From a virus (lineage: Duplodnaviria; Heunggongvirae; Uroviricota; Caudoviricetes): a stretch of 64,000 bases of DNA. The translations under genes and the position numbers were made by a program. Below the pieces are notes generated by a model. The model had not been told where the DNA came from. It made no database searches and worked only from the letters and a program-made list of their open reading frames with translations. Below are positions 1-64,000 of this stretch, in pieces. The DNA is taken from the IMG/VR virus record IMGVR_UViG_3300045988_158233. One strand, 5' to 3'. Positions within the stretch are counted from its first letter, which is position 1; the number at the start of each line of letters is the position of its first letter.

Positions 1-1
1 A

Positions 2-2902
2 GCCAGTTCGGCGGCGTCATCGGCATCATCTGCGTCTGCTTCAAAAGATGAGGCGACCAGACAGGCGTCAGCAGCGAAGGGCAGCGCCACGACGGCATCC
101 ACGAAAGCAACAGAGGCGGCAGGCAGTGCGACGGCAGCATCTCAGAGCAAAACTGCTGCTGAATCCGCTGCGACCCGTGCGGAAGCTGCTGCTGATCGTG
201 CTGAAGAGATTGCCGGTGCAGTTGCGATGGAAGACGCAAGCCTTACAACTAAAGGTGTTGTGAAACTTAGCAGTGCTGTCGATAGCACCAGTGAATCGCT
301 GGCCGCAACGCCAAAAGCAGTTAAGGCCGCATATGATAATGCTGAAAAAAGACTACAGAAGGATCAGAATGGTGCTGATATCCCAGACAAGGGCCGCTTC
401 CTGAGTAACATTAATGTTTACAGCAAAGGTGAAGTGGATAAGAAAAAGGGGATGCGAAAATACACTTTCTCTGCTCCTGCAAATGCAGTAAGCGGTAAGT
501 GGTATCCTGTAGTCTTTCGCCGAACTGGTGGTGGCACAGATGAATTAGCCTCACGAGTGGTTATCACCACTTATTCCTCAGCTGGCGGATACGCTATGAA
601 TAATTGTGAGTTTAATGGTTTTGTTATGCCGGGCGGTTGGTCTGATCGCGGTTCATATGCTGTTGGTTTTTTCTCAATATATTCAACCGTTGAACGATCT
701 ATACACTCGATTATCGCAAGCGTGAAAGATGATGATTTGTGTAGTGTATTTTACGTTGAGACAAGAGCATTCCCTATCCAGATTTTTGCTGAGGAAGGAT
801 TAAATGTGATTGTTCCAACGGCTGATTATGCAGTTGGTCAAACCACTTATAAGTGGGGGGCCACTGATCCTTTATCAGAAAGTACGAATGCACAGATAAT
901 TTTGGACTTTAAAAATGGACGAGGTTATTACTGTTCACATCCATTTATTTCAAGTCTTTCAGGAAATGCTGCTACAGCAACGAAATTACAGACGGCAAGA
1001 TCTATCGGTGGAGTTGGTTTCGACGGTTCTGCCAATATTAATCTTCCAGGTGTAAACACTACGGGTAATCAGAACACCACTGGTAATGCCGCAACTGCTA
1101 CAAAACTACAGACGGCAAGAACTATCGGCGGCGTGAGCTTTGATGGTACTGCAAATATTAATTTGCCAGGTGTTAATACGACTGGTAATCAGAATACAAC
1201 AGGTAATGCGGCTACTGCTACGAAGTTGCAGACTGCGCGTACTATTAATGGGGTGTCGTTTGACGGTTCGGCAAATATTTCCTTGTCACCAGCAAATATA
1301 GGTTGCCCAGCATCTCCTACTGGTTGGTTAACTACAGGAAGTAATGGCGGAGCAATAACAACAGCCCAGTTAGTGACGTTATTGCAAAATAATGGAGCCT
1401 TTAACACAAAGGCATGGATTGCTCGATGTGCGTGGGCCTATGCCAATAGCGCAACCATACCAAATAGTGAAACTGGTTGTGGCGTTATTCCATTGGCAGG
1501 AGCTGTTATAGAAGTATTTAATAACGGTAGTAGTTCAAATAATTATACGATCCGCATAACAACGGCCACAACGACAAGTGTTTCCGGTGCTCTCACTAAT
1601 GCGGAGTTTATCTATGTATTTAATGGCACAGATTATTCTCCAGGATGGCGAAGAGTATATAACACGAAAAACAAACCAACAGCCTCTGATGTCGGTGCAT
1701 TACCTCTTACCGGTGGTACATTATCTGGAGGTTTGACATCTTCTGGCGAGATCATTTCAAAATATGCAAATGGTTTCCGCATTGCTTACGGTAGCTTTGG
1801 GTTCTTTATCCGTAATGATGGATCGAACACATATTTCATGCTAACAGCATCAGGAGACACATTAGGTTCATGGAACGGTTTGCGACCTATTACAATTAAT
1901 AATACCAGCGGTGCTGTATCAATTGGTAATGGACTAAATGTGACTGGTGGCGTAAATGGTAGTTTGAACGGTAATGCTTCAACAGCTACGAAGTTGCAAA
2001 CAGCGAGAAACATCAATGGTGTTAAGTTTGATGGCTCAGGCGATATCAACATTAATACATTGGTATCTCGTGGCCGAGTTACGGCGTTAAGCGGTTCTAC
2101 TCAAGGTACTGCTGGCATTCAAATGTACGAGGCGTACAACAATAGCTACCCGACCACGTATGGCAACGTATTGCACATGAAAGGTGCGAGTGCTGCTGGT
2201 GAGGGCGAGTTGCTTATTGGCTGGAGTGGTACGAGCGGTGCACATGCGCCGGTTTTCATTCGCTCCAGAAGAGATACCACTGATGCGGCATGGTCAGCGT
2301 GGGCGCAGGTATATACCGCTAAGGATTCAATCCCTGGTGTGAATACAACCGGTAATCAGAATACTACTGGTAATGCCGCAACAGCCACAAAATTGCAGAC
2401 AGCAAGGAAAATTGCTGGTGTGGCGTTTGATGGCTCTGCCGATATAACTTTGACTGCGGCTAACCTTAATGCTTACACGAAAACAGAGGTAACAAACCTT
2501 CTAAGTTCCTATGTGAAGAGCAGTGCTCTTCCAAGCATGACTGTGCGAACTTCCTCTGTTTCAGGTGGGGATATGGGCATGAGCTTGTCCGCATTCATTA
2601 GCCACCTAAAATCAAATGGGGCGTTTAGCAAAAGTTATTGGATTGGCTTTGGCGATGCTATGGGATTCAATGCTGGCAGTATCAACAATATAACGGGATT
2701 TGGTGCTGTAGAATTAGCAGAATCTATAATCGAAGTTTTTAATCTACCTAACGGTGATTATACAATTCGTTTAACAACGTCACATAAAGCTGACTACGGT
2801 GGAGTTACAAACGCAATCCTCGTTTATCACTACCGTAGTAATAGAAGTCCGTCAGGTCAATGGCTGAAATTTGCAGGTACTGTTGGGGCAACAAGTAACT
2901 GA
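2..2902 (+). CDS. Tail fibre protein, 5'-partial (frame open from the window edge)
   Basis: Track ORF 227..2902 stays open in the same frame back to position 2 with an Ala/Ser/Thr-rich region; at least five copies of a ~30-aa repeat GNAATATKLQTAR-I-GV-FDG-ANINLPGVNTTGNQNTT typical of phage tail-fibre repeats; Gly/Ser/Thr/Asn-rich composition. Confidence 0.8.
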   Translation, partial: ASSAASSASSASASKDEATRQASAAKGSATTASTKATEAAGSATAASQSKTAAESAATRAEAAADRAEEIAGAVAMEDASLTTKGVVKLSSAVDSTSESLAATPKAVKAAYDNAEKRLQKDQNGADIPDKGRFLSNINVYSKGEVDKKKGMRKYTFSAPANAVSGKWYPVVFRRTGGGTDELASRVVITTYSSAGGYAMNNCEFNGFVMPGGWSDRGSYAVGFFSIYSTVERSIHSIIASVKDDDLCSVFYVETRAFPIQIFAEEGLNVIVPTADYAVGQTTYKWGATDPLSESTNAQIILDFKNGRGYYCSHPFISSLSGNAATATKLQTARSIGGVGFDGSANINLPGVNTTGNQNTTGNAATATKLQTARTIGGVSFDGTANINLPGVNTTGNQNTTGNAATATKLQTARTINGVSFDGSANISLSPANIGCPASPTGWLTTGSNGGAITTAQLVTLLQNNGAFNTKAWIARCAWAYANSATIPNSETGCGVIPLAGAVIEVFNNGSSSNNYTIRITTATTTSVSGALTNAEFIYVFNGTDYSPGWRRVYNTKNKPTASDVGALPLTGGTLSGGLTSSGEIISKYANGFRIAYGSFGFFIRNDGSNTYFMLTASGDTLGSWNGLRPITINNTSGAVSIGNGLNVTGGVNGSLNGNASTATKLQTARNINGVKFDGSGDININTLVSRGRVTALSGSTQGTAGIQMYEAYNNSYPTTYGNVLHMKGASAAGEGELLIGWSGTSGAHAPVFIRSRRDTTDAAWSAWAQVYTAKDSIPGVNTTGNQNTTGNAATATKLQTARKIAGVAFDGSADITLTAANLNAYTKTEVTNLLSSYVKSSALPSMTVRTSSVSGGDMGMSLSAFISHLKSNGAFSKSYWIGFGDAMGFNAGSINNITGFGAVELAESIIEVFNLPNGDYTIRLTTSHKADYGGVTNAILVYHYRSNRSPSGQWLKFAGTVGATSN

Positions 2903-3092
2903 TTTAGACATTATTTATATGGCTGTGAGGTTTAAAATGCGATCTCACAGCCGCAATCATAGGGATATATTAGTGAGTTACTAGATACGAATTTGAACAG
3001 CCGTTAAACGGCATATGCATAGATAGGTAAGTATATACCTATAATTGAAAGGAGAAGTGTGATATAAATCCGCCATCCCGATTTGACTTTTC

Positions 3093-3428
3093 ATGGAGGA
3101 AAATATGTCGAACGAGATGGCGGGCGTTACAACAGAGCAAGTTGAGCGTATTGCCGCGATCGTTGCTCGGGAGGTTGTTGGTAAATTAGGTAAAGAGCTA
3201 CGTGAAGAAATTGGCCAGGAGGTCAATGATCAGCTGAAAACCTACTTTGGTGATATGACCCCGGCGCAACATAGTATTCAACACTCCAATCTGGACAAAC
3301 TCCTTAACCGGTTAGATTCCATCTCCAGTGGGTTCTTTGGCGGCATTGTTTCTAAAATAACGTCGTTCATTATTACTGCACTGCTTTTGGGGTTAGCCGC
3401 GTATGGCGTAAAAAATGGACTGCAATAA
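3093..3428 (+). CDS. Small membrane protein with one C-terminal TM helix; possible holin (by position only)
   Basis: 111-aa ORF; C-terminal hydrophobic segment ITSFIITALLLGLAAYGV; directly precedes and overlaps the next gene ahead of the spanin pair. Confidence 0.3.
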   Translation: MEENMSNEMAGVTTEQVERIAAIVAREVVGKLGKELREEIGQEVNDQLKTYFGDMTPAQHSIQHSNLDKLLNRLDSISSGFFGGIVSKITSFIITALLLGLAAYGVKNGLQ

Positions 3429-4134
3429 CAGGAGATCAAGGATGAAGACTCCGAGAGGCATTCGTAATAATAACCCCGGTAATCTTGATAAAGGATCACC
3501 GTGGCAAGGTCTGGTTGCGAATCCAGACGAACCGCGCTTTTGCACGTTTAAAGACCCTGTTTGGGGGATTCGTGCGCTGGCGGTGACTCTAATTACCTAC
3601 CACGACAAACGTCGCGCAAAAGACGGCTCAAGTATCGATACCATTCGTGAAGTTATTGAACGTTGGGCACCGCCGAATGAAAACAATACTGACGCCTACA
3701 TTAATGAGGTGTCTAAAGCCGTTGGTGTAACCGCAGACATGATCATCGATCTGCATGATTACGACATCCTTCGACCTTTGGTTGAGGCAATCATTCGCCA
3801 TGAGAATGGGCGAGGTCCGCTAAAAACGCTGAACACCTGGTATGCGGCAGAAGTTATTGAGGAAGGTCTGCGTCGAGCTGGCGTCGTTAAGCCGGTGAAA
3901 ACCGTGAAGGCTGTTCCTGTAACTAAAGAAACCGCAGGCGCAACTGTCACAGCAGGTATTGGTCTGGCGCAGCTGGCCGATGTTATGCAGCAGGTTTCCG
4001 CTGCTATGGATAAAGCACAAGGTCATATCTCTAGCGGGGATACAGTACGCATCATCTTCGGTATTGCCACTATTGTTGTGGCAGGATTCATTGCCTGGTC
4101 GCAGGTAAGAAAACACCAGAAAGGGATGGTCTAA
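3415..4134 (+). CDS. Conserved phage protein in endolysin position (fold not recognised), C-terminal TM anchor
   Basis: 239-aa ORF with GIRNNNPGNL motif near the N-terminus and hydrophobic C-terminus IIFGIATIVVAGFIAWSQV; lies between the putative holin and the spanins. Confidence 0.35.
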   Translation: MDCNNRRSRMKTPRGIRNNNPGNLDKGSPWQGLVANPDEPRFCTFKDPVWGIRALAVTLITYHDKRRAKDGSSIDTIREVIERWAPPNENNTDAYINEVSKAVGVTADMIIDLHDYDILRPLVEAIIRHENGRGPLKTLNTWYAAEVIEEGLRRAGVVKPVKTVKAVPVTKETAGATVTAGIGLAQLADVMQQVSAAMDKAQGHISSGDTVRIIFGIATIVVAGFIAWSQVRKHQKGMV

Positions 4135-4135
4135 T

Positions 4136-4387
4136 ATGCTAGGCAGCCTGATGACAAAGCTAAAAGTTGCTTTGATTACGCTGGCTGCCGTTCTTTTCGT
4201 TCTTGTCGGCGCTTACACGATGGGCGGAAATGCGGCGCGACGAGCAATGGAAGAGAAGGCAAAACAGGAAGACAGAAAACGACTTCAAAGCACAGTGGAT
4301 GTCAAAAATGAAACGGTTAATGAAGTGCGGCAAAAAGATGCCTCTGGTGTTCATCGCGAGCTGTTTGATAAATGGGTGCGTGATTAA
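4136..4387 (+). CDS. Putative i-spanin (Rz-like)
   Basis: 83-aa ORF; N-terminal TM helix VALITLAAVLFVLVGAY followed by a charged, helical periplasmic region; the o-spanin candidate overlaps it in another frame. Confidence 0.5.
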   Translation: MLGSLMTKLKVALITLAAVLFVLVGAYTMGGNAARRAMEEKAKQEDRKRLQSTVDVKNETVNEVRQKDASGVHRELFDKWVRD

Positions 4388-4535
4388 GACGCAGGCTCCA
4401 GGCGTGCTATTCTGCGATGCTGCAAATCCTATCTATGTGAGTAGAGAGGATTTTATGACTGAGGAAACGGAGCGACAGTTGCTTATCCACAATACGATAG
4501 GTGAAAGGCTGTGTGAGTGGGGGCACCTGAACTGA
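4308..4535 (+). CDS. Putative o-spanin (Rz1-like outer-membrane lipoprotein), overlapping the i-spanin in a different frame
   Basis: Internal Met of track ORF 4203..4535 gives MKRLMKCGKKMPLVFIASC-LINGC: lipoprotein signal with lipobox-like IASC; starts inside the i-spanin ORF and extends past its stop. The exact start (4308, 4320 or 4338) is uncertain. Confidence 0.5.
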   Translation: MKRLMKCGKKMPLVFIASCLINGCVIKTQAPGVLFCDAANPIYVSREDFMTEETERQLLIHNTIGERLCEWGHLN

Positions 4536-4759
4536 GTCGATGATTGATGAGTGGTCTCAGTTTACCTTTTATCCTAAAGATGGCATCTTCACTCATATAC
4601 ACGCCTGTTCACTCAAGCTCATGTTGAATCATTTAGTAATTTGATGTAGATTTATTAGGCATCCACGTAAGTGGACACATACAGGCTACGCATCCTCGTA
4701 GCCTTCAACCCCGAGAGGGGTGCCGCAATGACACTTGTGTTAACGGCTAAGGTGGACAC

Positions 4760-5143
4760 ATGCTGAACGAGAAACGTTCTATACAAACTATTCGCGATTG
4801 CACGAGTATTATCGAGACTCATGTGCTGAATCAGCACAAGCTTGAAGTACGTAAGCTCAATAATGACGCTATTGAACCGGAAGACTCACGCTTCATCGTT
4901 ACCTTCAAAGACGATGTTGAGCGCGCTGGTGCAAGCGTGAAGCCATTAGCTGAAGCAATTTACCTGAATGGTCGTGTTCGTTTTGTAGTCAAGCCAGCTA
5001 AACAGTACCCTGAGCTGTCTCGTTTTATCGAGGCTTTTTCGGAGGTTATTGAACATTCTATTCGCCGCTTCTTACGCAATCATGGTAGCATTGTCAGCAC
5101 GGTTAAGGCTGATGATTCTGCTACAAAATGGCTCCTACACTAG
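4760..5143 (+). CDS. Hypothetical protein
   Basis: 127-aa ORF in the track, co-oriented with the backbone. Confidence 0.4.
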   Translation: MLNEKRSIQTIRDCTSIIETHVLNQHKLEVRKLNNDAIEPEDSRFIVTFKDDVERAGASVKPLAEAIYLNGRVRFVVKPAKQYPELSRFIEAFSEVIEHSIRRFLRNHGSIVSTVKADDSATKWLLH

Positions 5144-5880
5144 ATAGCGCATATTCAAAAGATCTAAGCGAGTTTCCTCATAAAGGGGAGACTCGTGTTG
5201 TTCGTTTTGGCTTTCTTATCAATGAAGCCTCCCTCTATAAAATCTCAGAAATTGAAATCATTGAACCAGAAGATGACATTTGCCTGTATGTCTCTATGGA
5301 ACGTGTAGGTGCGCGCGACCAAGGCGACCTGAGCGAATTCATCTTAGATCGAGCGGATGAAGATGCCCCTGAAGAAGAGATTATCAAAGAGGTGCTCCAG
5401 TCCGGGCTTCTGGACGAAAACAAAAATACGATCGCTGGTAGGATAGCTCTGCGTGAATATAGTTTTGTTGAAGACGGTAATGAGATCGAATGTTACCAGG
5501 TAGCCGGTGTCGAAACTGTCAGAGAGCGTCGTCAGCGAGGATTGTGTCACCGTACCTATCTCTTTCTTCTTCATTGGTATGAGCATTTAGTCTGCGACGA
5601 TACACAAACCATTCCTGGTGCTAAGATCTGGGCAGGGCCTCTCATGCGAACCGGCGATGTGCGTATATACAATGCCAAAACAGAAACGTTCGAGGATGTG
5701 TTAGGTGAGTACGGGATGGGGAAAGAAACCGGATTTTTGCCGTGGAACAGAGGATTGTTGCTTGATGCAGAGTTAAGCTCTTGGCTCCCAAACAAAGTGC
5801 AAGTTAACGTTCAGAAATTTATCGTACTTATCATCTCCCGCAAAACAAGAACTCCAGTAGGTTTATACCTAAAAGATTAA
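5128..5880 (+). CDS. Hypothetical protein
   Basis: 250-aa ORF, acidic; followed by a hairpin terminator. Confidence 0.4.
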   Translation: MAPTLDSAYSKDLSEFPHKGETRVVRFGFLINEASLYKISEIEIIEPEDDICLYVSMERVGARDQGDLSEFILDRADEDAPEEEIIKEVLQSGLLDENKNTIAGRIALREYSFVEDGNEIECYQVAGVETVRERRQRGLCHRTYLFLLHWYEHLVCDDTQTIPGAKIWAGPLMRTGDVRIYNAKTETFEDVLGEYGMGKETGFLPWNRGLLLDAELSSWLPNKVQVNVQKFIVLIISRKTRTPVGLYLKD

Positions 5881-5885
5881 AAATC

Positions 5886-5908
5886 AGGCGACTTTGGTCG
5901 CCTTTTTG
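5886..5908 (+). terminator. Rho-independent terminator
   Basis: aggcgac-tttg-gtcgcct hairpin followed by a T-run. Confidence 0.6.
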
Positions 5909-6055
5909 TTAACAGCCATTGATTCTCGCCTAAAAATTCTAAGGCAGCACCTACCATTTAACCTTTACACCACAGCCGTAGGCATTTAGGCTATATCACA
6001 TATAAGAAAACAAGTTGTTTCAGACGATAATTATATACGCAAAGGGAACTCTCCA

Positions 6056-6724
6056 ATGACCAAGATCTTTGTGGTTGGCGGCACAAAGGGCGGGCCTGGC
6101 AAATCCACCGTTGCCCAGCAAATTGCCGTTTGCCTGAAAGTCAAAAAGAAGAAGAAGGTTTATATCACCGATATAGATATTCAGCGCACGACAACGAGCT
6201 GGTGTGAAGACCGTCGACAGAACGAAGATCTTGAGCTGATTCCTTTTGCATACGTTCAAGATGACATCATTAAGCACCTAAAATCGCTTCAGGGTAGAGC
6301 TGAGTATGTAGTGGTAGATGCTGGTGGCTTTGACTCCGAAATTCAGCGACAAGCGATGCTGATGGCCGACGTTATCATTATCCCGCTGCGTCCTAAGCGT
6401 CGTGATTTGAAATCTTTACGTGACATCGATCCTATTATCGACAATGTTCGCAATGTAAACGACAAAGTGAAAGTCCGCGCGGTCATGAACCAATGCCCGG
6501 CTTTGCCATCACAAGTGTCTCGCATTCTAGCGGCTAAAGAGATTGTCGAGACGTTTGGCATCGAGTCTGCGCCAGTCAATCTATATAACCGCAACGTCTA
6601 TGATGATGCGGAAGAGTCTGGTCGTTCTATCTTTGAAATGACCGGTAGCGAGCGCGACAAAAAGGCGGAAGCCGAGTTTGAAGAATTTGTAGATTATCTG
6701 TTGAGTCTGGAGGAAGAAGAATAA
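6056..6724 (+). CDS. parA: ParA-family partition ATPase
   Basis: Deviant Walker A VVGGTKGGPGKST at the N-terminus; ~220 aa, the size of small ParA proteins; followed immediately by a small DNA-binding partner. Confidence 0.8.
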   Translation: MTKIFVVGGTKGGPGKSTVAQQIAVCLKVKKKKKVYITDIDIQRTTTSWCEDRRQNEDLELIPFAYVQDDIIKHLKSLQGRAEYVVVDAGGFDSEIQRQAMLMADVIIIPLRPKRRDLKSLRDIDPIIDNVRNVNDKVKVRAVMNQCPALPSQVSRILAAKEIVETFGIESAPVNLYNRNVYDDAEESGRSIFEMTGSERDKKAEAEFEEFVDYLLSLEEEE

Positions 6725-7083
6725 TGTCCATGAAAATGGGTGACCTAGCAAAGCGCAAAGAGCCTGATGCACCGGCTAAGAACACAACTCCTTTGCGCCA
6801 ACCAATCAGACCACAGGGACGCCCGACTCGTGGCAAAGAGAAAATTAAAAGCCGCACGATGTCACTGGAAGACGAATACTTCGAACTGCTGGAGATGATG
6901 AAGTTCATCCCTCGCTTCGAGAAGTTCACCCGTTCTGACGTGATTCGCGCAGCCATTTTCCATCTGGCAGAGAAGTCACCGCAGGAAATCGAGGACATCG
7001 TGAAACTTAACGAGGCGATCACTGCTGCCGATGTCACGATGCGTACCGATGAAATTAAACGCGAGTTAATGAAGAAAGGTTGA
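6724..7083 (+). CDS. Small partition partner protein (ParG/ParB-like, probable ribbon-helix-helix)
   Basis: 119-aa ORF start-overlapping the parA stop (ATGA); basic N-terminal tail then SLEDEYFELLEMM...RSDVIRAAIFHLAE, resembling RHH/CopG-type folds. Confidence 0.5.
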   Translation: MSMKMGDLAKRKEPDAPAKNTTPLRQPIRPQGRPTRGKEKIKSRTMSLEDEYFELLEMMKFIPRFEKFTRSDVIRAAIFHLAEKSPQEIEDIVKLNEAITAADVTMRTDEIKRELMKKG

Positions 7084-7093
7084 TATAAATCTC

Positions 7094-7122
7094 TAAGGCT
7101 GGTCTGCATTGGACAGCCTTAG
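7094..7122. terminator. Hairpin between convergent genes (probable bidirectional terminator)
   Basis: aaggctg...cagcctt inverted repeat between the + gene ending 7083 and the - gene ending 7144. Confidence 0.45.
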
Positions 7123-7143
7123 AAATATTTCGTTCTATGAAAG

Positions 7144-8217
7144 CTATTCGTAGTTAAGCTCACCGAACAGACTGAACATCAAGTCACCATCCAAAATTTC
7201 AAAGGGCAACTCGACATACTCATCCTTATGTCTCGGAATTGCGTTGCCGTCGTTAGGGGCATTCTTGGTATAACCTTTTACATGTTTACCGTTTTCTTTT
7301 GTATACGGCAGCACGACAATTCGACCGTGATTTTTTGAAATGATAGTTCCTTCTTTCCAGAGCGTATTGCCTCTTGAGGTGGTTTCGCTTTCGCTAGCAA
7401 CTTTAACACTCCAACCTACCTGATTTTTGTCCTCAAACCAGAAAACAAAGTTGCCAACAACCAGTACCTTTTGCCCATTCCTGAGAGCTTCATCCAGCAT
7501 TCTTTTTACGCTGGCGAGTTGCAGTAACCGGTTAGCACGCGGCAGAAGCATTGAGCGAATAGTCGCTTTTGTTTTTCCCCAATGTGCAGCGCCTGATAAA
7601 CCAAAACCTCTGGCTATGCGTTCTTGGTAGCAGATCTTCGCTGTCTTAGCTTTGTTGTTATATGAACATTCCCAAGTGTTAGGAGCAACGAGTTGAAGTG
7701 AAACTTGGAATTTGGGAAGAAAAACAAAATGTAAGTAAGGCATCTCGCTTAGCACGTCAAAAAGGGGTTGACGCAAAGTTTCGTAATCTGGGTTAATTAT
7801 TAACTCATTTAATGTCACTCGCGGATCGTTGGCGTGTGCCTTAATTGCTTCGTTGAGCATTATATGCTCTTCATCCATGAGACGTGATTTGGCTTTGAGT
7901 GCTTTGTCAACTTTCAAACGCAATGACTTCTTTTGAAACATAGATAGAGGAAGTTTTTCAATGTCAAAGCTCACGTTTTTATTCAGCTCTAATGCCGCTT
8001 TTCTTGCTTCAGGATAGTTATCGTAGTCGTCATCAAAAGCGTGGTTTGGCATACCACGATCAACATATCGCCGATACCAAGCAAGGGTTCCATCATTACG
8101 GAGTTTCAGACAGAACATCGACCATTTATTCCGTTCATATTTAGGCTGAGGCCAAAAAGCCAGTTCGGGAAGGCCATATCCTGGAAGTCTATTCATGCGC
8201 ATGGTGACAATATCCAC
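7144..8217 (-). CDS. Hypothetical protein (oppositely oriented moron-like gene)
   Basis: 357-aa ORF on the minus strand, convergent with the partition operon; no motif recognised. Confidence 0.5.
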   Translation of the reverse strand: MDIVTMRMNRLPGYGLPELAFWPQPKYERNKWSMFCLKLRNDGTLAWYRRYVDRGMPNHAFDDDYDNYPEARKAALELNKNVSFDIEKLPLSMFQKKSLRLKVDKALKAKSRLMDEEHIMLNEAIKAHANDPRVTLNELIINPDYETLRQPLFDVLSEMPYLHFVFLPKFQVSLQLVAPNTWECSYNNKAKTAKICYQERIARGFGLSGAAHWGKTKATIRSMLLPRANRLLQLASVKRMLDEALRNGQKVLVVGNFVFWFEDKNQVGWSVKVASESETTSRGNTLWKEGTIISKNHGRIVVLPYTKENGKHVKGYTKNAPNDGNAIPRHKDEYVELPFEILDGDLMFSLFGELNYE

Positions 8218-8320
8218 GAGGCTAAAACACTGATTCTAACATGATCTCCCTTGATAAATCTGTCAATGACATAGCATCTGGGGTTGGAGTCAAATTATGT
8301 TGTTCTTGGTATCCATTAGG

Positions 8321-8376
8321 AGCCTGTTTCTGTATATAAATAATAAGTAACTTATTAAATATATACGGAAGCAGGT
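8321..8376 (+). other. Long conserved hairpin (copy 1 of a family with 53698..53731 and 55461..55519)
   Basis: agcctgtttctgtatata ... tatacggaagcaggt: ~14-16-bp stem with two G-U pairs and an AT-rich loop, followed by T-run. Confidence 0.5.
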
Positions 8377-8482
8377 CTTTTAAAAGACACCACCAGACCA
8401 ACTCCCTTCCGTTTTCACTTCCAAAAACTGACACCAGTCGCTATCATCCGCTCATTGTGATAAGTAAGTAACTACCTACCAG

Positions 8483-9232
8483 GTGAGCCACATGAGCCAA
8501 ATCTTTTTCGATACCATCGACAACGACCAGTACGACTTCATGACAGAGTGGAATACCGCTGTTATGGACAAGTGGGTCGCTGAAAACATTGGTTTGTCGC
8601 GCTGTAAAGACGAGGCTGAACTCTTCGAGACGAAGTGGTTTGATTACCGCGACATGCATCCTCTGATGGCCACCTGTCTATTTACGGAGGCATACAAACG
8701 TCAGTACTCAAATATCATGCTGACGCACGGTCGCGAACACTTTGAAACAGCTCCGTTCACCACCGGGTTAAAACGCCTGCCTTATCAGGAGTTGTCGACT
8801 GCCAATAAAACGTCGCTATGGAAAGCACGCCAGTTTGCTGACCGCTATTGCTGCTCATACGACTACTTTATCTCCACCGTTCTTTCCGCAGCTGCACGAC
8901 GACTGTGGGACAAGCTGCCGCGTCCGCAGCATTTGTGGCAGCCAGAACTGATTGAGATATTTGAAGATAAATTAGCCAGACGCGCAACAACCCGTCTGGA
9001 TGACTCTCTGGTTAGCTTTAAGCATATGGGAGACATGCAGTTCAACCCGATTCAGGAAAGCTATTTTGAGTGGATTCTGGAGCGTTTACGCGCCATCCCC
9101 CGCAGCAAGCGCATACGCGCAATTTTCTCCGCTATCTGGCTAATGGAAATCGTTCCAGAGCGCCTTATTTCCGCCCACTTTCCAGAAGAACTGGAAGAAG
9201 CACGGCGGTTTATTGATCCCCTATCTAATTAA
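8483..9232 (+). CDS. Hypothetical protein (first gene of the replication block)
   Basis: 249-aa ORF immediately upstream of the helicase; no motif recognised. Confidence 0.4.
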   Translation: MSHMSQIFFDTIDNDQYDFMTEWNTAVMDKWVAENIGLSRCKDEAELFETKWFDYRDMHPLMATCLFTEAYKRQYSNIMLTHGREHFETAPFTTGLKRLPYQELSTANKTSLWKARQFADRYCCSYDYFISTVLSAAARRLWDKLPRPQHLWQPELIEIFEDKLARRATTRLDDSLVSFKHMGDMQFNPIQESYFEWILERLRAIPRSKRIRAIFSAIWLMEIVPERLISAHFPEELEEARRFIDPLSN

Positions 9233-9243
9233 CTAATACTAGA

Positions 9244-9256
9244 AAACAATTTGTTT
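9244..9256. promoter_or_regulatory. AAACAA-T-TTGTTT palindromic site (family member)
   Basis: Perfect 6-1-6 palindrome ~26 nt upstream of the helicase start; the same motif recurs upstream of at least five other genes. Confidence 0.5.
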
Positions 9257-9275
9257 AAAAAACAAAGGAAAGCAC

Positions 9276-10616
9276 ATGACCGAACTTTGCCATACAGGAC
9301 GCGGGCTGTCCGAAGAGTTTGATGAAGATTTCCAGAACAGACTGACGGCATATTTTTGTCGTGATCACGAGTTTCTTACTCGTGCGGGAGATCTGGTTGT
9401 GCCTAGCCAATTTGCCAATGCGGCCAATGCCATATTGGTTAATATGGTTTCGGGCTATTACCGTATGTACAAGAGCGCGCCCTCTTCATCTGCAATTCTG
9501 GATATGCTTAAGCGTGCGAAACGCGATAAGACTATCCGTGAGGAACTATTCGCCGATGTTGTTGCTGCGTTTAAGCGCATCCTTGCAGAAAAATTGTCCG
9601 ATACCTCGTACATGGTTGACCAGGTATCAACCTTCGCAAAAAGCGTAGCGTTTGATGATGCTCTGATTAAGGCTGCTGAACTGAAAGAGAAAGGCGACTT
9701 TCAGGGGGCGATGGCAATCATGGCCAAGGTTCAGCAGATTGGATCGAACGAAGCGACCGGAATCTATGACTACTACACCTCCGCAAGTGAGCGATTGAAA
9801 GCGCGTGAATATGAGGCTTCAGAGGAGTATGTGCCAAACAGCATTACAACTGGACTCCCTCTGCTCGATAGGTTGTTGTACCAAAAAGGCTGGGCGAAGC
9901 GTGAAATGGTGCTCTTCATGGGGTTCGCTAAATCCGGTAAATCGACCGCAATGGGTGAGTTTTCCATAAACGCAACGCTTGCTGGCTACAATGTTCTGTA
10001 TCTCTCGCTGGAGGTTCACACCACCATTTTATCCGACCGTTTTGATGCAAGATTGTCGGAGACAGAAATGTCCAAGCTAGTGGAACGGCGCGATGAGGTT
10101 CATCGTAAGTTGGCAGAGTTGGGAGCCACGAAGGGGATTGGTAGTTTGTGGGTGGTTGAGCGTCCGTCAGGAAGTATGTCACCGGCAGATCTGGACCGTA
10201 TGCTTAACAGCATGAAAGCCAACGGCATGGTGCCTGACATGGTTGTTGTCGACTACGCAGATTTGATGCGTGCCAGTTATGACCTTCGTGATGATCGCGC
10301 CAACATTCGTAGTATCTACACCGATTTACGTGCTCTTTATGACAAACATAACGTTGCTGGAATCACGGCATCGCAGACAAACCGTGAAGGTGGCGCGTCA
10401 GAAGTTGCCACAATGATGCACGCCGCCGACAACATCGAAAAAGTACGTATTGCTGACCTGGTAATAACGATCAACAAAACCGAAGAAGAAGAAGCGAAAG
10501 GAGAGGCTCGTCTCTACTTTGCTGGTTCACGTAACCAGCAGGGAGGGATCAGCATTCGCGTTAAACAAAACCTCGAACAAATGCGCTTCATTGAGCGAAT
10601 CTTAGACGTTACCTAA
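9276..10616 (+). CDS. DnaB-like replicative helicase (RecA-fold ATPase domain)
   Basis: 446 aa; Walker A GFAKSGKSTAMGEF in the C-terminal half, Walker B-like VVVDYADLM; conserved AAAGGAA-N-CACATG start context. Confidence 0.7.
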   Translation: MTELCHTGRGLSEEFDEDFQNRLTAYFCRDHEFLTRAGDLVVPSQFANAANAILVNMVSGYYRMYKSAPSSSAILDMLKRAKRDKTIREELFADVVAAFKRILAEKLSDTSYMVDQVSTFAKSVAFDDALIKAAELKEKGDFQGAMAIMAKVQQIGSNEATGIYDYYTSASERLKAREYEASEEYVPNSITTGLPLLDRLLYQKGWAKREMVLFMGFAKSGKSTAMGEFSINATLAGYNVLYLSLEVHTTILSDRFDARLSETEMSKLVERRDEVHRKLAELGATKGIGSLWVVERPSGSMSPADLDRMLNSMKANGMVPDMVVVDYADLMRASYDLRDDRANIRSIYTDLRALYDKHNVAGITASQTNREGGASEVATMMHAADNIEKVRIADLVITINKTEEEEAKGEARLYFAGSRNQQGGISIRVKQNLEQMRFIERILDVT

Positions 10617-10698
10617 AAAATAAGCGTGGAGAACACCTCCACGCTTGATTCATTGGTGAAACAACTTTTCTTTTGCCAAACCACAAAAGAAAAACACA

Positions 10699-11879
10699 TG
10701 AGCCTTTATGTTATATCAACATTTAGGTTGGTCACAATATTGCCTGTTAAAAGTGGAATTATCGTGAGCGAGCTGAAAGAGCTAATTACCGAATTAGATT
10801 TTGAACAATGGTTGGACACTGAAGGTATCGTTTATCGACGTGGAGGCGTGAGTGCTCGCGGTCGTGAAGTGAATATCAAGGAGTGTCCGGTATGCGGCAG
10901 CTCCAACTGGAAGGTATATTTCAATCTGACCAGTGGCGTCGGCAAATGCTTCGCTGGTGATCATCCCGAAGAGATTCAGTTCAATAAGCTGGTCTTCCTC
11001 AAGCACTACAGCGGTAAATCACGACGACAGTTCGAGGAATATGTGCAGAACGCTCTTCTTTCCCAGGGGTGGGCACCAAAGAAAGAAGAGATAGTGCTTA
11101 CAAGCACAGTCGAGTTAGAGGGACCACTTGCACTCCCTCGTCATTACGAACTTCCTATAGATGGCCGTCTTCCAGACTATCTGGTTGAACGAAACATATC
11201 GCCTGAAATGGCAAAGTATTTTGACCTACGATACTGCGTCGAAGGCAAGCACGCTTATGTAGATCCGTATACAGATCAGGTAAAAGGACAGATATTCGAT
11301 ATGCGAGTACTGATACCGGTTTACGATCTGGATGGGGTAATGAAGACATTTCAGGGACGAGACATTACCGGTACAGCAGACCGCCGCTACCTCTTTCCTA
11401 TGCAGCTTCCAGCTTCAGGTAAGTTTCTCTACAACGGCCATAATGCAGTTGGCAAACAGACTGTAGTTGTCTGTGAGGGGGCGTTCGATGTTATGGGAGT
11501 TAAACGAGCTATTTTTGACGAAGAAACATTACGTGATTACGTGGAACCAATAGGAACGTTCGGGATGCATCTATCTGGCAACACCACTCAGGATGCAGAA
11601 GATCAGCTGGGCGCGTTCCTGACGCTCAAGGCGCGTGGATTACGTAATGTGATCATGATGTGGGATAGTGAAAAGCAAGCTATACGCAACACTATGGCCG
11701 CAGCCAGGCGACTCACAAGTATTGGTCTTAATGTCAAAGTTGCGTGTTTGGGCGAGGAAGGACTCGACCCCGGCGATGCGACACCGGGGCAGATTATCAA
11801 AGCCTACTATTGCGCAAAACCTTATTCACGACAGCTTGAACTCTTAAGCAAGGTGAAAGGCATTGCAGCACTAGTTTGA
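10699..11879 (+). CDS. DNA primase (zinc-ribbon + TOPRIM)
   Basis: Zinc-finger CPVCGSSNWKVYFNLTSGVGKCFAG and TOPRIM-like VVCEGAFDVMGV. Start placed at the ATG preceded by AAAAGAAAAACACATG rather than the longer track ORF start 10626. Confidence 0.65.
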
Positions 11880-13016
11880 ACCAGTATTAGTCACATACAC
11901 ATTGACCGAAAATGATTTAACTTCTGTATTGAAGTTGTCAGTCATTACCGCGAGGTAGGCATTCTTGGTATCTCTGAATTGCTTCAGGATGATTTGAACG
12001 TTATCGGTGCAAACAAACGAGGTAGCCAGATTGCCTCCTTTCTCTGAAAAATCCTTCAGGAAGGTGCAGTCAACTTTGCCATCATTAGCGGTGAAGGTAG
12101 CATCATCACCCTGCCAGGTAAATGTAGCGTTAACGCCCTTATCAATGGATTTAGCAATAAGTCGCTGGGTGGCGGATTTTGTTTTGGCTTTGGAAGCCGG
12201 CGCTCGATATTTGCCGCTTTCTTTCAGTTCTGCAATGTAATCGCAGCCTCTTTTTTCTCCTTTATCGCAAGCAGTCTGATAAAGGTCGGCTGCTTTTTTA
12301 TAGTCCTTTTTTACACCTTCCCCATTCTCATACATAATGCCAAGATTGGTTATGGCGTCGGCGTTTCCAAGTTCCGCTGCCTTTTTATACCACTTAACTG
12401 CTTCTGCATCATTGCGTTTAACGCCTAACCCATCATCGTATAGTATTCCTAATCCTATCATAGCTTCTGAACTGCCTTGGTCTGCCGCCTTTTTGTAATA
12501 AGTAAAAGCCTTTTTATAATTCTTTTTAACGCCTTTACCATATTGGTAATACGCCCCAAGAACTGAAGTTGCTTTAACATACCCGGCATCAGAGGCTAGT
12601 TTGAAGTATTTAATGGCGAGTGCATGATCTACTTTACCAAGCATCCCCTTTTGATAAATAGCACCAAGATTGTTGTAGGCTCTACCTTCACGAGCATCCC
12701 CCGCAAGTTTGTAGTACTCAACAGCTTTATTTAGGTCTTTATCTACACCCTCGCCAAATGTGTACATAACTCCAAGTGCATAATATGCTACTTTATCTCC
12801 CTTTTCTGCAGCTAGATCAATCCACTTCTTGGCCTCAACTACATCCTTATCAAAACCATTGACACCATCAAAATAATTTGTACCTAACTCACTTTGTGCT
12901 GCGGTATCCCCTGCGGTAGCGGCTTCTATCAGCGTTTGTTTATTGTCTGCGTTAACGAATCCAGAGTTAAAAAGCAAAGTTAATGCCAGCAACGATGAAG
13001 ATTTTATGTATTTCAT
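11871..13016 (-). CDS. Secreted Sel1-repeat (TPR-like) protein
   Basis: Signal peptide MKYIKSSSLLALTLLFNSGFVNA, then about eight ~36-aa repeats of the form A-x-YY-LG-MY-x-GEGV-KD-x-KA-x-x-WYKKAA; C-terminal ~100 aa non-repetitive. Start trimmed to the Met at the signal peptide. Confidence 0.75.
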   Translation of the reverse strand: MKYIKSSSLLALTLLFNSGFVNADNKQTLIEAATAGDTAAQSELGTNYFDGVNGFDKDVVEAKKWIDLAAEKGDKVAYYALGVMYTFGEGVDKDLNKAVEYYKLAGDAREGRAYNNLGAIYQKGMLGKVDHALAIKYFKLASDAGYVKATSVLGAYYQYGKGVKKNYKKAFTYYKKAADQGSSEAMIGLGILYDDGLGVKRNDAEAVKWYKKAAELGNADAITNLGIMYENGEGVKKDYKKAADLYQTACDKGEKRGCDYIAELKESGKYRAPASKAKTKSATQRLIAKSIDKGVNATFTWQGDDATFTANDGKVDCTFLKDFSEKGGNLATSFVCTDNVQIILKQFRDTKNAYLAVMTDNFNTEVKSFSVNVYVTNTGSN

Positions 13017-13249
13017 GTTTTTTTTTCTGTTGATATAGGATGAACAGTTTAGACGCGGCAAGCGTCAAGTGTGCGAAAAAGGGTACTTAAATTTAGTTAA
13101 TATGTCAGCTTTGTTGATTTAGTTTATGGTCGGTAAAGTTACTGGGAAACTAATAACCATAAGAAATAGTACGCCATTTAATTATTGTGGCACTGCTCGT
13201 GTTTTGATTAACTAATACCTGCGATAAATATAAATAAAGGGAAGCCAAC

Positions 13250-13663
13250 ATGAGCAAAAATAAGCTGATTTTAACAGGAGCTTTATTGTCTTTGTTTGCT
13301 TTAGTGGGGTGTAAGCCTACAGACGAGAAGGCTATTGCTCTGGGCCAACAAGCAATTGCGGATGATATGAAAGATCCCACGTCGGTGATGTTTAGGAAAG
13401 ATAAGTTTGTCAGGACTGATCATGACGATGGGAGTGTGACAGGCTTTGTGTGCGGAGAATTGAACGCCAAAAATGGCTTTGGTGCATACGTGGGCTATCA
13501 CTCATATGTTGTTGAACTCGAAATGAAACCAAAGGGCATGTTTTCGAAAGGGGTGGTATACAAAATCCTATCGAAGTCGTTGGCACCTAATGATCCTCAT
13601 GACTTACAGCGTTATAAGCAGGTCTACAGAAAGATGTGCAACAGTGAGGCTGTAGCTCATTAA
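13250..13663 (+). CDS. Lipoprotein, function unknown
   Basis: MSKNKLILTGALLSLFALVGC: signal peptide with lipobox LVGC; 137 aa; divergent from the Sel1 gene. Confidence 0.6.
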   Translation: MSKNKLILTGALLSLFALVGCKPTDEKAIALGQQAIADDMKDPTSVMFRKDKFVRTDHDDGSVTGFVCGELNAKNGFGAYVGYHSYVVELEMKPKGMFSKGVVYKILSKSLAPNDPHDLQRYKQVYRKMCNSEAVAH

Positions 13664-13670
13664 TGGTGAA

Positions 13671-13696
13671 TGCCGGGCAGACTATAAGCCCGGCAT
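13671..13696 (+). terminator. Hairpin after the lipoprotein gene
   Basis: tgccgggc-agactataa-gcccggca inverted repeat. Confidence 0.45.
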
Positions 13697-13788
13697 CTTC
13701 GTATAGGGAACTATTGCGCCTAAAATGATAAGTAGATACATACTTAGTTTTTTGTAAGAATACTTTCATCTGTTAGCTAGGAGTTGGT

Positions 13789-14565
13789 ATGAAAGACGAA
13801 ATTCAGAAATTGGCCTGTGACATCATTGATAAAACAGGTTTAGAAATCAGCGAGGGCAGTCGACTAGACATCATTGGAAAGGCCGTCAATACAGCAATGA
13901 ATCATATCGCTGCTCGTATGGACGAGATCCCGCTACCAGGGTTGCCTTATCTGAAAGTTGAGTTACACGTATGGGGCGAACCTTCTTGTGCACGGCGTTC
14001 TGCATTAGTTGTTTTTATTAGCAAAGAAAACCCGCTCAGTCTTAAAGTGCAGGTTGGAGCATGGCTTGATGGCAGAGTGATCTACACAAATACCGTTTTT
14101 TGTCTTTCAAACGACGAAACTATTGAAGCGGCCATTCAAGAAGCAGTTCTAGCAATGCGCAGCAGCGGTTTGATGAAGAATAACTACGAAGAGTACTTGC
14201 GTTCGATAAGTGGTGAAAAGACATTATCTCTGAAAGCAGATTTCGTTACCCCGAAAAATCTGTTGGAAGTTTTGATTAATAAAGGGGCTAATAGTGCCGT
14301 AAATGTAATCAGAGAGAGTGAATACGCGTCTCTTTGGGATATGTGCAAAAGCCAGTTGGATCTTGTGCATATCGTTGTTGATGCGGGGAAGGCTTGTGAT
14401 GGCGTAATGGCGGAATTTGCTGGGAAGATGGTCAGGATTGCTAACGAATTACCGATGATTAAGCAAGAGGCTAAATCATACGCCACCAATCATGTCACAG
14501 AGCTTCTTGCCCCTTATCGCTTAGAAAGCGATCAGCGCAAGATGATTAGCTGGGGAAGTTGGTAA
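13789..14565 (+). CDS. Hypothetical protein
   Basis: 258-aa ORF. Confidence 0.45.
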   Translation: MKDEIQKLACDIIDKTGLEISEGSRLDIIGKAVNTAMNHIAARMDEIPLPGLPYLKVELHVWGEPSCARRSALVVFISKENPLSLKVQVGAWLDGRVIYTNTVFCLSNDETIEAAIQEAVLAMRSSGLMKNNYEEYLRSISGEKTLSLKADFVTPKNLLEVLINKGANSAVNVIRESEYASLWDMCKSQLDLVHIVVDAGKACDGVMAEFAGKMVRIANELPMIKQEAKSYATNHVTELLAPYRLESDQRKMISWGSW

Positions 14566-14632
14566 GCTCTCTGTGTGTCGTTTTTTACGCAAATAATGAT
14601 AGGTAAGCACAAGATTATTTCTGGCGGTAATT

Positions 14633-15103
14633 GTGAAAGCTGATTTGTCAAAAATCCCTTCTATTTCAGGAAATAACGGTTATTCACTTCGTTGTGAGGA
14701 AGTAAAGATAAACGGTGAGTCGGCATATTGCAGCTATTCCGTTTGCCAGCACACCATTCTTGCCTTCAAAGAAAACCGTCTTCCTCGAACTTCTTTCCAG
14801 TCGTGCGCAACCGCTATTAAAGCAGGCAAATGCAAGGCGTTAAAAATGATGGTTGAAGAGATTCGTAAAGGAGAATCTCTGTATTTCGAAGATATGACCG
14901 CACTCATTAAGGAGGTTGAAGAACGGAATAAACAAGCCAGAACTATAAAACGAAAACGTGACAGTGTAACGATTAGTAGCATGGTTAAGAAGAGCGCCAC
15001 ATCACAAACAGCGATCACTGACGTGTATGCGGCGTTGCTTGAAGAAACAACAAAAGAAACACATGAGCAAATCGATCAACATATGGAGGCAAAACAACAA
15101 TGA
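14633..15103 (+). CDS. Hypothetical protein
   Basis: 156-aa ORF; stop overlaps the ligase start. Confidence 0.4.
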   Translation: MKADLSKIPSISGNNGYSLRCEEVKINGESAYCSYSVCQHTILAFKENRLPRTSFQSCATAIKAGKCKALKMMVEEIRKGESLYFEDMTALIKEVEERNKQARTIKRKRDSVTISSMVKKSATSQTAITDVYAALLEETTKETHEQIDQHMEAKQQ

Positions 15104-16422
15104 AAAAGTTGATCGCACTTAAGCATAAGCTGGACGAAATGAAAGCTATGGGAACCAATGCAAAAAAAGAGGCATTGGCCAACATGGATGACTTTGAACA
15201 AAGCATGGTTTCATTGATGCTCAACCCTTTCATCCGTTTTGGGGTAAAGAAATACAAAGTGGCAGAGCCGCTTAGTGAGTCCGTCCCAAGTGACGAAAAA
15301 GCCATTGATGTACTGAATAAGCTGGCCTCTCGCGAGCTGACGGGGAACGCAGCAATAGCAGCTGTTGAGTCTATCGTGGCGTCAATGTGCGCCGATGGGC
15401 AGGACGTGTTCCGTCGTTTCCTCTTAAAAGACCCGAAAGCAGGTGTTGGGATTAGCCTATGCAACAAGGTTTTTGAAAATCCCATTCCGAAATTCGAGGT
15501 GCAGCTGGCGTCACCGTATAAAGAAAAAGGCGACAAATACCCCTTCAAGCCAAATCCTAAAGCAAAATGGCCGATGATTGGCAGTCTTAAGCTCGATGGT
15601 TTGCGAGTAATTTGCGAGGTTATTGTTGACGAGGAAGAGGTTAACTTCCTTTCTCGTACTGGTAATCCAATCACGTCTCTCGATCACCTAAAGCCAGCAA
15701 TGCTCGAATTAGGCAAACTTTCAGGCCACAAACACATCTTCTTCGATGGTGAAGGAACAGCCGGTTCATTTAACCAGTCTGTATCTGCATTGCGCAAAAA
15801 GAACGTGCAGGCAATTGGCGCTATTTATCATGTTTTCGACTTCTTCCTACCGGAATGGCGGGCACAGGCTAAATCCAAAGAGTATGCAAAGACAGGTATG
15901 AAGCTGAAAGAGCGCCTGGCTATGCTGGTGGCGTTGTTTAAAAACGATCGCAGTGAAGGCTACGCACAAGACATTCACCTGCATCCGTTCTATATCATCC
16001 ATAGCCACGAAGATTTCATCGAACGCTTCATGAAACGCCTAGACGATAACGAAGAAGGGGAGATGGGCAAAGATCCGAACTCTGTTTACGAGTTTAAACG
16101 TACCCGCAGCTGGTGGAAGTTAAAAGACGAAGATTCAGAAGATGGTGAAATTATCGACTTTGAGCCGGGCGACCCGGACTCTGGTTTTGCCAACACGCTT
16201 GGAAAAATTGTTATTCGCCTTGAAAACGGTGTGATTGTTCGTGCGAGCGGCATTAAGCATAAATATCTGGACGAGATCTGGAACAACAAAGAGAAGTACC
16301 GTGGTCGTATTGTCGAGGTTCATTGTCACGAGAAAACGCCGGATGGCAGCTTACGCCACCCACGACTGAAATGGCCGCGTTGCTTACGCGATACAGAAGA
16401 TCGAATCGGAGATAAAGAATGA
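15100..16422 (+). CDS. ATP-dependent DNA ligase
   Basis: 440 aa; adenylation motif I KxDG in IGSLKLDGLRV. Confidence 0.75.
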   Translation: MKKLIALKHKLDEMKAMGTNAKKEALANMDDFEQSMVSLMLNPFIRFGVKKYKVAEPLSESVPSDEKAIDVLNKLASRELTGNAAIAAVESIVASMCADGQDVFRRFLLKDPKAGVGISLCNKVFENPIPKFEVQLASPYKEKGDKYPFKPNPKAKWPMIGSLKLDGLRVICEVIVDEEEVNFLSRTGNPITSLDHLKPAMLELGKLSGHKHIFFDGEGTAGSFNQSVSALRKKNVQAIGAIYHVFDFFLPEWRAQAKSKEYAKTGMKLKERLAMLVALFKNDRSEGYAQDIHLHPFYIIHSHEDFIERFMKRLDDNEEGEMGKDPNSVYEFKRTRSWWKLKDEDSEDGEIIDFEPGDPDSGFANTLGKIVIRLENGVIVRASGIKHKYLDEIWNNKEKYRGRIVEVHCHEKTPDGSLRHPRLKWPRCLRDTEDRIGDKE

Positions 16423-16581
16423 TGCTCGGCTGGATGATTGCATTTTTAGCAGTTGGTTTTTTCATAGGTATTGTGGTGATGTCCAGTTGCATCAATGACT
16501 ACATTAAAAGCGGTGTTATAGAAAGACGCGGTCGTATTTATCGCATTGTAGAAATAACCAACACCCAGAAGGAGATTAAGG

Positions 16582-16797
16582 ATGATCGTATTAAGTAAAC
16601 GGGAGAAGGAAACGCTTCATGAAATCAGTAAGTGGCCGGAGTTCCCTGAGTACTGGAAGCCTAAAACGCGAGCTAAGTTAGAGCGTTTAGGGTTGGTTGC
16701 AAACGTTTCTGAAACGTGGTGTTCGGCCAACTACCAGTTAACTGATAAAGGGAAAGTATTGCTACAGCAATTAGTAGAATCAGGAGTGTTAAAATGA
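16582..16797 (+). CDS. Hypothetical small protein
   Basis: 71-aa ORF. Confidence 0.3.
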   Translation: MIVLSKREKETLHEISKWPEFPEYWKPKTRAKLERLGLVANVSETWCSANYQLTDKGKVLLQQLVESGVLK

Positions 16798-16942
16798 TTC
16801 CATACATCTCATTAGCTTTTATGGGTGGCTTCCTTATCGGCTTCGGCATCTGTCGTGATTTAATTAAGCAGGAACTTAAAACCAAAACACTGTGCATCGG
16901 AAAGCGTGTGTATCGGGTAGTTCATGAAACAAAGGTGAAAAA

Positions 16943-17233
16943 ATGAGCAATTTAACTTCTTGGGAATGGTGGTTGGCCACCTATTTCTTAGCGGCCGGAG
17001 TCGCATTCGCCTTTTACGTAGGTCAGTTAGTCGTAAAACTGTTGCTGATTAAATTTGCTAGTCATAAACGTATCGATGATGGTCTGTGGCGTCTTGGCAC
17101 CCTGGTGGAAACTCGCTACGGGCAACTTAAGGAGAACGAAACCATTACTATCCAGGCGAAACGATTCACTGCCACCATCACAAGAACACCTAGTCGTAGA
17201 GTGGCCTTGATCAAAAAAGTCACAACCGAATAA
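16943..17233 (+). CDS. Hypothetical small membrane protein
   Basis: 96-aa ORF with N-terminal hydrophobic segment WWLATYFLAAGVAFAFYVGQLVV. Confidence 0.3.
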   Translation: MSNLTSWEWWLATYFLAAGVAFAFYVGQLVVKLLLIKFASHKRIDDGLWRLGTLVETRYGQLKENETITIQAKRFTATITRTPSRRVALIKKVTTE

Positions 17234-18008
17234 AAACATCACGATAAGTATTTACTTACTTATCTTTTATGTATAAGATGACTTTGTTTTCGTTGAGACG
17301 CGACTGTTTGAACTTAAATACAAGTGCAAACGAAGAAGTCTATCTGGCAGTAGCCTAATAAGCCAAACACCAGCGAGGTCAGTTTCCAGCCTCGTTACCG
17401 AAATGGGACACACTGAGCGAGTGTGATTGCAGAACGCAGGAGGGAACATTCATGTTCCCTCCGATGAAGTAACAGAATGGGCGGTTGGTATATTTTCAAC
17501 TCCATATGACTCCCGGATTCTTAGCCACTGACCGCCCATCCTGTTACGTCATTTTGTTCAATTATGTCGTTTATACTGGGTTAAAAAGCGGCGACGTAGC
17601 CCGGCTGGTATGGTTAGCCAGCACACAACGTTGAGGCCATTACATTTTTATCAATTCTAAGGTTCTATTCACAGAGATACCGGCGAGCGTTGATATGTAA
17701 CATGTTGGGCAAACATTCAATCGGAGTAGTGGCCTCAACGTTGTGAAGACAGGATTGTTGTGTAGGTTTAACCACTGTTGCCATTGGTGCCTGTTTTCAC
17801 AACAAATGATTCCATACATCACATTGTATAAATTACAAAGTAGGTGCTGTCCTCAAAAACATCATCTACTTAAAGATTTTGCCTACTATTGAGCGAAGTC
17901 GAAAGCGTCTGGCACTAACGAAAAGTGCAAGTAGCGGTGCGTTTCCTGGCAGAAACTAAACCGTCGCGATTGGCACTGTTGAGTAATAAATACTGGCAGT
18001 GTCGAATT

Positions 18009-18083
18009 GATGGTGTAGCTCAGCGGTAGAGCAGTTGGCTGTTAACCAACTGGTCGGTGGTTCGAATCCACCCACCATCGCCA
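18009..18083 (+). tRNA. tRNA-Asn (anticodon GTT)
   Basis: Manual fold: acceptor gatggtg/caccatc, T-arm ggtgg-ttcgaat-ccacc, anticodon loop ctGTTaa, 3' CCA encoded. Confidence 0.75.
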
Positions 18084-18088
18084 ATTTA

Positions 18089-18175
18089 GGAGAGTTAGTC
18101 CGTAGAGGTAGCGGGGTAGACTGTAAATCTACTGTCATTGCGACTCGGGTGGTTCGACTCCATCACTCCCCACCA
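18089..18175 (+). tRNA. tRNA-Tyr (anticodon GTA), class II with long variable arm
   Basis: Manual fold: anticodon stem gtaga/tctac with loop ctGTAaa, long variable arm, T-loop ttcgact, 3' CCA; one A-C mismatch in the acceptor stem. Confidence 0.65.
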
Positions 18176-18179
18176 AATT

Positions 18180-18255
18180 GCCGGTTTAGCTCAGTTGGTA
18201 GAGCGCCTGCCTTGTAAGCAGGATGTCAGCGGTTCGAGTCCGTTAACCGGCACCA
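18180..18255 (+). tRNA. tRNA-Thr (anticodon TGT)
   Basis: Manual fold: acceptor gccggtt/aaccggc, anticodon stem cctgc/gcagg with loop ctTGTaa, T-loop ttcgagt, 3' CCA. Confidence 0.75.
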
Positions 18256-18479
18256 ATACAACGATAAGATCATTACGGTTAATCGTCGTTCATGTGCACA
18301 ATGACTGGTCGAAAGGTAGTGATCTTACCGTTGTGGTGGATTCGCAGACTGATGCGATAGCTTTCTTGGATGTTAGGGAAATGCGGCCGCAAATCTTCCC
18401 TTTCGCGAGCGGTGATCGTCCGTAGTCCTAATTGGCTGCACCGTATGCCGGAGATTCAGTACCGGCTATCACAACGGCC

Positions 18480-18566
18480 GGAGAGTAGGGAGCATGGTGC
18501 TCAAGCGGTCTTGAAAACCGTCCCATTGCGCAAGCGATGATGGTTCGATTCCATTACTCTCCGCCA
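18480..18566 (+). tRNA. tRNA-Ser (anticodon TGA), class II with long variable arm
   Basis: Manual fold: acceptor ggagagt/actctcc perfect, anticodon loop ctTGAaa, long variable arm, T-loop ttcgatt, 3' CCA. Confidence 0.7.
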
Positions 18567-18722
18567 GACACAGCGTTGAGCGGTTTGGCCTTTTAATCAA
18601 CTCGATTAAGACTCCGCTAACATAAACCAGACCGCTCAACGCTGTGATAGACAATTACGGCAGACGTTCTTAACCATAGCTTGCTAACATCCTAGCAACA
18701 CTTTTTTTTCAGCGCAAAATTC

Positions 18723-18744
18723 AAAGGGGCTTCGGCCCCTTTTT
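18723..18744. terminator. Bidirectional rho-independent terminator
   Basis: aaaggggc-ttcg-gcccctttt, flanked by A-run on one side and T-run on the other; separates the tRNA cluster from the convergent minus-strand gene. Confidence 0.7.
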
Positions 18745-18751
18745 GGCTGGG

Positions 18752-19972
18752 TTAATTAAAACCGAATGAATTAAGTTCTGCTTTGAATTTATCGACCATT
18801 TTTTCAACTTCGTTTACAATTGCGTGAATCTCTTCGTCTTTTCTCGGATTAGAATTGAGGTCAAAATATGCCTTATATAAGGCATATTTTGACAAGCTTC
18901 CTTCAATATTTTCAGAGAAAATATTGGTACGACCATCAGTTAATAAGATATCAGCAGATCGGGAATTTAAATTATATTTATAGTAAATCTTTATTAGTCT
19001 GCTTATCTCTTTTTCATTCTTGATTACCCTCTGTCTTTTACCAGCAATATTAAGACTCCAGCCTACATAACTAGTCAGATCGGAATTAAACTTACACACT
19101 TCCGCATCAGCTTTTTCCATATTTAGATTAATATTATTTCTCATGTGTAGCGGTAATTCGTTGAATTTTTGCTGTAAATGCTGTTTGCAGGGATTGTTGT
19201 AAGACCACAGAATTGCGAACGTAGCTCTTTGCATCCGGGTATTCAGATCGATGTTAAAGTTCTCACGATCACGAATCATTTCATCTACATAAAACTCTAC
19301 AGCTTTTCGGTATTCTTTGTTAAAGATCTCGGTAACATACATTTCTAAATAATGGACTTTCGAGATTGCCTCATCAAAAAAAAGCTCACTCTCAAAGAAG
19401 TTGTATTTATTTAAGAGATTAGAAAGTCTACTTAAGTCATAGGTTTTATTATTTTCAATATTAAGACCAAAAATGGCAATTAACAGACTTACTTTATGAT
19501 TAATACTGCTACGTAATTGAGCTATATAAATTCTCTTTTCATCTTCTGCTGATGACAGTAGATAAAACTCTTTATCTAAATAATTTAAAATTAGAATTAT
19601 GTGATTTACATATTTAATGTAAATAGGTTGTTTTGTTACATAATAATAAATGCTTTTGATGGAATTAATGCTCAATTTCGTATTAAACTCTTTGTCATTC
19701 AACAAAGTGTTATTTACGTCCTCAAGTAATTTATCATGTTGCTCTAGTAATATTCCGTACCATTCCTTAAAAGAGGCTTTTTTCATTTCAAGAAGTGAAT
19801 CTGCCGTTAATTGTGTTGCCTTCATTGCAGCTTTTGCACTATTTCTTGCCTCATAAGCAGCCCAAGCAGTAACAAAAGTAGCAAGTGAACCTATAGCCTC
19901 TTTGTATTCTTTAGCCACATCCCAAAAAATAATAGTTATTACACACAATATGAGAATTAATATTAAAGGCAT
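18752..19972 (-). CDS. Hypothetical membrane-anchored protein (AT-rich moron; candidate exclusion/abortive-infection-type function)
   Basis: 406-aa minus-strand ORF; N-terminal TM helix PLILILILCVITIIFW then a K/E/N/I/Y-rich helical domain; very AT-rich codon usage compared with neighbours (by eye). Confidence 0.6.
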   Translation of the reverse strand: MPLILILILCVITIIFWDVAKEYKEAIGSLATFVTAWAAYEARNSAKAAMKATQLTADSLLEMKKASFKEWYGILLEQHDKLLEDVNNTLLNDKEFNTKLSINSIKSIYYYVTKQPIYIKYVNHIILILNYLDKEFYLLSSAEDEKRIYIAQLRSSINHKVSLLIAIFGLNIENNKTYDLSRLSNLLNKYNFFESELFFDEAISKVHYLEMYVTEIFNKEYRKAVEFYVDEMIRDRENFNIDLNTRMQRATFAILWSYNNPCKQHLQQKFNELPLHMRNNINLNMEKADAEVCKFNSDLTSYVGWSLNIAGKRQRVIKNEKEISRLIKIYYKYNLNSRSADILLTDGRTNIFSENIEGSLSKYALYKAYFDLNSNPRKDEEIHAIVNEVEKMVDKFKAELNSFGFN

Positions 19973-20178
19973 GTTATCTATATCGTTAGTTAATTTTGAA
20001 CATAAATGATACTTAGTCCACCGCTAAATTTCATCAAATTTGATAATTTTCTTGACGATCATGTCTCAAAATTATTTATACTTGGCATATTTGAGATATA
20101 TAATAATAGGTAATAACACACCTATCACATTTAAGCATCAACAAGATAAATTACGGACCCAGACCAGAAAGGAAACTA

Positions 20179-20427
20179 ATGAGAAATATACTTATCTACG
20201 GACGAGATAACTGCTCATACTGCAAACGTGCGGTCGAGCTGGCGAAGAAACTAAAGGGACATGGCTACGGTGATTATGAGTACATCGACATCACCACTGC
20301 CGGTATCGATAAGGAAAAACTTAGCGAAATTGTTGGTAAACCGGTAGAGACTATCCCCCAGGTGCTGATCGATGGCCAGCCGATTGGCGGATACACAGAA
20401 CTGGCTGCATACGTCAGCACCCTCTGA
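20179..20427 (+). CDS. Glutaredoxin / NrdH-like thioredoxin-fold protein
   Basis: 82 aa; CxxC active site in RDNCSYCKRAVEL near the N-terminus. Confidence 0.7.
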   Translation: MRNILIYGRDNCSYCKRAVELAKKLKGHGYGDYEYIDITTAGIDKEKLSEIVGKPVETIPQVLIDGQPIGGYTELAAYVSTL

Positions 20428-20432
20428 TTTTA

Positions 20433-20455
20433 ACGGCTCACAGGAGCCGTTTTTT
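20433..20455 (+). terminator. Rho-independent terminator
   Basis: acggctc-acag-gagccgt hairpin followed by tttttt. Confidence 0.65.
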
Positions 20456-20638
20456 ATTCCCACCAAACTCACACCTGTTTCCATTAAAATTCAAAAAACA
20501 ACGCCTGAATGATTCCATACCTACTATGTATGGAATCATTGCTGAAAATGAGTTACTTTTACTCTTGATCCTATAAGAATCTATGCCTAATATACTGTTT
20601 ACTTATACAGTGCATCGGCGTAACTCGGTGATTGTCAT

Positions 20639-21742
20639 ATGAAAAATAGCTTTGACAGAGCACGCGCTGCGGAGAACACCTCAAAAGAGGCGATAGAGTA
20701 TCTCGAAAGAGCATCTCAAATGCAGGCCGTTATGATCTCCCAGGTCAGCAATGACATGAGATTCTCGGACGCATTCATGTTATTCACTCGCTTATCTCTG
20801 CTGATAACCAGACGTCGGCCAGAGATCGCTGTTCATTGTATTTTGATACATGTTTTGCCGCACATTGCCGATGTAAAAGTAAGTGACATTAATAGGTTCA
20901 TGGTGAACCAACTGGTCAACCCACTAATACTGGATGGCAAAATTGTTATGGGCCGCCGCGTTTTCTCTCTGATGAAGCAGTTCCTTAGCTGGTGCGCCTT
21001 CCAGGGGATGATAGACGTGTCACCGTTAAACGATATGTCACTTAACAAAGTTGCCGGTGGCGCAAAGCCCACACCTCGCGAGCGGAAGCTGACCGACGCA
21101 GAGGTATGGGTGTTCTGGAATATATGGGACTACTTCAATGTGTGTGCTGGTACAAAATGGGCGGCCAGGCTGTGTCTTGTATCAGCAAGACGACCTGACG
21201 AAGTACTGCGGGCTAAAAAAAGTGAGTTCAATCTTAAGCGTGGGGTTTGGAATCAAGGCAAGAGGAACAAATCTGCCCGTGAGCATTCTCTGCCTTTAAG
21301 CTCATTAATGCGCACTTGTATTGAAGAGTTGTTCGAATATGGTAAAGACAGCCAGTGGCTCGTGCCTTCGAATAAAAAAATCGGGAAAGACCTTCCTATG
21401 TCTAAAGTGGCAATAGCCCAGGCATTACGTCGTATTCTGGAACGACCAGAACTGATGGAGCTTGAGCCATTTACACCCCGAGATTTGCGCCGTACTGCGC
21501 GTAGTTACTTCCCAGCATTAGGCATAAGCCAGGAGGTATCACGTAAAATCATGAACCACAGTCTTGAGGGGATAGATCGGGTCTACGACCGGCACGATTA
21601 TATGGACGAGATGCGAGACGCCTTAGAAAGTTTCTCGACGTACATCGCATCAATCGTAGAGCAACCGGATTTAGACGAAATTGACCACAAATTTAAGGGA
21701 GATCGTCTATCAACAGAGCTTATTCGTGTAAATTTTTCATAG
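20639..21742 (+). CDS. int: Tyrosine recombinase / phage integrase
   Basis: 367 aa; catalytic-domain residues in order: R in ARRPDEVLR, H-x-x-R in HSL...RRTARSY, and Y in RVYDRH. Confidence 0.75.
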   Translation: MKNSFDRARAAENTSKEAIEYLERASQMQAVMISQVSNDMRFSDAFMLFTRLSLLITRRRPEIAVHCILIHVLPHIADVKVSDINRFMVNQLVNPLILDGKIVMGRRVFSLMKQFLSWCAFQGMIDVSPLNDMSLNKVAGGAKPTPRERKLTDAEVWVFWNIWDYFNVCAGTKWAARLCLVSARRPDEVLRAKKSEFNLKRGVWNQGKRNKSAREHSLPLSSLMRTCIEELFEYGKDSQWLVPSNKKIGKDLPMSKVAIAQALRRILERPELMELEPFTPRDLRRTARSYFPALGISQEVSRKIMNHSLEGIDRVYDRHDYMDEMRDALESFSTYIASIVEQPDLDEIDHKFKGDRLSTELIRVNFS

Positions 21743-22123
21743 AGACTTTATGGCCTCAACAACCTTTTGTGATGCGCCTTTCTCTTTACCGAATCGCTCG
21801 TTATATGCAGCAAGAACCTGTTTTTCGTCCTCGTTAAGAGGAGCAGTGCCTTCTTTGTATAAAAATGCTGCGAGTTCGGGTTGGCGTTCTTCCAGCACCA
21901 TCATCATAAGACGACTTGGCTCAATACCCAGTGCCAGCGCCAGCGGACGAACCTTATCGATAGGCAAAGGAATTTTGCCGCTTTTAATTAAAGAAAGGTT
22001 GTTGGCGTTTTTATACCCAATTGTTTTGGCTATCTGGGCCTGGCTCATAGGTGAGGATTCAATCAACCCTGCGATAAAAGCAGCGTAGCGACTTTCTATA
22101 AATTCAATCTTGTTATCAGACAT
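21737..22123 (-). CDS. HTH (XRE-family) transcriptional regulator, repressor-like
   Basis: 128-aa minus-strand ORF with helix-turn-helix signature MSQAQIAKTIGYKNANNLSLIKSGK; divergent from a small + strand ORF across an AT-rich intergenic region. Confidence 0.6.
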   Translation of the reverse strand: MSDNKIEFIESRYAAFIAGLIESSPMSQAQIAKTIGYKNANNLSLIKSGKIPLPIDKVRPLALALGIEPSRLMMMVLEERQPELAAFLYKEGTAPLNEDEKQVLAAYNERFGKEKGASQKVVEAIKSL

Positions 22124-22374
22124 GGTTACAACCTTTGCGCGTTCAATTCTCTCTGGTAAGTGCTTACCGATATTACATCAAAGGTTAGGGTTGTAAAGCT
22201 ATTATCATTTTTTTCGATAGGCACTTAAAAGACCGGTTAAAGGCCATTGCACGGAGAAAAATTAGCCCAAAACAGGTAAGAAAATCAACTTGCATATGAT
22301 ATGTATGTATTCAGTATTGATACAAATTTTAGTAGTATTCCTTACCATAGTATAAGTTAGAATGGATTGATTGA

Positions 22375-22587
22375 ATGAACACCACTATTTCCAGCCTAAT
22401 CGCTCTTGAGATCGGACACGTACAGAAATTAGCTGATGAGTGTGTAGCTGACATCCTCACCGATCTACCGAATGAGCAGATTCAGGTTGGTGTGAATGAC
22501 ACAACTGGATTTATATTCGAACTTAACAACAAACGCTTCACGCTTCTCAATACCGGCTCCGGGTCTTTAGCCGTCAGAATCTGTTAA
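22375..22587 (+). CDS. Hypothetical small protein, divergent from the repressor (Cro-like position)
   Basis: 70-aa ORF. Confidence 0.3.
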   Translation: MNTTISSLIALEIGHVQKLADECVADILTDLPNEQIQVGVNDTTGFIFELNNKRFTLLNTGSGSLAVRIC

Positions 22588-22685
22588 CCCCTCTTCTCCC
22601 TGCGCGAATGGCTTAGTTCCCTGTTCGCGCAGTGCTACATTAAACACACTAGTAAATAATTTGTTTTCATAACAAAGGATTAGCC

Positions 22686-24794
22686 ATGTCTAAAAAACGT
22701 TCCATCAAAGAGGTTCAGGACTTCCGTGACAGTGTAAAACGAGTAGTCGCTCTCCTTTCAGGTAAAAACATCCCTGTTGCAGAACGAGGGGACGACGCTT
22801 ATGTACGCTATAACGATGATGGAGAGCCAATTCTCGTAAACATCCCATCAATCCCGGATAACGCAACACCGGCATTGATGAATGCTGTGCGCGGATTTCT
22901 CGATCATGAGGTTGCTCACATTTTGTTTACCGATATTCGTGTGTCCAACAAAATGAGAGAAAAAGGACGCGTTCCTTCCTGGTCGCTATGGAATGCCTTA
23001 GAAGACGTGTTCATCGAGCGAAAAATGGGTCAGGTCTTTAACGGAACAAGACGTAATCTGATGGCAACTCAGCGCCTTATAATCGAAAAAGTCTTTAAAC
23101 CAAAGGCTTCAGAGGCTATTGCTTATTGTGGCAAAGATCAGCGCGCGCTTTTTCTAAACTTCTTTCTCTGTCCGGTTGTAAGAGCCTGGGATGGCCAAGC
23201 ACCGTTCGTAGATTTCATGGATGAATATTGGCCTGTCATTGAGAAACCAATTTCATTATTAAAAGAACATGGTATCGATGTGGCCGTGCGTAACATGTCT
23301 TGCACCGAGGATTGTGTAAAGGTGGCTGCGACCATAGCTAAGATCCTCAAAGACACTGAAAGTGAAAGCAAAGGTAAGGAGTCAGCTCCGGGAAAAACTT
23401 CCGATCCTTCAGACGCTGACCAGACGGATGCCTCTGGAGAAAACAATGAAGACAACGAAGATCATGAGACACCCTCAGCGTTAGATAACCACAAATCTAT
23501 CAAATCAGAATCACAGAGTAAGCACAAACATGATAATAACGACAGTGATGATTCAGATAATTCTGAATCATCAGAAACAATATTCGATGATACAGAAAAT
23601 GATAAAGAGGTATCAGATTCTGATGCTTCTGATAACGCGGTGTCAGAATCATTTACCGCTGACCACGAAAAAAGAAAAACGACAGAAGACGGCTCTTCAG
23701 ATATTCCAACTCCGTCAAAAATGAGTCTGGAAGAGGCTTTAGAGGAGCTGGATAGCATAGAAGATGAAGTCGGAGGCATGACAGAAGATGCTCTATCCGA
23801 AACGATTAAAAGCGAGTTAACAGAAAGCTCGAAAAGCGAATACAGGCCATACAATCGCTCATACGACTTCATCGGCTCGATTGATCAGGCAGAAGCCCAT
23901 ATCAAACGGCTTATTAAAACATTCTCCGATATTGATTTAGGAGGATATCCAATCAGCCGCTATCGCATCGTTCCTGAAGGCAACCAGCTCTTCGACAAAT
24001 ATATTGAAAAGCATCTTTCGTCAGGTGTTTCGTCGACGCTGGCAAAAGACCTGGAGCGAGCAATAGCAAGCAGAAACAGAGTTCAGTTTATACCGGGCCA
24101 GCGTCGGGGGCGCATTCATGGTTCTAGTATCTACAGATTAGCAATGAATGATGATCGCGTGTTTCGTAAAAAAGAAGAATCTAAAGCCGTTAACGCCTGT
24201 GTTCAACAAGTGATTGATTTATCAGGTTCAATGAGTGGTATAACGATACAATTGGCTCTTGCAAGTGCATATACCATCGCCGATGCCCTTGATCGAATAA
24301 ATGTTCCCAACATTATCACCGGCTTCACTACATTTGGTAGTCATATGGCGGCAGGAGAACTTAAGGCTGTCAAGTATGAGTTCTCTCGCTTTGAATCTTT
24401 AATGCTACCTATCATCAAAAATTGGAATGAAAAGGTAAATTCTCGCGAAGTTCGCTCACGTATGGGGTGCGTAGGCTACACATTCCCACTTCTTAATAAC
24501 GTGGATGGTGAAAGCATAGCCAGCCTTGCATCGTTATTTTCCGGTCGCATGGAGGACAGGAAGATCATGCTTGTTCTGAGTGATGGCGCGCCGTGGGCTG
24601 TTGGGAGAGGTTTTGACGCTCATTTGCGTTCGGTTGCGAAGCAAATTGAAACGCAGACTGACATTGATTTGATGGCAATTGGCATCATGACTGACGCACC
24701 GGAGAGATTTTACTCAAATCATGCCCTGGTAACGAGCGTTGATAGTCTTGGTTCATCTGTAGTTACTGAACTATCTCGTATCATTTTAAAGTGA
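22686..24794 (+). CDS. CobT-like protein with C-terminal vWA domain and long acidic Ser/Asp/Glu-rich linker
   Basis: 702 aa; MIDAS motif VIDLSGSMSG in the C-terminal domain; ~120-aa low-complexity acidic region mid-protein. Confidence 0.65.
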   Translation: MSKKRSIKEVQDFRDSVKRVVALLSGKNIPVAERGDDAYVRYNDDGEPILVNIPSIPDNATPALMNAVRGFLDHEVAHILFTDIRVSNKMREKGRVPSWSLWNALEDVFIERKMGQVFNGTRRNLMATQRLIIEKVFKPKASEAIAYCGKDQRALFLNFFLCPVVRAWDGQAPFVDFMDEYWPVIEKPISLLKEHGIDVAVRNMSCTEDCVKVAATIAKILKDTESESKGKESAPGKTSDPSDADQTDASGENNEDNEDHETPSALDNHKSIKSESQSKHKHDNNDSDDSDNSESSETIFDDTENDKEVSDSDASDNAVSESFTADHEKRKTTEDGSSDIPTPSKMSLEEALEELDSIEDEVGGMTEDALSETIKSELTESSKSEYRPYNRSYDFIGSIDQAEAHIKRLIKTFSDIDLGGYPISRYRIVPEGNQLFDKYIEKHLSSGVSSTLAKDLERAIASRNRVQFIPGQRRGRIHGSSIYRLAMNDDRVFRKKEESKAVNACVQQVIDLSGSMSGITIQLALASAYTIADALDRINVPNIITGFTTFGSHMAAGELKAVKYEFSRFESLMLPIIKNWNEKVNSREVRSRMGCVGYTFPLLNNVDGESIASLASLFSGRMEDRKIMLVLSDGAPWAVGRGFDAHLRSVAKQIETQTDIDLMAIGIMTDAPERFYSNHALVTSVDSLGSSVVTELSRIILK

Positions 24795-24889
24795 ACAAAA
24801 CAGCCTTAACGATAAGTAACCACTTACGATAGATAATGATATATTTATATAAGAAGTTGAACGCTCATTAGAAAACAAAGGAAAAACGC

Positions 24890-26125
24890 ATGACTACTAC
24901 TGCACTGCAAAATGAAAAAAATCCTTCTGATTACCTTGTTTGCAAGTGGTGCGGAAAATCATTTCACTATTTTAAGTCCCATGTAGCCAATGGTAATTGC
25001 GAGGGCATTCCTGAGTCAGTAAAAGATGCCGATCCTGACACCGTACTGAAAATGTACACAACACAGTTTCCAGATGAGCCAACGCTATCGAAAAAGGCAC
25101 TTGATGCAATTCAAGCTAAACGTGCCGAGCAAAAAAGCGAAATGGCCAAATCATCTGGCGTGACCAGTAGCCCAGGCTACACAGGCACAGTTGAGTACAA
25201 GACAGATCTGGTCGCAGCTCACGAACTGCTAAATGTAACGGTGAAAGAACTCGGAACAAAACGTGGGACGCCGCTCATGGTTAGCGTCAACGTCAATACG
25301 CCGTTTCCAGAGTTCGTTCCAGAAGTGAAGAAGGGATACGTATATGGCGACTTCGAACTGATCAAAGACATTTTCATGATGCTTGAACTTGGCATACCTG
25401 GCTATTTGTGGGGTCATGCAGGAACAGGCAAATCTTCATTGCCTACACAACTATGTGCTTTGCTCAATCGTCCGTTAATCCGTGCCCAACATACAGCATC
25501 AATGGAAGAGGCTCATGTTACGGGACAAATTCTGGCGCGTGATGGCTCTACGTATTTCGAGCCTGGCTTGCTTGCGCTCGCAATGAAGCATGGCTGGGTT
25601 TACCTCGCGGATGAATACGACTTTGCGTTTCCACAGATTCTTGGCGTGTATCAGCCAGTGCTGGAAGGTGAAGCGTTGGTCATCAAAGAGGCGACTCCAG
25701 AATGGCGTCGCATTACTCCGCATGAACGGTTTGCTTTCATTGGCACTGGCAACACGAACGGATCTGGTGATGAAACCGGCTTGTACCAGGGTACAAACAT
25801 CCAGAACGCCGCGAACTTTTCGCGTTTTGGCATCGTTTCGAATGTGAAATACATGAGCAAAGAGGCAGAGATCAACATGTTGATAAATGCCGGTATCGTG
25901 GATGAATACGCAGAAAAGATGGTTAAGTTTGCCGGTATCGTTCGCGATGGATACGAAGAACACCTTATCAGTCAGCCAATTGGCCCTCGTGAACTTTTGT
26001 TGTCGGCCAAGATTGGAATGATGCGAGGCGACTTTGTGACAGGTATTGAGCGTTCTTTCATTAACAAACTCCCTTCAGCTTCTGCACAAGCGGCTCGTGA
26101 AGTTGTTCAAAAAATATTTGGTTGA
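24890..26125 (+). CDS. CobS/MoxR-like AAA+ ATPase
   Basis: 411 aa; Walker A GHAGTGKSSLPTQL, Walker B-like VYLADEYDF; paired with the vWA protein as in MoxR-vWA couples. Confidence 0.65.
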   Translation: MTTTALQNEKNPSDYLVCKWCGKSFHYFKSHVANGNCEGIPESVKDADPDTVLKMYTTQFPDEPTLSKKALDAIQAKRAEQKSEMAKSSGVTSSPGYTGTVEYKTDLVAAHELLNVTVKELGTKRGTPLMVSVNVNTPFPEFVPEVKKGYVYGDFELIKDIFMMLELGIPGYLWGHAGTGKSSLPTQLCALLNRPLIRAQHTASMEEAHVTGQILARDGSTYFEPGLLALAMKHGWVYLADEYDFAFPQILGVYQPVLEGEALVIKEATPEWRRITPHERFAFIGTGNTNGSGDETGLYQGTNIQNAANFSRFGIVSNVKYMSKEAEINMLINAGIVDEYAEKMVKFAGIVRDGYEEHLISQPIGPRELLLSAKIGMMRGDFVTGIERSFINKLPSASAQAAREVVQKIFG

Positions 26126-26331
26126 TCGTGCGTAAAGGATGTTTCGGCTCTCTTATCGCTGCTTCTGAAACTGGTAAGGCTTGTCTGGTGTGTCCAGACA
26201 AGCCCGATTGTCACCAATCAGCAAAAGAAGTTGCGATTTCGATGCATGGGAAGTTCGTAGGCTTCCCCAATGACAAAATCAAAAAAACCAGAAAGGTAAA
26301 AACACATGAAGGCACTGATGGTTCGAACTGA
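26122..26331 (+). CDS. Hypothetical small Cys-rich protein
   Basis: 69-aa ORF with CLVCPDKPDCH; overlaps both neighbours, so it may not be real. Confidence 0.2.
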   Translation: MIVRKGCFGSLIAASETGKACLVCPDKPDCHQSAKEVAISMHGKFVGFPNDKIKKTRKVKTHEGTDGSN

Positions 26332-29300
26332 CTTCTCACTTGGGGAGTCGGCTCTAAAAGCAGAAAACGCGGTGAAGATTGCCAGAGAAGCTGGCTACAC
26401 CGCTGTAATTTCAGCAGATAGCATGAATATTGCGAGCGTTATTCCACTACAACGTGCCGCTGGTGACGACATGGCGGTTATTTGTGGTGTGAAACTAAAC
26501 ATTGTTGATGATCCCACATACGAGCACCGGGCTAAACTTGCTAAAGAATCTATGAGATGTATGGAATCATTAGAGCGGGGACGTAACTACTCGTTTACCG
26601 CTCTAATTAAAAATGAGCAAGGATATCGCGACATCTGCGAACTAATGACGGTGGCCAACACACGAGAACAGTTCTACTTTGTACCGCGTCTCTCGCTCGA
26701 ACAGTTGGTTTCTACATATGCCAAAGGCAACATCATCCTGCTCACTTCCGACATCGGTAGCGTGTTCCAACGCAACGATTTTGCAAAAATCATAAGCTCA
26801 CTGATTACAGCGGGCGGGAAAGACAACTTCTATAGCGTGGTTTATCCGCACCCTACCCCATTCTACGACCAGATTAACGTCCGAGCGATGAAAGTAGCCA
26901 GCGCACTGAAAATAGAGCCAGTAGCGTTCTATCCCGCTTATTACGAATCGATCGACGATGCAGACATTAAAGACATTGCGCACATGGTTACGAACAACAT
27001 AAAAATCGACCAGCCGCATCGTCTGCGTATCCCCCACCAGCGAGATAACGCCGTCAATGGTCGCCGCCATCTCCTTGAGGCGCTTAAAGCCTTCTCCGTT
27101 CGCATGGATGTGCCGGTAACAGCTGCAATGGCCTCAACAACGCAGGACTCCATTATCGAAGCCTGTACATGGCGCTGGCATGAATTGCCACCAGCACTGC
27201 CCAAGATGGCAGACGACGAGCCTGCAACGCTGATGAAACTGGCTGTTGCAGGGCTGCGCAAACGTCTTACCACAAAAGAGTTTGGCTACACACCACCGGC
27301 TTCTGAGAACAGGGTTTATGTTGAGCGACTTAAGTACGAAATGGACACGCTTACTCGCCTGGGATTTTGTGGTTACTTCCTGATGGTACGCGATCTGATG
27401 AATCACAGCCGTGAAACTGGCATTCCTGTCGGGCCTGGTCGTGGTTCCTCCGCTGGCTCTTTGGTGGCATGGTGCATAGGCATAACCAACGTCGACCCTA
27501 TCCGTCACGGTCTTCTGTTTGAACGTTTCATCAACCCTGAGCGTCTCGACTTGCCAGATGCGGATTTGGACTTCAGCCAGGCACGTCGCCATGAGGTGAT
27601 CGAGTATCTGAATGAACGATACGGCGAAGATTACGTTGCGGGTATTCCGAACTTCACATATCTGGGCGCAGCCTCTGCACTACGTGACACCGCTCGTATT
27701 TATGGTGTGGAGTCCGCAGATATGGCGGTATCAAAAGAACTGAAGAACGTCGAGGATGATAGCCTTCCATTGGAAGAGCTGCGCGAACAACTGGCAAGTC
27801 TCGACAAATACGCGACAAAATATCCTGATGCATTCAATGCAGCCTGCAAGTTACAAAGCCTTATGCGTGGCTTTGGTAGACATGCGGCAGGGATGATCGT
27901 AGCAGGTGTTCCTCTGACAGAACGTACACCGGTTGAGCGCCGTGGTGACGCGCGTTGTATCGCATTTGACAAGCGTTACTGCGAGGCTATGGGCCTAATT
28001 AAGCTGGACGTACTTGGCCTAGCAACTCTCGATTTGCTTGATAGTGCAAAACGCTACATTAAAGAGAACACAGGTGAAGATATCAATCTTGATGCCATTT
28101 CTCTTGAAGATCGCAAGGTGCTGGATGGTTTTGCTGCTGGGTACACTCAAGGTGTTTTCCAGCTTGAATCAGGCCCAATGCGCAAGCTGCTTAAAGATTT
28201 AGGTGGTGGAATTGAGCCAATGAGCTTTAAAACGGTCGTCGCTACGACTGCGCTCTTCCGGCCGGGGCCAATTCAGTCAGGCATGTTGGATGACTATGTT
28301 TCTGTCGCCAAAGGCTTTATGACGCCGGAATCATTACACCCCGTTCTTGATGAACTTACCGCGGAAACAAATGGCGTGATTCTCTATCAGGAACAGACGA
28401 TGAACGCGACTCGATTGCTTGCCGGCTTCACAATGGCTGAAGCTGACGCTGTGCGTTCCGCAATCGGTAAGAAGAACATGGAAAAAATGAAGAGCATGGG
28501 CGAGAAGTTCATCGTTCAGGCTCAAGCTGGCTGGATAGACGTTGAGCTGGAAGATGGCACTACACAGCGCATTCACCGTGCGGAACATTTTAAATGCGAA
28601 GACGGAACTCTGAAAACTGTCGAAGAGGCACTTGAGCACGGCGCAAAACTACCTATAAACGCAGTACGCGTTACAGCGTCACATCCAGGGCTATCAGAGA
28701 TGAAAGCGAAGGAGATCTGGACCGCATTCGAAAAAAATGGTGCCTACCAGTTCAACAAATCACACTCTGTTGCTTACTCCTTGATCAGTTATCAATCTAT
28801 GTGGTTGAAAACTCATTATCCCGCAGAGTTTTTCGCTGCTGCTCTCACTATTCTTGGCGAAGATAAACACCAGGGGCTGGTTAAAGATGCGCTGACCTAT
28901 GGTATTCGCGTATTGCCACCAGACGTTAACGTGTCATCCAACCGAATCGAGATCCGCACGCTTGAAGATGGCAGCCAGGTGCTGTATGCGCCCTTCTCTG
29001 CTGTGAAGGGGTGTTCTGAGAATGGCTGCCAAGCCATCATGAGAGCGCGAGAAAAAGTTGGCGGCAAATTCGAGTCACTGGCGCAATTCGAAGAAGCTGT
29101 CGAGAAACGTGCCTGTAATAGTCGAGTGCGCGAATCGCTGCAAAAAGTAGGGGCGTTTGCATCCATCGAGCCAGGTAGTCTGCCAGCAACTGATCCAGAG
29201 CGCCTACGCGACCAGGCTGAATTGATGGGAAACCTTGTCATAGACGCAGTTAAAGCCTCACGTCCGTTTGAGATGAACTCCAAACGTTCGGCTGAGATTA

Positions 29301-29824
29301 ACGTGCTCATGACACGGATGGCGGCTGAAATGGGCTTAGGTGATGAACTAATCCGCCCCAGCATTGGTATTAAGCCGAAAATCATGATCATTCTGGACAA
29401 TGCGAACGGCAATGATGCTCGAACCGGTTACTTTATGGAGAACGGATACGACGATTTTAAGGCCAAGCTATTGACGGCTGGAGATTTACGCATGGGCGAT
29501 CTGTATGTCACAGGCGTTTGCAAAAAGGTGAAAGACAAAGAAAAGGACTACACCAAAGACGAGATCGGCCAGTTCACCGACTTTATGCGTGAAGAGATCA
29601 ATCTGGTACGTCCGACCTATGTGCTGACGTGTGGCAGCCGGGCGACGTCGCTCTTCAACAACAAGATCAAACCATCCGACCTGGTTGGACGCAAAGAGTA
29701 TCTGCCGGAGCTAGATGTGACTGTTTTCTACGGATTTAACCCGAATATTTTGTACTTTCGCCCAGAGGAAGGCGAAAAGCTGGAAGCAATTCTTGCAGAG
29801 GTAGCGGAGACTATTAGCAAATGA
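26306..29824 (+). CDS. dnaE: DNA polymerase III alpha-subunit-like (DnaE family) replicative polymerase
   Basis: 1172 aa; PHP-like N-terminus; conserved Pol III alpha core [52 protein letters not shown]; C-terminal ~150 aa of different character. Confidence 0.85.
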   Translation: [1172 protein letters not shown]

Positions 29825-29972
29825 ACAAAGAGAACACCATGAAGGTGGCCAGAGAGAAAAGAGTTTATGGAAGTAAACAAGATTGGCGATGTAAGACAGT
29901 ACAGGCTGAAGTGCCAAACCAGAGTCTCGCTATCCAACATTCTTGGTAAGAAGGTCGCTTAATATAATAAAC

Positions 29973-29997
29973 AGGCCCGTTATATAACGGGCCTTTT
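29973..29997. terminator. Bidirectional terminator between convergent genes
   Basis: aggcccgtta-tata-acgggcct hairpin with T-run. Confidence 0.65.
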
Positions 29998-29999
29998 AG

Positions 30000-30980
30000 T
30001 TAACAAATTCTATTATTAACTAGTATAGTATGGAGTTTATTATTTATAGGGGAATACGGATCGAAATCACTCATCATGACACTATTTGATTCGCACGCCT
30101 GTTCAAAGGCATACATAATTATAGGCATATAGCGCTCATGACATTTTTTAAGTGATTTAACTTCCTCTGATAGATACTCTAGTCGATTGTTACCTCTAAT
30201 AGCCAATTCCACCTCATCATATGAGTACAACAAATCGTTTAAATCACAGAAAAAATTAAAATTTGGTAGTCCATGTTTTAAATCCCCGTCCACAATTGTT
30301 TCTTCAAAGAATTCCCCTAATGCAGTAATGTTTCTCTCAATACCTTCGCATCGTTCAATGATCTTCAGATCTTCACTAGATAGCCATAATCTAAGCCATT
30401 TCTCTCTATCCCTTGGAGATTTCAGATATTGGTCTTCGTTAAATGTTACTGATGTACTTCCTGAGTTATTGTAATCCGCTGTACTTGATAACGATGCGAT
30501 GGTTTGTTTGTCTAAATGCCGCCAGTAAATATCTGGCTCTTCATGCTTATTATCTTCGTTTAGACAAATTAAAACGATCACTATAGGGAAATCGCATTCC
30601 CCCCAATACTTTAAATTTTTATAGGGGATCTGTACTCCTAGACTACTACTCATTGTGCGTGAGGTGGTTTTTACCTGAACGCCAATAAACATACCGGTAG
30701 AAAGTTCATTTTCATAGATTTCAACCTGTGCATCCAACCCCATATCAATATCCAGCAGTCGACAAGGCCATTTGAAATAACGGGAAATCCAATAAGCAAA
30801 TAAGTACTCACCAGCGTGTCCTTCTGCACTGGTCTTCGGATATGTCATGCCTTCAGTTTTATTTTTTTCTGCTGCTGACCTCGCAGACTTAACTTTTGGG
30901 GGTGGGGACAGTTCTTTAGTCGGCACAGGCTTTTCTGCTTTTGCTTGATTGTTAGCTTTATTCATTGATTTTATTCTCAC
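30000..30980 (-). CDS. Hypothetical protein with N-terminal PD-(D/E)xK-like nuclease motif (AT-rich moron)
   Basis: 326-aa minus-strand ORF; GEYLFAYWISRYFKWPCRLLDIDMGLDAQVEIYEN...GMFIGVQVKTT has acidic residues followed by a strand ending QVK, as in restriction-endonuclease-fold nucleases; Lys-rich N-terminal tail; AT-rich by eye. Confidence 0.55.
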   Translation of the reverse strand: MRIKSMNKANNQAKAEKPVPTKELSPPPKVKSARSAAEKNKTEGMTYPKTSAEGHAGEYLFAYWISRYFKWPCRLLDIDMGLDAQVEIYENELSTGMFIGVQVKTTSRTMSSSLGVQIPYKNLKYWGECDFPIVIVLICLNEDNKHEEPDIYWRHLDKQTIASLSSTADYNNSGSTSVTFNEDQYLKSPRDREKWLRLWLSSEDLKIIERCEGIERNITALGEFFEETIVDGDLKHGLPNFNFFCDLNDLLYSYDEVELAIRGNNRLEYLSEEVKSLKKCHERYMPIIMYAFEQACESNSVMMSDFDPYSPINNKLHTILVNNRIC

Positions 30981-31093
30981 TTTGTTCTGTTCGCTTTATG
31001 CCCTGATTCTGCCCTTTAGCTCCCATACTGTCTACCGCTAATCATAGCAGTAAAGCTCTTTTTATTTGATATAATCAAATACACAAAATTAAG

Positions 31094-31540
31094 TTGGAAC
31101 CTATCAAAATGAGTGCAGATATCTACGAAAAAATAATGTCCGATCTTGAATTCGACCGCGACAATCTGGAGGAAGTCTGGCGTCAGCAACCGCGCTTGTT
31201 GATGGAGTATGGCTCAAAACTCGCTCATGCAGAAAGAAGTGTCGCAGAGGCAAAACTTAACCTTGAAGCTGTTGAAGCAAAGCTATACGACACAGAGCGT
31301 AAGAACTTGAGTATGAACGGCATTAAGTTCAACGAGTCTGTACTGGACGCTAAGGTTAAAACAAACCCACAGTATCTATCTAAACGTCAGAAGTTGGATG
31401 ACGCACGGCACATAGCAGACATATACAAACATGCTGTCGCCGCCTTTTCGCATCGCCGAGACATGATCGTTCAGGCGTCAAAGATGGCCATCGTTGAATT
31501 AGAGCGATTAGGCTCTGAACGCTTTATTACTCCCCGTTAA
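31094..31540 (+). CDS. Hypothetical protein
   Basis: 148-aa ORF, helical/charged. Confidence 0.4.
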   Translation: MEPIKMSADIYEKIMSDLEFDRDNLEEVWRQQPRLLMEYGSKLAHAERSVAEAKLNLEAVEAKLYDTERKNLSMNGIKFNESVLDAKVKTNPQYLSKRQKLDDARHIADIYKHAVAAFSHRRDMIVQASKMAIVELERLGSERFITPR

Positions 31541-31657
31541 TTTTTGATAGATAATAAGTAAGTACTGATCTATCATTTAACAGCTCGAAAGAGCCACGAA
31601 TGAACGAAAGCCCAACGCGCATAGCGCCATCGGCCAAATCACAACAAGGAGAAACAC

Positions 31658-32686
31658 ATGTCTAAGACATTACTTGATTTGCTTAACAAAACTCGTGAAG
31701 ACATTGCCGCCAAACGTGGTAACAACGTTGATCTGACTCGCTTAAAAGACGGCGTTAACTATATCCGCATCTTCCCGAATAAAGACGACCCAAACGGTAA
31801 GTTCTTCCAGACTTTCGGTATGCACTACGTTAAGTATCAGAACGAGGAAGGTAAAGAAGCAACCAACGCTTATATTTGTGAGCAACATACTCACGGTCGC
31901 GCTTGTCAGCTATGCGAAATGGTGATGGAAGGTCGCGCTCGTCACAAGGGTAACAAAGCAATGGAAGAACGCATCGGTCAAATGCGTGCCACTCCTCGCT
32001 ACCTGGTCAACGGCATTCTTTCTGCTCGTGAGGATTTCGCAGATGCTGAGAAATGCCAGTTAATCGAGCTGCCGTCTACTGTATTCGATGATATCTGCAA
32101 AGCAATCACCGAAGACATCGCTGATGATATCGGCAATCCACTGAGCAAAGAGGAAGGCTACGCATTCCTGATTAAACGTACTGGCTCTGGTCGCGATACC
32201 AAATATGACGTCTCGCCTAAGCGTAAAGTCTACAAAGGCGATATCGAAGATAAATTCTGGAACACCCAGCATGATCTGATCGCATACGCAAATCAGGCTG
32301 ATGAAACTCGTCTTCTGTCGACAGTTCGCACTATGGGTCGTCTGATTGGCATCGCTGCACCAACTGCCGCAGCATCTGCACCAGCAATTTCCTCAACCGC
32401 GAAAACATCGGCTGCGGCACTACCTGGATTTGGCTCTGTCACTGGTCATACAGAAGGAGCGACGGCTGTAGCAACCGCGCACACACCGGCTTCTGAACCA
32501 ACCAGTCTGGTTGATGAAGAAATCCTCCGTGCCGTTGAAACTGAATTTAAACCAGAGGCAAGTTCCGCTGCCGTTGCCGTATCAGTCAAAGAGTCTGAAG
32601 CAGTCGCAGCGACATCTGTAGCAACCGCATCTGCGACGGAAGATGAAGGTCTGGATGACCTACTGAGAGAGCTGGACTCTCTGTAA
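31658..32686 (+). CDS. Putative single-stranded DNA-binding protein (T4 gp32-like architecture)
   Basis: 342 aa; His/Cys cluster CEQHTHGRACQLC, Ala/Ser/Thr-rich flexible linker, acidic C-terminal tail EDEGLDDLLRELDSL; sits in the replication/recombination block. Confidence 0.4.
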   Translation: MSKTLLDLLNKTREDIAAKRGNNVDLTRLKDGVNYIRIFPNKDDPNGKFFQTFGMHYVKYQNEEGKEATNAYICEQHTHGRACQLCEMVMEGRARHKGNKAMEERIGQMRATPRYLVNGILSAREDFADAEKCQLIELPSTVFDDICKAITEDIADDIGNPLSKEEGYAFLIKRTGSGRDTKYDVSPKRKVYKGDIEDKFWNTQHDLIAYANQADETRLLSTVRTMGRLIGIAAPTAAASAPAISSTAKTSAAALPGFGSVTGHTEGATAVATAHTPASEPTSLVDEEILRAVETEFKPEASSAAVAVSVKESEAVAATSVATASATEDEGLDDLLRELDSL

Positions 32687-32702
32687 TCCCATTACGTGAC
32701 CA

Positions 32703-32731
32703 GTAAGGCGTCTACGGACGCCTTACTTTTT
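32703..32731 (+). terminator. Rho-independent terminator
   Basis: gtaaggcgtc-tacg-gacgccttac hairpin then ttttt. Confidence 0.65.
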
Positions 32732-32746
32732 GGAAGGAATGTACCG

Positions 32747-33691
32747 GTGAATTATCTCTTCGTAGATGGCAATAGCCTGGGTTATTACCACCAACAATCT
32801 GACAAATTGCACAACGGCGAAATGGAAGTACAGGCTGCTTTCGGCTTTGTTAAGAACGTCCGTCGTTATGCCTCCATCCTCCATGCCCGACCTATGATTC
32901 TTTGGGATGGATTTAGTGACAAGCGTCGCGACTTTTACCCGGACTACAAAGCAAATCGCGACGACGATCCTGATATGAAAAAGATGAAGGAAGGCTTTGC
33001 TATCCAGAAGCCATACATCCTCAAAATGATGACCGCGCTTGGAGTTACCCAACTCATTGCAAAAGATGCAGAAGCGGATGATCTGGCCGGGCTGCTGGTA
33101 TCCCGCATGGCACCGCAGCCAACCGTTGAACACATCTATCTGTTAACAGGCGATAGCGACTGGCTTCAGTTAGTTCGTGAAAACGTAAGCTGGGTAAGCC
33201 TGCGTGAAGACGCCAAAAACAAGCAGGTTAATTTTGAGCAATTTGCGGAGCTGACAGGATTCGCCACGCCTCGCGCATTTTTGGAAGCAAAAGCATTACA
33301 AGGCGATAACTCGGACAACATTAGCGGTGTTGGTGGCATTGGTGCTGGCGGTGCGAAAGAGCTGCTGCATGAATGGGGAAGTGTCGCAACGATGGTACGC
33401 GGCATCAACGACGGCTCAATCGTGGTTAATAAAGGGCGTCATAAGACCGCCTTCAACAAACTAGCGAAGAATGCCTTCAACGAGAAAACAGGCTGTCGAA
33501 TGCTCGAAGCGTTCAAGAGAAACATCACGCTAATGAACCTGATTGAGACGAAGTTTCCGCCTACCGAAATCGAAACAATCAAAGGCAATCGTGACGTGAA
33601 AGCATTCGAGCAACTGTGCTACGAGCTGAATTTCCGTTCGTTCCTTGAAGACCTTGAAGTGTTTGTTCTTCCATTCGAAAGGTATTGCTAA
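32747..33691 (+). CDS. 5'-3' exonuclease / flap endonuclease
   Basis: N-terminal VNYLFVDGNSLGYY and acidic metal-binding cluster LIAKDAEADDLAG, typical of FEN/5'-exonuclease family; start placed at GTG after the terminator (track ORF starts 32696). Confidence 0.65.
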   Translation: MNYLFVDGNSLGYYHQQSDKLHNGEMEVQAAFGFVKNVRRYASILHARPMILWDGFSDKRRDFYPDYKANRDDDPDMKKMKEGFAIQKPYILKMMTALGVTQLIAKDAEADDLAGLLVSRMAPQPTVEHIYLLTGDSDWLQLVRENVSWVSLREDAKNKQVNFEQFAELTGFATPRAFLEAKALQGDNSDNISGVGGIGAGGAKELLHEWGSVATMVRGINDGSIVVNKGRHKTAFNKLAKNAFNEKTGCRMLEAFKRNITLMNLIETKFPPTEIETIKGNRDVKAFEQLCYELNFRSFLEDLEVFVLPFERYC

Positions 33692-33957
33692 TGCTTAAAT
33701 CGATTATCAATGGCGCTACAACCACCCCTGCCCAACTGGCAAAAGAGATTGTCTTTTATCACGGTGAGTACGCTGTCATCGCACTGCCGTCAATTCTAGG
33801 CGCTGCCGGAATGAAAGCGACAGATCGCGAGTTTGGATTAGTCAGCGAGCAGGTCGTAAAAATCCTCGCTCGTGTATCCAGACTCCTTAACCACGATGCG
33901 ATTGTATTCGATGAATCCGCCGCTTTAAAACGAATCAACGAAACAAAAGGAGCCTGA
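33685..33957 (+). CDS. Hypothetical small protein
   Basis: 90-aa ORF. Confidence 0.35.
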   Translation: MLMLKSIINGATTTPAQLAKEIVFYHGEYAVIALPSILGAAGMKATDREFGLVSEQVVKILARVSRLLNHDAIVFDESAALKRINETKGA

Positions 33958-33959
33958 TC

Positions 33960-35033
33960 ATGGCAAAAGGAAAATCCGCACTGGCACTTGCTCTGAAAAA
34001 GAAAATCGGTAGCAACGACGAAATTCAGAAAGTAACTCATTGGATTGATACAGGCTTTCCACCGTTAAACAAAGCTATTTCTGGTCGTTACGATGGCGGC
34101 TTCCCATGTGGTCGTATCGTCGAAGTATTCGGTCCTCCAAGTGCAGGGAAAACGTTCCTTGCAACAGCAGCGATGATCTCCGCTCAAAAACAAGATGGTC
34201 TGGCGGTATTCCTCGATCATGAAAACAGTTTTGACGTTGGCCTGGCTGTAGCCAATGGCCTGAACGCAGATGAGGATGACGGTCAGTGGGTATACAAGCA
34301 GCCAGATACCTTCGAAGACTCTGTAGAGTTGATCGGCACAATACTTAAATTGGTTCGTGATGAAGAGCTTATCCCCGAATCAGCACCTATCTGTATCGTG
34401 GCTGACTCTCTTGCGTCTATGGTTCCGAACTCCAAAGCTGAGAAGTTCGAAAAGATGGCTGAAGGCACTGCCAAAGACAAAGATCAGCTAAACATGAACG
34501 ACAATACGGCACTGGCTCGTGCGACGAGTGCGAACTTCCCTACTCTGGCTTTGTGGGCACGCAAATACAACGCCTGCATCATCTTCTTGAATCAGGTTCG
34601 CACAAAAATCGGTGTAATGTTTGGCGACCCTACTACGTCGCCAGGTGGAGATTCACCGAAGTTCTACGCTTCTGTACGTATCCGTCTTGGTGCATCGGTG
34701 ATGAAGGATGGTAAAGAGAAGATCGGCCAGGACGTAGGCGCAGAATGCATCAAAAACAAAGTTGCACCACCGTATGGCAAATGCACCTGGAAATTCTACT
34801 TCGATCCTACTCGTGGCCTCGACGTTATCGAATCGCTCGTCGAGTACATGCTGGAAGAAGGATACCTGCCAAAGAACGCCAGCGGGCGAGTTGAAATTGG
34901 TGACAAGAAATACACCAAATCGCAGATCGTCGAGATGTATCGGGAGAAGCCACTGGCTGAAATCATTGCGGCTTTGCAGGCAATCGACGACCGAAGAGCA
35001 AAAGACAACCCCACCGAGTCAGTAGAAGAGTAA
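33960..35033 (+). CDS. RecA-family recombinase (UvsX/Sak4-like)
   Basis: 357 aa; GRIVEVFGPPSAGKTFLATA matches the RecA Walker A context. Confidence 0.7.
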   Translation: MAKGKSALALALKKKIGSNDEIQKVTHWIDTGFPPLNKAISGRYDGGFPCGRIVEVFGPPSAGKTFLATAAMISAQKQDGLAVFLDHENSFDVGLAVANGLNADEDDGQWVYKQPDTFEDSVELIGTILKLVRDEELIPESAPICIVADSLASMVPNSKAEKFEKMAEGTAKDKDQLNMNDNTALARATSANFPTLALWARKYNACIIFLNQVRTKIGVMFGDPTTSPGGDSPKFYASVRIRLGASVMKDGKEKIGQDVGAECIKNKVAPPYGKCTWKFYFDPTRGLDVIESLVEYMLEEGYLPKNASGRVEIGDKKYTKSQIVEMYREKPLAEIIAALQAIDDRRAKDNPTESVEE

Positions 35034-35037
35034 ACAC

Positions 35038-35063
35038 AAGGCGTCCACAGGACGCCTTTTTTA
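35038..35063 (+). terminator. Rho-independent terminator
   Basis: aaggcgtcc-acag-gacgcctt hairpin then tttttt. Confidence 0.65.
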
Positions 35064-35125
35064 TCTCTTGAAAATATATAAGTACTTACTTATTATTTTC
35101 GCATAACAACCACATAGGAAAACAC

Positions 35126-35326
35126 ATGATCAAAATCTATCTATTGGCAGTAGCCACAGGCCTTTCAGTGGCTCTCATCTACGGTTTACTGGTTCCGTCG
35201 CTGATTTCTACCAAGAGTGATTTAGCCGTCATGTTTGGAGTTATCGTTGGTTTTGGTGCTCCTGTAATCGGTCTTATTGCTGGTCGTAAGTTTATCAACT
35301 CATTAATCAAAGCAAAGGGGAAATAA
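35126..35326 (+). CDS. Small two-TM membrane protein (NfeD-like partner position)
   Basis: 66 aa, two hydrophobic segments; immediately upstream of the SPFH gene. Confidence 0.4.
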   Translation: MIKIYLLAVATGLSVALIYGLLVPSLISTKSDLAVMFGVIVGFGAPVIGLIAGRKFINSLIKAKGK

Positions 35327-35329
35327 GTA

Positions 35330-36160
35330 ATGAAGAAAGGTTTACTTGCAGTTGCTCTGGCGGCTATTTGCACAATGGGTCTTACTGGCTGCGATCGCGT
35401 GGAGCCTGGATACGTTGGCATCAAAGTAAACAAATTAGGTGAAGACAAAGGGATTGGTGAAGTGGTTGGCGTTGGTCGCCAATGGACAGGTCTTAACACC
35501 GAACTTTACGTATTCCCGACCTTCAAACAAATGAAGACCTACGACGAGCCGTTCACATTCCAGATGAGTGACGGTACTGCTATTGGTCACAAAATTGGCG
35601 TTGCGTATCTGGTTAATCGTGACAAGGTAACGACGGTGTTCCAGACCTATCGCAAAGGCGTAGACGATATCACCGAATCAGATCTGCGTCAGAAAATTGC
35701 CGACTCTCTAAACCGTTTGGCCAGCCGTATGACCACTGACTCATTTATCGACGGTGGTAAGGCACAATTGCTGGACAACGCACTGAAAGATATTCAGAAA
35801 GAGATGTCTCCGGTTGGTATTGAGGTACTGAGCCTGTCATGGGTTGGAAAGCCTGATTACCCAAAAACTGTCATTGAATCTATTAACGCCAAAGTAACGG
35901 CTAACCAGCGTACTCTGCAACGTCAGCAGGAAGTTGAACAACGTAAAGCTGAGGCGAATATGCTACGTGAACAGGCTAATGGTGAAGCTGATGCTATCCG
36001 TGCTCGTGCGCAAGCAGAAGCAGACGCCATTCGTCTGCGCGGTGAAGCTCTGCGTCAAAACCCGAACGTTATGGAACTGGAAGCCATCAATAAATGGAAT
36101 GGCCAGTTACCGCAGTACATGACTCAAGGGGCTAACACTCCTTTCATTACAGTGAAATAA
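35330..36160 (+). CDS. SPFH/band-7 (stomatin/prohibitin-like) lipoprotein
   Basis: Lipoprotein signal MKKGLLAVALAAICTMGLTGC; SPFH-like core starting VEPGYVGIKV; C-terminal charged coiled-coil with repeated EADAIR. Confidence 0.55.
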   Translation: MKKGLLAVALAAICTMGLTGCDRVEPGYVGIKVNKLGEDKGIGEVVGVGRQWTGLNTELYVFPTFKQMKTYDEPFTFQMSDGTAIGHKIGVAYLVNRDKVTTVFQTYRKGVDDITESDLRQKIADSLNRLASRMTTDSFIDGGKAQLLDNALKDIQKEMSPVGIEVLSLSWVGKPDYPKTVIESINAKVTANQRTLQRQQEVEQRKAEANMLREQANGEADAIRARAQAEADAIRLRGEALRQNPNVMELEAINKWNGQLPQYMTQGANTPFITVK

Positions 36161-36176
36161 CTCCCCTAAAAAGTTC

Positions 36177-36203
36177 AGGCGTCCAGTTGGACGCCTTTTT
36201 TAT
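36177..36203 (+). terminator. Rho-independent terminator
   Basis: aggcgtcc-agttg-gacgcct hairpin then tttttt. Confidence 0.65.
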
Positions 36204-36222
36204 CGCAATTATCTTATTAAGA

Positions 36223-36235
36223 AAACAATTTGTTT
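36223..36235. promoter_or_regulatory. AAACAA-T-TTGTTT palindromic site (family member)
   Basis: Perfect 6-1-6 palindrome 23 nt upstream of the ATG at 36252. Confidence 0.5.
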
Positions 36236-36251
36236 AAAAGGATAAGAAAAC

Positions 36252-36677
36252 ATGGCAGCTATTAAGAAACTCTACGATGCCGCAAACGTGGCTCTGGATG
36301 TTATTGATGATGAAGTAGCAAAAGGCTTTCCTGAACCTGATTGGGCGCATCAGCTACGAAACGCTATCGCAGAAATGACCCCACCAGATCCAACCCCCGA
36401 CGAGACAGACTGGCAGCGATTCATCCGTATGTACGCTCAGGAAATAGGTCCAACGCCAACGGCAGAGCAGGCAATGCTGCTGAAATACTTCAAAGAGGCG
36501 GGAGAGGATTTACCAATTGATGACTCAGCATATTGGTTCCACTGCGCATGGCGTAAGTATGACGTGATATTCACACAAGGCATGGGAAGCAAAGATATGG
36601 TTGTGTGGCATCTACTCCATATAGACACAGCCGTTGACAGAGTTATTGAACAGTTTTTCCCTAAACAAGAAGATTGA
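36252..36677 (+). CDS. Hypothetical protein
   Basis: 141-aa ORF. Confidence 0.4.
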   Translation: MAAIKKLYDAANVALDVIDDEVAKGFPEPDWAHQLRNAIAEMTPPDPTPDETDWQRFIRMYAQEIGPTPTAEQAMLLKYFKEAGEDLPIDDSAYWFHCAWRKYDVIFTQGMGSKDMVVWHLLHIDTAVDRVIEQFFPKQED

Positions 36678-36732
36678 TCGCCTATTCATAACTAACAAAA
36701 TAAGTAAACACTAACCACAAAAGGAAAAACAC

Positions 36733-37008
36733 ATGAGAGTTTTAGTTCGAATCGTTACCAGCACTGTCTATGACGTGTTTCCGCTTTTTATGGTCAAAGC
36801 CGATGGCCTTAACGACGAAGAAACTGACGCGCTGATCCAGCGTATTCTCGTTGAATATACAGGTCATGACGCTGATTCAGTGATGGTTGATGATGATGGT
36901 GTTTGTTGGCATAACGGCAACTGTTGGTACGTAGAAGAGACTCAACAAATCAGTGATGAAGATGCCGCACATCTTGAGCGTATTTTAAGCATCAGCACTT
37001 TTGAGTGA
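36733..37008 (+). CDS. Hypothetical protein
   Basis: 91-aa acidic ORF with the conserved AAAAGGAAAAACACATG start context. Confidence 0.4.
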   Translation: MRVLVRIVTSTVYDVFPLFMVKADGLNDEETDALIQRILVEYTGHDADSVMVDDDGVCWHNGNCWYVEETQQISDEDAAHLERILSISTFE

Positions 37009-37223
37009 GTTTACAGTAAAATTTATATAAGTTAGTATCTACCTATCATGAAGATTTTTATTGAATACTTGTTACTCATCGTTTCAATAGCTTTTGCCAT
37101 CGACTGCATTTTCACCGGTGTCATTCGTAAAGTCTTTTCCCCGGTGAACGACGTAGTCATAAACGCTTTGGCTATCGTGCTCGTATTTAATTCAGCATTT
37201 GATGTAATCAAAGAGGTGGCAGC

Positions 37224-37559
37224 ATGAAGGCCATCCCATTCGCGCTGTTGTTCCTTTCTTCGATCGTTGTGGCCGACACCACTGTTTATCAGTGTGAAAT
37301 GTCTGTAGCCGACGTTAAGAATGGCGCTCTTACCGACGTCATAAAAGCACCATATGGCGCGATGGTCGTAGACAGCGGCGACCAGTTCTATGTTGTGCGA
37401 GACGATCGAGTATTGTCATCCCCATATCTCACAAACCGTAATGGCAAATTAACCGGCGTCGGAGAAGACCACTTCGTATACAACAAATACAAGGGCTTCT
37501 ATGGCGTTCACGCTTCTCAGCAAAGCTACCTTTTCGATGACTGCAAGGAGGTTGGATAA
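37224..37559 (+). CDS. Secreted protein, function unknown
   Basis: Signal peptide MKAIPFALLFLSSIVVA; 111 aa. Confidence 0.45.
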   Translation: MKAIPFALLFLSSIVVADTTVYQCEMSVADVKNGALTDVIKAPYGAMVVDSGDQFYVVRDDRVLSSPYLTNRNGKLTGVGEDHFVYNKYKGFYGVHASQQSYLFDDCKEVG

Positions 37560-37771
37560 TGGCATTAACACTGGCAGGTCTGGAAATCGAGAAAACAAGC
37601 GGATACTGGCGTGCTAAGGGTTTCAAGCAGCCTGGCATTCTTGAGCGTCTGGAACGTGAAGATGGGTATATCGTCCACCAGCGGCGTGAATGGCGTATGT
37701 ACGATCCAGAAACAGGAAAACTGACTACAAAAGCCGGAACACTTTGGGGTCTGTTGAAGAAAATACACTAA
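37559..37771 (+). CDS. Hypothetical small protein
   Basis: 70-aa ORF, start-overlapping the previous stop. Confidence 0.35.
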   Translation: MALTLAGLEIEKTSGYWRAKGFKQPGILERLEREDGYIVHQRREWRMYDPETGKLTTKAGTLWGLLKKIH

Positions 37772-37817
37772 ATGCAAACTGACTGCGGCACGTTCCGCAG
37801 TCATATTTCATAGTCGT

Positions 37818-38351
37818 CACCGCTGACAGCATACACAATCAACTGCCGCTGATAGCATATCGAGAGTCTATCTCACCGCTCACAGCATACTTTACTCGAT
37901 TTTTTACCGCTGACAGCATACTTAAGACATTGCATGAATAATGTGTACCGGTATGGGTATAACCAGAACAAAATTACCGCTGGCAGCATACGAAGGTCTG
38001 ATATATGCCATTAATTACCGCTGATAGCATATCCAAACAAAAATTCCTCAATAAAACACCGCTGACAGCATACGTTCTATCAGGGAGCAGCAGGCAATAA
38101 ATACCTTTCACTACAAGTAATCAGCGCAATGGGAATAGAATGTTAGTGAGCGCAAACCTATATGGAATGCACTCTTCGAGGTTAGTAACCACTGGGGAGG
38201 TATAAAAGAGCATTGAGTGGTGATAGATGATTTACCGCTCACAGCATACGTTTATCTCACTATACCGCTGGTAGCATATCTTTAACCGTTCACAGCATAC
38301 TTTTCAGAAAAATAGCCGCTGATAGCATACATTTCACCGCTGACAGCATAT
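37818..38351. repeat. Iteron array downstream of repA (about 12 copies of a 17-bp repeat, consensus yACCGCTGAyAGCATAy)
   Basis: Copies at about 37818, 37844, 37874, 37905, 37975, 38026, 38057, 38233, 38263, 38284, 38314, 38335; irregular spacing; all in the same orientation. Confidence 0.8.
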
Positions 38352-39445
38352 CAAAGCAGTTTGAGACTATTGGAAAGGATCTCAATCATCTTGATATTTT
38401 CAGGCGTCAAATTCTGCGAAAGTTCAGTTATCTTGTTGATAATGTTCTGTTTAGCATCAATTTCCCCGGCTTTCTCATCTGGTTTTTTGGGTTCGATGTC
38501 TTCAGGTTTTGGCGGTGCGACTTTAAGTTTTGGATTGCGGCTGTGAATCTGGATATAGATCGACCGCCCTCGCTTAATCTCGCTGTATTCGAGATAGCCC
38601 AAATCTTGGAGAGCTTTTAAGCCGTTACGTATAGTCTGATTCTGCGAGCTTACATTCCTGCTACTCAAATTGAGTCGCGCACGCAATCGAGCAAGCGATA
38701 CCGGCGCAGGCTTGGTTGGAAGACTTTCGATGAAGGTGTACAGAGCCTGTGCTGTTTCTTTGCGTGGTAGCTTATTGATAACCTTTAACTGCAAAAGAAC
38801 CTTATGGTCAAAGCGATATAGTTCGGCCAGCTTCGGTTCTGCATAGAACACCACCGTATCTTTCTGCTCGTTGTAGTCCACGCTATTGATGAGGTGCACC
38901 ATCAGAAGCGAGATCTTGTTAGAGCCGTCGACGTTCTTTTCTTCATACGTTCTCTGGAAAGACAGAGTTGTACGCATGATCTTCAAAAGACTGTTTGTAA
39001 GCCGGTCGCGGAGTGTTTTGCGGATCTGTGACGATGGATAGCCACAAAACTTCGCAAATTTCGTGATGCTTAACTCGACACGACCGTTAGGTTCGCCGTA
39101 TTCTGCCAGCGAACGCACAACGCCCACCCACGTTTTGAAATCATGATCCATGTCGAGACGAGGACCGGTTATCTTGATATCGGAATAGCCTTCAGAACGG
39201 GCTACTTCGAGCTGAACAAGCTCCTTTGAAGCATCGATCTCATTTGGCTTGTTACGCTTGCTGTATTTTGTCCCCTTGAGCGTGGGCACGAACAATCCCA
39301 GCCGCATCAACGCAATTGGTTGGACTGTATTGTTGCTATTAGGGACAAGTTCCCCTGTGTACAATTCAAGGGAACCTTCTTCAAAGTTGTCGAGATTATC
39401 TTCTACTTCTTTGTTATTTTTACCTTTTTTATTTTTTGTGGACAT
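38351..39445 (-). CDS. repA: Iteron-type plasmid replication initiator (RepA-like)
   Basis: Minus-strand ORF flanked on both sides by iteron arrays; start trimmed to the Met (MSTKNKKGK...) that does not overlap the upstream iterons; basic N-terminus, ~365 aa. Confidence 0.65.
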   Translation of the reverse strand: MSTKNKKGKNNKEVEDNLDNFEEGSLELYTGELVPNSNNTVQPIALMRLGLFVPTLKGTKYSKRNKPNEIDASKELVQLEVARSEGYSDIKITGPRLDMDHDFKTWVGVVRSLAEYGEPNGRVELSITKFAKFCGYPSSQIRKTLRDRLTNSLLKIMRTTLSFQRTYEEKNVDGSNKISLLMVHLINSVDYNEQKDTVVFYAEPKLAELYRFDHKVLLQLKVINKLPRKETAQALYTFIESLPTKPAPVSLARLRARLNLSSRNVSSQNQTIRNGLKALQDLGYLEYSEIKRGRSIYIQIHSRNPKLKVAPPKPEDIEPKKPDEKAGEIDAKQNIINKITELSQNLTPENIKMIEILSNSLKLL

Positions 39446-39464
39446 GTGGACACCTTTGTCATTC

Positions 39465-39567
39465 AACCGCTGACAGCATACTTGATTTGCCGCTGACAGA
39501 ATACCAAAAACAGTTGGCAGCATACGGTGAACCGCTGACAGACTATCAATTACCGCTGACAGCATAC
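39465..39567. repeat. Iteron array upstream of repA (about 5 copies; probable origin/autoregulatory region)
   Basis: Copies of the same repeat at about 39465, 39488, 39515 (partial), 39529, 39551. Confidence 0.75.
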
Positions 39568-39766
39568 ATGAACATGGCTTCAGACCAGTCGTGGCGCGGC
39601 TTACAGCGATCGGGGATCTTATTTGATCTATACAAGGATCTATCTATGGATCTCTTTATTGGGATCTATCCTGTGGATATGTGAATAATTAAAACAGGCA
39701 TTTACTACCTTCGGCGCACCTGGTGGGTTATCGTTGCCTCGGCTAACAATCACAGAAAAATGACAT

Positions 39767-40411
39767 ATGGATCTAAAACGCACGCGCTGGGTTCGTCGTC
39801 TTGAAGACGGCTCCTACACTATCGAATCAAATTCCAACCTGAATAAGCAGAAGTTGCTTTGTGACATCTGCGGTATAGCGGCGAAGTGCCCGATCTACGA
39901 AACCAGAATTAAACTTGATAAGGCTGGTGTGAATTTTCATTTAAACAGTTGCATCAGGTACGTTCCATTACTCGCATTTCGTAAACCGATCATCGGATTG
40001 GATGCTCCCTACTTCAACACACTCCGTTCAGGTGTGACGTGGCGAGATCGTTTATCACCAGACAAGCTGATTTGCCTCGTATCCGCAGACACAGGGAAAA
40101 TCATCCGTTTTGGGAAAGTAGACAAGGTTTACTCAGGCCCAGTAGACGAAATGTTGCGGAAACACAGCCGGTTTAATCATCTCTGTATGGGTGGTGAGAA
40201 AATCGAGAAGGTAGAAGAAGTGATCCGCAAATCCTACGGACACTTTCTGACCAAAGATAGCCTGCTCACCGCAATCTACATCAGACATGTAAAACGTGAG
40301 TTCGACCTCGAATACCACAGCGAAGAAGAGCTTAACCTTGTTGACCCACGTCCAAAAGCTGGCGTCATAAGCATAAACGCAGCGCGTAAAAAGCCCACTG
40401 ACGCGCTGTAA
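39767..40411 (+). CDS. Hypothetical protein
   Basis: 214-aa ORF. Confidence 0.45.
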   Translation: MDLKRTRWVRRLEDGSYTIESNSNLNKQKLLCDICGIAAKCPIYETRIKLDKAGVNFHLNSCIRYVPLLAFRKPIIGLDAPYFNTLRSGVTWRDRLSPDKLICLVSADTGKIIRFGKVDKVYSGPVDEMLRKHSRFNHLCMGGEKIEKVEEVIRKSYGHFLTKDSLLTAIYIRHVKREFDLEYHSEEELNLVDPRPKAGVISINAARKKPTDAL

Positions 40412-40665
40412 CCCTCCAGATCGTATATTGGCGTAGATAGAATCTACGCCCCCTCAAAATAGCTCTCATAGCGTTCTACAGTGATCCTGTCTTATTTTTA
40501 GTCATACAGACAAGCAAAGTTGCGCCACGATAAATAGGTATATACTTACTTATAAATTTTGTATATTAAGGCGCTCGTTTCATTCCTAACATACCGTTAT
40601 GCATAGTTGTTTACCTCCTCATTGCTCTTAGAATTTGTATCAAAATAACCACAAAGGAAAAATAC

Positions 40666-41751
40666 ATGACTTTGCCATACGGCGTCATTTCTGACTGCCA
40701 CTACCACAAATGGGATGCGTTCTCCACGACGAACGCTGAGGGGCTTAACTCCAGACTTGAAATACAGTTGGAAGCAACGAAAGAAGCAGCCATCGCCATG
40801 AAGAAGGCCGGTTGTAAGTACATGTTGGTTGCCGGTGATACATTTCACGTCCGAGGAACTGTGTCCCCTTCTGTTTTGCATTACGTAACTGAAACGTACA
40901 AGTGGATTATCAACGAGCTTGATCTGACAGTAGTAATGCTGGCCGGTAATCACGATCTTGAAACCAACGATTCAGTATATAGCGCCAACGCAGCAGCATC
41001 GCTGAGTTCTATCGGCGTGGTAATCGTATGTGGCAAGCGCCCACACTCAATAAAAATTGGTGATGTGACTGTCCACCTGATTAGCTGGCGTAACAATCAT
41101 GCGGAACTTATCAGCGATCTGAAAGCATTACGTAAGAGCGTAGAAGGTGATAATCATGACGTTGTTATCCATACATCCATTAACAAAGCCATTCCAACAA
41201 TGCCTGACGTCGGTATCGATGCGCAGGAGTTAAAGGATATCGGCTTTCGTCTCGTGCTTAGTGGGCATTACCACAACCACAAAGAGGTCATTCCTGGAGT
41301 TATCAGTGTCGGTGCACTGACTCATCAAAATTGGGGAGATGTTGGATCTCTGGCTGGCTACATGATCGTAAACCCGGACGGCAGTTTCAGTCACTACGAA
41401 ACCAGTGCGCCTAAATTCATTAACCTGGAAGATGATGTTGCTGATGACCAAATTCGCGGCAACTACGTGCGTTTCCGCGCCGTAATTGAGAACGATGAAG
41501 AAGGCATTAAGTACCAGAACATCCTCAAAACAATGGGTGCAAAAGGTGTCGTGTGCAACTTCATCCGTAAGTCATCAATGATGGAAGGGACAGCCAGCAC
41601 AACTGAAACCAGCAAAATCGATAGCCTAGGAGAGTCGGTATCTGCTTATTGCAAGATTGTCCACGATACTGACGGCGGATTTGATCTGAGCAAATTGGAT
41701 ATTTTGTGTCAGGAAATCCTCACCGAAGCGGAGAGTTCGGAGGCTGTGTGA
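40666..41751 (+). CDS. sbcD: SbcD/Mre11-family nuclease
   Basis: Calcineurin-like phosphoesterase motifs: GVISDCHYH, LVAGDTFH, AGNHD, GHYH; directly upstream of a Rad50/SbcC-like ATPase. Confidence 0.75.
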   Translation: MTLPYGVISDCHYHKWDAFSTTNAEGLNSRLEIQLEATKEAAIAMKKAGCKYMLVAGDTFHVRGTVSPSVLHYVTETYKWIINELDLTVVMLAGNHDLETNDSVYSANAAASLSSIGVVIVCGKRPHSIKIGDVTVHLISWRNNHAELISDLKALRKSVEGDNHDVVIHTSINKAIPTMPDVGIDAQELKDIGFRLVLSGHYHNHKEVIPGVISVGALTHQNWGDVGSLAGYMIVNPDGSFSHYETSAPKFINLEDDVADDQIRGNYVRFRAVIENDEEGIKYQNILKTMGAKGVVCNFIRKSSMMEGTASTTETSKIDSLGESVSAYCKIVHDTDGGFDLSKLDILCQEILTEAESSEAV

Positions 41752-41980
41752 AGCAAAGTCGTTATGGGAGCTTTCGAGACTTTGCCATCACGATGAAAAG
41801 ACTTGAACGAGGCCAGACGGTGATGTTTCACAAGCCCTACCCGCCACAAGGAAATCCCGTAGCGTTTTATCTTGGAAGGTTAACAAGAAAAGGCGTATTG
41901 AGGCGCAGATCCTTCCCGGCGCATACGGAGTTCAGATTGAAAGAAGGCCAAAAGCTAACACACGGTATCAGAGGTGTTAT

Positions 41981-43897
41981 ATGAAGTTTTTAAAGCTCCA
42001 GGTTGAGAATTTTATGGCTATCGCCAGCGCGGAGGTCGAGTTAGATCAGCGTGGTTTAGTGCTCATTCAGGGTGTTAATAGTGATGATAGTTCCGCATCA
42101 AGTAATGGCTCTGGAAAGTCAACTCTAATGAATAGCCTGATGTGGTGTCTTTATGGCGAAACAGCTCATGGTGTGAAGGGTGACGATGTGTTGTCTACCG
42201 ACCATGAAAAGAACTGTCGTGTTGCAGTAACCATCGAGGATGAAGGCAAGAGATACGCAATCATTCGTCACCGTAAACACAAAGAGTTCAAAAATCGTCT
42301 TATCGTTCGTGGTGAAGATGGCGATATGACGAAAGGCAAAGATGCGCTGACGCAGGAGTTCGTCGAGCGTCTGATCGGTGCATCTAAAGAGGTTTTCATG
42401 GCTTCCATCTATGCGAGCCAAGAAGCTATGCCAGATTTACCTGGAATGTCCGACAAAAACCTCAAAACCATCGTAGAAGAAGCCGCTGGCGTTGACAGAC
42501 TGACACGCGCCTACGCTATTGCTCGTGAGCGAGCTAATGCAGCTGCCGCACGTATGGATGTGGTTAAAACCAAATTGGAGTCGACAATCTCGACCATTGA
42601 GGCAACACAGTCAGAAATTGAGTCAGCGAAAGCCTCCTCTGAATCATGGGAGCAAGAGCGTTCTAAACGTTATGACGATGCCCTGGCTGGGCTGGCCAGT
42701 GCCGAAGTTGAGTTAACGGAAGTTGAACTTGAGATCCGCACTCTTCCCGAACAGATACGTGATACCGAGAAGGCAATCGAAAGTGAGCGCAAAAAGTTAG
42801 CCTCAAAAGAAGAACATGACGCCAAGTTGCTCAAAGTTCGTGGTGCGATAACTGATATTCGGGCAAGCATCAAAGCTACAGAAAATAGTCAGGCTGATGC
42901 AATGAACCGCGCGCGTAATTTTAAGACCAAAGCAGAAGAGGTTGGTACTAAAGTGGGATCACCATGCCCTACTTGTGGCAAAGCCTACTGCGAAGAAGAT
43001 CTATCAACGGTGAAGGAGAATTTCATTGAACAAGCACGTCAGGAAATTGGTCAGGCGAAGACACTTGCAGAGGCAATGGCTAAACACAAAACGAATCTTG
43101 AGAAAGCGTTAAGCATTGAGTCTGCCCTTGTTAAAACGACACCTGATGTAACGGCTATCATTGCCCGGATTGAAGAGCTTACGAAACAACTCTCATCTTT
43201 GCGTCATCGTGAGAAGGAGGTTGTTGCTATTGAGTCTCTTGTGACTCGTGCTCGTACTGAGGTCGATCGTATATCAAAAGAGATTAATCCGTTTATTGCT
43301 CTTATCGCCAGACACGAAGATAACTTGGTATCCAGTAAGTCTACCTTCAAGTCCTTAAAAGATGAGTTGAAGGCTATTCAGGAACAAACGTTGCTATTGG
43401 AAAAAGCTCGTCAGGTCTACTCTCCTGCCGGGGTGCGTTCTCATATTTTGACGTCTGTTACGCCTTTCCTGAATACACGCACTGCCGAGTATCTCAATAC
43501 GTTGTCTGACGGGAATATTACTGCTGAGTGGTCGACGATGGATGTCACTAAAAAAGGTGAGTATCGCGACAAATTCAACATTAGTGTGCAGAAGAAAGGT
43601 TCAAGTAAGTCGTTCCAGACCCTCTCTGGTGGTGAGAAGCGGAAGGTTCGCATTGCGTGTTCTTTGGCATTGCAGGATCTGGTTAGTAACCGGGCGAGTA
43701 AAAACATCGATTTGTTTATCGGCGACGAAATTGACGATGCACTCGATACAGCCGGTCTTGAACGCCTCATGGGTATTCTGGAGTCCAAAGCTCGCGAGCG
43801 AGGTACTGTGCTGATTATCTCCCATAAAGAGATGAAGTCATGGTTCCGGGAAACTATTACGCTGGAAGTTAAAGAGGGGCGCAGCTATGTCGTTTAA
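41981..43897 (+). CDS. sbcC: SbcC/Rad50-family ATPase
   Basis: Walker A GSGKSTLMNSL at the N-terminus, long central coiled coil with CPTCGK zinc-hook-like motif, ABC signature LSGGEKRK and Walker B FIGDEIDDALD at the C-terminus. Confidence 0.8.
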   Translation: MKFLKLQVENFMAIASAEVELDQRGLVLIQGVNSDDSSASSNGSGKSTLMNSLMWCLYGETAHGVKGDDVLSTDHEKNCRVAVTIEDEGKRYAIIRHRKHKEFKNRLIVRGEDGDMTKGKDALTQEFVERLIGASKEVFMASIYASQEAMPDLPGMSDKNLKTIVEEAAGVDRLTRAYAIARERANAAAARMDVVKTKLESTISTIEATQSEIESAKASSESWEQERSKRYDDALAGLASAEVELTEVELEIRTLPEQIRDTEKAIESERKKLASKEEHDAKLLKVRGAITDIRASIKATENSQADAMNRARNFKTKAEEVGTKVGSPCPTCGKAYCEEDLSTVKENFIEQARQEIGQAKTLAEAMAKHKTNLEKALSIESALVKTTPDVTAIIARIEELTKQLSSLRHREKEVVAIESLVTRARTEVDRISKEINPFIALIARHEDNLVSSKSTFKSLKDELKAIQEQTLLLEKARQVYSPAGVRSHILTSVTPFLNTRTAEYLNTLSDGNITAEWSTMDVTKKGEYRDKFNISVQKKGSSKSFQTLSGGEKRKVRIACSLALQDLVSNRASKNIDLFIGDEIDDALDTAGLERLMGILESKARERGTVLIISHKEMKSWFRETITLEVKEGRSYVV

Positions 43898-44630
43898 ATT
43901 AAGCCGCTCGCAGTTTTTGCAGGTATTTGCAGTGATGCAGTCGATAAAACTGATCAATGGGCATACTTCCAATGGTGCGGCTCCACGTATTCTGTGGGGC
44001 AGCAACAATATTGACGGAGTACAATTCGCCGCGTTGCTTGGTCTAATATCCGAGACGCCATTGATGCAAAGTTTGAAATCACTACCACCTGGATGTATTG
44101 CGCCGATCCTGATTAATCCTTTTGTTGAGGGGGGATATCTTCCCAACGTCGGGCCTGGGTTTATTGCATCCCATGAAACTGAAGATCTTAACATTAATAG
44201 CGAAGGGTTCTTTGGGGGAATGGGTGCGCATCACTGTATGGCTTTCACGAACCTTATTCGACTTGCCAATAAGCGGGTGGATAGTTTGGCATCGCCAGGT
44301 GATGCTTTTACTGGTTTCCTTATCCAAAGGAGGGATAAAAAGTACAGTGCGGACAAACTACAGTTTGTTGGTAAGTATGGAGAAATGGTAGAAATCGAAC
44401 TTCAGCTCCCTCATGTTTTAGCAAACGATAGTGCAGACAGTCGGAGGCTGTTGGGCATCATGCGTCATTTCATAGCAAGTGGTGTTAAACATGCCGCAGA
44501 TAAACGTGTCACGCAGGAAAATGAGTATTCAGACTTTGCAAACTATCCCCAACCAACGTTGCAAACGGCAATAGTAGCCAATTCGTTGGAGGCGAGATTA
44601 TTGGAAAACCCTATATGGGGAACATGGTAA
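43887..44630 (+). CDS. Hypothetical protein
   Basis: 247-aa ORF. Confidence 0.45.
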   Translation: MSFKLSRSQFLQVFAVMQSIKLINGHTSNGAAPRILWGSNNIDGVQFAALLGLISETPLMQSLKSLPPGCIAPILINPFVEGGYLPNVGPGFIASHETEDLNINSEGFFGGMGAHHCMAFTNLIRLANKRVDSLASPGDAFTGFLIQRRDKKYSADKLQFVGKYGEMVEIELQLPHVLANDSADSRRLLGIMRHFIASGVKHAADKRVTQENEYSDFANYPQPTLQTAIVANSLEARLLENPIWGTW

Positions 44631-44639
44631 GGAGACTAT

Positions 44640-45209
44640 ATGAGTAAAAAAATCAGCGTAGTTGGTGTTGATCCCTCAATGAGCAACTTTGGGCTTGCTG
44701 TGGGCACTTTAGACCTTGAGACGGACGAACTTGAGATTCACGGCCTTACTCTTGTTGAGACTAAAGCGGGGAGTAACAAAAAGACCGTTCGTGTGAACAG
44801 TGACGATCTGCGCCGAGCCAGTGAAATATGGCGTGTTGCGAAGCCAATCATTGATAAGGCAAATATGGTTTTTTGTGAGCTACCGGTTGGGAGCCAAAAC
44901 TCTCGTTCGCAGACGTCTTACGGTATTTGTATCGGTGTACTTGCGTGTGTGGATAAGCCATTGATCCAGGTTACTCCAAACGAAATCAAGCATTTTGTCG
45001 GCAATAAACTTACTACATCGAAAGAAGAGATTATCCAGTGGGCTACGAAAAAACACCCTAAAGCACCGTGGCTGCGTCGTAAGCAATCTGGACAGGATGT
45101 TCTCGTGAACAAAAACGAACATTTGGCTGATGCGGTGGCTGCCATCCATACCGGTATGCAAACAGATCAGTTCCGCCAGGTGCGCGATGTTCTTAAGTCT
45201 CTCATTTGA
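44640..45209 (+). CDS. Putative RuvC-like Holliday-junction resolvase
   Basis: 189 aa; N-terminal VVGVDPSMSNFGLAV resembles the first catalytic-Asp strand of RuvC/RNase H-fold resolvases; lies after SbcCD. Confidence 0.4.
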   Translation: MSKKISVVGVDPSMSNFGLAVGTLDLETDELEIHGLTLVETKAGSNKKTVRVNSDDLRRASEIWRVAKPIIDKANMVFCELPVGSQNSRSQTSYGICIGVLACVDKPLIQVTPNEIKHFVGNKLTTSKEEIIQWATKKHPKAPWLRRKQSGQDVLVNKNEHLADAVAAIHTGMQTDQFRQVRDVLKSLI

Positions 45210-45282
45210 TTTCATTGATAGGTAAGTGCTTATCTATTAACATGAGCCACTATATTTAGTGGCCCTCTTTATTTGGTGATAC

Positions 45283-47642
45283 ATGATAAGCATCGTAAAA
45301 CGTAACGGCCAAACAGAGCCGTTATCCGAAGAAAAATACAACCGCGTCGTAATGTATGGCGTAGAAGGCATTCGTGGTGTAAGCGCATCCGCTGTAGCAA
45401 TGGGAGCTGCGGCCAGCATTTTTGATGGGATTACCACCAGCCAGTTGCATGAGGCTTTGGTTAAATCTGCCGCTGATTTGATCTCACCAGAAGCACCAAA
45501 TTACTCACAGGTGGCTGCCCGCCTGAACATTTTTAAAATCCGCAAAGATGCCTTCGGTCGTTACGACTATCCGAACTTCTACCAACACATTGTCAAGAAC
45601 GTTAACAAGGGCGTTTATGACAAGGATTTGCTGACACATTATTCGTTTGAAGAGATCGAAGAACTCGGCAATTACATTAAGCCGAAACGTGACGATCTTT
45701 TTGGCTATGCAGCTACGGTGCAGTTGCAAAGCAAATACCTCGTTCAAAACCGTGTTACTGGTGAGATTCATGAGGGGCCGCAACATATCTATATGCTGGT
45801 AGGCATGTGTCTGTTCCAGAATTGGGAAGACGACTGCGCTGGCAAAACACGTATGGAGATGGTCAAAGGTTTCTATGACGTTACAAGTACGTTCAAACTG
45901 TCTCTGCCCACACCAATCATGGCCGGCGTCCGTACTCCAACCCGTCAGTTCTCCAGTTGTGTGCTGATTGAGTCTGGCGATAGTCTGAAAGGGATTAGTG
46001 CAGCTTCAGCCGCAATTATCGACTACGTTTCACGTCGTGCTGGAATTGGTATTGGTTTTGGCCGTATCCGTGCGCTGGGCAGCGAGATCCGCAATGGTGA
46101 AGCCACCCATACTGGAGTTATTCCATTCCTGAAGCATTTCCAGACGGCTGTTAAATCTTGTTCGCAAGGTGGTGTTCGTGGTGGCGCAGCAACAGCGTTT
46201 TACCCGATCTGGCATCTTGAAGTTGAAAGTCTGCTGGTGGTGAAAAATAACCGTGGTATTGATGAAAACCGCGTTCGCCATCTTGATTACGGCGTCATGA
46301 GTAACCGTCTAATGTACCGTCGACTCGTCAGAAGCGAGAACATCACTCTGTTCAGCCCGCATGATGTGCCTGATATGTACGAAGCCTTCTTCACAGACCA
46401 GGAGCTGTTTGAAAAGCTGTACCATAAATACGAAGCCGATGATTCAATTCGCAAGAAGTCAGTACCTGCCATTGAGCTGTTCTCATCTCTGATGCAGGAA
46501 CGAGCGTCCACGGGCCGAATTTATATTGCGAACGTCGATCATATTAATGAGCATGGCGCTTTCATTCCTGCTCTTGCACCTGTTCGCCAGTCAAACCTGT
46601 GTATGGAGATCACCCTACCCACCCGTCCACTGGCATTTACCGACGACCCGAACGGTGAGATCGCGCTATGCACTTTATCCGCTTTTAACCTCGGAGCCAT
46701 CCGTTCACTGGAGTCTCTTAAAGAGGTGGCGTTCTATGCCGTTGCTGCACTGGATTCGTTACTGGATTATCAAGACTATCCGATGGAGGCAGGCCGAGTT
46801 GCCCGCCACTCAAAGTTGCTTATCCGATGGAGGCAGCCGAAGTGCCTGCCAAAGCTCGTCGTAGCTTGGGAATTGGTGTAACCAACTTTGCTTATTACCT
46901 GGCAAAGAATGGCGTTCGTTATTCTGATACCGCTGGCAATAAACTGGTGCATGAAACGTTCGAAGCTATCCAGTATTACCTTCTTGATGCCAGCTGCCGA
47001 CTTGCTGAAGCAAAAGGTGAGTGTGACTGGTTTGAGCAGACCAAATACGCAATTGGTCAGTTGCCGATCGACCATTACCGTTCTTCATTAGACGAAAGTG
47101 GCGAAACCAACTTTGAGTTAAAGATGCCGTGGGAAGAACTGCGTGAACGTATTGCAAAATACGGCCTTCGCAACTCCACTCTGACGGCACAAATGCCATG
47201 CGAGACTTCCAGCCAGATCACTAATTCCACCAACGGCATCGAACCGCCTCGTGGCCCGGTGTCAGTGAAATCTTCTAAGGACGGCATCGTCAAGATGGTC
47301 GTGCCTGAGTTTGAAAAACTGAAGGAACAGTATGAATACCTGTGGGATATGCCGGACAACCGCGGCTATCTGACAAAGGTGGCGATCATCCAGAAGTTCT
47401 TTGACCAGGCTATTTCGGCCAATACCAACTATGACCCTTCTCGCTTTGAAGGCGATAAAGTCCCAATGATGACGCTACTGTCAGATTTGCTTCTCGCCTA
47501 CAAGATGGGAGTTAAAACGCTTTACTACCACAACACCAGAGATGGTGCAGGAAAGCGTGATGACGACGAACCGCAGAATCCACTGGCGCAAGCTGTAGCC
47601 GTCGAGCCAGAAGATGAGTGCGACGGAGCCTGCAAAATCTGA
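45283..47642 (+). pseudogene. nrdA: Ribonucleotide reductase class Ia large subunit (nrdA), interrupted by a 44-bp imperfect tandem duplication causing a frameshift
   Basis: Track ORFs 45283..46881 and 46827..47642 together match NrdA end to end (ATP-cone N-terminus, PTRQFSSCVLIE, C-terminal CDGACKI). The frame break falls exactly at a duplicated 44-bp unit (copy A 46777..46820, copy B 46821..46864); reading only copy B gives the expected DYQDYPMEAAEVPAKARRSLGIGV. Confidence 0.8.
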
Positions 47643-47704
47643 CATATGGTGGGGGATATCCCCACCTTCTCTTTGATTTGTAAGCCTTGTTTAAACACAT
47701 AAGA

Positions 47705-47717
47705 TAACAACTTGTTT
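47705..47717. promoter_or_regulatory. AACAA-C-TTGTTT palindromic site (family member, left arm imperfect)
   Basis: Upstream of nrdB. Confidence 0.4.
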
Positions 47718-47748
47718 AAACGCACCAAAAAAGAAAAAGGAAAAACAC

Positions 47749-48891
47749 ATGTCATATTCAACGTTCCGTTTGGGTGCTAATGATGCAACCAAAGAGCCTA
47801 TGTTCCTCGGACAATCTGTCAACGTGGCACGTTACGATCAGCAAAAATACCGTGATTTTGAAAAGTTGATTGAACGTCAATTGTCTTTCTTCTGGCGGCC
47901 GGAAGAAGTTGATATTTCGAGCGATCGTATCGACTTCAACACGAAGCTGCGGGACCACGAACGTCACATTTTTCTGAGCAATCTCCGTTATCAAACGTTA
48001 CTCGATTCAGTTCAGGGACGTAGTCCAAATGCAACGCTGCTGCCGCTTATCTCTATTCCTGAACTGGAAACGTGGGTTGAAACGTGGTCTTTCTCTGAGA
48101 CTATCCATAGCCGCAGCTACACCCACATTATTCGTGGCATGGTGGACGATCCGAGCATTGTTTTTGACGGTATTGTTACGGATGAAGAAATCATCAACCG
48201 AGCGATCAGTATCTCTGCTGAATATGACAGGCTTTATGGGATGACCTGCGAGCGCCAGTCGTTAGGTGAGAAGGAGTTTGAACGTCTGTACGTAAATGAA
48301 TATGGCTGGGAGCCATACCCTTTGCACCGTCAGCTTTTCCGCACGTTGGTGTCCATTAATGCGCTTGAGGCGATCCGTTTCTATGTAAGTTTTGCATGTA
48401 CGTTTGCCTTTGGCGAACGGAAGTTGCTTGAGGGTAACACCAAAATTATGCGCTTTATTGCCCGTGATGAAGCTCTGCATTGCGAAGGAACTGAACGCAT
48501 GATCCGCTTCATGCGTACCGGTCGCGAAGGTTTATTGTGGAAAGAGATTGCTGCTGATGAAGAAAACGTCATTTACGACACCATGAAATCAGTCGCCGAA
48601 CAAGAAATGAACTGGGCAGACTATCTCTTCAAAGACGGTTCGATGATTGGTTTAAACGCGGATATTCTCAAAACCTATGTAAAATACCGCACCAATCTGG
48701 CTATGAATCGTCTTGGCCTGAAGGCTTTATTTCCAGAGGTTACCACCGATCCGCTGGTCTGGATGAACAAGTGGTTGTTAACCGACACACTGCAAATTGC
48801 ACCACAAGAGGCAGAGCAAAGCACATATCTGGTAGGTCAGATCGATTCTACCGTGGATAAGGCTTCTCTAAGCCAGTTTGCTGACCTGTAA
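47749..48891 (+). CDS. nrdB: Ribonucleotide reductase class Ia small subunit
   Basis: 380 aa, alignable by eye to enterobacterial NrdB along its length ([18 protein letters not shown]..., [35 protein letters not shown]). Confidence 0.9.
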
Positions 48892-48968
48892 ACCGATACA
48901 AAGCATTATGTGGCCTGGCAACGCTGGGCCACAATGGATCACAAGAATTAAGAAGGAACAAAACTAGC

Positions 48969-49838
48969 ATGAACTTTACCAAACTGACTGACCACCTGAA
49001 ACTTGCCACCGATCGACTCATTGGATTTAAGCCAGAACCATATGAGTTGCATGAAGGTCATGGTGTAGCTACTGAAAGTATTTACAAGATGGTCGATCAG
49101 TTTCATGAACTCTTCCAGCATCCGAGACGCGTTATGCCGACACCAGAGCTGCTTCGTCTCCGTGCAAGCCTGATTCATGAAGAAGCTGTAGTGGAAGGTA
49201 TTCCAGCCGCAATGAATGGGGATATTGAGCAACTGCTGGATGCAATGGCCGACTTTTTATACGTTGGTGTTGGTACGATGGTCGCCATCAAAGGTGGTAT
49301 TTCTACCGGCATGACCTATTACACGCAGGAACAGAGCATTGATCGCTTTATGCAGACAATTTTTGTGCCCGGTAACACTGTTTTCGATGATATGGCAATG
49401 CCATTTCAGGAAGCTCGTGAGGCGTCATGTATGCTCGAAGAGCTGGCAGATAAACTTGAGAACAAGACTGTTAAGGATTCTGAGCTGATTCAGGAACTGC
49501 GCCGTGTCATGAACAAAATCTATGTGGCGTGCATGATGACCTATCGACTGGCTGATTTCCTCGGTATCAATGTAGTCGAGCTGGTTGGCGAAATTCATCG
49601 GTCTAACATGACAAAATTATGGCCTGCTGATGTCGAGGAACGTCGCCAGGCTGTGGCCAACTGCAAATACGACTCTTCAGACCTGGGATTTCGCCATGCT
49701 GATGGTACCGATAAGATGATCGGTTTTCGAATTTCCGATGGAAAGATTCTGAAGTCTCCAACCTATAGTGATGTCGATTTATCCTCCTTTGTTGAGCAAG
49801 CTAAAGCCTCAGCAATGTACGGAATGATCAAAAAATAA
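48969..49838 (+). CDS. Hypothetical protein within the nucleotide-metabolism block
   Basis: 289-aa ORF; followed by hairpin terminator 49907..49931. Confidence 0.45.
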   Translation: MNFTKLTDHLKLATDRLIGFKPEPYELHEGHGVATESIYKMVDQFHELFQHPRRVMPTPELLRLRASLIHEEAVVEGIPAAMNGDIEQLLDAMADFLYVGVGTMVAIKGGISTGMTYYTQEQSIDRFMQTIFVPGNTVFDDMAMPFQEAREASCMLEELADKLENKTVKDSELIQELRRVMNKIYVACMMTYRLADFLGINVVELVGEIHRSNMTKLWPADVEERRQAVANCKYDSSDLGFRHADGTDKMIGFRISDGKILKSPTYSDVDLSSFVEQAKASAMYGMIKK

Positions 49839-49906
49839 TTGTAGGTAGTTATCTATCTATGTATATTGTGTTAGCGCGTTAAATTCCTGAAACAACTATT
49901 CGTTTT

Positions 49907-49931
49907 GGTGGCCTATGGCCACCATTTTTTT
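49907..49931 (+). terminator. Rho-independent terminator
   Basis: ggtggcc-tat-ggccacc hairpin followed by a T-run. Confidence 0.6.
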
Positions 49932-49981
49932 ATCTATCTGGCCTTGTTCCCTCAATAAATGTAAACTCACGTAATGAATAA

Positions 49982-51112
49982 GTGGTTACTTATCTTTGTG
50001 AGGTTTTTGTGTCACTCCTTTTGAATCGTGAGCATACGAACGGTCAGGTAACAAACGCATCGTATGCAAAAGTTATTGAGACGGTGCTTAAAAGCGGCGT
50101 GCAGGCTGATGATCGCACAGGCACTGGTACTTTAAGCACCTGCTACGTTCCCTCTTACTACATGCTTACTGGTGGGACTGTGCCGCTTATTTCTGGAAAG
50201 GCGGTAAATCTTAAGCCACTGCTTGTCGAACTTGAGTGGTATCTGAAAGGCACGGGCAACATCCAATTTCTCAAGGATAACGGCGTTAAGATTTGGGATG
50301 CATGGGCCGATGAGAATGGCGATTTGGGGCCAGTTTACGGTAAGCAGTGGCGTCGATGGGAAGATACCCGCATCGTGAGCCATAGTGAATATCTGAGCAA
50401 GATCGCTACTTTCCGTGAACGCGGGTACAAAGTCGAGGGATACCTAGGTATCAGTGAAGATCGCGTAGTGCTGTCCCGTGAAATCGATCAGCTACAGCGT
50501 ATTGTCGATACACTGCGCACGAACCCTACCGATCGTCGCATCATGCTTAACGCATGGAACGTAGGCGAGCTTGAGGATATGAAACTGCCACCTTGCCACT
50601 TTGTCTTCTCTTTGTGGAGTCGTGAGCTTGATTTTGAAACCCGTTTAACGATGGCAACTGACATTGGTCTTCAACACAGTCGCCTCGGTTACGAGTCTAT
50701 CTACACCAAGATGCTATACGATCTGGAGATGGACGGCAGTGTTACTGAAGCTGAACTGGATGAACTTGGAATCCCCAAACGCATCCTCAACTCCTGCCTC
50801 GTACAGCGTAGCGTAGACACTTTTGTTGGTATGCCATTCAATATTGCTGGCTATGGCATTCTCACTCATTTTCTCGCGAAGATTACGGGTCACATGGCCG
50901 GTGCATTTGTGCATTTTGGCTTTGACGTGCATTTGTACAATAACCACATGGAAAGTGTGCGTGAGCTAATGCAACGACAGGCTCCAGAGCATTCAGATCC
51001 GGTCGTTATATTCCCTAATGAATGGTCTGAGCTGGATGATTTCAAATGGGACGAGATTCTTATTCTTGGCTATGCCCCTCTACCGTGGATCAAGGTTCCA
51101 GTGGCGGTGTGA
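49982..51112 (+). CDS. thyA: Thymidylate synthase (ThyA family) with an internal ~50-aa insertion
   Basis: DRTGTGTLS, WADENGDLGPVYGKQWR, active-site LPPCH, and C-terminal HLYNNH; GTG/alternative start, exact start uncertain. Confidence 0.85.
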   Translation: MVTYLCEVFVSLLLNREHTNGQVTNASYAKVIETVLKSGVQADDRTGTGTLSTCYVPSYYMLTGGTVPLISGKAVNLKPLLVELEWYLKGTGNIQFLKDNGVKIWDAWADENGDLGPVYGKQWRRWEDTRIVSHSEYLSKIATFRERGYKVEGYLGISEDRVVLSREIDQLQRIVDTLRTNPTDRRIMLNAWNVGELEDMKLPPCHFVFSLWSRELDFETRLTMATDIGLQHSRLGYESIYTKMLYDLEMDGSVTEAELDELGIPKRILNSCLVQRSVDTFVGMPFNIAGYGILTHFLAKITGHMAGAFVHFGFDVHLYNNHMESVRELMQRQAPEHSDPVVIFPNEWSELDDFKWDEILILGYAPLPWIKVPVAV

Positions 51113-51114
51113 TA

Positions 51115-51527
51115 TGGCAAGAGGTATGTATGTCTTATGCGAAATTGAAGGTGTGCTGGCAAATACCAGCCATCGTAAATCTGTATCTGACTCGGATGCA
51201 GGCCAATTCATTGCCGGTGATGAACTCATTTTCCCCACCAGCCGTATGTTGCGTGGTTTTGCTCGCTCAGGGGCTGAAGTGGTGCTTATCAGTAGCCGCT
51301 CTGAAACTCTTGAAGCGCCCACTAAACGATGGCTGAAAGATTTTGGTGTTGATTACGACTGGCTTCATCTCGTACCGAATAGCACTAGTTATGAGAAGCA
51401 TATTAAGCGCACATTAGCGGAGCATAAAGGCGATCTGCTTATCGCTGCGCTGGTGCACGATCCTCGACTCCGTGCCGCTTTAGCTGACTCTCATCATAGA
51501 CCGGTCATCTATGAGGTGAGCAAATGA
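51115..51527 (+). CDS. Hypothetical protein
   Basis: Internal ATG of track ORF 51018..51527, chosen because it begins just after the thyA stop; no motif recognised. Confidence 0.3.
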
Positions 51528-52000
51528 AGATGATAGCTGCTGTTGGCCGTAACTATGAGATCGGCATAGCGAACGAACTGCCCTGGCGTTGTTCTACCGA
51601 TCTGAAGCTATTTAAGAGACTCACCAAAAACGCCACTGTCGTTATGGGGCGTAAAACGATGGAAAGTCTCAAACGCCCTCTTCCAGAGCGTCATAACCTC
51701 GTTTTGACGCGCTCTCATGGCTTTGTACCAAATGGATTCTACCCTGCTGGTGTGGATGATGTGTTGCGATTACCAGAGCCTGTGTGGGTGATTGGCGGGA
51801 AACAAATTTACTCGCTATTCATGCCGCATGTTGAAGAGATTTGGCTCTCCCACATCGACGTTGATGTGCCAAACGCCGATGCATTCTTCCCGGCAAGCAT
51901 GATGCGTAATTTAGGCTTTGTGCCTGTTGAAACAGCTTATACCCAACGAGCCAGCGAGGAAGAGCCTGGCTTTTCGCAGATCGTATACAGAAGGTCGTAA
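51524..52000 (+). CDS. folA: Dihydrofolate reductase
   Basis: 158 aa; N-terminal MIAAVGRNYEIGIANELPW and VVMGRKTMESLKRPLPERHNLVLTRS match the DHFR fold signature. Confidence 0.8.
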   Translation: MKMIAAVGRNYEIGIANELPWRCSTDLKLFKRLTKNATVVMGRKTMESLKRPLPERHNLVLTRSHGFVPNGFYPAGVDDVLRLPEPVWVIGGKQIYSLFMPHVEEIWLSHIDVDVPNADAFFPASMMRNLGFVPVETAYTQRASEEEPGFSQIVYRRS

Positions 52001-52644
52001 TGGATTACCGGATTGGGATCACTGGTGCTCAGGGCAGTGGGAAAACAACCCTGGCTAAATATATCGACAAACATTACGGAATCCCTTACGTGGATGCTGG
52101 TGTCGGAAGTTTGATGAGCCGCCTCGGTGTTCGAGTAGGTGAGTCTATGCCTCTATATGAGCGGCTTCAGATTCAAATGGAAATAGCAAAGCATATAGAG
52201 CTACTTACACGTGGTGTTGAAGGCTTTGTTATCGATCGCACACCTGCTGATGTTATGGCCTACACGTTGGATTTGGTCGGCCATACAAATGAAGATCGGT
52301 GTATTGAGTTAGCCCTCGATATCGAAAAGTTTTGCCACAAAACTGCTATTTCAAACTTTAACGCCATTGCTGGCCTACGCCCGGGGGTCTCTCTCTCAGA
52401 GCGAGATTACTTGCGGTCACAACGAGCATCATTAGACCGTCTGTATGTCGCTCGTATTGATGCGTTGATGTGCGGGGAACTGACAAAAATTCACCTGCAT
52501 CCGCAAAGGGGAGATCTGCAAACCTTCGTCGTTTCCAACCGGTATCGCACAGTTGAAGCAAGAGCCAGATCAGTAATGAGAATGCTCGATAACGCGGTAG
52601 AAAAGATAGAAAACCGCTTCTGTGGCCGAGTTACCGTTCATTAG
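52000..52644 (+). CDS. P-loop nucleotide/nucleoside kinase-like protein
   Basis: Walker A IGITGAQGSGKTTLAKY at the N-terminus; 214 aa; location in the nucleotide-metabolism block. Confidence 0.5.
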   Translation: MDYRIGITGAQGSGKTTLAKYIDKHYGIPYVDAGVGSLMSRLGVRVGESMPLYERLQIQMEIAKHIELLTRGVEGFVIDRTPADVMAYTLDLVGHTNEDRCIELALDIEKFCHKTAISNFNAIAGLRPGVSLSERDYLRSQRASLDRLYVARIDALMCGELTKIHLHPQRGDLQTFVVSNRYRTVEARARSVMRMLDNAVEKIENRFCGRVTVH

Positions 52645-52705
52645 AAATTGTTCGCCTCTTCGACATTGCGACAATAAAACTCTCAAAATGGGTTAAGGAT
52701 AAAAA

Positions 52706-53125
52706 ATGTTTAGTGAACTGTTGCTTGAAGATGAACTGGATCGGAAAACAACAGAGGCTTTGATTCGTGTAGCGGACGAACATTCCCGGTCGCTTATGAG
52801 CGATCGAGAGGCTCGTCTGGCTATTCGTGCCATATTCGAAACTGTGCAGGGGCTTGTTGGCGCACAAGTAGGTGAAGCCATTAACATCGCCATGTCTCAG
52901 TTCAGTGAAGGCAGTATAAAGCCTCTGTTTCCTATGCATTTGATGCTGGCTGGTGGCACGGTGCTTTACGTCTCTGTTTGTCTGGATAGCAACCAAATCA
53001 ACATTCTCAACACGGCGTCAGGTAAGTGGAAAGATCCGGTTGTCTGTGAAACCAGTGAAGAAACTTTGAAAAAAGCGGCTCAATTTGTACGTAGCGCACT
53101 ACTTAAGGGCGCTAAGAAGTTGTAA
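52706..53125 (+). CDS. Hypothetical protein
   Basis: 139-aa ORF. Confidence 0.4.
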   Translation: MFSELLLEDELDRKTTEALIRVADEHSRSLMSDREARLAIRAIFETVQGLVGAQVGEAINIAMSQFSEGSIKPLFPMHLMLAGGTVLYVSVCLDSNQINILNTASGKWKDPVVCETSEETLKKAAQFVRSALLKGAKKL

Positions 53126-53131
53126 GGAGTT

Positions 53132-53692
53132 TTGATGACAACGATTGTTGCAGGCATCGATATCGAGTCTACGGGGCTGGATTTCCTTTCTGGTCATAAA
53201 ATTATTGAAATCGCAATTACCCGCTATGAACTGGAGACACAGAGACATATTGATAGTCTGGAGATGCGTTTTAACCCTCGCAGGAACATAGATCCGAAAG
53301 CTCAAGCCGTTCATGGCATTTCATTAGAACAGCTGGCAGCTGAACCTTTGTTGTCAAATCATGCCAGCGAAATTGGCGCTTATATGGAGGCATGTAGTGC
53401 GTGGGTTGCTCATAACGGCGAAGCGTTTGATATACCATTTATTAGACACGAGTTTTCAGGGTATGGAGTAAGACTGCCAGACGTTCCCGTTATAGATACT
53501 ATGTTATCGGGATTGTGGGCCACAGAAGACGGCAAACGTCCTCGCCTTGAAGAATTGGCCTTCTCTCTTGGCTTTATATACGATCATACCAAAGCACATA
53601 GTGCCTTATATGACACAAACTTAATGATGCAATGCTTCTTTAAGGCACGTAATAAATACGGATTTTTTAAATTACCCTCTGAAATTGTGTAA
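53132..53692 (+). CDS. DnaQ-like 3'-5' exonuclease (DEDDh)
   Basis: Exo I AGIDIESTGLD, Exo II HNGEAFDIPFI, Exo III HSALYDTN. Confidence 0.7.
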   Translation: MMTTIVAGIDIESTGLDFLSGHKIIEIAITRYELETQRHIDSLEMRFNPRRNIDPKAQAVHGISLEQLAAEPLLSNHASEIGAYMEACSAWVAHNGEAFDIPFIRHEFSGYGVRLPDVPVIDTMLSGLWATEDGKRPRLEELAFSLGFIYDHTKAHSALYDTNLMMQCFFKARNKYGFFKLPSEIV

Positions 53693-53697
53693 AACAA

Positions 53698-53736
53698 AAG
53701 CCTGCTTTAAAGATAGTTTGAAGCAGGCTTTCTTTT
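53698..53736 (+). terminator. Rho-independent terminator (member of the agcctgctt...aagcaggct hairpin family)
   Basis: aaagcctgcttt-aaagatagttt-gaagcaggcttt followed by T-rich run. Confidence 0.6.
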
Positions 53737-53852
53737 AAAGAACAGTCGCCTTTCAATCATTTCCTGCCTGTATTTAATACTTTTCCGCCTGATAGGTTTA
53801 GTCAAAATGTAGCCATCGAAACGCAAATGCAACTAAACAGAAGGAGACTTAC

Positions 53853-54662
53853 ATGAGTTCGGTTGAAAATGTAATGACAAATGATGATCTGGATGAGCTG
53901 ACAGCCATGTTGCAATCACTTGATGAACCAGTAAAAAAAGCTGCACAGGTTGAAAATACTGATGATATTGACGATCTGCTTCTCGGCCTCGATGCTGGCG
54001 TAGCCATGAGTTCTGATGATGTTGCCGAAGAACTGTTCAATGAAGAAAAAGTAGGTGATTTCAGCTCCGCTTTAAATGAGTTGGAATTAGCTCATGAGCC
54101 TATAAACGTAATTAACGCTGAAAGTGTTGAAGCTGCCGTAAACGAGCCAGAACAATTGGGATTTATTGAGGTTGAAGAGTGTGTTGAGGTTAATGAAGAA
54201 TTAAAAGTTCAACAGTCAAATGATAGCAATACAAATAAAAAAGCTCGTACTGCAAGAGGTCCTCGTTTTACTTTAAGTGATAAAGATGATTCGTTTTTCA
54301 ATAAAGCAGGCTTAGAAAAAGATATTTTCTTAGACGCTTACGATAACGCGCCTGTCAAAGCAAAGGATAAGATATTAAACCTTCTTAATTGGTTTAGCGG
54401 AGGTCCAGATATTAGTGTTTACACGGTAATTTCCATGAGACACCTTCTCACAGAAAAGAAGGCTACAAGTAATAGTATTAAGATTGCTTTAATGAGCAAT
54501 CCAGAAAAACCGTATCCGCTTAACACTGCGTCAACTCAGGCTGGGCAAATGATGGCTGTATTTCCAGCTACAGGAATTGCCGTTAGAGACGGTGGAAATC
54601 TAACATTGAACGAAGAATCACCGATCGTTAAGAAGTTTGTCGCGGAGTACACTATTGGATGA
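53853..54662 (+). CDS. Hypothetical acidic protein
   Basis: 269-aa ORF, strongly acidic N-terminal half. Confidence 0.4.
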   Translation: MSSVENVMTNDDLDELTAMLQSLDEPVKKAAQVENTDDIDDLLLGLDAGVAMSSDDVAEELFNEEKVGDFSSALNELELAHEPINVINAESVEAAVNEPEQLGFIEVEECVEVNEELKVQQSNDSNTNKKARTARGPRFTLSDKDDSFFNKAGLEKDIFLDAYDNAPVKAKDKILNLLNWFSGGPDISVYTVISMRHLLTEKKATSNSIKIALMSNPEKPYPLNTASTQAGQMMAVFPATGIAVRDGGNLTLNEESPIVKKFVAEYTIG

Positions 54663-54833
54663 CGTTCCCCTACTGAAAATAAAGCCCATAGAGAGCTTTA
54701 TAGTGCTGGGTAAGCCAATCACATACCCAGCACCACAAAAACGCGCCAGAGAGCTTCTCGTTTGCATTTCTGGCGCGTTTTATTTGATTGCCATACATAA
54801 AATCAAATGCAAAAATAGGTAATCACTTACCTA

Positions 54834-55439
54834 TTGAGAAAGAAGATGATTGCAGCCGAAAAAATCAAAAAGCGAAAGCGCGACAACTCTCTTCGTGACC
54901 TCTGGAGAACACCTGACTGGCTGTTTAATGCCATTCAACGTTATCTGGGAGTGACATTTGATGTTGACGTTGCCTGCAATAAGGACAATGCAAAGCTGCC
55001 TATTTTCATAGGCGTTGAGCGCGATGCTTTGAAATCTGAATGGGGGCAGCCAGGTACAATTGCCTTCCTCAATCCACCCTACTCCAAAATCTCCCCCTGG
55101 ATTGATGCGGCTATACGTGAGCAGGCTCGCGGAGTTACAACAGTGATGCTAATTCCTCAATCCCTCGATACAAAGTGGTATGAGCGTGCAACAGAGTGTG
55201 CGAATGAGACGATTATTCTGTCTGGTGGCCGCGTAGCGTTTGTCGAGCCTGACGTCAATCTGGGTCAGGTAGAAGTAAACATCAACCCCGGTGGCAGTAT
55301 GCTCGTTGTTTTTCGCGGATTCTGTCAGGACGCTGGGCACTCTATAAGCAAGATCCCTTTGGACGTCATGAAAAGTCTGGGAGGGTATGATCCTGCGAAT
55401 GTGATCAGGAAAAAAAGACCATCAAAGAAGGCTGCTTAG
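54834..55439 (+). CDS. Phage-type DNA N6-adenine methyltransferase (Dam-like)
   Basis: 201 aa; catalytic NPPY in IAFLNPPYSKISPW; overall size and layout of small phage Dam enzymes. Confidence 0.6.
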   Translation: MRKKMIAAEKIKKRKRDNSLRDLWRTPDWLFNAIQRYLGVTFDVDVACNKDNAKLPIFIGVERDALKSEWGQPGTIAFLNPPYSKISPWIDAAIREQARGVTTVMLIPQSLDTKWYERATECANETIILSGGRVAFVEPDVNLGQVEVNINPGGSMLVVFRGFCQDAGHSISKIPLDVMKSLGGYDPANVIRKKRPSKKAA

Positions 55440-55460
55440 TTTGCTCTGGCGTCTGTAATT

Positions 55461-55519
55461 AGCCTGCTTCTGTATATATAAATAACTACATATTAATTAT
55501 TAATATACGGAAGCAGGCT
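55461..55519 (+). other. Long conserved hairpin (copy 2 of the family seen at 8321..8376)
   Basis: agcctgcttctgtatata ... atatacggaagcaggct: 16-bp stem with one G-U pair, ~27-nt AT-rich loop, followed by gtttt. Confidence 0.55.
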
Positions 55520-55601
55520 GTTTTGTATCAGAGACTCCCAGACCTGAACATCACTACAGAATCCACTAGAACCCCTTCCCAGACGCTTTAAAATCGATTT
55601 T

Positions 55602-55856
55602 ATGAACCACTTTAAGGAAACCAACATGTCATACCCGACTAATGTCGTTGCGCTCGTAGAGAGCGATTTTCTGGCCCAGGCTCGTGAAATGATGAAAGAT
55701 CGTGAGCAGGCCTTCAACTTGTACGAATGGGCAATTAAGTGCTTGCATCTTGGCGAGCATCGCGAACTTGTTGAACAGCTTTTAGGTGAGTTGATCAATG
55801 AGGTGTTTGCCTTGAATGTTCAACTACATGGTAGAGAAAATAATCAATCACAATGA
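55602..55856 (+). CDS. Hypothetical small protein
   Basis: 84-aa ORF. Confidence 0.35.
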   Translation: MNHFKETNMSYPTNVVALVESDFLAQAREMMKDREQAFNLYEWAIKCLHLGEHRELVEQLLGELINEVFALNVQLHGRENNQSQ

Positions 55857-56438
55857 TAGATAAGTACAAACTATTCATAAAGTGAATTGTAAGTGCTAAG
55901 ATCTGATAGTTTCCAGTCGTAGACTGGAGGCTCGATCTGATGGGTGGGGGTAAGCGTCACTGGCGTCAGGTTTAAAAAAGCTCACTACCAGCGTAGAACC
56001 GGTGCCGTTTAGGTGTCGGGGAAGGGGGAACCAAAGTGAGCAGAGACAAGGGTCACTTTATGATTGTCGAGTCTGGGGTGTTTCGAGAGGTTGAATCCAG
56101 TACTCCCCTTCATAAAGTGTGGGAAGATCTCGGTTCTGGGGTGCTGTCATCCATAACTTCCCAAGTCTAAGCTGGCAGTAGACTTAGACCATAGCTTTTC
56201 AGGTTATGAAACGACCAGGTTGGTGAGGAATTTTATACTCACCTCCCTGGGAGAGTATTACCTGAAAAGACAACCTCTCACTTCGTTCGAGGTGAACTTC
56301 ACTCACTTCGTTCGTTCAGTTCAGGTTTATAAAAACCTGTTCTGGGAAGTAATTTGTTTATTTTAATAATTATTAACACGCACGCGTGTGCGCACGCGCG
56401 AGGAAAAAATCGGCGCGGCGCTTGATTCAGGAGTTTAT

Positions 56439-57032
56439 ATGACGACGAAGACACCAGCCCGATCGCAAGCAAAAACTCGCAAAAAAGACAAAAACAAAAA
56501 TTCTCCCCGCACCAATCCCACAACGCCTGTCGTAGAGTTCAACCCCCAGCTTAAAACCGTGAAAATCTTTAGTGATGGCTCTTGCCTCAAAAATCCGGGT
56601 GGCCCGGGCGGTTACGGTATCGTTCTCCAGTATCGTGGTGAGGAACGCGAGTTCTCAGATGGTTTTCATAGCACCACCAATAACCGCATGGAGATGATGG
56701 GGGCACTTATCGGGCTGGAGCGTTTGAAATATCCATGCAACGTTATTTTGTACTCTGATAGCCAGTATCTGAAAAACGGCATGACACAGTGGATGAAATG
56801 GTGGAAACGTAATGGATGGATGACTTCTGATAAAAAACCGGTAAAGAATGTTGATCTGTGGAAACGTCTGGATGAGGCCGCAAGTCGACATAATGTTCGC
56901 TGGAAGTGGGTTAAAGGTCACGCCGGGCATCGTGAAAATGAAATATGTGATCGACTCGCGAAGATCGCAGCTTTTTCCGCAGCCGATACGCCTCACAAGA
57001 AAGACATTGGTTTTATTTACAACAAGTGGTAA
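56439..57032 (+). CDS. Ribonuclease H (RNase HI family)
   Basis: [65 protein letters not shown]; start placed at ATG with RBS caggag (track ORF begins 56388). Confidence 0.8.
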
Positions 57033-57177
57033 GTAAGTGTTTACCTATCATATTAAATCATGTATCTTATCGGCGTCAGGATGACAATGTGTCGGTAAGA
57101 CACAGTTCCAGGATGGAACGAGAAAGGCGGCTGGCGATCGCCAGCCGCAACTCTTTCTGACACTGGATGGAGTCCAC

Positions 57178-57672
57178 ATGGCACGTCAAACCTATTTCAC
57201 TTCTGCAACTAAACGTCCTCGTTCACTACGTCAAATTTTGGCCGAATTATTTAGCGGTCGTGTTCTGTCACGTCTTGATGAACTGGAGACTACCGTTCGG
57301 TTGCTGAATGAACGTTTAGATAAGCAAGCGTCAGTTGTTGCGAACGTGGGGGCGATTGTTACCTCTGGTTCTTCACACCAAGCGAAAAATGCACGGCCTT
57401 TAGTGAAGGAGAAAAACAACAAGGACAGTTCGAATGGAAAATTTTCAAAGAAAGAGGCTGAAACCAATGGCCTACGTTCTCATTATAGTTTCACTGGCGA
57501 CGGTAGCCGTTCCAGCCGGTCAGAGCCTTTTGATGCCGGATTCATCCATCACCACACCTCCGTCGACGACAATTACCACCACTCCAGTAGAGCGTCCTGT
57601 CACTCTGGATGGGATGACGGTGGATGCGATACCTCAAGTTCATCCAGTTACTCAGGATCATGTTGTGACTAA
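57178..57672 (+). CDS. Hypothetical Ser-rich protein
   Basis: 164-aa ORF, low-complexity C-terminal half. Confidence 0.3.
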   Translation: MARQTYFTSATKRPRSLRQILAELFSGRVLSRLDELETTVRLLNERLDKQASVVANVGAIVTSGSSHQAKNARPLVKEKNNKDSSNGKFSKKEAETNGLRSHYSFTGDGSRSSRSEPFDAGFIHHHTSVDDNYHHSSRASCHSGWDDGGCDTSSSSSYSGSCCD

Positions 57673-57681
57673 GGTGGTTGT

Positions 57682-57870
57682 ATGAACTGGCTTTCAAATC
57701 ACTTTGGGAAAATTTGGCTGGCAATTCTGGCTCTCATGGCCGCCGGTTGGGTATCCAACATTATAAAACTCGTTTGCTCAGGTGATCTCCAGTTTCAGGC
57801 TGGCATGACCTTGGCTCGTGTAGTTGGGATTTTTATTTTTCCAGTCGGTTCGGTACTTGGTTATTTCTGA
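57682..57870 (+). CDS. Hypothetical small membrane protein
   Basis: 62 aa with two hydrophobic segments. Confidence 0.3.
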   Translation: MNWLSNHFGKIWLAILALMAAGWVSNIIKLVCSGDLQFQAGMTLARVVGIFIFPVGSVLGYF

Positions 57871-57926
57871 CGGTTGTTAGTGCATATGCATTGACCGTCT
57901 TTGCGTAAGCAATTTATGTAACCAGA

Positions 57927-57939
57927 AAACAATTTGTTT
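57927..57939. promoter_or_regulatory. AAACAA-T-TTGTTT palindromic site (family member)
   Basis: Perfect 6-1-6 palindrome upstream of the ATG at 57964. Confidence 0.5.
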
Positions 57940-57963
57940 TGACAAATAGCAAAAGGAAAACAC

Positions 57964-58389
57964 ATGTTAGGTTTCTTCAAAAAGAAAACTCGTAAAGCTG
58001 TTATCGAAGTCAAAAAAATGGAGAACCGTGATGCGGTTGAAGCCACCGTGTGGGGCGGGTACATGATCTCCTATGCCAACGGTACATGCGATGCAAAAGA
58101 AATTTCCATTCTTGAGAAAACAATTGCAGCTCTGCCTGCATTTTCTCCTTTTGCTGGTGAGATTGCCCAGATGAGCGCCAATATCCGCGCTCAATACGAA
58201 GCCTCACCGCGCCGTGCTAATGCCCAGGCTTTACGTGAGCTGGCGGATGTGGCCGGGACTGATGATGCAGTAGATGTACTGTGTCTGTGCCTTGATATTG
58301 CCGACCAGGACGGCATTGATGAACCAGAAGAGCAGGCGCTGAAAAAGATCGCCCAGGCGCTTCAGTTGTCACTGGATGCTTATCTCTAA
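57964..58389 (+). CDS. Hypothetical protein, possibly TerB-like
   Basis: 141 aa; helical, with acidic motif LCLCLDIADQDGIDEPEEQALKKIAQAL reminiscent of TerB-type domains (weak, from memory). Confidence 0.35.
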   Translation: MLGFFKKKTRKAVIEVKKMENRDAVEATVWGGYMISYANGTCDAKEISILEKTIAALPAFSPFAGEIAQMSANIRAQYEASPRRANAQALRELADVAGTDDAVDVLCLCLDIADQDGIDEPEEQALKKIAQALQLSLDAYL

Positions 58390-58655
58390 TGCTTGAGAGA
58401 TTCCGGCTTGTGACCGTCATTGCTCTTCTGGTGATGGCGGTGTTGGTGGATTTTACGGGAAAGATGATGTCTGTCATTTCTGATGGCGTCCTCATTGGTC
58501 TGGCGATCTACTTCGCTTATCCGCTAGTCCGTAAAGCAACGTGTTAATGACAAGGGCCAAATGGCCCTTGTGTTTCGTTGACCGAAATAGAGAGTTTGCA
58601 CCTTTACGTTTAGCTTGCTCCCCTTTTATGCCACATCACAATAAAGCCAATAAGA

Positions 58656-58668
58656 AAACAACTTGTTT
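58656..58668. promoter_or_regulatory. AAACAA-C-TTGTTT palindromic site (family member)
   Basis: Upstream of the ATG at 58687. Confidence 0.45.
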
Positions 58669-58686
58669 AAGCATTAGGAAAAACAC

Positions 58687-59256
58687 ATGTGCAAGAAATG
58701 CAAAGCGATAGCTGATGAACAAAACGCCTTATTCGAAGAAATGGATGCTAATGAACTGGTCAAAATGTTAGCCATTCTTCGAGGAATAGAAGACGTTTCC
58801 ATATTTGAGAGAGTGGTTACAGCACTTAATTTTGAGTCCACCTTTGAAGAGCCAACTCAGGTTGTAGCTTTAGCACATCATTTCGGTGTTCATTATCTTG
58901 CTGAAAAAGAGCGCGCTGATAAGTTGCAGGCGACTTTGGATATGGTGAGCGAGACTCAACGAACTGATGACACTAACAAGAGTGAGGCGATTATTGCCAG
59001 CAAAGATCGTGAAATTGCTGGGCTTAAATCCTCTCTAACGATGTTGATGTCTGCGTTCAATCTTATGTCTTCTCAGGCGGGTTATAAAATGCCATCACTA
59101 AACAGCGATGATCCGATGGCCGTTCGTCAGCTTTTGGGAGCAATGGCCGACCAACTCGACGACACAAAGAGTCGCCTTGAAGACATGATGCGTGAGTTAA
59201 GCCATCGACATAACCTCGCAACACAACCACACAAAGTCTTTCAAAGCTCTAATTGA
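58687..59256 (+). CDS. Hypothetical protein
   Basis: 189-aa ORF, helical. Confidence 0.4.
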   Translation: MCKKCKAIADEQNALFEEMDANELVKMLAILRGIEDVSIFERVVTALNFESTFEEPTQVVALAHHFGVHYLAEKERADKLQATLDMVSETQRTDDTNKSEAIIASKDREIAGLKSSLTMLMSAFNLMSSQAGYKMPSLNSDDPMAVRQLLGAMADQLDDTKSRLEDMMRELSHRHNLATQPHKVFQSSN

Positions 59257-59310
59257 TCTGATATGGCCGCATGATCGGCCATATTGTGTTGATAAAAACA
59301 AGGGTGAAAA

Positions 59311-59592
59311 ATGGCATACGGTACAGGGATTTACAACAATAAAGGAATTAACGTTACTGGCTTCCTTACACCTATTTTTTTTCTTGATCGATTTACGGCG
59401 TCATCAGGCTCTAAGACGTACTCTAATCCGCCACCGGGTAAATCACTACATGCCGTGTGGTCATTAATGCCTCTTAACAACGACAACTACATCAATTTAC
59501 CTGTTCCAAATGTTACTATTAATGGAAATACGGTTAGTTGGTCAAATTTATATACGGGGCTTGGTTCTTACATATACACATACTGGGGATAA
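59311..59592 (+). CDS. Hypothetical protein (AT-rich pair, gene 1)
   Basis: 93-aa ORF; Asn/Gly/Thr/Tyr-rich. Confidence 0.35.
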   Translation: MAYGTGIYNNKGINVTGFLTPIFFLDRFTASSGSKTYSNPPPGKSLHAVWSLMPLNNDNYINLPVPNVTINGNTVSWSNLYTGLGSYIYTYWG

Positions 59593-59594
59593 TT

Positions 59595-60209
59595 ATGTTC
59601 GGGATGTCAATTACTCAATCAGATGGAAGTTTGTGGATGAGTCCAGAATTTACTCCGCAAAATCTGATTAATAAAGGGACAATGTCTACATCTAAAGGTT
59701 CTGTTTTTCAAACATCAATCCCATCAAACAAATCATGTTTTTTTTTCATAAAAAGCAGTAATAAGGCGAACATGATGTTTATTCATGAGCATAGTAACGG
59801 ATACAATGCTCTCAGATTGCATCAGGTAAATGGTAGCCCCGGAACAATAACAGTTTATGCTTTTTCTGATATGGTGTTACCACATTCTGGCTATGGCATT
59901 GCCATGTATAACAGCGCAGGCGCAATGGTGTATCACGGTGAGATGATGCCCCTTGATGCGAAACTTATCACTATTTCTGACCCTCAATTTACAATAGATA
60001 TGGGGTATCCATGTGCGGTAATGCCTGCTATGGTTGGAGTATATAACTATAGACGAACCGATTACGACAGACCTGTCTATGTAACAATGACAGGTGCAAC
60101 TGGAAACCAAGTATATAACGGTCAATGGTATTCCGGTAATGTCACATGGGATATTAAGAAGATTTATACAAACAAAATTCTGGTGATAAATACCTCCAAG
60201 TATGATTAG
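59595..60209 (+). CDS. Hypothetical protein (AT-rich pair, gene 2)
   Basis: Internal ATG of track ORF 59538..60209, 2 nt after the previous stop; Tyr/Asn/Gly-rich beta-type composition. Confidence 0.35.
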   Translation: MFGMSITQSDGSLWMSPEFTPQNLINKGTMSTSKGSVFQTSIPSNKSCFFFIKSSNKANMMFIHEHSNGYNALRLHQVNGSPGTITVYAFSDMVLPHSGYGIAMYNSAGAMVYHGEMMPLDAKLITISDPQFTIDMGYPCAVMPAMVGVYNYRRTDYDRPVYVTMTGATGNQVYNGQWYSGNVTWDIKKIYTNKILVINTSKYD

Positions 60210-60312
60210 CCAATGCCTTTATTTGAAGGATTGCCTGTTTATTTCTATTTAGTACCTTTTCATTTTTGAAATAATTGCACCATTAAACAAATCACTTCTT
60301 AATGGTGCAATT

Positions 60313-61998
60313 ATGAATACAGCCCTTTCCATCATCGACGATGCCAACTCAAACACTGCTATCGACTATCGGCAGGAAATGAACGTCATCCACGAAATTG
60401 TGGCCGAGTGCGAGAAAGAGATCGCCTTCATGTATCAGGTTCACGACTTCGTTTATGGCGACGAACGCCACAACATGATTAATCGCCTGCTGAGACTAAA
60501 CCATCGACCAGATGAAGATCGCTCGCGTTTAAATCGAGGTTGGTTGGATAAAGTCGATCTGGAATGGGTGAAACAGAATATTTGGGCCGAGTACTGGAGG
60601 AAGGTCACGGACATGACTAACGTTTTGCTGATCATGCCAGCTTCCCGTCGAGATGAGTGGCGCGAGCAGTTTATAGAGGGCAAACAGGAAGTCATCAAAA
60701 CTGACAGAACCGGCTACCAGATGAAGGTTAAAGAGTTCGTTGGTGTACCGGAGTTCAAAGCAGAAACGGTCATACCCACGATGCTTAATTTGCTGAATGA
60801 CAGGCACAAATATCTCTCTGAGCGCGTGTATGGCTTGTTTAAGGCGCTGAGTCCTGCGCACAAGACAAATAAGACAAACGGTTTCAGCGAGCGTCTGATA
60901 ATCGCTGACTGCATTTCTGATTTCTGGCGGGACAGCGTTAGCGTGAACTATCGCAAAGAGGACTACATCGACGATCTGCGTGTCTTGCTTCATTTCTTCG
61001 CGCACAAAGAATTTATTACCATCAACCGCACTGCTGAGGTGCTATCAGCTGCGTATCGGGCAAACGACTGCCAGACCGGTGACTGGATGAACGTCGATGG
61101 AAATCTGATGCGCGTGAAGATGTTCAAGAACGGCAACGTTCACTTTGAAATACATCCTGACGTGGCCTGGAAGTTGAATGAGGTGCTGGCTTACAGTATG
61201 CCTGCTGCAATTCCCGCGCCATGCCGAACTGCGCCAAAAACACGGGCACCAAAGCAGTTCGGGTTAATCCAGAAGACGATCTCCGTGCCGGTTCGCACTG
61301 CGCTTCGTGACGGGCGATTTAGCAAAGACAAAGGCGTATGGTACTTCTCTGATTCAGCTCTCCAGAAGTCGCAGGTGGAAGAGCTTGAGCGCACACTGAG
61401 CTTCATTGGCGGCGTGCAGGAGAAAAAGCACTGGCAGTTCCCGTATGAGATCGGCCATACGCTAAATACGATTGTGGCTACCGGTTTAATACCGGATACA
61501 AAATCACACCAGTTCTACCCTACCCCACGCTTGATTGCTGAGTACGTTGCCAGAGCCACTGAATTGAAGCCTGGTGAGAAGTTGTTGGAGCCTCAAGCCG
61601 GACGTGGGGATCTTCTGGCCTATATTAACGCCGATCTGGAAGATGTTACCTGCATAGAAATCGCACCTCTCTTCGCTGATATCCTGCGTGGAAAAGGGTA
61701 TACGAACACGATTTGCTGCGACTTCATAAAGTGGTCTGAGGACAACGCAGGTTATCAGTTCGACAAAATCGTTATGAACCCGCCGTACTCGCTTGGTCGT
61801 CATAGAGAGCACACGCTGGCTGCGCTGGGGCATCTGAAAGTCGGCGGGCGTCTTGTAGCAGTATTGCCGGGCACTGCGCCAATACTGGACTGGATGACGA
61901 TGGATAATTACGTTTATGCCAGAGGGAAGTCGTTTACCAACGAGTTTGAAGACACAGGGATCACAGTCAGCGTATACGTTTTCAAACGCGTTAAATGA
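60313..61998 (+). CDS. Two-domain protein: unknown N-terminal domain (~370 aa) fused to a C-terminal N6-adenine DNA methyltransferase domain
   Basis: C-terminal AdoMet-binding motif LLEPQAGRGDL followed ~70 aa later by catalytic NPPY (VMNPPYSLG); N-terminal two-thirds unrecognised. Confidence 0.55.
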   Translation: MNTALSIIDDANSNTAIDYRQEMNVIHEIVAECEKEIAFMYQVHDFVYGDERHNMINRLLRLNHRPDEDRSRLNRGWLDKVDLEWVKQNIWAEYWRKVTDMTNVLLIMPASRRDEWREQFIEGKQEVIKTDRTGYQMKVKEFVGVPEFKAETVIPTMLNLLNDRHKYLSERVYGLFKALSPAHKTNKTNGFSERLIIADCISDFWRDSVSVNYRKEDYIDDLRVLLHFFAHKEFITINRTAEVLSAAYRANDCQTGDWMNVDGNLMRVKMFKNGNVHFEIHPDVAWKLNEVLAYSMPAAIPAPCRTAPKTRAPKQFGLIQKTISVPVRTALRDGRFSKDKGVWYFSDSALQKSQVEELERTLSFIGGVQEKKHWQFPYEIGHTLNTIVATGLIPDTKSHQFYPTPRLIAEYVARATELKPGEKLLEPQAGRGDLLAYINADLEDVTCIEIAPLFADILRGKGYTNTICCDFIKWSEDNAGYQFDKIVMNPPYSLGRHREHTLAALGHLKVGGRLVAVLPGTAPILDWMTMDNYVYARGKSFTNEFEDTGITVSVYVFKRVK

Positions 61999-62059
61999 TA
62001 GGTAAATACTTACTTAATTTGTGTAAGAATGTAATAACTAAACGATAAGAGAAAAACAC

Positions 62060-62764
62060 ATGAACAACCTCCAGTTAGAGCATTTTAACGTCACAGGCCA
62101 TTCTGATTTTCCTTTCAAGTTTACATTGAAAGGTTATGCAGAGGATGCGGTAGGCCAGATCATTATTGATAAAGGCATCGTTAAGTTTGAGGGGGATTTT
62201 GATGAATCCGCGAAAACATTCATAGACTTCGTTGCCAAACGTTGGAGCGAGCAATGGAAAGACCTGGAAAAGCGCGCTAATGAGTTTGATCGGTTCATGG
62301 ATGCAATGGATACAGCAAAAGAGGCTCTTGCTGCCGGGACTCCGTTAGATCTGGAGTCACTTTTCAACGGCGAAGTGGCCTCTGCGATGTTCGCCACCAT
62401 GTTCGCGGGTGAGTTCGTCCGCAGCGGTGCCAAAAACTACCTTGAGCTGGATTACAACGTCCCTGCAATTGGCGATTTCGTCGTTACCATCCAACGCAAA
62501 GAAGGTAAGACGCCAGGTGAACGCGTCGCAGAGCTTGAGGCCGTTGTGGATCAGCGTAACGGAGAGTGTGACCGTTTGATCAACGAGCTTCATGCACTTC
62601 GGGAAGAAAGAATATGCGCGGGTAGTAATACACGTAATGCAGCGGATATCTACTTCCAGTTAGTTGAGGAATGCCAGATTCCACCAGGTGGCTCTCTTGT
62701 CGATTACGTCAGACATTTAATGGCGGAAGTTAACTCCAGCCATAAAGATGGTGAGGTGCGCTGA
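62060..62764 (+). CDS. Hypothetical protein
   Basis: 234-aa ORF with conserved AGAAAAACACATG start context. Confidence 0.4.
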   Translation: MNNLQLEHFNVTGHSDFPFKFTLKGYAEDAVGQIIIDKGIVKFEGDFDESAKTFIDFVAKRWSEQWKDLEKRANEFDRFMDAMDTAKEALAAGTPLDLESLFNGEVASAMFATMFAGEFVRSGAKNYLELDYNVPAIGDFVVTIQRKEGKTPGERVAELEAVVDQRNGECDRLINELHALREERICAGSNTRNAADIYFQLVEECQIPPGGSLVDYVRHLMAEVNSSHKDGEVR

Positions 62765-63144
62765 TGTTTGGCATTGATGCACAGCGTATAGCCGCTTTTG
62801 CAAAAAGTCCTCTTGATAATCCCTTGTCTCGTAGTGAGCAAATGGCGCTGGCAAGGCTTTTTCTTCACATTCAAAAACAGGCAGACGTTTTCAATAACAT
62901 GCCTGATCAACCTATTCTGGATGGTCACATCCAGATGGTCATTAACAGTCATGAGAAAGGCTGGGCTGCAATCGTCCCCTGCACAATTACATACAAGTTG
63001 GCGAAAGAGGTTCAAGAGTTTCGAAAAGCCAGTGTCGAATCGGAGTCTACCAAAGCCGCAATAAACACTCTTATTCGCATGGGGTTCACATGGACCGGTG
63101 GAGCCTACTGGCAAGCACCTCAACCCATTTTATCCGGCAATTAG
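62764..63144 (+). CDS. Hypothetical protein
   Basis: 126-aa ORF, start overlapping previous stop. Confidence 0.35.
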   Translation: MFGIDAQRIAAFAKSPLDNPLSRSEQMALARLFLHIQKQADVFNNMPDQPILDGHIQMVINSHEKGWAAIVPCTITYKLAKEVQEFRKASVESESTKAAINTLIRMGFTWTGGAYWQAPQPILSGN

Positions 63145-63282
63145 GCGCTACAAATCCTTCTGCATGAATAAATAAAGGCCATAACTTATGTCCTTAAATA
63201 AATTGTTTTCTACCTTTTCTTATTTGTGAAAATAAACCAGCACTTGGTAGTGCTTATGTAACAGCAAAGAAGAGAAAAACAC

Positions 63283-63738
63283 ATGAGTAACAAAATCGAA
63301 AATCCCGTAGTTCTCATTCACAAGCGCGAGAACCACGACTCCTATGCGGTGGCGATCACCAATGGGAGTCACGATTTTTACGATGGCCTGCTAATGGCCT
63401 CAGTGTCGCCTGATGAGGCAGACAACTCTTTTGCCGTCTTCGCTATGGTTGGTTACTACATGGCTGCCGAAATTGAGAAGTTGCGGGCGCAGAGAGACGC
63501 ATTAGCGGCGGAGAATGCAGCCCTGAAAGAATCTGAGCGAGCATTCGATGCGATGTGTGCCGAGGAACACGGAGATAATTGGGTTAGCGAATTAACGGAG
63601 ACTCCAGCAACCGATGCTTTTCTGGCTGAAGTACGTGCGCAGGGCGTGGAGATGTTTGCTGAGTGCGCATACACACTTGAACATCATGATCACGCAGTAG
63701 CTTTTGCCGCTGAGCTTCGTACAGGAGCTAAACAGTGA
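63283..63738 (+). CDS. Hypothetical protein
   Basis: 151-aa ORF with conserved AGAAAAACACATG start context. Confidence 0.4.
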   Translation: MSNKIENPVVLIHKRENHDSYAVAITNGSHDFYDGLLMASVSPDEADNSFAVFAMVGYYMAAEIEKLRAQRDALAAENAALKESERAFDAMCAEEHGDNWVSELTETPATDAFLAEVRAQGVEMFAECAYTLEHHDHAVAFAAELRTGAKQ

Positions 63739-64000
63739 ATGAGATTTACTACCTGACGTTACGTGAACGTTATTCACCAAAACCAGCGCCTAAATGCTCT
63801 GTTTGTGGCGAGGAAATGTCAATACAGCGCATATCTGGAGCACATGTTGTTTATGCCTGTTCCGGTGAGGGTGATGACGGATATTTTAAGATAGGGCGTA
63901 CTTTTGCAGACGAACATTATGAAAAATCACGCGTAACAGTAGTTGATGATAGTGATCCCGATGTGATTGCACTGCTGGACGAACTGGATAAAAGACAGCA

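Follow-up and report, generated by a model that had tools for sequence, protein, structure and literature searches.

A dispersed palindrome at the heads of lytic-type gene units in an SSU5-family phage-plasmid is a probable repressor operator

The palindrome AAACAA-N-TTGTTT recurs at the heads of gene blocks in the window (the whole 64,000-nt stretch of viral DNA analyzed here), and on balance we favor the view that it is a dispersed DNA operator for an oligomeric repressor, one that keeps the lytic-type units of the SSU5 family silent while the element persists as a plasmid. The copies were enriched, intergenic, directional, conserved among relatives and, in the clearest cases, coupled to a -10 element; they did not fold as RNA, and the genes downstream of them were silent in a lysogen. 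From these properties we infer protein binding, repression, and the exact start sites. An operator or promoter-linked element of a regulon, as proposed in a preliminary description of this DNA, is therefore the best-supported reading. Dispersed operators are a known design, and this palindrome has apparently not been described in the widespread SSU5 family.

Five perfect copies of AAACAANTTGTTT were present in the window (6008-6020, 9244-9256, 36223-36235, 57927-57939, and 58656-58668), compared to 0.03 expected from dinucleotide shuffles, and none of 100 shuffles reached five. The recurrence of a 6-1-6 palindrome was thereby confirmed, and three one-mismatch copies were also located (22654-22666, 47705-47717, and 63196-63208). 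The first and last of these end where degenerate copies had been noted, near 22668 and 63209, and the remaining one is the nrdB copy, correctly described as imperfect in one arm. At two mismatches, 14 copies were observed against 6.6 expected, and because the enrichment fades at this level, only copies with at most one mismatch were counted. Seven of the eight sites fell in the gaps of a greedy ORF model (91% coding), while 58656 touched only a spurious ORF; all eight are intergenic and head plus-strand gene blocks. For the seven forward-type sites, the gap between the end of the palindrome and the ATG was 16 to 35 nt. The earlier figure of 23 to 42 nt upstream is exact for these seven when counted from the palindrome center to the ATG, but not for 63196, where the same distance is 81 nt. 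The idea of a fixed distance to the start codon could not be upheld, and the motif appears to be placed by the promoter or unit head instead.

Reading along the plus strand, the perfect palindrome before parA, AAACAAGTTGTTT, occupies 6008..6020 (it had been placed one nucleotide too early, at 6007), with ATAAGA directly before it and the parA start (6056) 35 nt on, and its counterparts in Cyrano (29259), SSU5 (30449), and Kp (71833) are identical. At 9244..9256, a perfect copy directly preceded by CTAGA lies 19 nt from the start of a DnaB-like helicase gene (9276), with orthologous sites in SSU5 (34385), Kp (75767), and a K. ozaenae plasmid (33363) whose flanks have diverged. The one-mismatch copy AAATAATTTGTTT (22654..22666) has a TGC-TACATT extended -10-like element 12 nt upstream and a CobT-like gene (22686) 19 nt on; this site is perfect in SSU5 (42729) and Kp (91040). 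The perfect palindrome at 36223..36235 follows TTAAGA, with a terminator-like hairpin (about 36178-36195) and a T-run directly upstream, and the gene at 36252 starts 16 nt on. Upstream of nrdB (47749), the one-mismatch copy TAACAACTTGTTT (47705..47717) again has ATAAGA directly before it, ends 31 nt from the start codon and is preceded by a terminator-like hairpin (47648-47666), and in relatives this site has an extra degenerate copy 25 bp upstream. The perfect copy at 57927..57939 precedes a TerB/TciA-like gene (57964) by 24 nt and has counterparts in Kp (17795) and the K. ozaenae plasmid (83892). The one at 58656..58668 combines a terminator-like hairpin upstream (58550-58571), a CACAAT -10-like hexamer 13 nt upstream, ATAAGA directly before it, and a gene start (58687) 18 nt on. 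The one-mismatch copy at 63196..63208 is inverted (AAATAAATTGTTT-TCT) and lies directly 3' of a GC hairpin, upstream of the gene starting at 63283; it is followed 19 nt on by a TGT-GAAAAT extended -10 (63228-63233) and is therefore centered near -38, a layout repeated in Cyrano (85818) and SSU5 (85602). A possible decayed copy, AAACAACTTTTCT (10659..10671, plus strand; two mismatches, no AGA), sits between a terminator-like hairpin and the start context of the primase gene, but it is weak and could be a chance match.

The motif proved truly asymmetric, AGA-AAACAA-N-TTGTTT, with AGA lengthening one arm, and the AGA-bearing arm was always oriented toward the promoter core. The mean -10 score was maximal at an offset of 13 from the palindrome, and TG at -15/-14 was found at 18-43% of sites at this offset, compared to 0-14% at adjacent offsets. 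The early-gene cluster of the relatives has TGn-GATAAT, 13 nt, and then the palindrome, with TGcGATAAT, TGgTATTAT, and TGtGAAAAT clear at offsets 13-14. Within the window, an extended -10 upstream was convincing only for 22654, 9244, and 58656, and the fixed-offset signal was weak at 36223, 47705, and 57927; no canonical two-hexamer promoter was called upstream of the sites. Judged by this spacing, the palindrome would in the clearest cases lie 13 nt past an extended -10, i.e., at about +8 to +20. Sites paired at exactly 51 bp or 25 bp were seen in several genomes. As RNA, the palindrome hairpin had a predicted energy of -0.3 to -1.8 kcal/mol (z about 0), no better than shuffles, no compensatory change in the opposite arm was found among about 25 single mismatches, and there was no Rfam match. 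Accordingly, a structured RNA leader of the nut/boxB kind was rejected (no stable hairpin, compensation, or Rfam match), as were an IHF site, which by inspection has two mismatches to the WATCAANNNNTTR core including a conserved T, and a P1 Lpa-type promoter, which differs in sequence and position.

The closely similar E. coli phage-plasmid Cyrano (pLF82; SSU5 family) shares about 97-98% identity with the window. A search of relatives for the palindrome, a check of the kind that had been suggested, returned 18 sites with at most one mismatch in Cyrano, 20 in SSU5, 17 in Klebsiella pJN2-26, and 21 in the K. ozaenae plasmid. Placement was orthologous at terS, parA, the helicase, cobT-like, and nrdB genes and the early cluster, and the sites were retained even though protein identity falls to 45-65% and the flanks and central N vary; parA was preceded by a site in every motif-bearing genome. 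The palindrome was not found in the syntenic Moellerella relative (one genome). There, a few promoter-like places keep the left arm AAGAAAACAA but not the right one, and the sole near-copy with a perfect long arm is upstream of parA. Because this relative keeps the left arm alone, part of the motif may work independently of a symmetric binder.

Expression was assessed in RNA-seq data from the LF82 lysogen (PMC9928086 supplement), whose element is 97-98% identical to the window. The first genes past the sites had a median near 7.5 normalized reads, compared to a prophage background of 9.8, and minus-strand maintenance genes reached 90-7000. The parA operon has a perfect site, yet it was expressed 5-9 times above background. 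The ParB-like genes of the SSU5 family were at background level.

On the operator reading, the palindrome would lie over or just past the transcription start of promoters used by the host RNA polymerase (sigma-70, often with an extended -10), and such promoters would lead most plus-strand lytic-type units, including replication, nucleotide metabolism, early small genes, the packaging leader, and parA. A twofold-symmetric oligomer bound to AAACAA-N-TTGTTT, either a single dimer or a pair of ribbon-helix-helix dimers on half-sites spaced 7 bp, may then block polymerase binding or escape. At some promoters, an inverted second copy near -38 (51 bp off) or a tandem copy 25 bp off could add cooperativity or looping, and the outcome would be a single dispersed regulon that is off in the plasmid-prophage state. 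The AGA extension speaks against this model, as such asymmetry is unexpected for a purely symmetric dimer.

Candidate binders were sought among the encoded proteins, and no single candidate had every property sought. The 119-aa ParG-like protein encoded after parA (6724..7083, plus strand) has a ribbon-helix-helix-like sequence pattern and a weak match, below the curated cut-off (E 2e-4), to aCcr1, a ribbon-helix-helix regulator; three genomes share the protein at 91-93% identity, and it is expressed in the lysogen. A second such pattern was found in CYRAN_117, outside the window, and the predicted DNA-contact residues of these two proteins do not follow the motif across genomes. Presence does follow the motif for a 71-aa possible winged-helix protein (16582..16797, plus strand), a homologue of CYRAN_37 that has no expression in the lysogen and a low-confidence structure model, and for a 70-aa P1 Cra-like protein (37559..37771, plus strand). 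The FljA-family gene (Pfam Flag1_repress, 1e-80, with a marginal Hfq-like match) occurs in each of the four genomes that carry the motif, has no match in Moellerella and shows expression in the lysogen under most conditions. It is also retained in plasmids of Klebsiella, a non-motile genus. FljA proteins have been reported to stop translation of fliC mRNA. The XRE-like HTH putative repressor (21737..22123, minus strand), named as a possible binder in the preliminary description, is disfavored, since SSU5 has 20 sites and no homologue, Moellerella has a homologue and no sites, and the gene is preceded by a different palindrome, GGTAAGTGCTTACC.

Directly before ATG codons, the start context AAAGGAAAAACACATG was found in 11 copies at up to two mismatches, on the plus strand only, compared to 0.12 expected in the window. 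The form AAACACATG occurs 11 times on the plus strand and never on the minus strand, and 10 of these 11 open ORFs of at least 50 aa. The context at the nrdB ATG (47736..47751) is one example, and further plus-strand copies end at the ATGs at 10698, 24890, 26306, 31658, 35126, 36733, 40666, 57964, 58687, 62060, and 63283. The start-context coordinates given previously check out, with the gene at 9276 carrying a weaker variant, aaaggaaagcacATG. The proposed coupling to the palindrome turned out to be loose: the two occur together only at 47749, 57964, and 58687, plus 63283 with its inverted site, while primase, DNA polymerase, SSB, and sbcD have the context alone. By genome, AAACACATG tracks the palindrome, with presence in the four motif-bearing genomes and absence in Moellerella. 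The start context AAAGGAAAAACACATG is a clade-specific feature of its own, loosely coupled to the palindrome.

The motif could instead be a positive promoter component whose reader is either an activator encoded by the element or a factor redirecting host RNA polymerase to early or middle promoters. Such a role would explain why the AGA-AAACAA arm is directional and linked to the promoter core, why Moellerella keeps the left arm without the right one, why a copy is centered near -38 (a class II activator position), and why canonical -35 elements are missing (two-hexamer promoters are depleted, 13 against 31.9 expected), and silence of the downstream genes in the lysogen is also expected when an activator is absent. 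However, the commonest site, just past the -10/start region, is one typical of repressors, TGn with GATAAT or TATTAT, normally activator-independent, is already in place at the best promoters, and no sigma-like or MotA/AsiA-like gene or P1 Lpa homologue was seen; we therefore consider this unlikely. We give slightly less credence to action in the mRNA, where an A-rich and U-rich tract or weak hairpin in the 5' leader would be bound by an RNA-binding protein, with the FljA-family Sm-like repressor as candidate, that blocks translation or alters stability; the GGAAAAACACAUG start region could belong to the same control. The motif would indeed sit in the leader, 16-35 nt ahead of start codons, and the lysogen-expressed FljA-family gene, from a family reported to block fliC translation, is kept in Klebsiella plasmids and shares with the AAACACATG context its presence in four motif-bearing genomes and absence in Moellerella. 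Nevertheless, strict reverse-complement symmetry around a free center is characteristic of duplex recognition, the hairpin is unstable (z about 0), about 25 single mismatches include no compensatory or wobble-biased changes, inverted copies precede promoters or separate convergent genes, and the E. coli fliC leader lacks such a motif.

Adjacent ribbon-helix-helix dimers on omega heptads are spaced 7 bp, as are the half-site centers here, and the sites could thus be centromere-like or silencing sites for the ParG-like partition protein, doubling as a global repressor. Its ribbon-helix-helix-like pattern, 91-93% identity in three genomes, and expression in the lysogen fit this, as do the site that precedes parA wherever the motif occurs and the Moellerella near-copy upstream of parA; its own operon is the only motif-bearing unit that is on, which would fit negative autoregulation. 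Against it, the predicted DNA-contact strand (IKSRT.S.EDE) is unchanged in the Moellerella homologue, whose plasmid lacks the palindrome elsewhere, only a single palindrome precedes parA when type Ib centromeres are usually arrays, and the fold is predicted from sequence alone, which leaves this identification rather improbable. A host protein restricted to Enterobacteriaceae, i.e., a regulator or nucleoid protein borrowed by the element, seems still more doubtful. The motif is present in Escherichia, Salmonella, and Klebsiella elements and missing in the Moellerella (Morganellaceae) one, no element-encoded candidate fits in all respects, and there is partial likeness to KdgR-type half-sites and to the IHF core consensus WATCAANNNNTTR (two mismatches). 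But IHF is not confined to one clade and the motif departs from its most conserved T, only one genome supplies the negative side of the comparison, and we know of no host factor with a 6-1-6 site of this sequence. Finally, four genomes share the palindrome, the start context, and the FljA-family gene, and the Moellerella relative has none of the three. It is conceivable, although improbable, that a two-layer clade-specific system, acquired together, holds the lytic program off in place of the integrase-linked HTH repressor. The palindrome would then be the DNA operator for a maintenance-phase protein, either the ribbon-helix-helix partition protein, silencing globally in the manner of omega or KorB, or the protein of the FljA family. 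In the second layer, this Sm-like FljA-family protein would use the GGAAAAACACAUG start region as a translational operator, like RegA in T4.

As a dispersed operator, the palindrome resembles the P1 C1 system, in which a short operator is repeated at many promoters; each of the two elements is a plasmid prophage of about 100 kb that has numerous transcription units. P1 C1 operators are asymmetric and annotated as 17-bp monovalent sites, compared to a 13-bp palindrome with an AGA extension here. They are found at replication, ssb, and late-activator genes, and a single repressor holds the lytic program off (P1 record annotation; PMC10695390). The dispersed-copy trait is shared, as transcription-unit heads carry 8 sites in the window and 17-21 in each relative. 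Searches (tblastn) for P1 C1 (283 aa), Coi, and Lpa in Cyrano, SSU5, the two Klebsiella relatives, and the Moellerella plasmid gave no homologue (best E 0.18). RK2 KorA/KorB and pSM19035 omega likewise use short palindromic or heptad operators repeated at the promoters of one replicon, and in both cases partition-linked DNA-binding proteins double as global repressors. They differ in that the operator sequences are unlike, no homologue of the P1 C1 or RK2 Kor proteins is present here, the SSU5-family ParB-like genes are at lysogen background, and the ParG-like candidate is weakened by Moellerella. The probable position of the palindrome also recalls lac O1, a main operator centered at about +11 to +14 with an auxiliary upstream operator; the 51-bp spacing is about 5 helical turns and would suit looping, whereas the 25-bp class misfits same-face binding.

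P1 late promoters have a 9-bp inverted repeat, the Lpa box AAGTNACTT, centered at -22 and followed by 4 nt and a -10 hexamer (P1 record). The palindrome described here differs from it in sequence and in lying downstream of the -10 rather than at -22. The window and the related genomes hold a second, commoner palindrome, GGTAAGTACTTACC, within a promoter spacer that has the P1 late-promoter geometry, and exact AAGTNACTT-N4-(-10) copies also occur in these genomes. Two promoter classes therefore seem to be present, as in P1.

Five perfect copies of the palindrome (AAACAANTTGTTT) were found in the window, where 0.03 were expected, together with three copies carrying one mismatch (22654, 47705, and 63196). 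The excess of two-mismatch copies was small, and therefore only the eight sites with at most one mismatch were taken as real. All eight were intergenic, although 91% of the window is coding, and the distance of 23 to 42 nt to the start codon given in the preliminary description was confirmed when measured from the motif center to the ATG, except at 63196 (81 nt). Alignment of the sites showed that the motif was longer and asymmetric, with the form (A/T)AAGA or CTAGA, AAACAA-N-TTGTTT, A; a 30-bp palindrome-bearing sequence reads TAAGAAAACAAGTTGTTTAAG. In the complete genomes of Escherichia phage Cyrano (pLF82), Salmonella phage SSU5, and Klebsiella pJN2-26, 18, 20, and 17 sites with at most one mismatch were found, respectively.

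The sites occurred in two layouts, forward and inverted, in both of which the AGA-extended arm faced the promoter core. In forward sites, this arm is the upstream side; the clearest of them lie outside the window, in a cluster of small early genes at 93 to 98.5 kb of Cyrano, and read in the order TGn-GATAAT (or TATTAT or GAAAAT), 13 to 14 nt (aACACCAaCAAGA), palindrome, Shine-Dalgarno sequence, ATG. The mean −10 score was highest at an offset of 13 from the motif, and a TG at −15/−14 was present in 18 to 43% of sites at this offset, compared to 0 to 14% at neighboring offsets. If transcription is assumed to start about 7 nt past the hexamer, the palindrome would occupy about +8 to +20. Inverted sites (AAACAANTTGTTT-TCT), including 63196 in the window, were located 19 nt upstream of such a −10, centered near −38, and often immediately 3′ of a GC-rich hairpin. 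Where both layouts were found at one promoter, their spacing was exactly 51 bp (Cyrano 93114/93165, SSU5 88319/88370, and Klebsiella ozaenae plasmid 89051/89102), and a 25-bp spacing class was seen ahead of terS and nrdB. Among the sites of the window, a −10 was well supported at 22654 (TGC-TACATT) and acceptably so at 9244 and 58656; at 6008, 36223, 47705, and 57927 the evidence was ambiguous. A two-hexamer promoter scan called no promoter at any palindrome site in the window. Canonical two-hexamer sigma-70 promoters were rarer than in shuffled sequences across 44001-64000 (13 versus 31.9 ± 5.8). Terminator-like hairpins were found upstream of 47705, 58656, and 36223. What can safely be stated is that the motif heads transcription units, lying after the terminator of the preceding unit and before the next ribosome-binding site.

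The window is 97 to 98% identical to Cyrano, some cargo differences aside, and about 76 to 81% identical at the DNA level to SSU5 and to Klebsiella relatives. By the Cyrano annotation, it contains the end of the tail and lysis genes, parA, genes for replication, recombination, and nucleotide metabolism, and part of the accessory region of an SSU5-type phage-plasmid, with nearly all lytic-type genes on the + strand. Orthologous site positions were found at the terS leader, parA, the helicase, the cobT-like gene, nrdB, the TciA-like gene, the gene at 58687, and the early cluster, and the sites were kept at about 76 to 81% DNA identity while the flanks and the central base varied; at the helicase site, the 15 nt ahead of the AGA arm were unrelated in four genomes. 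The more distant K. ozaenae plasmid, whose proteins are 45 to 65% identical, had 21 sites in the same layouts, 16 of them perfect. The syntenic Moellerella plasmid gave three one-mismatch matches, none of which was at a promoter position bearing the motif in the other genomes, and no palindrome of this type was enriched in it; what was kept was the left arm alone, AAGAAAACAA, in three or four places resembling promoters, including one upstream of parA. Since it is kept in diverged relatives and missing in Moellerella, the motif is clade specific and strongly constrained. A 16-mer scan of IMG/VR returned mostly single chance matches and SSU5-like contigs, and revealed no second phage group with the motif.

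The terS leader, outside the window (Cyrano 57-135, SSU5 56-134, and pJN2-26 38628-38683), carries one or two palindromes, 25 bp apart if two, followed by a conserved terminator-like GC hairpin and T-run immediately before the terS start. This arrangement suggests that the operon for packaging and structural genes is controlled by antitermination or attenuation.

A palindrome in a leader could also act as RNA. The motif folded at −0.3 to −1.8 kcal/mol, not better than shuffled sequence, and among about 25 single-mismatch sites there was neither a compensating change in the other arm nor a bias toward G-U-compatible changes. Inverted copies lay upstream of promoters, and one SSU5 copy (87625) was located between convergent genes. 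The RNA hairpin reading was rejected on the folding, on the mismatch pattern, and on the lack of an Rfam match to the motif; the only Rfam matches in the window were tRNAs. A site with exact twofold symmetry and an unconstrained central base is characteristic of recognition of a duplex by a symmetric oligomer. Because of this symmetry, the positions of inverted copies, and the absence of RNA folding and compensation, we conclude from the sequence comparisons that the motif most probably acts in DNA.

RNA-seq of the LF82 lysogen gives normalized reads for every Cyrano gene, with an authors' background of 9.8 and a floor of 5 (PMC9928086, supplement). The first genes behind the motif had a median of about 7.5 reads (terS 7.1, helicase 21, cobT-like gene 7.8, CYRAN_58 5.7, nrdB 12.9, TciA-like gene 7.0, CYRAN_87 7.1, CYRAN_93 6.3, CYRAN_101 7.5, CYRAN_105 12.8, CYRAN_106 12.2, CYRAN_108 5.7, CYRAN_110 6.7, and CYRAN_111 25.5; PMC9928086), compared to 90 to 7000 reads for the − strand maintenance genes. 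Promoters with the appearance of strong constitutive ones (TGcGATAAT) are thus silent in the plasmid state. Taken with the location of the motif, on or past the start site, this speaks for a repressor operator, a model that we favor by a modest degree. Silence in the lysogen is also compatible with an element that binds an activator or recruits polymerase, which makes this the main alternative, although we regard it as rather improbable. The exception to the repressor operator model is the parA operon, which has a perfect site, yet gave 50 to 89 reads in the lysogen; its expression could reflect a second promoter, for which GATAAT/TATATA just downstream of the palindrome is a candidate, or autoregulation.

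As the regulator, the helix-turn-helix (HTH) protein encoded at 21737..22123 had been suggested. This is disfavored, as SSU5 lacks a homologue but has 20 sites, whereas the Moellerella plasmid has a homologue and no sites; its own upstream region also bears a different palindrome, GGTAAGTGCTTACC. The protein matched HTH_19 with an E value of 8e-4, below the Pfam cut-off, and a PHROG "transcriptional regulator" (E value 1e-11). In the divergent region beside this gene (22150-22350), GGTAAGTGCTTACC is accompanied by GGTAAG/CTTACC half-sites about 120 and 185 bp away, possibly operators of the HTH repressor or a second-class promoter firing toward 22375.

Scans of about 25 small proteins against Pfam, PHROGs, and NCBIfam gave no informative DNA-binding family beyond weak matches. 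The product of 6724-7083, following parA, looks from its sequence like a ribbon-helix-helix partition partner; it shows 91 to 93% conservation, the LF82 lysogen expresses it, and the 7-bp half-site spacing suits ribbon-helix-helix proteins. Counting against it, the Moellerella plasmid, which lacks the motif, encodes a homologue with an identical predicted DNA-contact strand. CYRAN_117, ribbon-helix-helix-like and lysogen expressed, was rejected since its predicted DNA-facing residues differ between genomes with an identical motif; it had no match in the K. ozaenae plasmid. CYRAN_37, CYRAN_113, and CYRAN_123 (before terS) are winged-helix-like proteins, and homologues of the last were found only inside the SSU5 family; all three, as well as a ParB-like pair, were rejected, being at background in the lysogen. 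A single-sequence AlphaFold model of the CYRAN_37 homologue (16582-16797) was of low confidence (pLDDT 59.5). No homologues of P1 C1, Coi, or Lpa were found, and no solved relatives. Homologues of CYRAN_37, 38, 61, 62 (P1 Cra-like; 37559-37771 in the window), 82, 101, 106, 111, and 114 were present in all four motif-bearing genomes with no tblastn match in Moellerella, a profile that is only a lead because it involves one negative genome and tblastn of short proteins.

Among these, CYRAN_114 is a full-length FljA-family protein ("repressor of phase-1 flagellin"; Pfam 1e-80, with a marginal Hfq-like match), encoded on the − strand outside the window (Cyrano 100780-101301; SSU5_121; pJN226_0046) and expressed in the LF82 lysogen in most conditions. 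The gene is retained in Klebsiella phage-plasmids, and the Moellerella relative has no match. Klebsiella is non-motile. FljA proteins have been reported to block translation of fliC mRNA. The palindrome was absent from the E. coli fliC leader, checked as a possible FljA target; the leader elements considered as possible targets of the family were AGAAAACAANUUGUUU and GGAAAAACACAUG.

The nearly invariant sequence noted earlier directly before many start codons proved real, with 11 copies of AAAGGAAAAACACATG (at most two mismatches) against 0.12 expected. The form AAACACATG occurred 11 times on the + strand of the window and never on the − strand, and 10 of the 11 copies open real ORFs. Across the four motif-bearing genomes, which have 11, 10, 9, and 14 copies of AAACACATG versus none in Moellerella (where other contexts are used), GGAAA(A)ACACATG was kept in orthologues (DNA polymerase, sbcD, nrdB, the TciA-like gene, and others) while bases further upstream varied. 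As it is found on many genes without a palindrome, it is a separate feature, and the plain reading is a favored, unstructured A/C-rich ribosome-binding region. A translational operator is possible, since the start context is present or absent together with the palindrome and the FljA-family gene.

Functionally, the closest system is that of the P1 C1 operators, which are spread over a plasmid prophage, but neither the protein nor the operator sequence is shared; the Kor/omega global regulons of plasmids are also close. The element nevertheless seems to have a design with two promoter classes in common with P1. A second palindrome, (ATAG)GTAAGTACTTAC(CTAT), with a consensus of about aaATAGGTAAGTACTTACCTATcat, is more abundant than AAACAA-N-TTGTTT, with about 27 to 29 matches (at most two mismatches) in each of Cyrano, SSU5, and pJN2-26, the structural operon included, and degenerate copies in the Moellerella plasmid. 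About a dozen copies in the window were convincing (core starts at 3027, 8464, 17244, 22156, 24816, 31558, 35078, 40538, 45222, 54819, 57033, and 62002). The promoter called by the scan at 45215-45243 (TTGATA-17-TAACAT) has this palindrome in its spacer, as P1 late promoters do with their Lpa box at −22, and the second palindrome likely marks a late-promoter class. Exact copies of the P1 late-promoter pattern AAGTNACTT-N4-(−10) were found at 8343-8372 (ATAAGTAACTTAT-TAAATATATAC) and before terS, a near-identical sequence lying immediately 5′ of terS, at the wrap-around point of the genome records, in Cyrano, SSU5, and pJN2-26.

We found no description of this motif, or of any operator, promoter class, or regulon, in the literature on the SSU5 family, and the control of lysis-lysogeny and gene timing in these phage-plasmids is essentially uncharted. 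Operators scattered over plasmid prophages and plasmids are familiar, and hence no new principle is involved; what appears new is this instance. A 16-base motif at 17 to 21 promoters per genome, with a second, P1-like promoter class, provides a concrete and testable wiring diagram, a bait for regulator pulldown, and a simple signature by which transcription units could be annotated across hundreds of plasmids. It is useful for a widespread element family, if not surprising in kind: SSU5-type phage-plasmids abound in Escherichia, Klebsiella, Salmonella, and Enterobacter, 797 PLSDB plasmids encode one family-specific protein of the element, and carriage of resistance genes is discussed in parts of their literature.

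Further features of the window were noted. nrdA (45283-47642) is apparently two overlapping ORFs (45283-46881, 532 aa; 46827-47642, 271 aa) where Cyrano has a single 771-aa gene, and the split reflects a frameshift or a sequencing error, or else the gene is a pseudogene. A cluster of four tRNAs (Asn, Tyr, Thr, and Ser) lies at 18009-18566, part of it 93% identical to the tRNA region of phages P7 and D6. Large − strand ORFs (7144-8217, 11871-13061, 18752-19972, and 30000-30980), some in 2-kb bins of lower GC (0.38 to 0.41), fall in stretches differing from Cyrano and are probably variable cargo or defense islands. Finally, a non-coding stretch of about 450 nt (about 55,900-56,330), nearly identical in Cyrano and SSU5, holds the 44-aa "CYRAN_81" ORF; it had no Rfam match and gave 12 times the background reads in the LF82 lysogen. 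Between it and the RNase H gene are direct repeats (cactcacttcgttcg), and a palindrome rich in GC (acgcacgcgtgtgcgcacgcgcg, from about 56378). The stretch may be a structured RNA or an origin of replication.

Follow-up and report, generated by a model that had tools for sequence, protein, structure and literature searches.

Long hairpins at gene-block boundaries of SSU5-like phage-plasmids form a conserved family of candidate intrinsic terminators

Introduction

Do the long hairpins that recur between gene blocks of this viral DNA serve as a reused strong terminator, or does their conservation point to a further role? In the window (the whole 64,000-nucleotide stretch analysed, an SSU5-like phage-plasmid with 98% identity to Escherichia phages Cyrano and PhiR41_1), the initial annotation had described three such hairpins with near-identical stems at module boundaries, and had taken the conservation of their loops as a hint of a function beyond termination. 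All three are present (Table 1), each with a T-run after the stem (TCTTTT, TTTCTTTT, and TGTTTTGT for copies 1, 2, and 3) and each at the boundary described: before the replication block, after the exonuclease gene, and after the Dam gene, respectively. Their predicted RNA folds reach -32.0 kcal/mol (z -7.9), -21.3 kcal/mol (z -4.7), and -30.4 kcal/mol (z -5.8), and with 200 shuffles per copy none (0/200) matched the native fold of any copy. Uninterrupted stems of at least 15 bp number seven in the window versus 0.07 +/- 0.26 in 40 dinucleotide shuffles; a chance origin is therefore excluded.

Table 1. Positions of the hairpins and associated elements in the window
Feature	Position	Strand	Remarks
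Variable cargo cassette	7084..8320	.	From stop at 7083 to copy 1
Copy 1 left outer box, GTTGTTCTTGG	8299..8309	+	Imperfect complement of 8393-8402
Long hairpin copy 1 (slot 1)	8321..8376	+	Sequence, fold, covariance model, relatives
Copy 1 T-tract, TCTTTT	8376..8381	+	Directly 3' of stem
Copy 1 right outer box, CCAGACCAAC	8393..8402	+	3' of T-tract; slot 3 homologue 91% conserved
Promoter-like site, TTCCAA-17 nt-TATCAT (candidate)	8419..8447	+	Between copy 1 and replication-block ORF
Copy 2 (slot 2)	53697..53731	+	15-bp stem AAAGCCTGCTTTAAA / TTTGAAGCAGGCTTT, 5-nt loop
Copy 3 left outer box, TCTGG	55445..55449	+	RNAalifold consensus
Long hairpin copy 3 (slot 3)	55461..55519	+	18-bp basal stem (one T.G), AT-only interior
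Copy 3 T-tract, TGTTTTGT	55520..55527	+	After stem
Copy 3 right outer box, CCAGA (inside CTCCCAGACC)	55538..55542	+	3' of T-tract

A hairpin family at orthologous slots

Copies 1 and 3 are the full family members in the window, sharing a design of a 17-18 bp GC-clamped stem, an A/T-only interior, and a short T-tract, each enclosed by an outer inverted repeat, TCTGG...CCAGA. Covariance-model matches score 62.5 bits (E 9e-11) for copy 1 and 138 bits for the copy 3 composite. The basal stem of copy 1 (17 bp, CCTGTTTCTGTATATA / TATATACGGAAGCAGG) carries two T.G wobbles, one more than copy 3, and is topped by a 2x2 A.A internal loop, a 7-bp AT stem, and a 3-nt loop. The near-identity annotated for the stems is exact for copies 2 and 3 (AGCCTGCTT...AAGCAGGCT), whose arms account for four of the five occurrences of the 9-mer AGCCTGCTT in the window, and approximate for copy 1 (AGCCTGTTT...AAGCAGGTC). 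Copies 1 and 3 have in common CCTG-Y-TTCTGTATATA...ATATACGGAAGCAGG and, as annotated, the same T.G wobble (CTG/CGG); their central loop sequences differ (TAAGTAACTTATTAAAT vs CTACATATTAATTATTAAT).

Copy 2 was considered as a full member and rejected: the covariance model misses it, and the slot 2 terminators of relatives are unrelated. It is a canonical, ordinary terminator slot with only the 9-nt AGCCTGCTT in common with the family, beginning 5 nt after the stop of a pol III epsilon-like exonuclease gene (53132-53692) and flanked by an A-tract upstream and its T-run downstream (53729-53738). At this slot, sister genomes show a compensated allele (CCTACTT/AAGTAGG), and the short terminators of Klebsiella/Salmonella lineages are unrelated.

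The Dam gene (54834-55439), whose stop codon precedes copy 3 by 22 nt, is a self-contained unit in the order terminator (54738-54781), promoter-like site (54788-54816), gene, and long hairpin. Most relatives keep the hairpin after this gene; lineages L053-L059 have ordinary unrelated GC-stem terminators with T-runs at slot 3, lineages L060 and L061 have long hairpins without a T-tract, and Klebsiella-type copies contain two C.A mismatches on the transcribed strand. A fourth family copy, a shortened relative, is found outside the window, immediately in front of a terS-like gene (45582-45636 in PhiR41_1). It is inverted together with its flanks, yet conserved, and neither side carries a T-tract (3.2 and 3.1 T of 8).

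In PLSDB, the family occurs in 796 records at about three places per record, using identical, orthologous slots (three to four) in plasmids of E. coli, Klebsiella, Salmonella, Yersinia, Enterobacter, and Citrobacter. It was not found on chromosomes, in record annotation, or in Rfam, where only sub-threshold similarities to generic long-hairpin (miRNA precursor) models appeared. The strict pattern matched only eight stretches among 185,579 species genomes, on contigs of plasmid size or smaller from Kluyvera, Buttiauxella, Yersinia, and one "Bacillota" bin that is probably contamination. The hairpins belong to a conserved and previously unannotated family that recurs in about 800 SSU5-like phage-plasmids, always at the same three or four boundaries between gene blocks.

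Copy 1 as the edge of a cargo hotspot

A cargo ORF lies to the left of copy 1 and the replication block to its right, and all relatives examined carry the hairpin at this same place. The cassette to its left begins after the stop of a 119-aa gene downstream of parA ("parB-like" by position only) and contains, in the window, a short convergent terminator (7092-7123) and a minus-strand ORF (7144-8217, 357 aa) of family phrog_22329, whose function is unknown. Relatives carry at least 12 unrelated alternative cassettes of 0.8-2.0 kb in this interval, which end at, or no more than about 30 nt from, the left edge of copy 1, and homology with E. coli relatives begins exactly at that edge. Five loci are empty sites, where 30-31 nt separate the hairpin from the stop codon of the 119-aa gene. 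Copy 1 is thus the constant right boundary of a hotspot at which genes are swapped, and slot 1 is the only slot with such a hotspot.

On the opposite side, the TCTTTT tract forms the first half of a 12-nt palindrome, TCTTTTAAAAGA. A T-rich tract is present in all slot 1 variants (mean 5.3 T, minimum 4, in the best 8-nt window), and the sequence 3' of it diverges among them. The promoter-like site further downstream is a candidate suggested by its consensus; TTCCAA...TATCAT or TATGAT with 17-nt spacing is kept in E. coli and Klebsiella lineages, and a stricter scan did not list it.

Conservation, compensation, and exchange between copies

The suspicion of something beyond a plain terminator is justified, albeit not through the loop: across lineages, identity is about 91% in the arms and outer boxes versus 38-64% for neighbouring spacers and 75% for Dam coding DNA. 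Among 79 unique variants, 12 of 14 basal pairs have at most four exceptions, if any, and the two variable pairs change independently on each arm (TG 36, CG 20, TA 12, CA 11). Covariation, the proposed check in relatives, is essentially absent within the main family; it becomes visible for the inner stem only against distant lineages, and is seen in the outer helix as well. Compensated changes in L044 (CTGCGTCTG/CAGACGCAG), in slot 2 alleles, in L060 and L061, and in the outer helix (GGGAGTG/CACTCCC vs GGGAGTT/AACTCCC) indicate that pairing is under selection. The interior varies in length by several bp through (TA)n slippage, which is often asymmetric.

In an RNAalifold consensus built from 12 sequences of slot 3, all five TCTGG/CCAGA pairs of the outer boxes are invariant, and most slot 1 variants show outer pairing by GTTGTTCT/AGAACAAC or by TCTGG/CCAGA. 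The right box of copy 3 has 91% mean pairwise identity versus 38-47% in its flanks. In SSU5, the composite element has a predicted fold of -55.3 kcal/mol (z -8.1), in which a 17-bp outer stem encloses the inner hairpin and places the U-tract in an internal loop.

Sequence exchange between copies is evident within genomes. In contig 2880329822_1, a lineage-specific interior is common to all three slots; in contig 2576861193_4, slot 1 is the reverse complement of slot 4 (100%); and the slot 1 hairpin of lineage L076 is an exact flip of that in the window.

Long-stem terminators as the leading explanation

The reading with about an even chance of being right is that the hairpins are intrinsic (factor-independent) terminators and insulators with unusually long stems, closing gene blocks of the phage-plasmid. 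The GC-clamped 15-18 bp stem would fold in nascent plus-strand RNA and the U-rich tract behind it (UCUUUU, UUUCUUUU, UGUUUUGU) would free the transcript, so ending the parA/small-gene (or cargo) unit at copy 1, the exonuclease operon at copy 2, and Dam at copy 3. With the same sequence of about 55 nt and its outer boxes present at three places per genome, and in shortened form at one more, the copies recombine with one another; they are homogenised, and whole hairpins are sometimes flipped. The copy before the replication block serves as the constant right-hand joint of accessory-cassette exchange, which recombination at the hairpin may drive.

In favour of termination, each copy lies just 3' of a stop codon in the direction of transcription, and other lineages fill slots 2 and 3 with ordinary unrelated terminators. 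The plus-strand T-tract persists at slots 1 and 3, with means of 5.3 and 5.2 T of 8 against 3.0-3.8 T on the opposite side, and nearly all variants of slot 3 are T-rich, even though identity drops to 38-47% past the tract. The proposal of a reused strong terminator agrees with the position and T-tracts of copies 1-3 and not with the fourth, T-tract-less member. Several further observations also weigh against termination: the U-tracts are short (4-5 U), the AT-rich interior keeps stability per nucleotide low, L060 and L061 have no T-tract at their long slot 3 hairpins, and a simple terminator scan listed none of copies 1-3. No strand consistently folds better across slots, and the two variable pairs change independently on the arms, with two C.A mismatches on the transcribed strand of Klebsiella-type slot 3 copies. 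A terminator requires structure rather than sequence, yet arms and boxes are tightly conserved, and the conserved right outer box, being 3' of the T-tract, would be absent from a terminated transcript. Given this conservation, the fourth copy, and the location of the right box, the hairpins may have an added role in RNA processing or at the DNA level.

One close parallel is TerR of Bacillus plasmid pLS20, where long-stem intrinsic terminators resist processive antitermination and only stem length, not loop or stem sequence, mattered; stems above 14 bp are far above the E. coli average of 7-8 bp (PMC10325885). The hairpins here likewise have stems well above 14 bp with a GC-rich base, an AT-rich middle, and a U-tract at an operon end on a mobile element, suggesting that their long stems make termination robust, e.g., against antitermination. 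In contrast to TerR, their U-tracts are shorter, one member has none, their sequence is conserved, and an antitermination system is neither known nor found here, with no antiterminator among the few neighbouring proteins scanned. A second parallel is the PeSL cassettes of T4-type phages, composites of an early promoter and a stem-loop terminator (PMC2839356, PMC4122927). Both are conserved terminator-type hairpins repeated per phage genome at junctions of conserved blocks and variable genes, where otherwise unrelated sequences are exchanged, and a promoter-like site follows the slot 1 copy. However, three or four copies occupy fixed slots here, rather than dozens flanking each variable ORF; hotspot cassettes have the family hairpin on one side only and their own unrelated short terminator on the other; the hairpin is much longer, with outer boxes; and no sequence relation is expected.

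Alternative roles in RNA processing, at the DNA level, and in recombination

An unlikely alternative is that the inner hairpin and outer helix form a composite duplex of about 110-130 nt in read-through transcripts. A double-strand-specific RNase, the host's RNase III, would cut this duplex and thereby uncouple or destabilise the messages of adjacent blocks, perhaps alongside partial termination. The stability of the SSU5 composite fold, with its outer stem around the inner hairpin, the conserved and compensated outer helix, and a total helix length above two turns are all consistent with such processing, and the T-tract-less slot 4 hairpin fits it better than termination. No recognisable promoter follows the slot 3 and slot 4 copies, so downstream genes probably rely on read-through. 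Phage T7 has RNase III sites between its genes, with a characteristic internal loop at the cleavage site, and at lambda sib/tI a terminator hairpin caps a longer site formed only on read-through. The present hairpins resemble the former as a within-genome family of related intergenic elements of two or more helical turns, and the latter in nesting a terminator-like inner hairpin within a longer helix with its 3' arm past the U-tract. They differ from T7 sites in their nearly perfect inner stem and in occurring in both orientations. Moreover, RNase III has no sequence consensus that would account for invariant arms, foldability has no consistent strand bias, the Klebsiella slot 3 mismatches lie on the transcribed strand, slot 4 is conserved although inverted, and the Rfam similarities stayed sub-threshold and generic.

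It is rather improbable that the element acts instead as a DNA-level cis site, in which the inverted repeat (as duplex or cruciform) and the GTCTGGG/CCCAGAC boxes would be recognised by a phage-plasmid or host protein, for example as dispersed centromere-like or cohesion sites, replication or priming signals, or a recombination site. Such a site would explain why arms and boxes are conserved in sequence and not only in structure, why the two variable positions change independently, as half-sites would, and why either orientation is used (slot 4 with its flanks, flipped slot 1 alleles) with no strand bias in folding. Between the GC clamps lies a 33-bp palindromic core of pure A/T, the type of sequence that extrudes cruciforms in supercoiled DNA, and empty-site genomes place copy 1 directly downstream of the partition operon. 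A precedent is phage-plasmid N15, whose dispersed inverted-repeat centromere sites are short perfect palindromes bound by SopB; there, too, several copies lie among phage genes of a plasmid prophage, one beside the partition operon. The present elements differ in having 14-bp arms around a variable A/T palindrome of 25-35 bp, followed by a T-tract. The (TA)n length changes, often asymmetric, would turn half-sites relative to each other on duplex DNA, compensated outer-helix spacers are not needed by a protein site, the one-sided T-tract at slots 1 and 3 is left unexplained, and no candidate binding protein was found, neighbouring small ORFs being neither paralogous nor endowed with Pfam domains.

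Very unlikely is a selfish repeat or recombination linker with an incidental terminator look and no regulatory role, persisting by exchange between copies and viability of recombinants joined there: copies do exchange and flip, E. coli-relative homology starts at the copy 1 edge, and many cassettes abut it, but the same orthologous slots are occupied across the plasmids of Escherichia and the other genera at constant copy number, the strict pattern is rare, the hotspot is confined to slot 1, and exchange alone would allow lineage drift, yet the arms are the same in all. REP/BIME, ERIC, and MITE-type repeats of enterobacteria can terminate transcription, stabilise mRNA, and serve as recombination substrates. 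Although similarly imperfect intergenic palindromes conserved in sequence, the hairpins differ from these repeats in lacking terminal repeats at their true ends and target-site duplications, and in being a non-chromosomal, low-copy family of one phage-plasmid group at orthologous slots.

Structure of the hairpins and their genomic context

Over positions 50000-58000, identity is 98% to the Escherichia phages Cyrano (OV696614) and PhiR41_1 (PV340561), falling to ~77% against SSU5 from Salmonella and several Klebsiella phage-plasmids; the window thus represents ~64 kb of a ~108-kb SSU5-like phage-plasmid, in which the plus strand carries nearly all genes. The three long hairpins that the initial annotation had grouped as a family are all present where they had been placed, and the gene context proposed for them matches the annotation: copy 1 is followed by a replication block (249-aa ORF, helicase, and primase), copy 2 begins 5 nt beyond the stop codon of an exonuclease gene (pol III epsilon-like), and the Dam stop codon precedes copy 3 by 22 nt. 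Within the window, copy 1 is preceded by a divergent cargo gene. Zero shuffled sequences equalled the fold of any copy, and uninterrupted stems of at least 15 bp number 7 in the window versus 0.07 expected. In copies 1 and 3, the 21-25 nt AT interior pairs further. A chance origin, or a set of independent terminators, is ruled out by the shuffles together with the conservation of the hairpins in relatives.

The common stem described initially is exact for copies 2 and 3 (AGCCTGCTT...AAGCAGGCT), but copy 1 differs (AGCCTGTTT...AAGCAGGTC). Copies 1 and 3 stand as full family members. Copy 2 is related to them only distantly or in part: it is missed by a covariance model trained on slot 3 (the site of copy 3), which matches only the three full-copy sites known from PhiR41_1 (below), and the slot 2 terminators of relatives are unrelated; these findings rule out full membership. 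The 9-nt identity of copy 2 with the family has a chance probability of about 0.005 by rough estimate and may stem from a partial exchange of sequence with one of the family copies. Four of the five occurrences of the exact 9-mer in the window are arms of copies 2 and 3; the fifth, inside an ORF and without a partner arm, is probably due to chance. The complete genome of PhiR41_1 carries exactly three full copies, namely the equivalents of copies 1 and 3 plus a site outside the window, slot 4. The initial finding is confirmed, for a family that has more members and more structure than first described.

Hairpins, associated features, and other repeats (positions in the window unless indicated)
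Feature	Position	Structure or sequence	T-run after stem	RNA MFE (kcal/mol)	z-score
Copy 1 (slot 1)	8321-8376	17-bp stem, 2x2 A.A internal loop, 7-bp AT stem, 3-nt loop	TCTTTT	-32.0	-7.9
Copy 2 (slot 2)	53697-53731	15-bp stem, 5-nt loop	TTTCTTTT	-21.3	-4.7
Copy 3 (slot 3)	55461-55519	18-bp stem, 25-nt A/T interior	TGTTTTGT	-30.4	-5.8
Slot 4 copy	PhiR41_1 45582-45636	Inverted copy 1, flanks included			
Outer-helix allele		GGGAGTG-TTTCAGAA/TTCTGAA-CACTCCC			
Outer-helix allele		GGGAGTT-AGTTTG/CAAAC-AACTCCC			
Outer-helix allele		GGGAGTTGT/ACAACTCCC			
Cargo hotspot	7084-8320				
Cassette ORF	7144-8217 (-)	357 aa, phrog_22329			
Fifth exact 9-mer	54304-54312 (+)	AAGCAGGCT, in ORF 53853-54662			
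Hairpin between ORF 53853-54662 and Dam	54738-54781	15-bp stem AAAACGCGCCAGAGA...TCTGGCGCGTTTT, A-tract and T-tract on either side			
Promoter-like site	54788-54816	3' end overlaps palindrome 54810-54834			
tRNA cluster	18009-18252				
Long hairpin	18569-18646	20-bp stem containing CCAGACCG			
Long hairpin	18860-18893	34-nt perfect palindrome GTCAAAATATGCCTTATATAAGGCATATTTTGAC			
Long hairpin	60271-60314	16-bp stem			
Repeated palindrome	6002, 9238, 36217, 47699, 58650 (+); 57921, 63194 (-)	AGAAAACAAnTTGTTTAA, often then AAGGAAAAACACATG			
TARGTA...TACYTA palindromes	3018, 8461, 31555, 37028, 45213, 54810, 57030, 61995	e.g., ATAGGTAAGTATATACCTAT, TAAGTAAGTAACTACCTA			
Iteron clusters	37831-39571	21-nt spacing, ACCGCTGACAGCATAC			
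Tandem coding repeats	926-2463	120 nt, 63-78% identical			

Copies 1 and 3 form the core of a larger unit bracketed by an inverted repeat (the outer boxes). A left box with TCTGG (often GTCTGGGAG) is followed by an 8-25 nt spacer and the hairpin, and then by a short T-tract, a 13-25 nt spacer, and a right box with CCAGA (often CTCCCAGACC). In the RNAalifold consensus of 12 diverse slot 3 sequences, TCTGG and CCAGA form five pairs, invariant save one mismatch in one sequence, and an upstream purine-rich tract pairs with the T-tract. The composite element of SSU5 folds at -55.3 kcal/mol (z -8.1), with the inner hairpin enclosed by a 17-bp outer stem and the T-tract in an internal loop. The inner part of the outer helix carries compensated changes between lineages, as seen in the three tabulated alleles.

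Distribution of the family

A strict two-arm pattern matched at least 120 stretches in viral contigs, almost all of them SSU5-sized, and only 8 stretches in 185,579 species-representative genomes, on contigs of plasmid size or smaller from Kluyvera, Buttiauxella, Yersinia pestis (108 kb), and one 'Bacillota' bin, the last probably representing contamination. In PLSDB, 796 plasmids, typically 106-116 kb in size, matched at 2,493 places, with Klebsiella (311), Escherichia (237), Enterobacter (91), Yersinia (62), and Salmonella (49) as hosts. No annotated feature underlies the PLSDB matches, nor do the records of SSU5, Cyrano, and PhiR41_1 carry any annotation at the hairpins. The family slots are orthologous between relatives and number ~3.1 per plasmid, in contrast to REP, ERIC, and MITE elements, which occur in many nonorthologous copies, including in host chromosomes. 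A chromosomal REP or MITE is further dismissed because the strict pattern is confined to contigs of the phage-plasmid type and no target-site duplications surround the outer boxes.

Slot 4 is flanked by an 88-aa ORF and a DNA-binding-domain protein, taken from its position as the small terminase (terS-like), with a ParB-like/methylase/ATPase block on the other side. The small ORFs beside slots 1, 3, and 4 are mutually nonparalogous, which rules out a hairpin tied to a repeated neighbor gene. An exact two-arm search in the distant L060 lineage recovered the slot 3 copy only, ruling out family-wide covariation there; a search with a single 14-nt arm returned only nonspecific matches.

Probable role in transcription termination

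The most likely reading, to which we assign roughly an even chance, is that the elements punctuate transcripts as terminators with unusually long stems, while also exchanging sequence from copy to copy and serving as recombination joints. The stem base, CCTG/CAGG, belongs to a stable GC-containing stem-loop, and copies 2 and 3 lie downstream of, and co-oriented with, a stop codon. The same applies to copy 1 in empty-site genomes (those without a cargo cassette at slot 1), where, at five loci, it lies 30-31 nt past the stop codon of the small gene that follows parA, a natural place for the terminator of that operon. The T-runs are shorter than the canonical 7-9 nt; a T-tract is kept at slots 1 and 3 (5.3 and 5.2 T, respectively, in the best 8-nt window, versus 3.0-3.8 on the opposite side), and the sequence just past it is only 38-47% identical between lineages. 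Slot 2 invariably holds a hairpin with a T-run, free to vary in sequence: the allele of sister E. coli plasmids is the compensated CCTACTT/AAGTAGG, and Klebsiella and Salmonella lineages have unrelated short terminators (e.g., GAAAGCGCCTGATGGCGCTTTCTTTTT). In some distant lineages (L053-L059), the slot after Dam is occupied by an ordinary terminator. A conserved TTCCAA-17-TATCAT ~45 nt past copy 1 places this copy between a terminating upstream unit and the likely promoter of the replication block; no convincing promoter was found after copy 3. Dam looks like a closed unit consisting of a terminator, a promoter-like site, the gene, and the long hairpin. The hairpin preceding Dam is unrelated to the family and looks like a bidirectional terminator.

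Intrinsic terminators typically have a stem of about 5-14 bp and a loop of 3-8 nt. Against these dimensions, copies 1 and 3 are oversized, with stems of 17-18 bp plus the AT interior, and copy 2 has a stem just above the range and a loop inside it; a consensus terminator scan of the window left copies 1 and 3 unlisted. Family stems are also far outside the usual 7-8 bp. On plasmid pLS20, a stem of >14 bp renders a terminator resistant to processive antitermination, independent of stem sequence (PMC10325885). The uninterrupted stems of 15, 17, and 18 bp, G.U pairs allowed, all exceed this TerR threshold (>14 bp; PMC10325885), and, by analogy, antitermination resistance would be an attractive explanation of their length. 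A neighboring antiterminator was sought as well, and none was recognized in the 10 adjacent proteins scanned against PHROGs or in the examined annotations of Cyrano and PhiR41_1.

Conservation and possible alternative functions

Of the 14 basal stem pairs, 12 are invariant or show no more than 4 exceptions across 79 unique variants, drawn from every slot and lineage. The two remaining pairs show transitions only, with the arms varying independently: counts at position 8 (TG 36, CG 20, TA 12, CA 11) equal the product of the marginal frequencies. When slot 3 sequences are aligned, identity is 91% in the arms and 91% in the right outer box, versus 75% in Dam coding DNA and 38-64% in the adjacent spacers. 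True compensatory changes are rare (locus L044) or appear only against distant lineages, such as L060/L061 with arms GCCTTGCTCCCATA/TATGGGAGCAAGGC and GCCGTGTTCCCATA/TATCGGAGCACGGC. Klebsiella-type slot 3 copies have two C.A mismatches on the transcribed strand, and neither strand folds better consistently across slots. The T-tract is missing at slot 4 in either direction (3.2 and 3.1 T of 8) and in the long L060/L061 hairpins, and the conserved right box, lying beyond the T-tract, cannot belong to a terminated transcript. Taken together, these facts on conservation, strand, T-tract, and right box keep both RNA-processing and DNA-level functions in contention.

By analogy with the RNase III sites of T7 or lambda sib/tI, the element could plausibly serve in RNA processing or stability, as a structure formed on read-through; the inner stem (17 + 7 bp) provides the near-continuous double-stranded RNA of at least ~20 bp expected of an RNase III site, and in SSU5 the fold including the outer helix attains -55 kcal/mol. 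A cruciform or protein-binding site acting in DNA, with a sequence-specific role, is also plausible, although a rigid duplex protein site fits poorly with an A/T interior whose length varies through (TA)n slippage and with the compensated spacers of the outer helix. It seems rather unlikely that hairpin and boxes together make up a sequence-specific cis element, read by a phage-plasmid or host factor on DNA (as a cruciform or hairpin) or RNA, that ties together the partition/replication, Dam, and packaging blocks and also acts as a recombination joint for cassette swaps. Such an element might, for example, provide dispersed sites for centromere function or cohesion, signal priming, or act as a sib-like retroregulatory switch between the plasmid and lytic states.

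Sequence exchange and the cargo hotspot

Comparison between slots indicates that the copies exchange sequence with one another. In contig 2880329822_1, a lineage-specific interior (TATATTAAATAATAAATAAC...) is common to all three slots, and slots 1 and 4 of contig 2576861193_4 are reverse complements of each other at 100% identity. Klebsiella lineages have AAATACTAAGT at slots 1 and 4, and E. coli lineages have AAATAATAAGT. Whole hairpins are found flipped in place: the slot 1 hairpin of one relative (L076) is the exact reverse complement of that in the window, stem mismatch and loop together.

Copy 1 is the constant right-hand edge of a cargo hotspot, with homology to E. coli relatives starting at 8313-8323. 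The hotspot extends from the small gene downstream of parA to copy 1 (upstream of ~2840 in loci L070-L149) and is either empty (30-31 nt) or occupied by a cassette of 0.8-2.0 kb; the cassettes are of at least 12 unrelated kinds, and nearly every one opens with its own short terminator, unrelated to the family, directly after the parA-downstream stop codon. In empty-site genomes, the partition operon adjoins the slot 1 element. No Pfam domain was found in the 357-aa cassette product or in the 119-aa product of the gene downstream of parA.

Comparison with known elements and significance

The hotspot resembles the PeSL elements of T4-type phages (PMC2839356, PMC4122927). Slot 1 holds homology breakpoints between otherwise unrelated sequences; these were found at slot 1 only, with at least 12 unrelated upstream contexts. 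However, PeSLs occur in many copies flanking variable ORFs on both sides, whereas here each hotspot has a single family copy and each genome three or four. PeSLs combine a stem-loop terminator with an adjacent promoter; here, the conserved promoter-like sequence follows copy 1, and no convincing promoter follows copy 3. No known RNA family was matched in Rfam: only three tRNAs in the window reach the gathering threshold, and matches at the hairpins are sub-threshold and miRNA-precursor-like (17-28 bits versus thresholds of 60-211). Integron attC sites have RYYYAAC/GTTRRRY cores, which the outer boxes do not fit; the integron-in-phage paper is silent on these hairpins. A LexA box and an IHF site are likewise dismissed by inspection: the arms contain CTGTAT, but more than 30 nt separates the halves and ACGG replaces ACAG in most right arms, and the interior lacks the WATCAANNNNTTR motif of an IHF site. 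Literature searches returned no description of these hairpins; in kind, the family is a variation on the repeated terminator-type intergenic elements already known rather than a category of its own.

Clinical Enterobacterales commonly carry SSU5/pHCM2/pMT1-like phage-plasmids, with the hairpin family alone occurring in 796 PLSDB records, and the noncoding elements that control these replicons are essentially uncharted. A conserved, readily recognized hairpin of ~55 nt at fixed boundaries between blocks offers a practical landmark for annotating transcription units, and it pinpoints the exact edge of a hotspot beside the partition genes where accessory, possibly defense, genes are exchanged. 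Because its sequence is conserved to excess, the hairpin also points to a trans-acting factor or a processing step that may take part in the switch from plasmid to lytic growth. Should the long stems prove to be antitermination-proof insulators, a mechanism demonstrated to date only on a conjugative plasmid of Gram-positive bacteria would be extended.

Other repeats and palindromes

Three further very long hairpins in the window are unrelated to the family, two of them just downstream of the tRNA cluster. The palindrome AGAAAACAAnTTGTTTAA recurs about 15-35 nt upstream of start codons and may be a shared operator or translational control hairpin. Palindromes of the form TARGTA...TACYTA lie inside or just past promoter-like sites and probably serve as operators for a regulator of the phage-plasmid; they bear a faint resemblance to the A/T interior of the long hairpins, and the corresponding covariance-model match (35070-35100, E 7.3) is not significant. 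The iteron clusters presumably mark a plasmid origin or another binding array, and the tandem coding repeats lie within the tail-fiber gene.

Follow-up and report, generated by a model that had tools for sequence, protein, structure and literature searches.

The window, as the whole 64,000-nucleotide stretch of DNA that was analysed is called here, belongs to an SSU5-family phage-plasmid of E. coli. Alignment of the window with phage Cyrano (L001) by blastn stops at position 11838 and restarts at 13728, and the segment in between carries two divergent cargo genes, flanked by the primase gene (10626-11879) on one side and by phrog_4248, phrog_5055 and ligase genes on the other. The features of this region are:

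10626-11879, plus strand: primase gene, convergent neighbour of the Sel1 gene
11839..13727 (~1.9 kb), no strand: accessory segment with two cargo modules, replacing 56 bp of the empty-site phage Cyrano
11839..11879, plus strand: 3' end of the primase gene, comprising its last ~13 codons, in an allelic form that co-travels with the Sel1 module
11871..13016, minus strand: gene of an exported Sel1-repeat protein with a C-terminal domain, 381 aa, phrog_8741 (open reading frame and RefSeq call)
11874..12170, minus strand: beta-rich C-terminal domain (CTD), residues ~283-381, with Cys317 and Cys336; no curated family
12213..12254, minus strand: C-terminal capping half-repeat, residues 255-268, in which Cys258 pairs with Cys250 at the end of the sixth repeat
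12255..12902, minus strand: six 36-residue Sel1 repeats in register, residues 39-254 (Pfam and repeat register)
12948..13016, minus strand: predicted Sec (type I) signal peptide, residues 1-23 (rule-based check)
13017..13249, no strand: AT-rich divergent intergenic region, GC 0.365-0.38 versus 0.47-0.50 in the primase gene
13018..13026, minus strand: A9 homopolymer just upstream of the Sel1 start (CAGAAAAAAAAAC-ATG), interrupted in other alleles
13080..13108, minus strand: promoter-like footprint of the Sel1 gene, CTGACA (13108-13103), 17 nt, TACCCT (13085-13080), recognized by conservation
13250..13663, plus strand: small lipoprotein gene, 137 aa, phrog_2320, with the lipobox LVG before Cys21 and with Lys22 (open reading frame and RefSeq call)
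13370..13495, plus strand: lipoprotein family signature KDPxS ... CGExNAKNxFGxYxG, residues 41-82, comprising the turn before strand 1 and the hairpin of strands 2-3
13670..13696, plus strand: GC-rich hairpin with a 9-bp stem and a 9-nt loop, 7 nt past the lipoprotein stop (fold -25.6 kcal/mol, z = -2.8)

Both open reading frames of the first-pass annotation are real, and the same genes are called by RefSeq on a 99.4% identical plasmid, the Sel1 gene as WP_001755529 ("tetratricopeptide repeat protein") and the lipoprotein gene as WP_021512314 ("hypothetical protein"). The shared AT-rich region that had been described between them is evident from its base composition, and their description as accessory genes, or morons, also holds, since some genomes have them set between neighbours that are conserved, and close relatives with otherwise the same synteny lack them. 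Within the SSU5 family the slot 3' of primase occurs in four states: empty (L001, L012), with the Sel1 gene only (L017-19, L036-37, L044), with the lipoprotein gene only (L042, L043), or with both; it can also carry unrelated cargo. The slot immediately downstream of primase is a recurrent cargo hotspot of the SSU5-type plasmid family, and the location is not really the unusual one for which it had been taken. The two-gene cassette is present in 55 of 357 related plasmids and in 62 of 5,426 complete E. coli genomes (1.1%), plasmid-borne in every case. Transposon-like boundaries were rejected because the accessory segment has neither direct nor inverted terminal repeats at its ends. Primase itself ends in ...LLSKVKGIAAL(V/L) in Sel1 carriers (E. 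coli, Enterobacter) versus ...LQSKVLGIKAL in non-carriers.

The two genes had initially been regarded as a functional pair, which would jointly remodel the envelope of the carrier, for example by masking phage receptors. Such coupling would suit two adjacent genes that diverge over a shared AT-rich region, that both encode products with predicted export and that stay together as an intact pair in about 55 E. coli plasmids, but it is contradicted by the Sel1-only, lipoprotein-only and empty versions of the slot in the same plasmid family and by the occurrence of each gene alone in unrelated phages. Between L028 and the window, moreover, identity is 96-98% in the lipoprotein gene but 56-60% in the Sel1 repeats, which indicates separate histories of the two genes, and the proteins are unrelated by profile comparison; a relationship of the CTD to the lipoprotein was rejected at an hhalign probability of 0.6%. 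A coupled pair is very unlikely. Because the slot occurs empty, with either gene and with both, the genes are best described as two independent morons and not as a two-part system: very probably, two independent accessory genes occupy one hotspot, each under purifying selection (dN/dS of 0.03-0.26 for the two genes) and each mobile among temperate phages and phage-plasmids of Enterobacterales.

Several features of the locus could instead point to a service to the element's own life cycle, whether in lysis timing, in virion or tail assembly, or in control of replication by convergent transcription into primase. The primase and Sel1 genes are convergent and overlap by 9 bp (11871-11879), an overlap that is the same in L044; in lipoprotein-only plasmids the lipoprotein gene begins 33-45 bp past the primase stop codon on the same strand; and relatives of the cargo genes lie within tail gene clusters of other phages. 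The isolated phages SSU5 and Cyrano, however, have neither gene, so that the life cycle can do without either; an action on replication would not be expected of exported periplasmic proteins; and tail-cluster positions are known moron slots that vary between phages, all of which makes a life-cycle role highly improbable. The classical morons, such as bor and lom of phage lambda and gp15 of HK97, are extra genes between conserved neighbours, often in tail clusters. Both cargo genes resemble them in being absent from relatives and in occupying recurrent slots, and relatives of both occur in slots of that kind, but the slot in the window differs in belonging to the replication block of a plasmid-prophage and in having promoter and terminator signals that are weak or non-canonical.

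Consensus scans found neither a consensus sigma-70 promoter nor a canonical terminator for either gene, and the intergenic region had no Rfam match. The promoter-like footprint upstream of the Sel1 gene was missed by the consensus scan because its -10 element is weak; in the form CTGACA-17-TA(A/C/T)(C/T)CT it is retained in L015, L017, L035 and L036, of which the remaining flanks are unalignable. The Sel1 start is not preceded by an evident Shine-Dalgarno sequence. The hairpin past the lipoprotein gene, which was not called in the terminator scan, is possibly a terminator, graded as weak because its U tract is poor.

The Sel1 protein begins with MKYIK and a hydrophobic core, followed by VNA and DN, between which the rule-based check predicts cleavage after residue 23, and throughout its family a signal peptide is present, in two members replaced by a lipobox. 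The export signals that had been noted on both proteins are clear by this check, and neither protein has a further hydrophobic segment past its export signal. Pfam Sel1 (PF08238) matches the protein in six stretches (E=1.1e-53, 178.2 bits versus a cut-off of 30.7). The composition proposed earlier, Sel1 repeats followed by a non-repetitive C-terminal domain of ~100 aa, is upheld, while the count of ~8 repeats has to be lowered to six in register plus the capping half-repeat. Residues ~26-265 match the solved structures 6ok3 (8e-90), EsiB/c5321 of uropathogenic E. coli (4bwr, 9e-65), LpnE of Legionella (6deh, 4e-56) and HcpC (1ouv, 2e-38), and no PDB sequence match extends past residue ~265. 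With these proteins and SEL1L the Sel1 protein has the 36-residue repeat and secretion in common, and its Cys-Cys cap resembles the Hcp proteins of Helicobacter, but none of the solved proteins covers the ~100-aa CTD, and the gene in the window differs in being borne by a phage-plasmid and in having mosaic repeats of variable number. The gene product is accordingly predicted to be a Sec-exported soluble periplasmic protein that consists of a six-repeat superhelix, a disulfide-bonded cap, a short linker and the conserved beta-rich CTD.

Alleles of the Sel1 gene differ in the number of repeats (5, 6 or 7), and the CTD is 99-100% identical between alleles whose repeats are 51-57% identical. The divergence of the repeats is accompanied by high dS, which indicates recombination, and from these sequence comparisons the repeat region is a recombination mosaic. 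An arms race under positive selection was considered as a reading of the repeat divergence, and segment-wise pairwise dN/dS speaks against it: values for all segments of the gene are 0.03-0.37, with 0.03-0.07 for the CTD and 0.10-0.26 for the repeats, and no positive selection was detected in the repeats by this measure.

The AlphaFold2 model of the CTD has a pLDDT of 57.8 and is unreliable, so that no firm statement about its fold can be made; weak fold matches of this low-confidence model include periplasmic lysozyme inhibitors and one immunity protein of a type VI secretion system (T6SS). Assignment of the CTD as a periplasmic lysozyme inhibitor of the MliC/PliC type was rejected, as there was no family-profile match and no confident fold match. 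Word-indexed searches returned only 3-4 near relatives of the CTD, mostly truncated, and the family is restricted to Enterobacterales. The copies that Enterobacter kobei, Pantoea and an E. coli-like contig have on the chromosome are remnants in truncated form, and an IS3-family transposase adjoins one of them; no lipoprotein gene lies beside any of these copies, and a conserved 185-aa neighbour in Pantoea has no match in Pfam or NCBIfam. The Sel1-CTD gene stands alone in a P2-like phage contig, between the tail tube gene FII and the chaperone gene E, and the genes that flank it are primase and phrog_4248 in the window, tail genes in L035, and regulators in the case of Pantoea.

T6SS immunity proteins built of Sel1 repeats have been established by experiment (PMC7108748; PMC13133936; PMC7216683), among which Sel1E of K. 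pneumoniae has an uncharacterised C-terminal extension (PMC7108748); Sel1E and Tli5b of P. aeruginosa (PA5086-5088) bind and neutralise an incoming toxin (PMC7108748; PMC13133936). These precedents would allow the Sel1-CTD protein to be an orphan immunity protein against periplasm-acting toxins of competitors (T6SS phospholipases or VgrG-type effectors, colicins, or lysozyme-like enzymes), the protection being spread by the phage-plasmid. Mosaic, recombining repeats would suit changing targets, the weak fold matches of the CTD include proteins of the appropriate kinds, and the Sel1 protein matches PA5087 (PDB 5jkp; PMC7108748) with E=1.6e-12 and 5jjo with E=9e-11. Both matches, however, are confined to residues ~136-230 and represent generic Sel1-repeat similarity, weaker than that to the non-immunity proteins EsiB, LpnE and SEL1L. 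The genes of Sel1E and Tli5b adjoin their cognate effector, whereas no effector-like or toxin gene is next to the Sel1 gene in any context examined. The dN/dS of the repeats and the low confidence of the CTD model also weigh against this explanation, which must be considered unlikely. Among PADLOC defence models, the Sel1 protein had only a non-specific, repeat-type match of 22 bits and 40 residues to PtuA, and the lipoprotein had none; neither cargo protein matched the annotated PHROG exclusion families.

EsiB/c5321 and LpnE rank second and third among the solved matches of the Sel1 protein, and the sources of cassette carriers are human blood, urine and stool as well as livestock. On these grounds one or both genes could encode factors of interaction with an animal host or of virulence, the Sel1 protein in the manner of EsiB or LpnE and the lipoprotein in the manner of serum-resistance lipoproteins. 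Neither protein, however, has a signal for crossing the outer membrane; the same families occur in Pantoea, in Enterobacter and Cronobacter of environmental origin, and in phages whose hosts are non-pathogens, for example Paracoccus; and among the complete E. coli genomes carriage is infrequent, from mixed sources, and has no obvious link to a pathotype. A virulence function is doubtful to the point of being quite unlikely.

The lipobox was sought in the first ~25 residues as [LVI][ASTVI][GAS]C, preceded by an n-region of basic character and a hydrophobic h-region, and the lipoprotein begins with MSKNK-LILTGALLSLFA-LVG followed by C21 (ALLSLFALVG before C21), in agreement with this rule-based, PROSITE-like pattern. 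The lipobox is retained in diverged copies (LLSGC, MLSGC), and the +2 residue, Lys in the window, is Lys or Gln in relatives; as Lys and not Asp occupies this position, the sequence predicts Lol-dependent sorting to the inner face of the outer membrane. The gene has a dN/dS of 0.03-0.11. Its AlphaFold2 model (pLDDT 91.9) confidently predicts a cystatin-like alpha+beta roll with one highly conserved loop surface. Among 84 sequences of the family, D42, P43, S45, C68, G69, N72, K74, N75, G78, Y80, G82 and C130 are invariant or nearly so, cysteines are even in number and the Cys68-Cys130 pair is nearly invariant. Resemblance to cystatin, latexin, PepSY and VirB8-NTF2-like rolls is at the level of the fold only, with 4-14% identity in a very common small fold, and the lipoprotein differs from these in an extra C-terminal helix held by the conserved disulfide. 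It has no Pfam match to any of those families, and membership of the cystatin superfamily was rejected for want of a family-profile match and of the QxVxG inhibitory motif; the BFVD viral fold library yielded only uncharacterised proteins. The family is large (1,346 cluster representatives at 50% identity) and has no curated model. Some long members carry SPOR and SH3b, which are peptidoglycan-binding domains, as fusions. In lambdoid phages relatives are located between the tail genes K and I; other positions are beside tape-measure genes and, in a P2-like phage, between ogr and int. A DNA-level search of E. coli chromosomes revealed no diverged copies of the lipoprotein gene.

Cor of phages phi80, N15 and T1 is a small superinfection-exclusion lipoprotein at the inner face of the outer membrane, encoded by a non-essential cargo gene. 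The lipoprotein of the window is similar in size, predicted location and cargo status to Cor and to the superinfection-exclusion lipoprotein Llp of T5 (bioRxiv 10.64898/2026.03.26.714494), and has neither sequence nor fold homology to either. By analogy, receptor masking or another modification of the envelope by the lipoprotein is plausible.

The mechanism that would best accompany two independent morons is one in which both proteins are produced during plasmid carriage of the element, each acting as a stoichiometric periplasmic binder or blocker that would shield the carrier cell from something entering via the envelope. For the lipoprotein, the most plausible role would be to block a step in the entry of a superinfecting phage, or to inhibit an enzyme that acts on the wall or the envelope. 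The groove of the Sel1 repeats might capture a periplasmic protein such as an incoming toxin, and the conserved CTD might contribute a constant activity, for instance as an anchor or an inhibitor. That both proteins protect the carrier in this manner is proposed tentatively, at well below an even chance, and the explanation as a whole, in which the descriptive part is blended with the protective mechanism, is about evenly poised between right and wrong. A bolder version, which we consider improbable, would make the lipoprotein a first handle on a large unnamed family of phage-borne periplasmic inhibitors that block envelope crossing, by acting on tail-associated muralytic enzymes or on passage of the tape measure, and would make the Sel1-CTD protein an orphan immunity factor, so that two independent envelope shields are stacked in one hotspot.

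A literature search found no publication that links SSU5-type elements with Sel1 proteins or that cites these accessions or PHROG identifiers. The case is well documented but ordinary, consisting of uncharacterised morons of a known sort. SSU5-type phage-plasmids occur commonly in Enterobacterales of clinical and livestock origin and, except for resistance genes, are mostly viewed as cryptic; their post-primase hotspot has independently recruited two proteins with export signals that are under strong purifying selection. If either protein does protect its carrier, against phages or against contact-dependent toxins, this would help to explain the persistence of these elements and would supply a function for a large family of proteins that still lacks a curated model.

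Two independently mobile, selected genes, whose products are predicted to be exported, occupy a cargo hotspot of the element, the slot just after the primase gene. The window is an SSU5-family phage-plasmid, with flanks that match phages Cyrano, CMS-2020a, PhiR41_1 and SSU5 and 357 plasmids of ~105-115 kb each. Both genes of the cassette lie exactly where the first-pass annotation had placed them, and the RefSeq annotation of a 99.4% identical E. coli plasmid includes the two as well. DnaB-like helicase/primase genes adjoin them on one side and phrog_4248, phrog_5055 and DNA ligase genes on the other. The predicted signal peptide and ~100-residue C-terminal domain (CTD) that had been ascribed to the minus-strand product were recovered, as were its Sel1-type repeats (Pfam Sel1, E=1e-53), of which there are exactly six and not the ~8 claimed; the plus-strand gene encodes a predicted lipoprotein, as proposed. 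The features are:

Window 11871-13016, minus strand: Sel1-repeat protein, 381 aa
Its N-terminus: predicted Sec-type signal peptide (MKYIK, hydrophobic core, VNA↓DN)
Its residues 39-254: six Sel1 repeats of 36 residues each, in register
Following the repeats: capping half-repeat (Cys250/Cys258)
Before the CTD: Lys/Ser-rich linker
Its C-terminus: CTD of ~100 residues (Cys317/Cys336)
Window 13250-13663, plus strand: lipoprotein, 137 aa, with textbook lipobox LVG↓C21 and Lys at +2
Window 13789-14565, plus strand: phrog_4248 gene, adjoining the cassette

By its Lys at +2, the lipoprotein is predicted to be sorted to the outer membrane. It belongs to PHROG family phrog_2320, and an exhaustive search at E<=0.001 found 1,346 cluster representatives, mostly of 105-140 aa, with the signature KDPxS...CGExNAKNxFGxYxG and a near-invariant Cys68-Cys130 pair; the family has neither a Pfam nor an NCBIfam model. 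Two distant Sel1-CTD versions, on a Pantoea plasmid (L016 3044-4300) and a P2-like viral contig (L035 3044-4285), show an apparent lipobox (LLGC, SVGC) where the type I cleavage site would be, and their proteins would be membrane-tethered rather than soluble.

A scan of the cassette found neither a consensus sigma-70 promoter nor a canonical terminator, and there was no Rfam match. Upstream of the Sel1 gene, a CTGACA-17-TAnnCT element is conserved even between distant versions with otherwise non-aligning flanks, and a GC-rich hairpin lies 3' of the lipoprotein gene. No Shine-Dalgarno sequence is evident before the Sel1 ATG, which is separated from the 5' leader by an A9 homopolymer (window 13018-13026, minus strand) that is interrupted in other alleles and could influence translation or be variable through slippage.

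Homology with the empty-site phage Cyrano ends at window 11838, within the last ~13 primase codons, and resumes at 13728, so that ~1.9 kb replaces 56 bp. The slot is also empty in one Enterobacter plasmid; it holds the Sel1 gene alone in E. coli (L017-19), in divergent loci (L036-37) and in Enterobacter pG6809-1 (30 Enterobacter/Citrobacter plasmids in all), the lipoprotein gene alone in Enterobacter pHD8642-1 and Cronobacter pCsa767a (on the primase strand, with its start 33-45 bp beyond the primase stop codon), and both genes in the window and ~55 plasmids. The cassette was found in 62 of 5,426 complete E. coli genomes, always on plasmids. Beyond this plasmid family each gene is found alone: Sel1-CTD genes on the Pantoea plasmid and, in the P2-like contig, between tail tube and tail chaperone genes. 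Lipoprotein relatives are flanked by tail genes K and I in lambdoid phages and by ogr and int in a P2-like phage, and others adjoin tape-measure genes. Morons typically sit at such sites, and the earlier description of the two as morons (accessory genes between conserved neighbours, absent from close relatives) holds, whereas their description as a pair does not. The P2-like contig also encodes, just upstream of its tail sheath gene, a small protein with a PG_binding_1 domain (L035 8-397, plus strand).

Unrelated cargo also occupies the slot. SSU5_041 of Salmonella phage SSU5 (L010 4380-5345, minus strand; 321 aa; no signal peptide or NCBIfam match) is an alternative cargo in exactly the same position. 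The region accepts larger insertions: a sulfatase, an anaerobic sulfatase maturase and ISVsa5 immediately after the primase in E. coli p1919D62-2 (L011 ~6100-10400), and, in an Enterobacter plasmid (L012 7145-10353), Tn3 with blaTEM-1 at a site two genes farther downstream. Only the final ~82 bp of the lipoprotein gene remain after the primase in E. coli pLR-62-2_1 (L013 ~3380-3725) and NZ_JBRNIK010000002.1, a deletion scar suggesting that loss produced some of the cassette-free sites. A 388-kb Escherichia whittamii contig (L015 2698-4973) has a seven-repeat Sel1-CTD gene beside a 21-residue lipoprotein remnant and primase gene fragments, and appears to include a decayed SSU5-like segment.

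The Sel1 gene is a mosaic. DNA identity stays at the backbone level (94-100%) across the primase and on to the end of the CTD-coding part, falls to 55-66% over the repeats and, in locus L028, climbs again over the lipoprotein gene; CTDs are 99-100% identical in protein where repeats are only 51-57% identical, and alleles have 5, 6 or 7 repeats. Segment-wise dN/dS (CTD 0.03-0.07, repeats 0.10-0.26, lipoprotein 0.03-0.11) shows purifying selection on all segments of both genes; the extra divergence of the repeats comes with high dS and is thus attributed to recombination, with no detectable positive selection. The C-terminal tail of the primase varies with the presence or absence of the Sel1 gene, and the 9-bp convergent overlap is conserved; the Sel1 module is thus taken to be exchanged by homologous recombination rather than by insertion of a mobile element. 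The neighbouring phrog_4248 gene is highly variable among otherwise near-identical backbones (100, 97, 80, 64 or ~40% protein identity to the window copy, in loci with primase 87-100% identical) and looks like a further mosaic or replaceable gene.

Both proteins may be periplasmic binders or blockers that shield the carrier cell. For the Sel1 protein, the best documented analogies come from immunity to T6SS effectors, which some Sel1-repeat proteins neutralise: Sel1E acts against VgrG4 (PMC7108748) and Sel1-like-repeat immunity proteins against PldB (PMC13133936; PMC7216683). The window gene, however, lacks a neighbouring effector gene, and the similarity in sequence is generic. The lipoprotein is likened to the phage exclusion lipoproteins Llp and Cor, to which no sequence or fold link was found. 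Alternatively, the two could be host-interaction factors, or serve the element's own life cycle, a role weakened by the lack of both genes in the isolated phages SSU5 and Cyrano. The cassette is of modest interest, chiefly for the size of the uncharacterised lipoprotein family and its repeated placement in temperate-phage tail clusters.

Follow-up and report, generated by a model that had tools for sequence, protein, structure and literature searches.

Phage P1 is a low-copy plasmid-prophage that encodes a single tyrosine recombinase without an arm-binding domain, Cre, and carries beside the recombinase gene one site per genome, loxP, in which two perfect 13-bp inverted arms flank a short asymmetric spacer. 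All of these traits recur at the locus described here, which lies in a 64,000-nt stretch of viral DNA (the window) and whose recombinase we call Int. Yet the loxP spacer measures 8 bp rather than 7 bp, the arm sequences are unrelated, and Cre shows no detectable sequence similarity to Int (phmmer against PDB) and ranks low among its fold matches. To our knowledge, P1 has neither dispersed single lox half-sites nor a LexA box at cre. The ResD/rfsF system of F and XerCD acting at dif, cer and psi also resemble the system proposed below, in that a tyrosine recombinase uses one short inverted-repeat site, present as direct repeats in a dimer, to turn dimers into monomers, and in dif and cer, as in the palindrome here, the arms are conserved and the central region varies between replicons. 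This likeness is judged by fold only. No similarity was found between the sequences of rfsF, dif, cer or psi and the palindrome; in contrast to XerC plus XerD, moreover, the recombinase is single and element-encoded, and adjacent accessory sequences of the cer/psi kind are not evident.

The closest solved structures for the core-binding and catalytic domains of Int are those of Tn1549 Int (82-397) and lambda Int (75-356), with Cre far below both, and the 7-bp overlap of lambda core sites has the same length as the spacer here. Unlike a lambda-family attP, the locus combines a perfectly symmetric core with a recombinase lacking an N-terminal arm-binding domain, has no arm-type sites of separate sequence, and comes with no chromosomal attB or integrated copy that we could find. 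Extra half-sites in fixed orientation to the core are known from the third symmetry element of Flp/FRT and from DR1/DR2 of both integron attI and Tn4430 TnpI; those accessory sites lie tens of bp from the core, whereas here the distances are 0.7 to 6 kb and the sites fall inside conserved genes. The best precedent for single 15–16-bp recombinase-type sites with a non-recombination role is MrpR (YopR), a protein of tyrosine-recombinase fold that binds multiple copies of the 15-bp SPBRE in the phage SPbeta genome (PMC10516654). A further fold match of Int is SroF of phi3T. In contrast to MrpR, a master repressor that has lost its catalytic residues, Int keeps them, the HTH repressor of the element is a different protein with operators of its own, and the single sites lie off obvious promoters.

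The window is part of a plasmid-prophage of the SSU5 group, with ~98% identity to Escherichia phages Cyrano and CMS-2020a, 77% identity between the region and SSU5 itself, and 13 iterons flanking repA. The region is present in 218 of 5,426 complete E. coli genomes at 219 places, every one of them a plasmid of ~95–155 kb; no chromosomal copy was found in this set. The features discussed below are collected in Table 1.

Table 1. Positions of the recombinase site, the single half-sites (a, b, d, e) and neighbouring features in the window.
Feature	Position	Strand	Sequence or remark
71-aa ORF	16582-16797		candidate 'regulator'
Half-site a	16793-16808	+	AATGATTCCATACATC; spans stop codon of 71-aa ORF and ATG of 50-aa ORF
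12-mer copy	16794-16805	+	ATGATTCCATAC, exact
50-aa ORF	16794-16946		phrog_6302; membrane protein; conserved
96-aa ORF	16943-17233		conserved
Half-site b	17805-17820	+	AATGATTCCATACATC; non-coding, ~190 nt before tRNA-Asn
12-mer copy	17806-17817	+	exact
A/T run	20490-20499		TTCAAAAAAC; 8-10 bp left of palindrome; from flank listing
Palindrome	20508-20540		AATGATTCCATAC-CTACTAT-GTATGGAATCATT; proposed crossover site of adjacent tyrosine recombinase, from sequence
Left arm	20508-20520		13 nt
12-mer copy	20509-20520	+	exact; in left arm
Spacer	20521-20527		7 nt
Right arm	20528-20540		13 nt
12-mer copy	20528-20539	-	exact; in right arm
Putative int promoter	20565-20612	+	-35 TTGATC 20565-20570, -10 TAATAT 20588-20593; read from sequence
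Candidate LexA box	20593-20612	+	TACTGTTTACTTATACAGTG; overlaps putative int promoter
int	20639-21742	+	367-aa tyrosine recombinase; PF00589, PF22022; phrog_1 integrase
Half-site d	21245-21257	-	degenerate; within int; plus strand GTTTGGAATCAAG
70-aa ORF	22375-22587		
Half-site e	26556-26571	-	within dnaE, codons 84-89; plus strand GATGTATGGAATCATT
12-mer copy	26559-26570	-	exact; within dnaE

The initial annotation had described a perfect 13-bp inverted repeat with a 7-bp spacer about 100 bp before int, and this is borne out: 98 bp separate the end of the palindrome from the int start codon (20639). Across related elements, more than 150 loci have this type of palindrome in front of the tyrosine recombinase gene. 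A search of IMG/VR for the two arms around any spacer recovered 101 palindromes; an int homologue follows 45–101 nt downstream of 98 of them, and the remaining three lie at locus ends. Loci collected via an unrelated anchor gene, a choice free of motif bias, carry the palindrome wherever int occurs, with L118 as the sole exception, and dnaE-anchored loci show the same linkage. A complete 108-kb relative holds a single palindrome.

The arms change with the recombinase. They read ATGATTCCATAC beside homologues of 59–100% identity to Int and (G/A)TGACTCCAGAC beside homologues of 43–50% identity, some of which are on non-phage plasmids. The latter group, from Xenorhabdus, Providencia, Erwinia, Rahnella and Pantoea replicons, keeps a 10–14-nt arm and a 7-nt spacer upstream of the gene; Photorhabdus has a mixed arm. 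Since the Erwinia and Pantoea records are plasmids without nearby phage genes, and the Rahnella locus (on a 221-kb contig) has none nearby either, gene plus site appear to form a self-contained unit. The spacer, by contrast with the arms, drifts, with at least nine versions in IMG/VR and about ten overall, and recombinases that are 98–100% identical occur with differing spacers (CTACTAT, TCTTTAG and TCCTTAG). Such variation between near-identical elements fits a site that recombines solely with its own copy and rules out a fixed attB partner. Linkage to int in every lineage examined, arms that co-vary with the clade and a drifting spacer together point to a recombinase core site, and the palindrome is very probably Int's own. 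To its left, the A/T run is kept in most lineages, though the DNA beyond it is unrelated cargo, and in some E. coli plasmids homology to the window begins at 20484–20490 or exactly at 20508; the run might act, for example, as a bend or as an accessory-factor site.

Int itself consists of core-binding and catalytic domains, and neither Pfam nor the AlphaFold model (pLDDT 83.8; N-terminal half predicted as helices only) contains a detectable arm-binding domain. Its alignment shows invariant R185, R284/R285 and Y316/Y321, and in the HxxR motif the usual His is replaced by Arg (RDLRR). In Cyrano lysogens, int transcripts reach ~49.5 units compared with 5–10 for neighbouring lytic genes, in an LF82 table that is possibly not strand-specific (PMC9928086, S1 Table). 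The layout of a putative promoter overlapped by a candidate LexA box is also kept in Klebsiella-type relatives. In the window, the box fits 16 of 20 positions of what we take to be the LexA consensus.

Beyond the palindrome, the arm sequence recurs as single copies. Three copies of the 12-mer had been noted as exceeding chance, and all three and the excess are real, but the window holds five exact ones. The other two are on the minus strand: one forms the right arm of the palindrome, and the other, within dnaE, had been missed. At up to one mismatch, five matches are observed against 0.37 expected, a number reached in 0 of 100 shuffles, and the 108-kb relative has no additional copies. The first two copies, described as ~23-bp direct repeats (AAATGATTCCATACATC-W-CATT), lie 1012 bp apart and do agree at 22 of 23 positions, but comparison of relatives confines the full-length similarity to this lineage, and the conserved unit is only the 15–16-nt (A)ATGATTCCATACATC. 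The interval between them contains two conserved ORFs instead of the single small one reported, followed, as stated, by long non-coding DNA (~570 nt, structured). The MIPY reading frames had been dismissed as a by-product, which holds at the other, noncoding copies but not at 16794, where the conserved 50-aa ORF truly begins.

Each single copy consists of 12–13 nt identical to the palindrome arm and a following ATC, without a second arm. All (a, b, e and the degenerate d) are oriented toward the palindrome and are restricted, in the 108-kb genome, to 9.2 kb around int, and within clade A they are nearly invariant, even where neighbouring proteins are only 37–60% identical. Even in the examined relatives with a 50-aa protein of only 42–52% identity, the core of a, TGATTCCATACATC, stays the same. 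Half-site b forms an island of identity: in a distant group the flanks are non-homologous and no tRNA follows, with the 14-mer unchanged. At e, the DNA motif dictates the residues CMESL in a variable DnaE loop; its codons are unchanged in all aligned clade-A sequences and adjacent codons vary freely; in a few dnaE-anchored loci the sole difference is ACC for the flanking ATC. In clade-B phage-plasmids the motif is absent and this position encodes unrelated amino acids (GETQLPV, DEELLPI). Half-site d may partly be a by-product of conserved V-W-N-Q codons, and Klebsiella-type lineages have a good single site there, TTGATTCCATACAT(C/T). The direct repeats a and b are real, strongly constrained elements that may well be bound by the recombinase. 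For the single copies as a set, we consider the chances that Int binds them to be even. In single copies the arm is always followed by ATC, a continuation shown by no palindrome spacer, so the binder could differ; in clade B the 10 kb to each side of the palindrome are free of single copies, so these must be dispensable for the basic reaction. SSU5 and L178 have lost int and retain the single copies, which, given their close relationship to int-carrying genomes, says little either way.

It is unlikely that the single copies act as RNA rather than as protein-binding DNA, although several of their traits would suit such a role. The motif would be present in plus-strand transcripts at a and b and its exact complement in the int (d) and dnaE (e) mRNAs, and during lysogeny a small RNA from b would base-pair over 14–16 nt inside both mRNAs and shut them off; c4 of P1 and CI of P4, two antisense immunity RNAs, silence by pairing of this kind. 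With all genes on the plus strand, copies left of the palindrome read sense and those right of it antisense, which places motif and anti-motif on different mRNAs. The non-coding DNA around half-site b is conserved and folds strongly (z-score -5.4), and b is followed by a hairpin, recognized by eye, whose stem compensates between lineages and whose loop stays similar. Two of three substitution types are G-U compatible, namely A to G at b in SSU5 and C to T at a (TAC to TAT, the single substitution of the sub-lineage L133/L137). The third type, ATC to ACC, is not, and its occurrence at b in L193 is uncompensated at e; copy a and the proposed regulator share one sense; and a convincing promoter for the RNA was not found in the sequence. 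The b region likewise gave no Rfam match and, from a simple alignment, no consensus structure with RNAalifold. An RNA would also leave unexplained why the motif and the recombinase palindrome's arm are the same sequence and why single copies are limited to the clade with that arm. More doubtful still is the idea that all copies, palindrome arms included, are operators of another DNA-binding protein, be it the HTH repressor, the 71-aa 'regulator', the 70-aa product or a host factor. The initial annotation raised it for the adjacent repressor, and the putative -35 hexamer of int does lie ~25 bp downstream of the palindrome. Repressor, 70-aa ORF and int are jointly lost in SSU5 and L178, so co-occurrence cannot separate the candidates. 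Yet the repressor's own promoter region lacks the motif and instead has GGTAAG-TG-CTTACC (GGTAAG-TA-CTTACC in a Klebsiella relative), of a palindrome family, ATAGGTAAGTnnCTTACCTAT, with ~15 candidate copies at up to two mismatches across the window; because the repressor has this different operator family, its operators are rejected as an explanation. A distant clade-A locus without the 71-aa ORF between ligase and orf50 keeps all single copies, and non-phage replicons carry the palindrome and int without an adjacent repressor or 70-aa ORF. Half-site centres 20 bp apart are unusual for an HTH dimer, the positions of the single copies (a start codon, dnaE codon 85, ~100–190 nt upstream of the next gene) are unlike those of operators, and we know of no E. 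coli transcription-factor consensus that the motif resembles.

Highly improbable, finally, are programmed inversion or excision at the copies, for which the shufflon is the nearest model, and a chromosomal attP role for the palindrome. In this lineage, a and e (from 16793 and minus-strand 26559) share 20 identical bases, AATGATTCCATACATCTCAT, as perfect inverted repeats that include the arm-adjacent 7 nt, and the ATC common to single copies might suffice for a first strand swap; in Rci/sfx shufflon sites, too, only one arm is conserved. Against this, order and orientation do not vary across more than 150 IMG/VR loci, the arm-adjacent 7 nt differ among a, b, d and e in most lineages, and inversion would break dnaE. 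No a-by-e inversion junction was found in 219 E. coli plasmids and no a-by-b deletion junction in 210, which largely refutes stable rearrangement. The proposal that the direct repeats bracket a recombining segment fails on the same constancy and lack of junctions, and on the missing second arm. For attP, the lack of chromosomal copies, the differing spacers of near-identical elements and the undetected arm-binding domain all speak against it.

Recombinase sites beside int, as originally proposed, are thus upheld for the palindrome as a core site and not for the direct repeats, and of the three uses suggested for them (attachment, resolution or inversion), resolution fits best, because all E. 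coli copies are plasmid-borne and spacers differ. Judging from these patterns, the palindrome probably serves multimer resolution. A LexA box at the int promoter of the main lineage would be atypical for a housekeeping resolvase, and the Arg in place of the HxxR His is awkward for this role. Two Int monomers would bind the two arms, two sites would synapse and strands would be exchanged across the 7-bp spacer; recombination between the two palindrome copies of a plasmid dimer, suggested by the exclusively plasmid lifestyle of the element and its one site per genome, would then yield monomers. The single copies would be additional Int-monomer sites with a regulatory, road-block, titration or architectural role and would not take part in crossover. 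On balance we favour this combined account, in which a crossover site accompanied by extra Int sites would keep the phage-plasmid as monomers.

The 12-mer ATGATTCCATAC forms one of the few families of repeated words that a k-mer census detects in the window. Allowing up to one mismatch, it matches five times where 0.37 matches are expected, a number that none of 100 shuffled sequences reached. The initial annotation had reported three occurrences; their positions hold, but the count was too low, as two further copies lie on the minus strand (20528-20539 and 26559-26570). By context, the copies belong to two types, i.e. a palindrome on the one hand and single copies with a longer, asymmetric consensus on the other. 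This consensus, (A)ATGATTCCATACATC, is common to three single copies, or half-sites, termed (a), (b) and (e). In the complete 108-kb genome of the relative Cyrano, the motif occurs at these five positions only, all of them within 9.2 kb.

The region carrying the motif shares 98% identity with Escherichia phages CMS-2020a and Cyrano, the latter being the plasmid-prophage pLF82, and 77% with Salmonella phage SSU5. Like these three, the window is an SSU5-like phage-plasmid, a type of element that is present in 218 of 5,426 complete E. coli genomes. Locally, genes for a helicase, a primase and a ligase are followed by three to four small ORFs, a structured non-coding region, a tRNA cluster and variable cargo, after which come the tyrosine recombinase gene int, the HTH repressor gene on the opposite strand, a 70-aa ORF, cobT, cobS and dnaE. 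The replication gene repA lies together with 13 iterons at 37.8-39.6 kb. These iterons, CCGCTGACAGCAT(A), form two clusters (37820-38349 and 39467-39565) on either side of the repA homologue (ORF 38351-39565, minus strand), a layout similar to oriR/incC-repA-incA of P1.

Motif copies in the window and palindromes beside distant Int homologues
Feature	Position	Strand	Sequence and remarks
Half-site (a)	16793-16808	+	
Half-site (b)	17805-17820	+	
Half-site (e), in dnaE	26556-26571	-	
Palindrome	20508-20540		AATGATTCCATAC-CTACTAT-GTATGGAATCATT; perfect; its end is 98 bp upstream of the int ATG (20639)
L182, Xenorhabdus phage-plasmid			GTGACTCCAGAC-TTAGTTA-GTCTGGAGTC
L183, Providencia phage-plasmid			ATGACTCCAGAC-TACATAG-GTCTGGAGTCAT
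L184, Erwinia plasmid			GTGACTCCAGAC-CTATTAA-GTCTGGAGTCAC
L185, Photorhabdus			mixed arms TGACTCCAGAT and TGATTCCAGAC
L186, Rahnella, 221-kb contig			arm TGACTCCAGAC inside 14-nt perfect arms
L187, Pantoea vagans, 507-kb megaplasmid			arm TGACTCCAGAC, 11 nt perfect

The palindrome is tightly linked to int. A scan of IMG/VR with both window-type arms fixed and any 7-nt spacer allowed returned 101 loci, and in 98 of these an int homologue starts 45-101 nt downstream of the palindrome, the other three being cut by the end of the locus. Since an arm-fixed scan is biased by design, loci were also gathered via an unrelated neighbour (a 96-aa ORF) and via dnaE; with one exception, int is accompanied by a perfect palindrome in all of these loci that have it. 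The spacer came in nine canonical versions in the scan (CTACTAT, CTATTAA, TTGGTAG, TTGTAAG, TATGTAA, TTATATA, TCTTTAG, TCCTTAG and CTATAAA) and differs even among elements whose Int proteins are 98-100% identical. By comparison, the geometry of two inverted arms and a 7-nt spacer upstream of int is kept in all relatives examined. There is one palindrome per genome, as exemplified by Cyrano with a single one in 108 kb. Among the 5,426 complete E. coli genomes, the int-upstream region was located at 219 places, every one of them on a plasmid of ~95-155 kb. Several of these plasmids are homologous to the window precisely from the outermost base of the left arm onwards, meaning that the palindrome also bounds the variable cargo on the right. 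We found no description of the site in the searchable literature, in which the motif strings matched unrelated primers only. In a survey by Pfeifer et al., tyrosine recombinases figure among the recombination genes that persist in the SSU5 group, and no site is described (PMC7969092).

Distant Int homologues of 43-50% identity were retrieved together with their surroundings (see the table for their palindromes). The arm is ATGATTCCATAC with Int proteins of 59-100% identity (clade A) and TGACTCCAGAC with those of 43-50% identity (clade B). Thus, the layout is constant and the spacer free, while the arm follows the recombinase clade at two of its 12 positions. Together, these three properties are the pattern expected of a tyrosine-recombinase crossover site and, as a comparison of sequences, the decisive result for the palindrome as a candidate for such a site. 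The Erwinia, Rahnella and Pantoea loci (L184, L186 and L187) have no phage genes nearby, so that int and the palindrome form a self-contained module. On these large non-phage replicons of plant-associated Enterobacterales, int and a palindrome with the TGACTCCAGAC arm sit beside unrelated metabolic genes. On a more speculative reading, each arm class would stand for a new recombinase/target pair of 13-7-13 design, and the two pairs may be orthogonal; being naturally diverged, they are possible tools alongside Cre/lox.

Int itself matches PF00589 (E = 2.9e-10) and an integrase central domain. In an alignment of 24 homologues, R185, R284/R285 and Y316/Y321 are invariant and H307 is nearly so; the His of the HxxR motif is replaced by Arg (RDLRR). 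An arm-binding domain is absent, as neither PF13356 nor DUF4102 matches Int; PF13356 is present in more distant homologues. A PDB search with the Int sequence gave no match. The AlphaFold model (pLDDT 83.8), whose N-terminal half is modelled as helices only, has its best fold matches in Tn1549 Int (82-397) and lambda Int (75-356), both being the parts without arm-binding domains. By fold, the cores of these two integrases are the closest to Int, whose sequence places it outside the Cre family.

The plasmid-only location, the differing spacers, the symmetric arms, the missing arm-binding domain and the single site per genome point to multimer resolution of the plasmid-prophage, in which the palindrome would recombine with its own copy. 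An integrative attP of the lambda type was rejected on the two features that define it, namely an arm-binding domain and chromosomal attB sites or integrated copies: the int-upstream region has no chromosomal place in the 5,426 E. coli genomes, and the overlap is not constant between elements with 98-100% identical Int. In their mode of working, the palindrome and int are proposed to be closest to Cre/loxP of P1 and ResD/rfsF of F; they would be a new case of a well-known kind of system. The transcriptome of LF82 lysogens fits such a maintenance function: int reaches ~49.5 normalised units and the repressor 95.8, as compared to 5-10 for ligase, orf50 and dnaE, in a table that is possibly not strand-specific (PMC9928086, S1 Table). 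The initial annotation had read the repeats beside int as recombinase sites or, alternatively, as repressor operators; of this, the recombinase site stands for the palindrome, but neither the direct repeats as such sites nor the operator alternative survived the analysis.

In the main lineage, a good LexA box, TACTGTTTACTTATACAGTG (20593-20612), overlaps the -10 element of the putative int promoter, an unusual feature in a resolvase gene. The int upstream regions that were read in the distant clade-A locus and in clade-B loci have no such box. At its other end, int (20639-21742, plus strand) converges on the repressor gene (21737-22123, minus strand) with a 6-nt overlap. SOS-induced int transcription would run antisense into the repressor gene, a possible induction route. 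Pfam finds no peptidase domain in the repressor, and Cyrano is inducible by ciprofloxacin (PMC9928086).

The single copies are conserved in very different surroundings. Half-site (e) falls into a loop of DnaE, where its codons xGA TGT ATG GAA TCA TTR (...CMESL) carry zero synonymous changes in the aligned clade-A sequences; in a few other loci, (e) deviates in the flanking ATC only. Chance or coding constraint was rejected as its explanation, given that almost every flanking codon varies in the same alignment and that the clade-B loop is unrelated, reading GETQLPV or DEELLPI without the motif. Moreover, a 9-nt tandem duplication, CATACATCT, inside (e) adds three DnaE codons in one related locus (L210; IMG/VR contig 2802429232_000002, ~6953), direct evidence that the loop tolerates change. 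Half-site (a) covers the ATG of orf50, a 50-aa ORF, and its core is unchanged in examined relatives whose protein is only 42-52% identical, save for a single TAC-to-TAT change in one sub-lineage. Half-site (b) lies in non-coding DNA and stays identical even in the distant group, where its flanks are non-homologous. A fourth copy, (d), lies ~606 nt into int, where Klebsiella-type lineages have a good site, TTGATTCCATACAT(C/T), and the window has a degenerate one (21245-21257). Judged by these alignments, the single copies are constrained as nucleic acid and not as protein. Conserved 'MIPYI' mini-peptides were rejected as the reason, because they would not account for the palindrome arms, because the motif is antisense in dnaE and int, and because a ribosome-binding site is found only at 16794. 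The orf50 product itself (16794-16946) is conserved group-wide; hydrophobic in its N-terminal segment and basic in its tail (MIPYISLAFMGGFLIGFGICRDLIKQELK...), it looks like a type I toxin or holin-like peptide in size and shape.

In every lineage, all single copies face the palindrome, plus-strand copies lying on its left and minus-strand copies on its right. A common orientation of four independent sites has a chance of about 1 in 8 to 1 in 16, which is suggestive, not proof. All single copies lack a second arm: 7 nt downstream, where it would be expected, the next 12 nt are unrelated and unconserved. Order and orientation of the copies are constant in >150 IMG/VR loci, and chimeric queries detected an (a)x(e) inversion junction in 0 of 219 plasmids and an (a)x(b) deletion junction in 0 of 210. 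With no rearrangement found, the single copies are not crossover sites in any stable sense, contrary to the initial proposal for the direct repeats. An invertible or excisable segment of the shufflon Rci/sfx, Cin/cix or Fim type was likewise discarded, as there is only one arrangement among sequenced copies. Scars of past insertions into a full site would produce the nested + + [+ -] - - order that is seen, but were rejected since the copies lie in intact genes and are strongly selected. A replication terminus, fork trap or KOPS-like polarity was not supported either: GC skew was uninformative and the site is not opposite repA. To our knowledge, and comparing by eye, the motif bears no resemblance to the Ter site of Tus.

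As to which factor recognises the single copies, Int would be the simplest candidate, since they equal the arm over 12-13 nt, cluster around int and are confined to the clade with that arm. A precedent exists in SPbeta, where MrpR, a protein of tyrosine-recombinase fold, is bound to the 15-bp repeated element SPBRE (PMC10516654). SroF, a relative of MrpR, is among the fold-search matches of Int. Unlike MrpR, however, Int keeps its catalytic residues, and the conserved single copies here are 15-16 bp long and number three to four. What speaks against Int is that clade-B phage-plasmids do without single copies and that the latter always run on into ATC, which no palindrome spacer does. SSU5 and the related locus L178 have copies yet lack int, a weak objection because both are too close to int-carrying genomes; for the same reason, a phylogenetic profile based on these two was dismissed as uninformative. 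Co-variation with the arm could not show, as the single copies are absent from the other-arm clade and hence a clade-specific addition. A 71-aa 'regulator' ORF that ends in (a) is disfavoured as the binder, for it is missing between ligase and orf50 in a distant clade-A locus with all sites. Operators of the adjacent repressor, the other function initially suggested, are contradicted by the repressor promoter region (22124-22374), from which the motif is absent and which has a different palindrome instead, GGTAAG-TG-CTTACC, matched by GGTAAG-TA-CTTACC at the same place in a Klebsiella relative. About 15 candidate copies of this repressor-type family, ATAGGTAAGTnnCTTACCTAT, are spread over the window (<=2 mismatches).

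A less probable alternative is a role as RNA, in which sense transcripts of (a) or (b) would pair with complementary stretches of the int and dnaE mRNAs, in the manner of the antisense-RNA immunity systems P1 c4 and P4 CI. The complementarity between (a)/(b) and (d)/(e) exists, and a conserved hairpin, its stem co-varying as judged by eye, follows (b). Nevertheless, no convincing promoter for an RNA from (b) was found, the region after (b) gave neither an Rfam family nor a consensus fold, and RNA pairing leaves the identity of the motif with the recombinase arm unexplained. Returning to Int, we consider it rather improbable that the protein has two jobs, i.e. dimer resolution at the palindrome and binding as a monomer to four oriented half-sites in coding DNA (int itself, dnaE and the beginning of a gene for a small membrane protein). 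With int behind a LexA box and convergent on the repressor gene, a two-job Int would tie plasmid maintenance to lytic replication and the SOS signal.

Several further elements of the window were recorded along the way. The ATAGGTAAGTnnCTTACCTAT palindromes, ~18-20 bp in length and intergenic, lie at 22155-22168 and at about 3026, 8460, 13728, 17244, 24812, 31554, 35078, 36700, 37031, 40534, 45221, 49978, 54818, 57032 and 62001; much as P1 has dispersed C1 operators, the family seems to mark out a regulon of the master repressor. Its member at 17244 falls into a conserved non-coding region (17234-18008) with very strong folding (z = -5.4 for 17560-18010), a long hairpin with a 20-bp stem at ~17625-17745 and a weak tRNA/tmRNA-like match at 17307-17409. 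The hairpin after (b) has a co-varying stem, a similar loop and, in most lineages, GATC sites on either side. The non-coding region might be an origin or a leader RNA that is processed. The adjoining tRNA cluster (18009-18566; Asn, Tyr, Thr, Ser) shares ~93% identity with its counterparts in P7 and D6; the Cyrano cluster differs in lacking Tyr. Between the tRNAs and the palindrome, the segment 18752-20427 is variable cargo: Cyrano and Klebsiella relatives carry other genes here, and the window has glutaredoxin and an AT-rich 406-aa ORF (minus strand; phrog_18168) without a Pfam or PADLOC match. A short A/T palindrome, AGAAAACAAnTTGTTT, recurs at 6008, 9244, 22654, 36223, 57927, 58656 and 63196 (minus strand), each time ~25-40 nt upstream of a gene start, and may be part of a phage-specific promoter or activator site. 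Finally, nine genes, all on the plus strand, share the translation start context (A)GGAAAAACACATG (10691, 26299, 35119, 36726, 47742, 57957, 58680, 62053 and 63276), which is found again before a gene of a distant phage-plasmid group.

SSU5-like phage-plasmids are common in clinical Enterobacteriaceae and carry resistance and toxin genes, and the searchable literature holds no description of their upkeep at the level of sites. A candidate recombination site for a conserved recombinase suggests how these ~110-kb low-copy plasmids could avoid dimer catastrophe. Beyond the palindrome, a 15-nt word that stays nearly letter-perfect where neighbouring proteins are down to 37-60% identity, and that imposes five residues on a DnaE loop, is under strong selection for a function nobody has described; we cannot match such oriented, gene-embedded and nearly invariant half-sites to any described system. 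Should the two-job reading of Int be true, an active recombinase would double as a regulator of the road-block kind, intermediate between Cre-like enzymes and catalytically dead repressors of the MrpR type.
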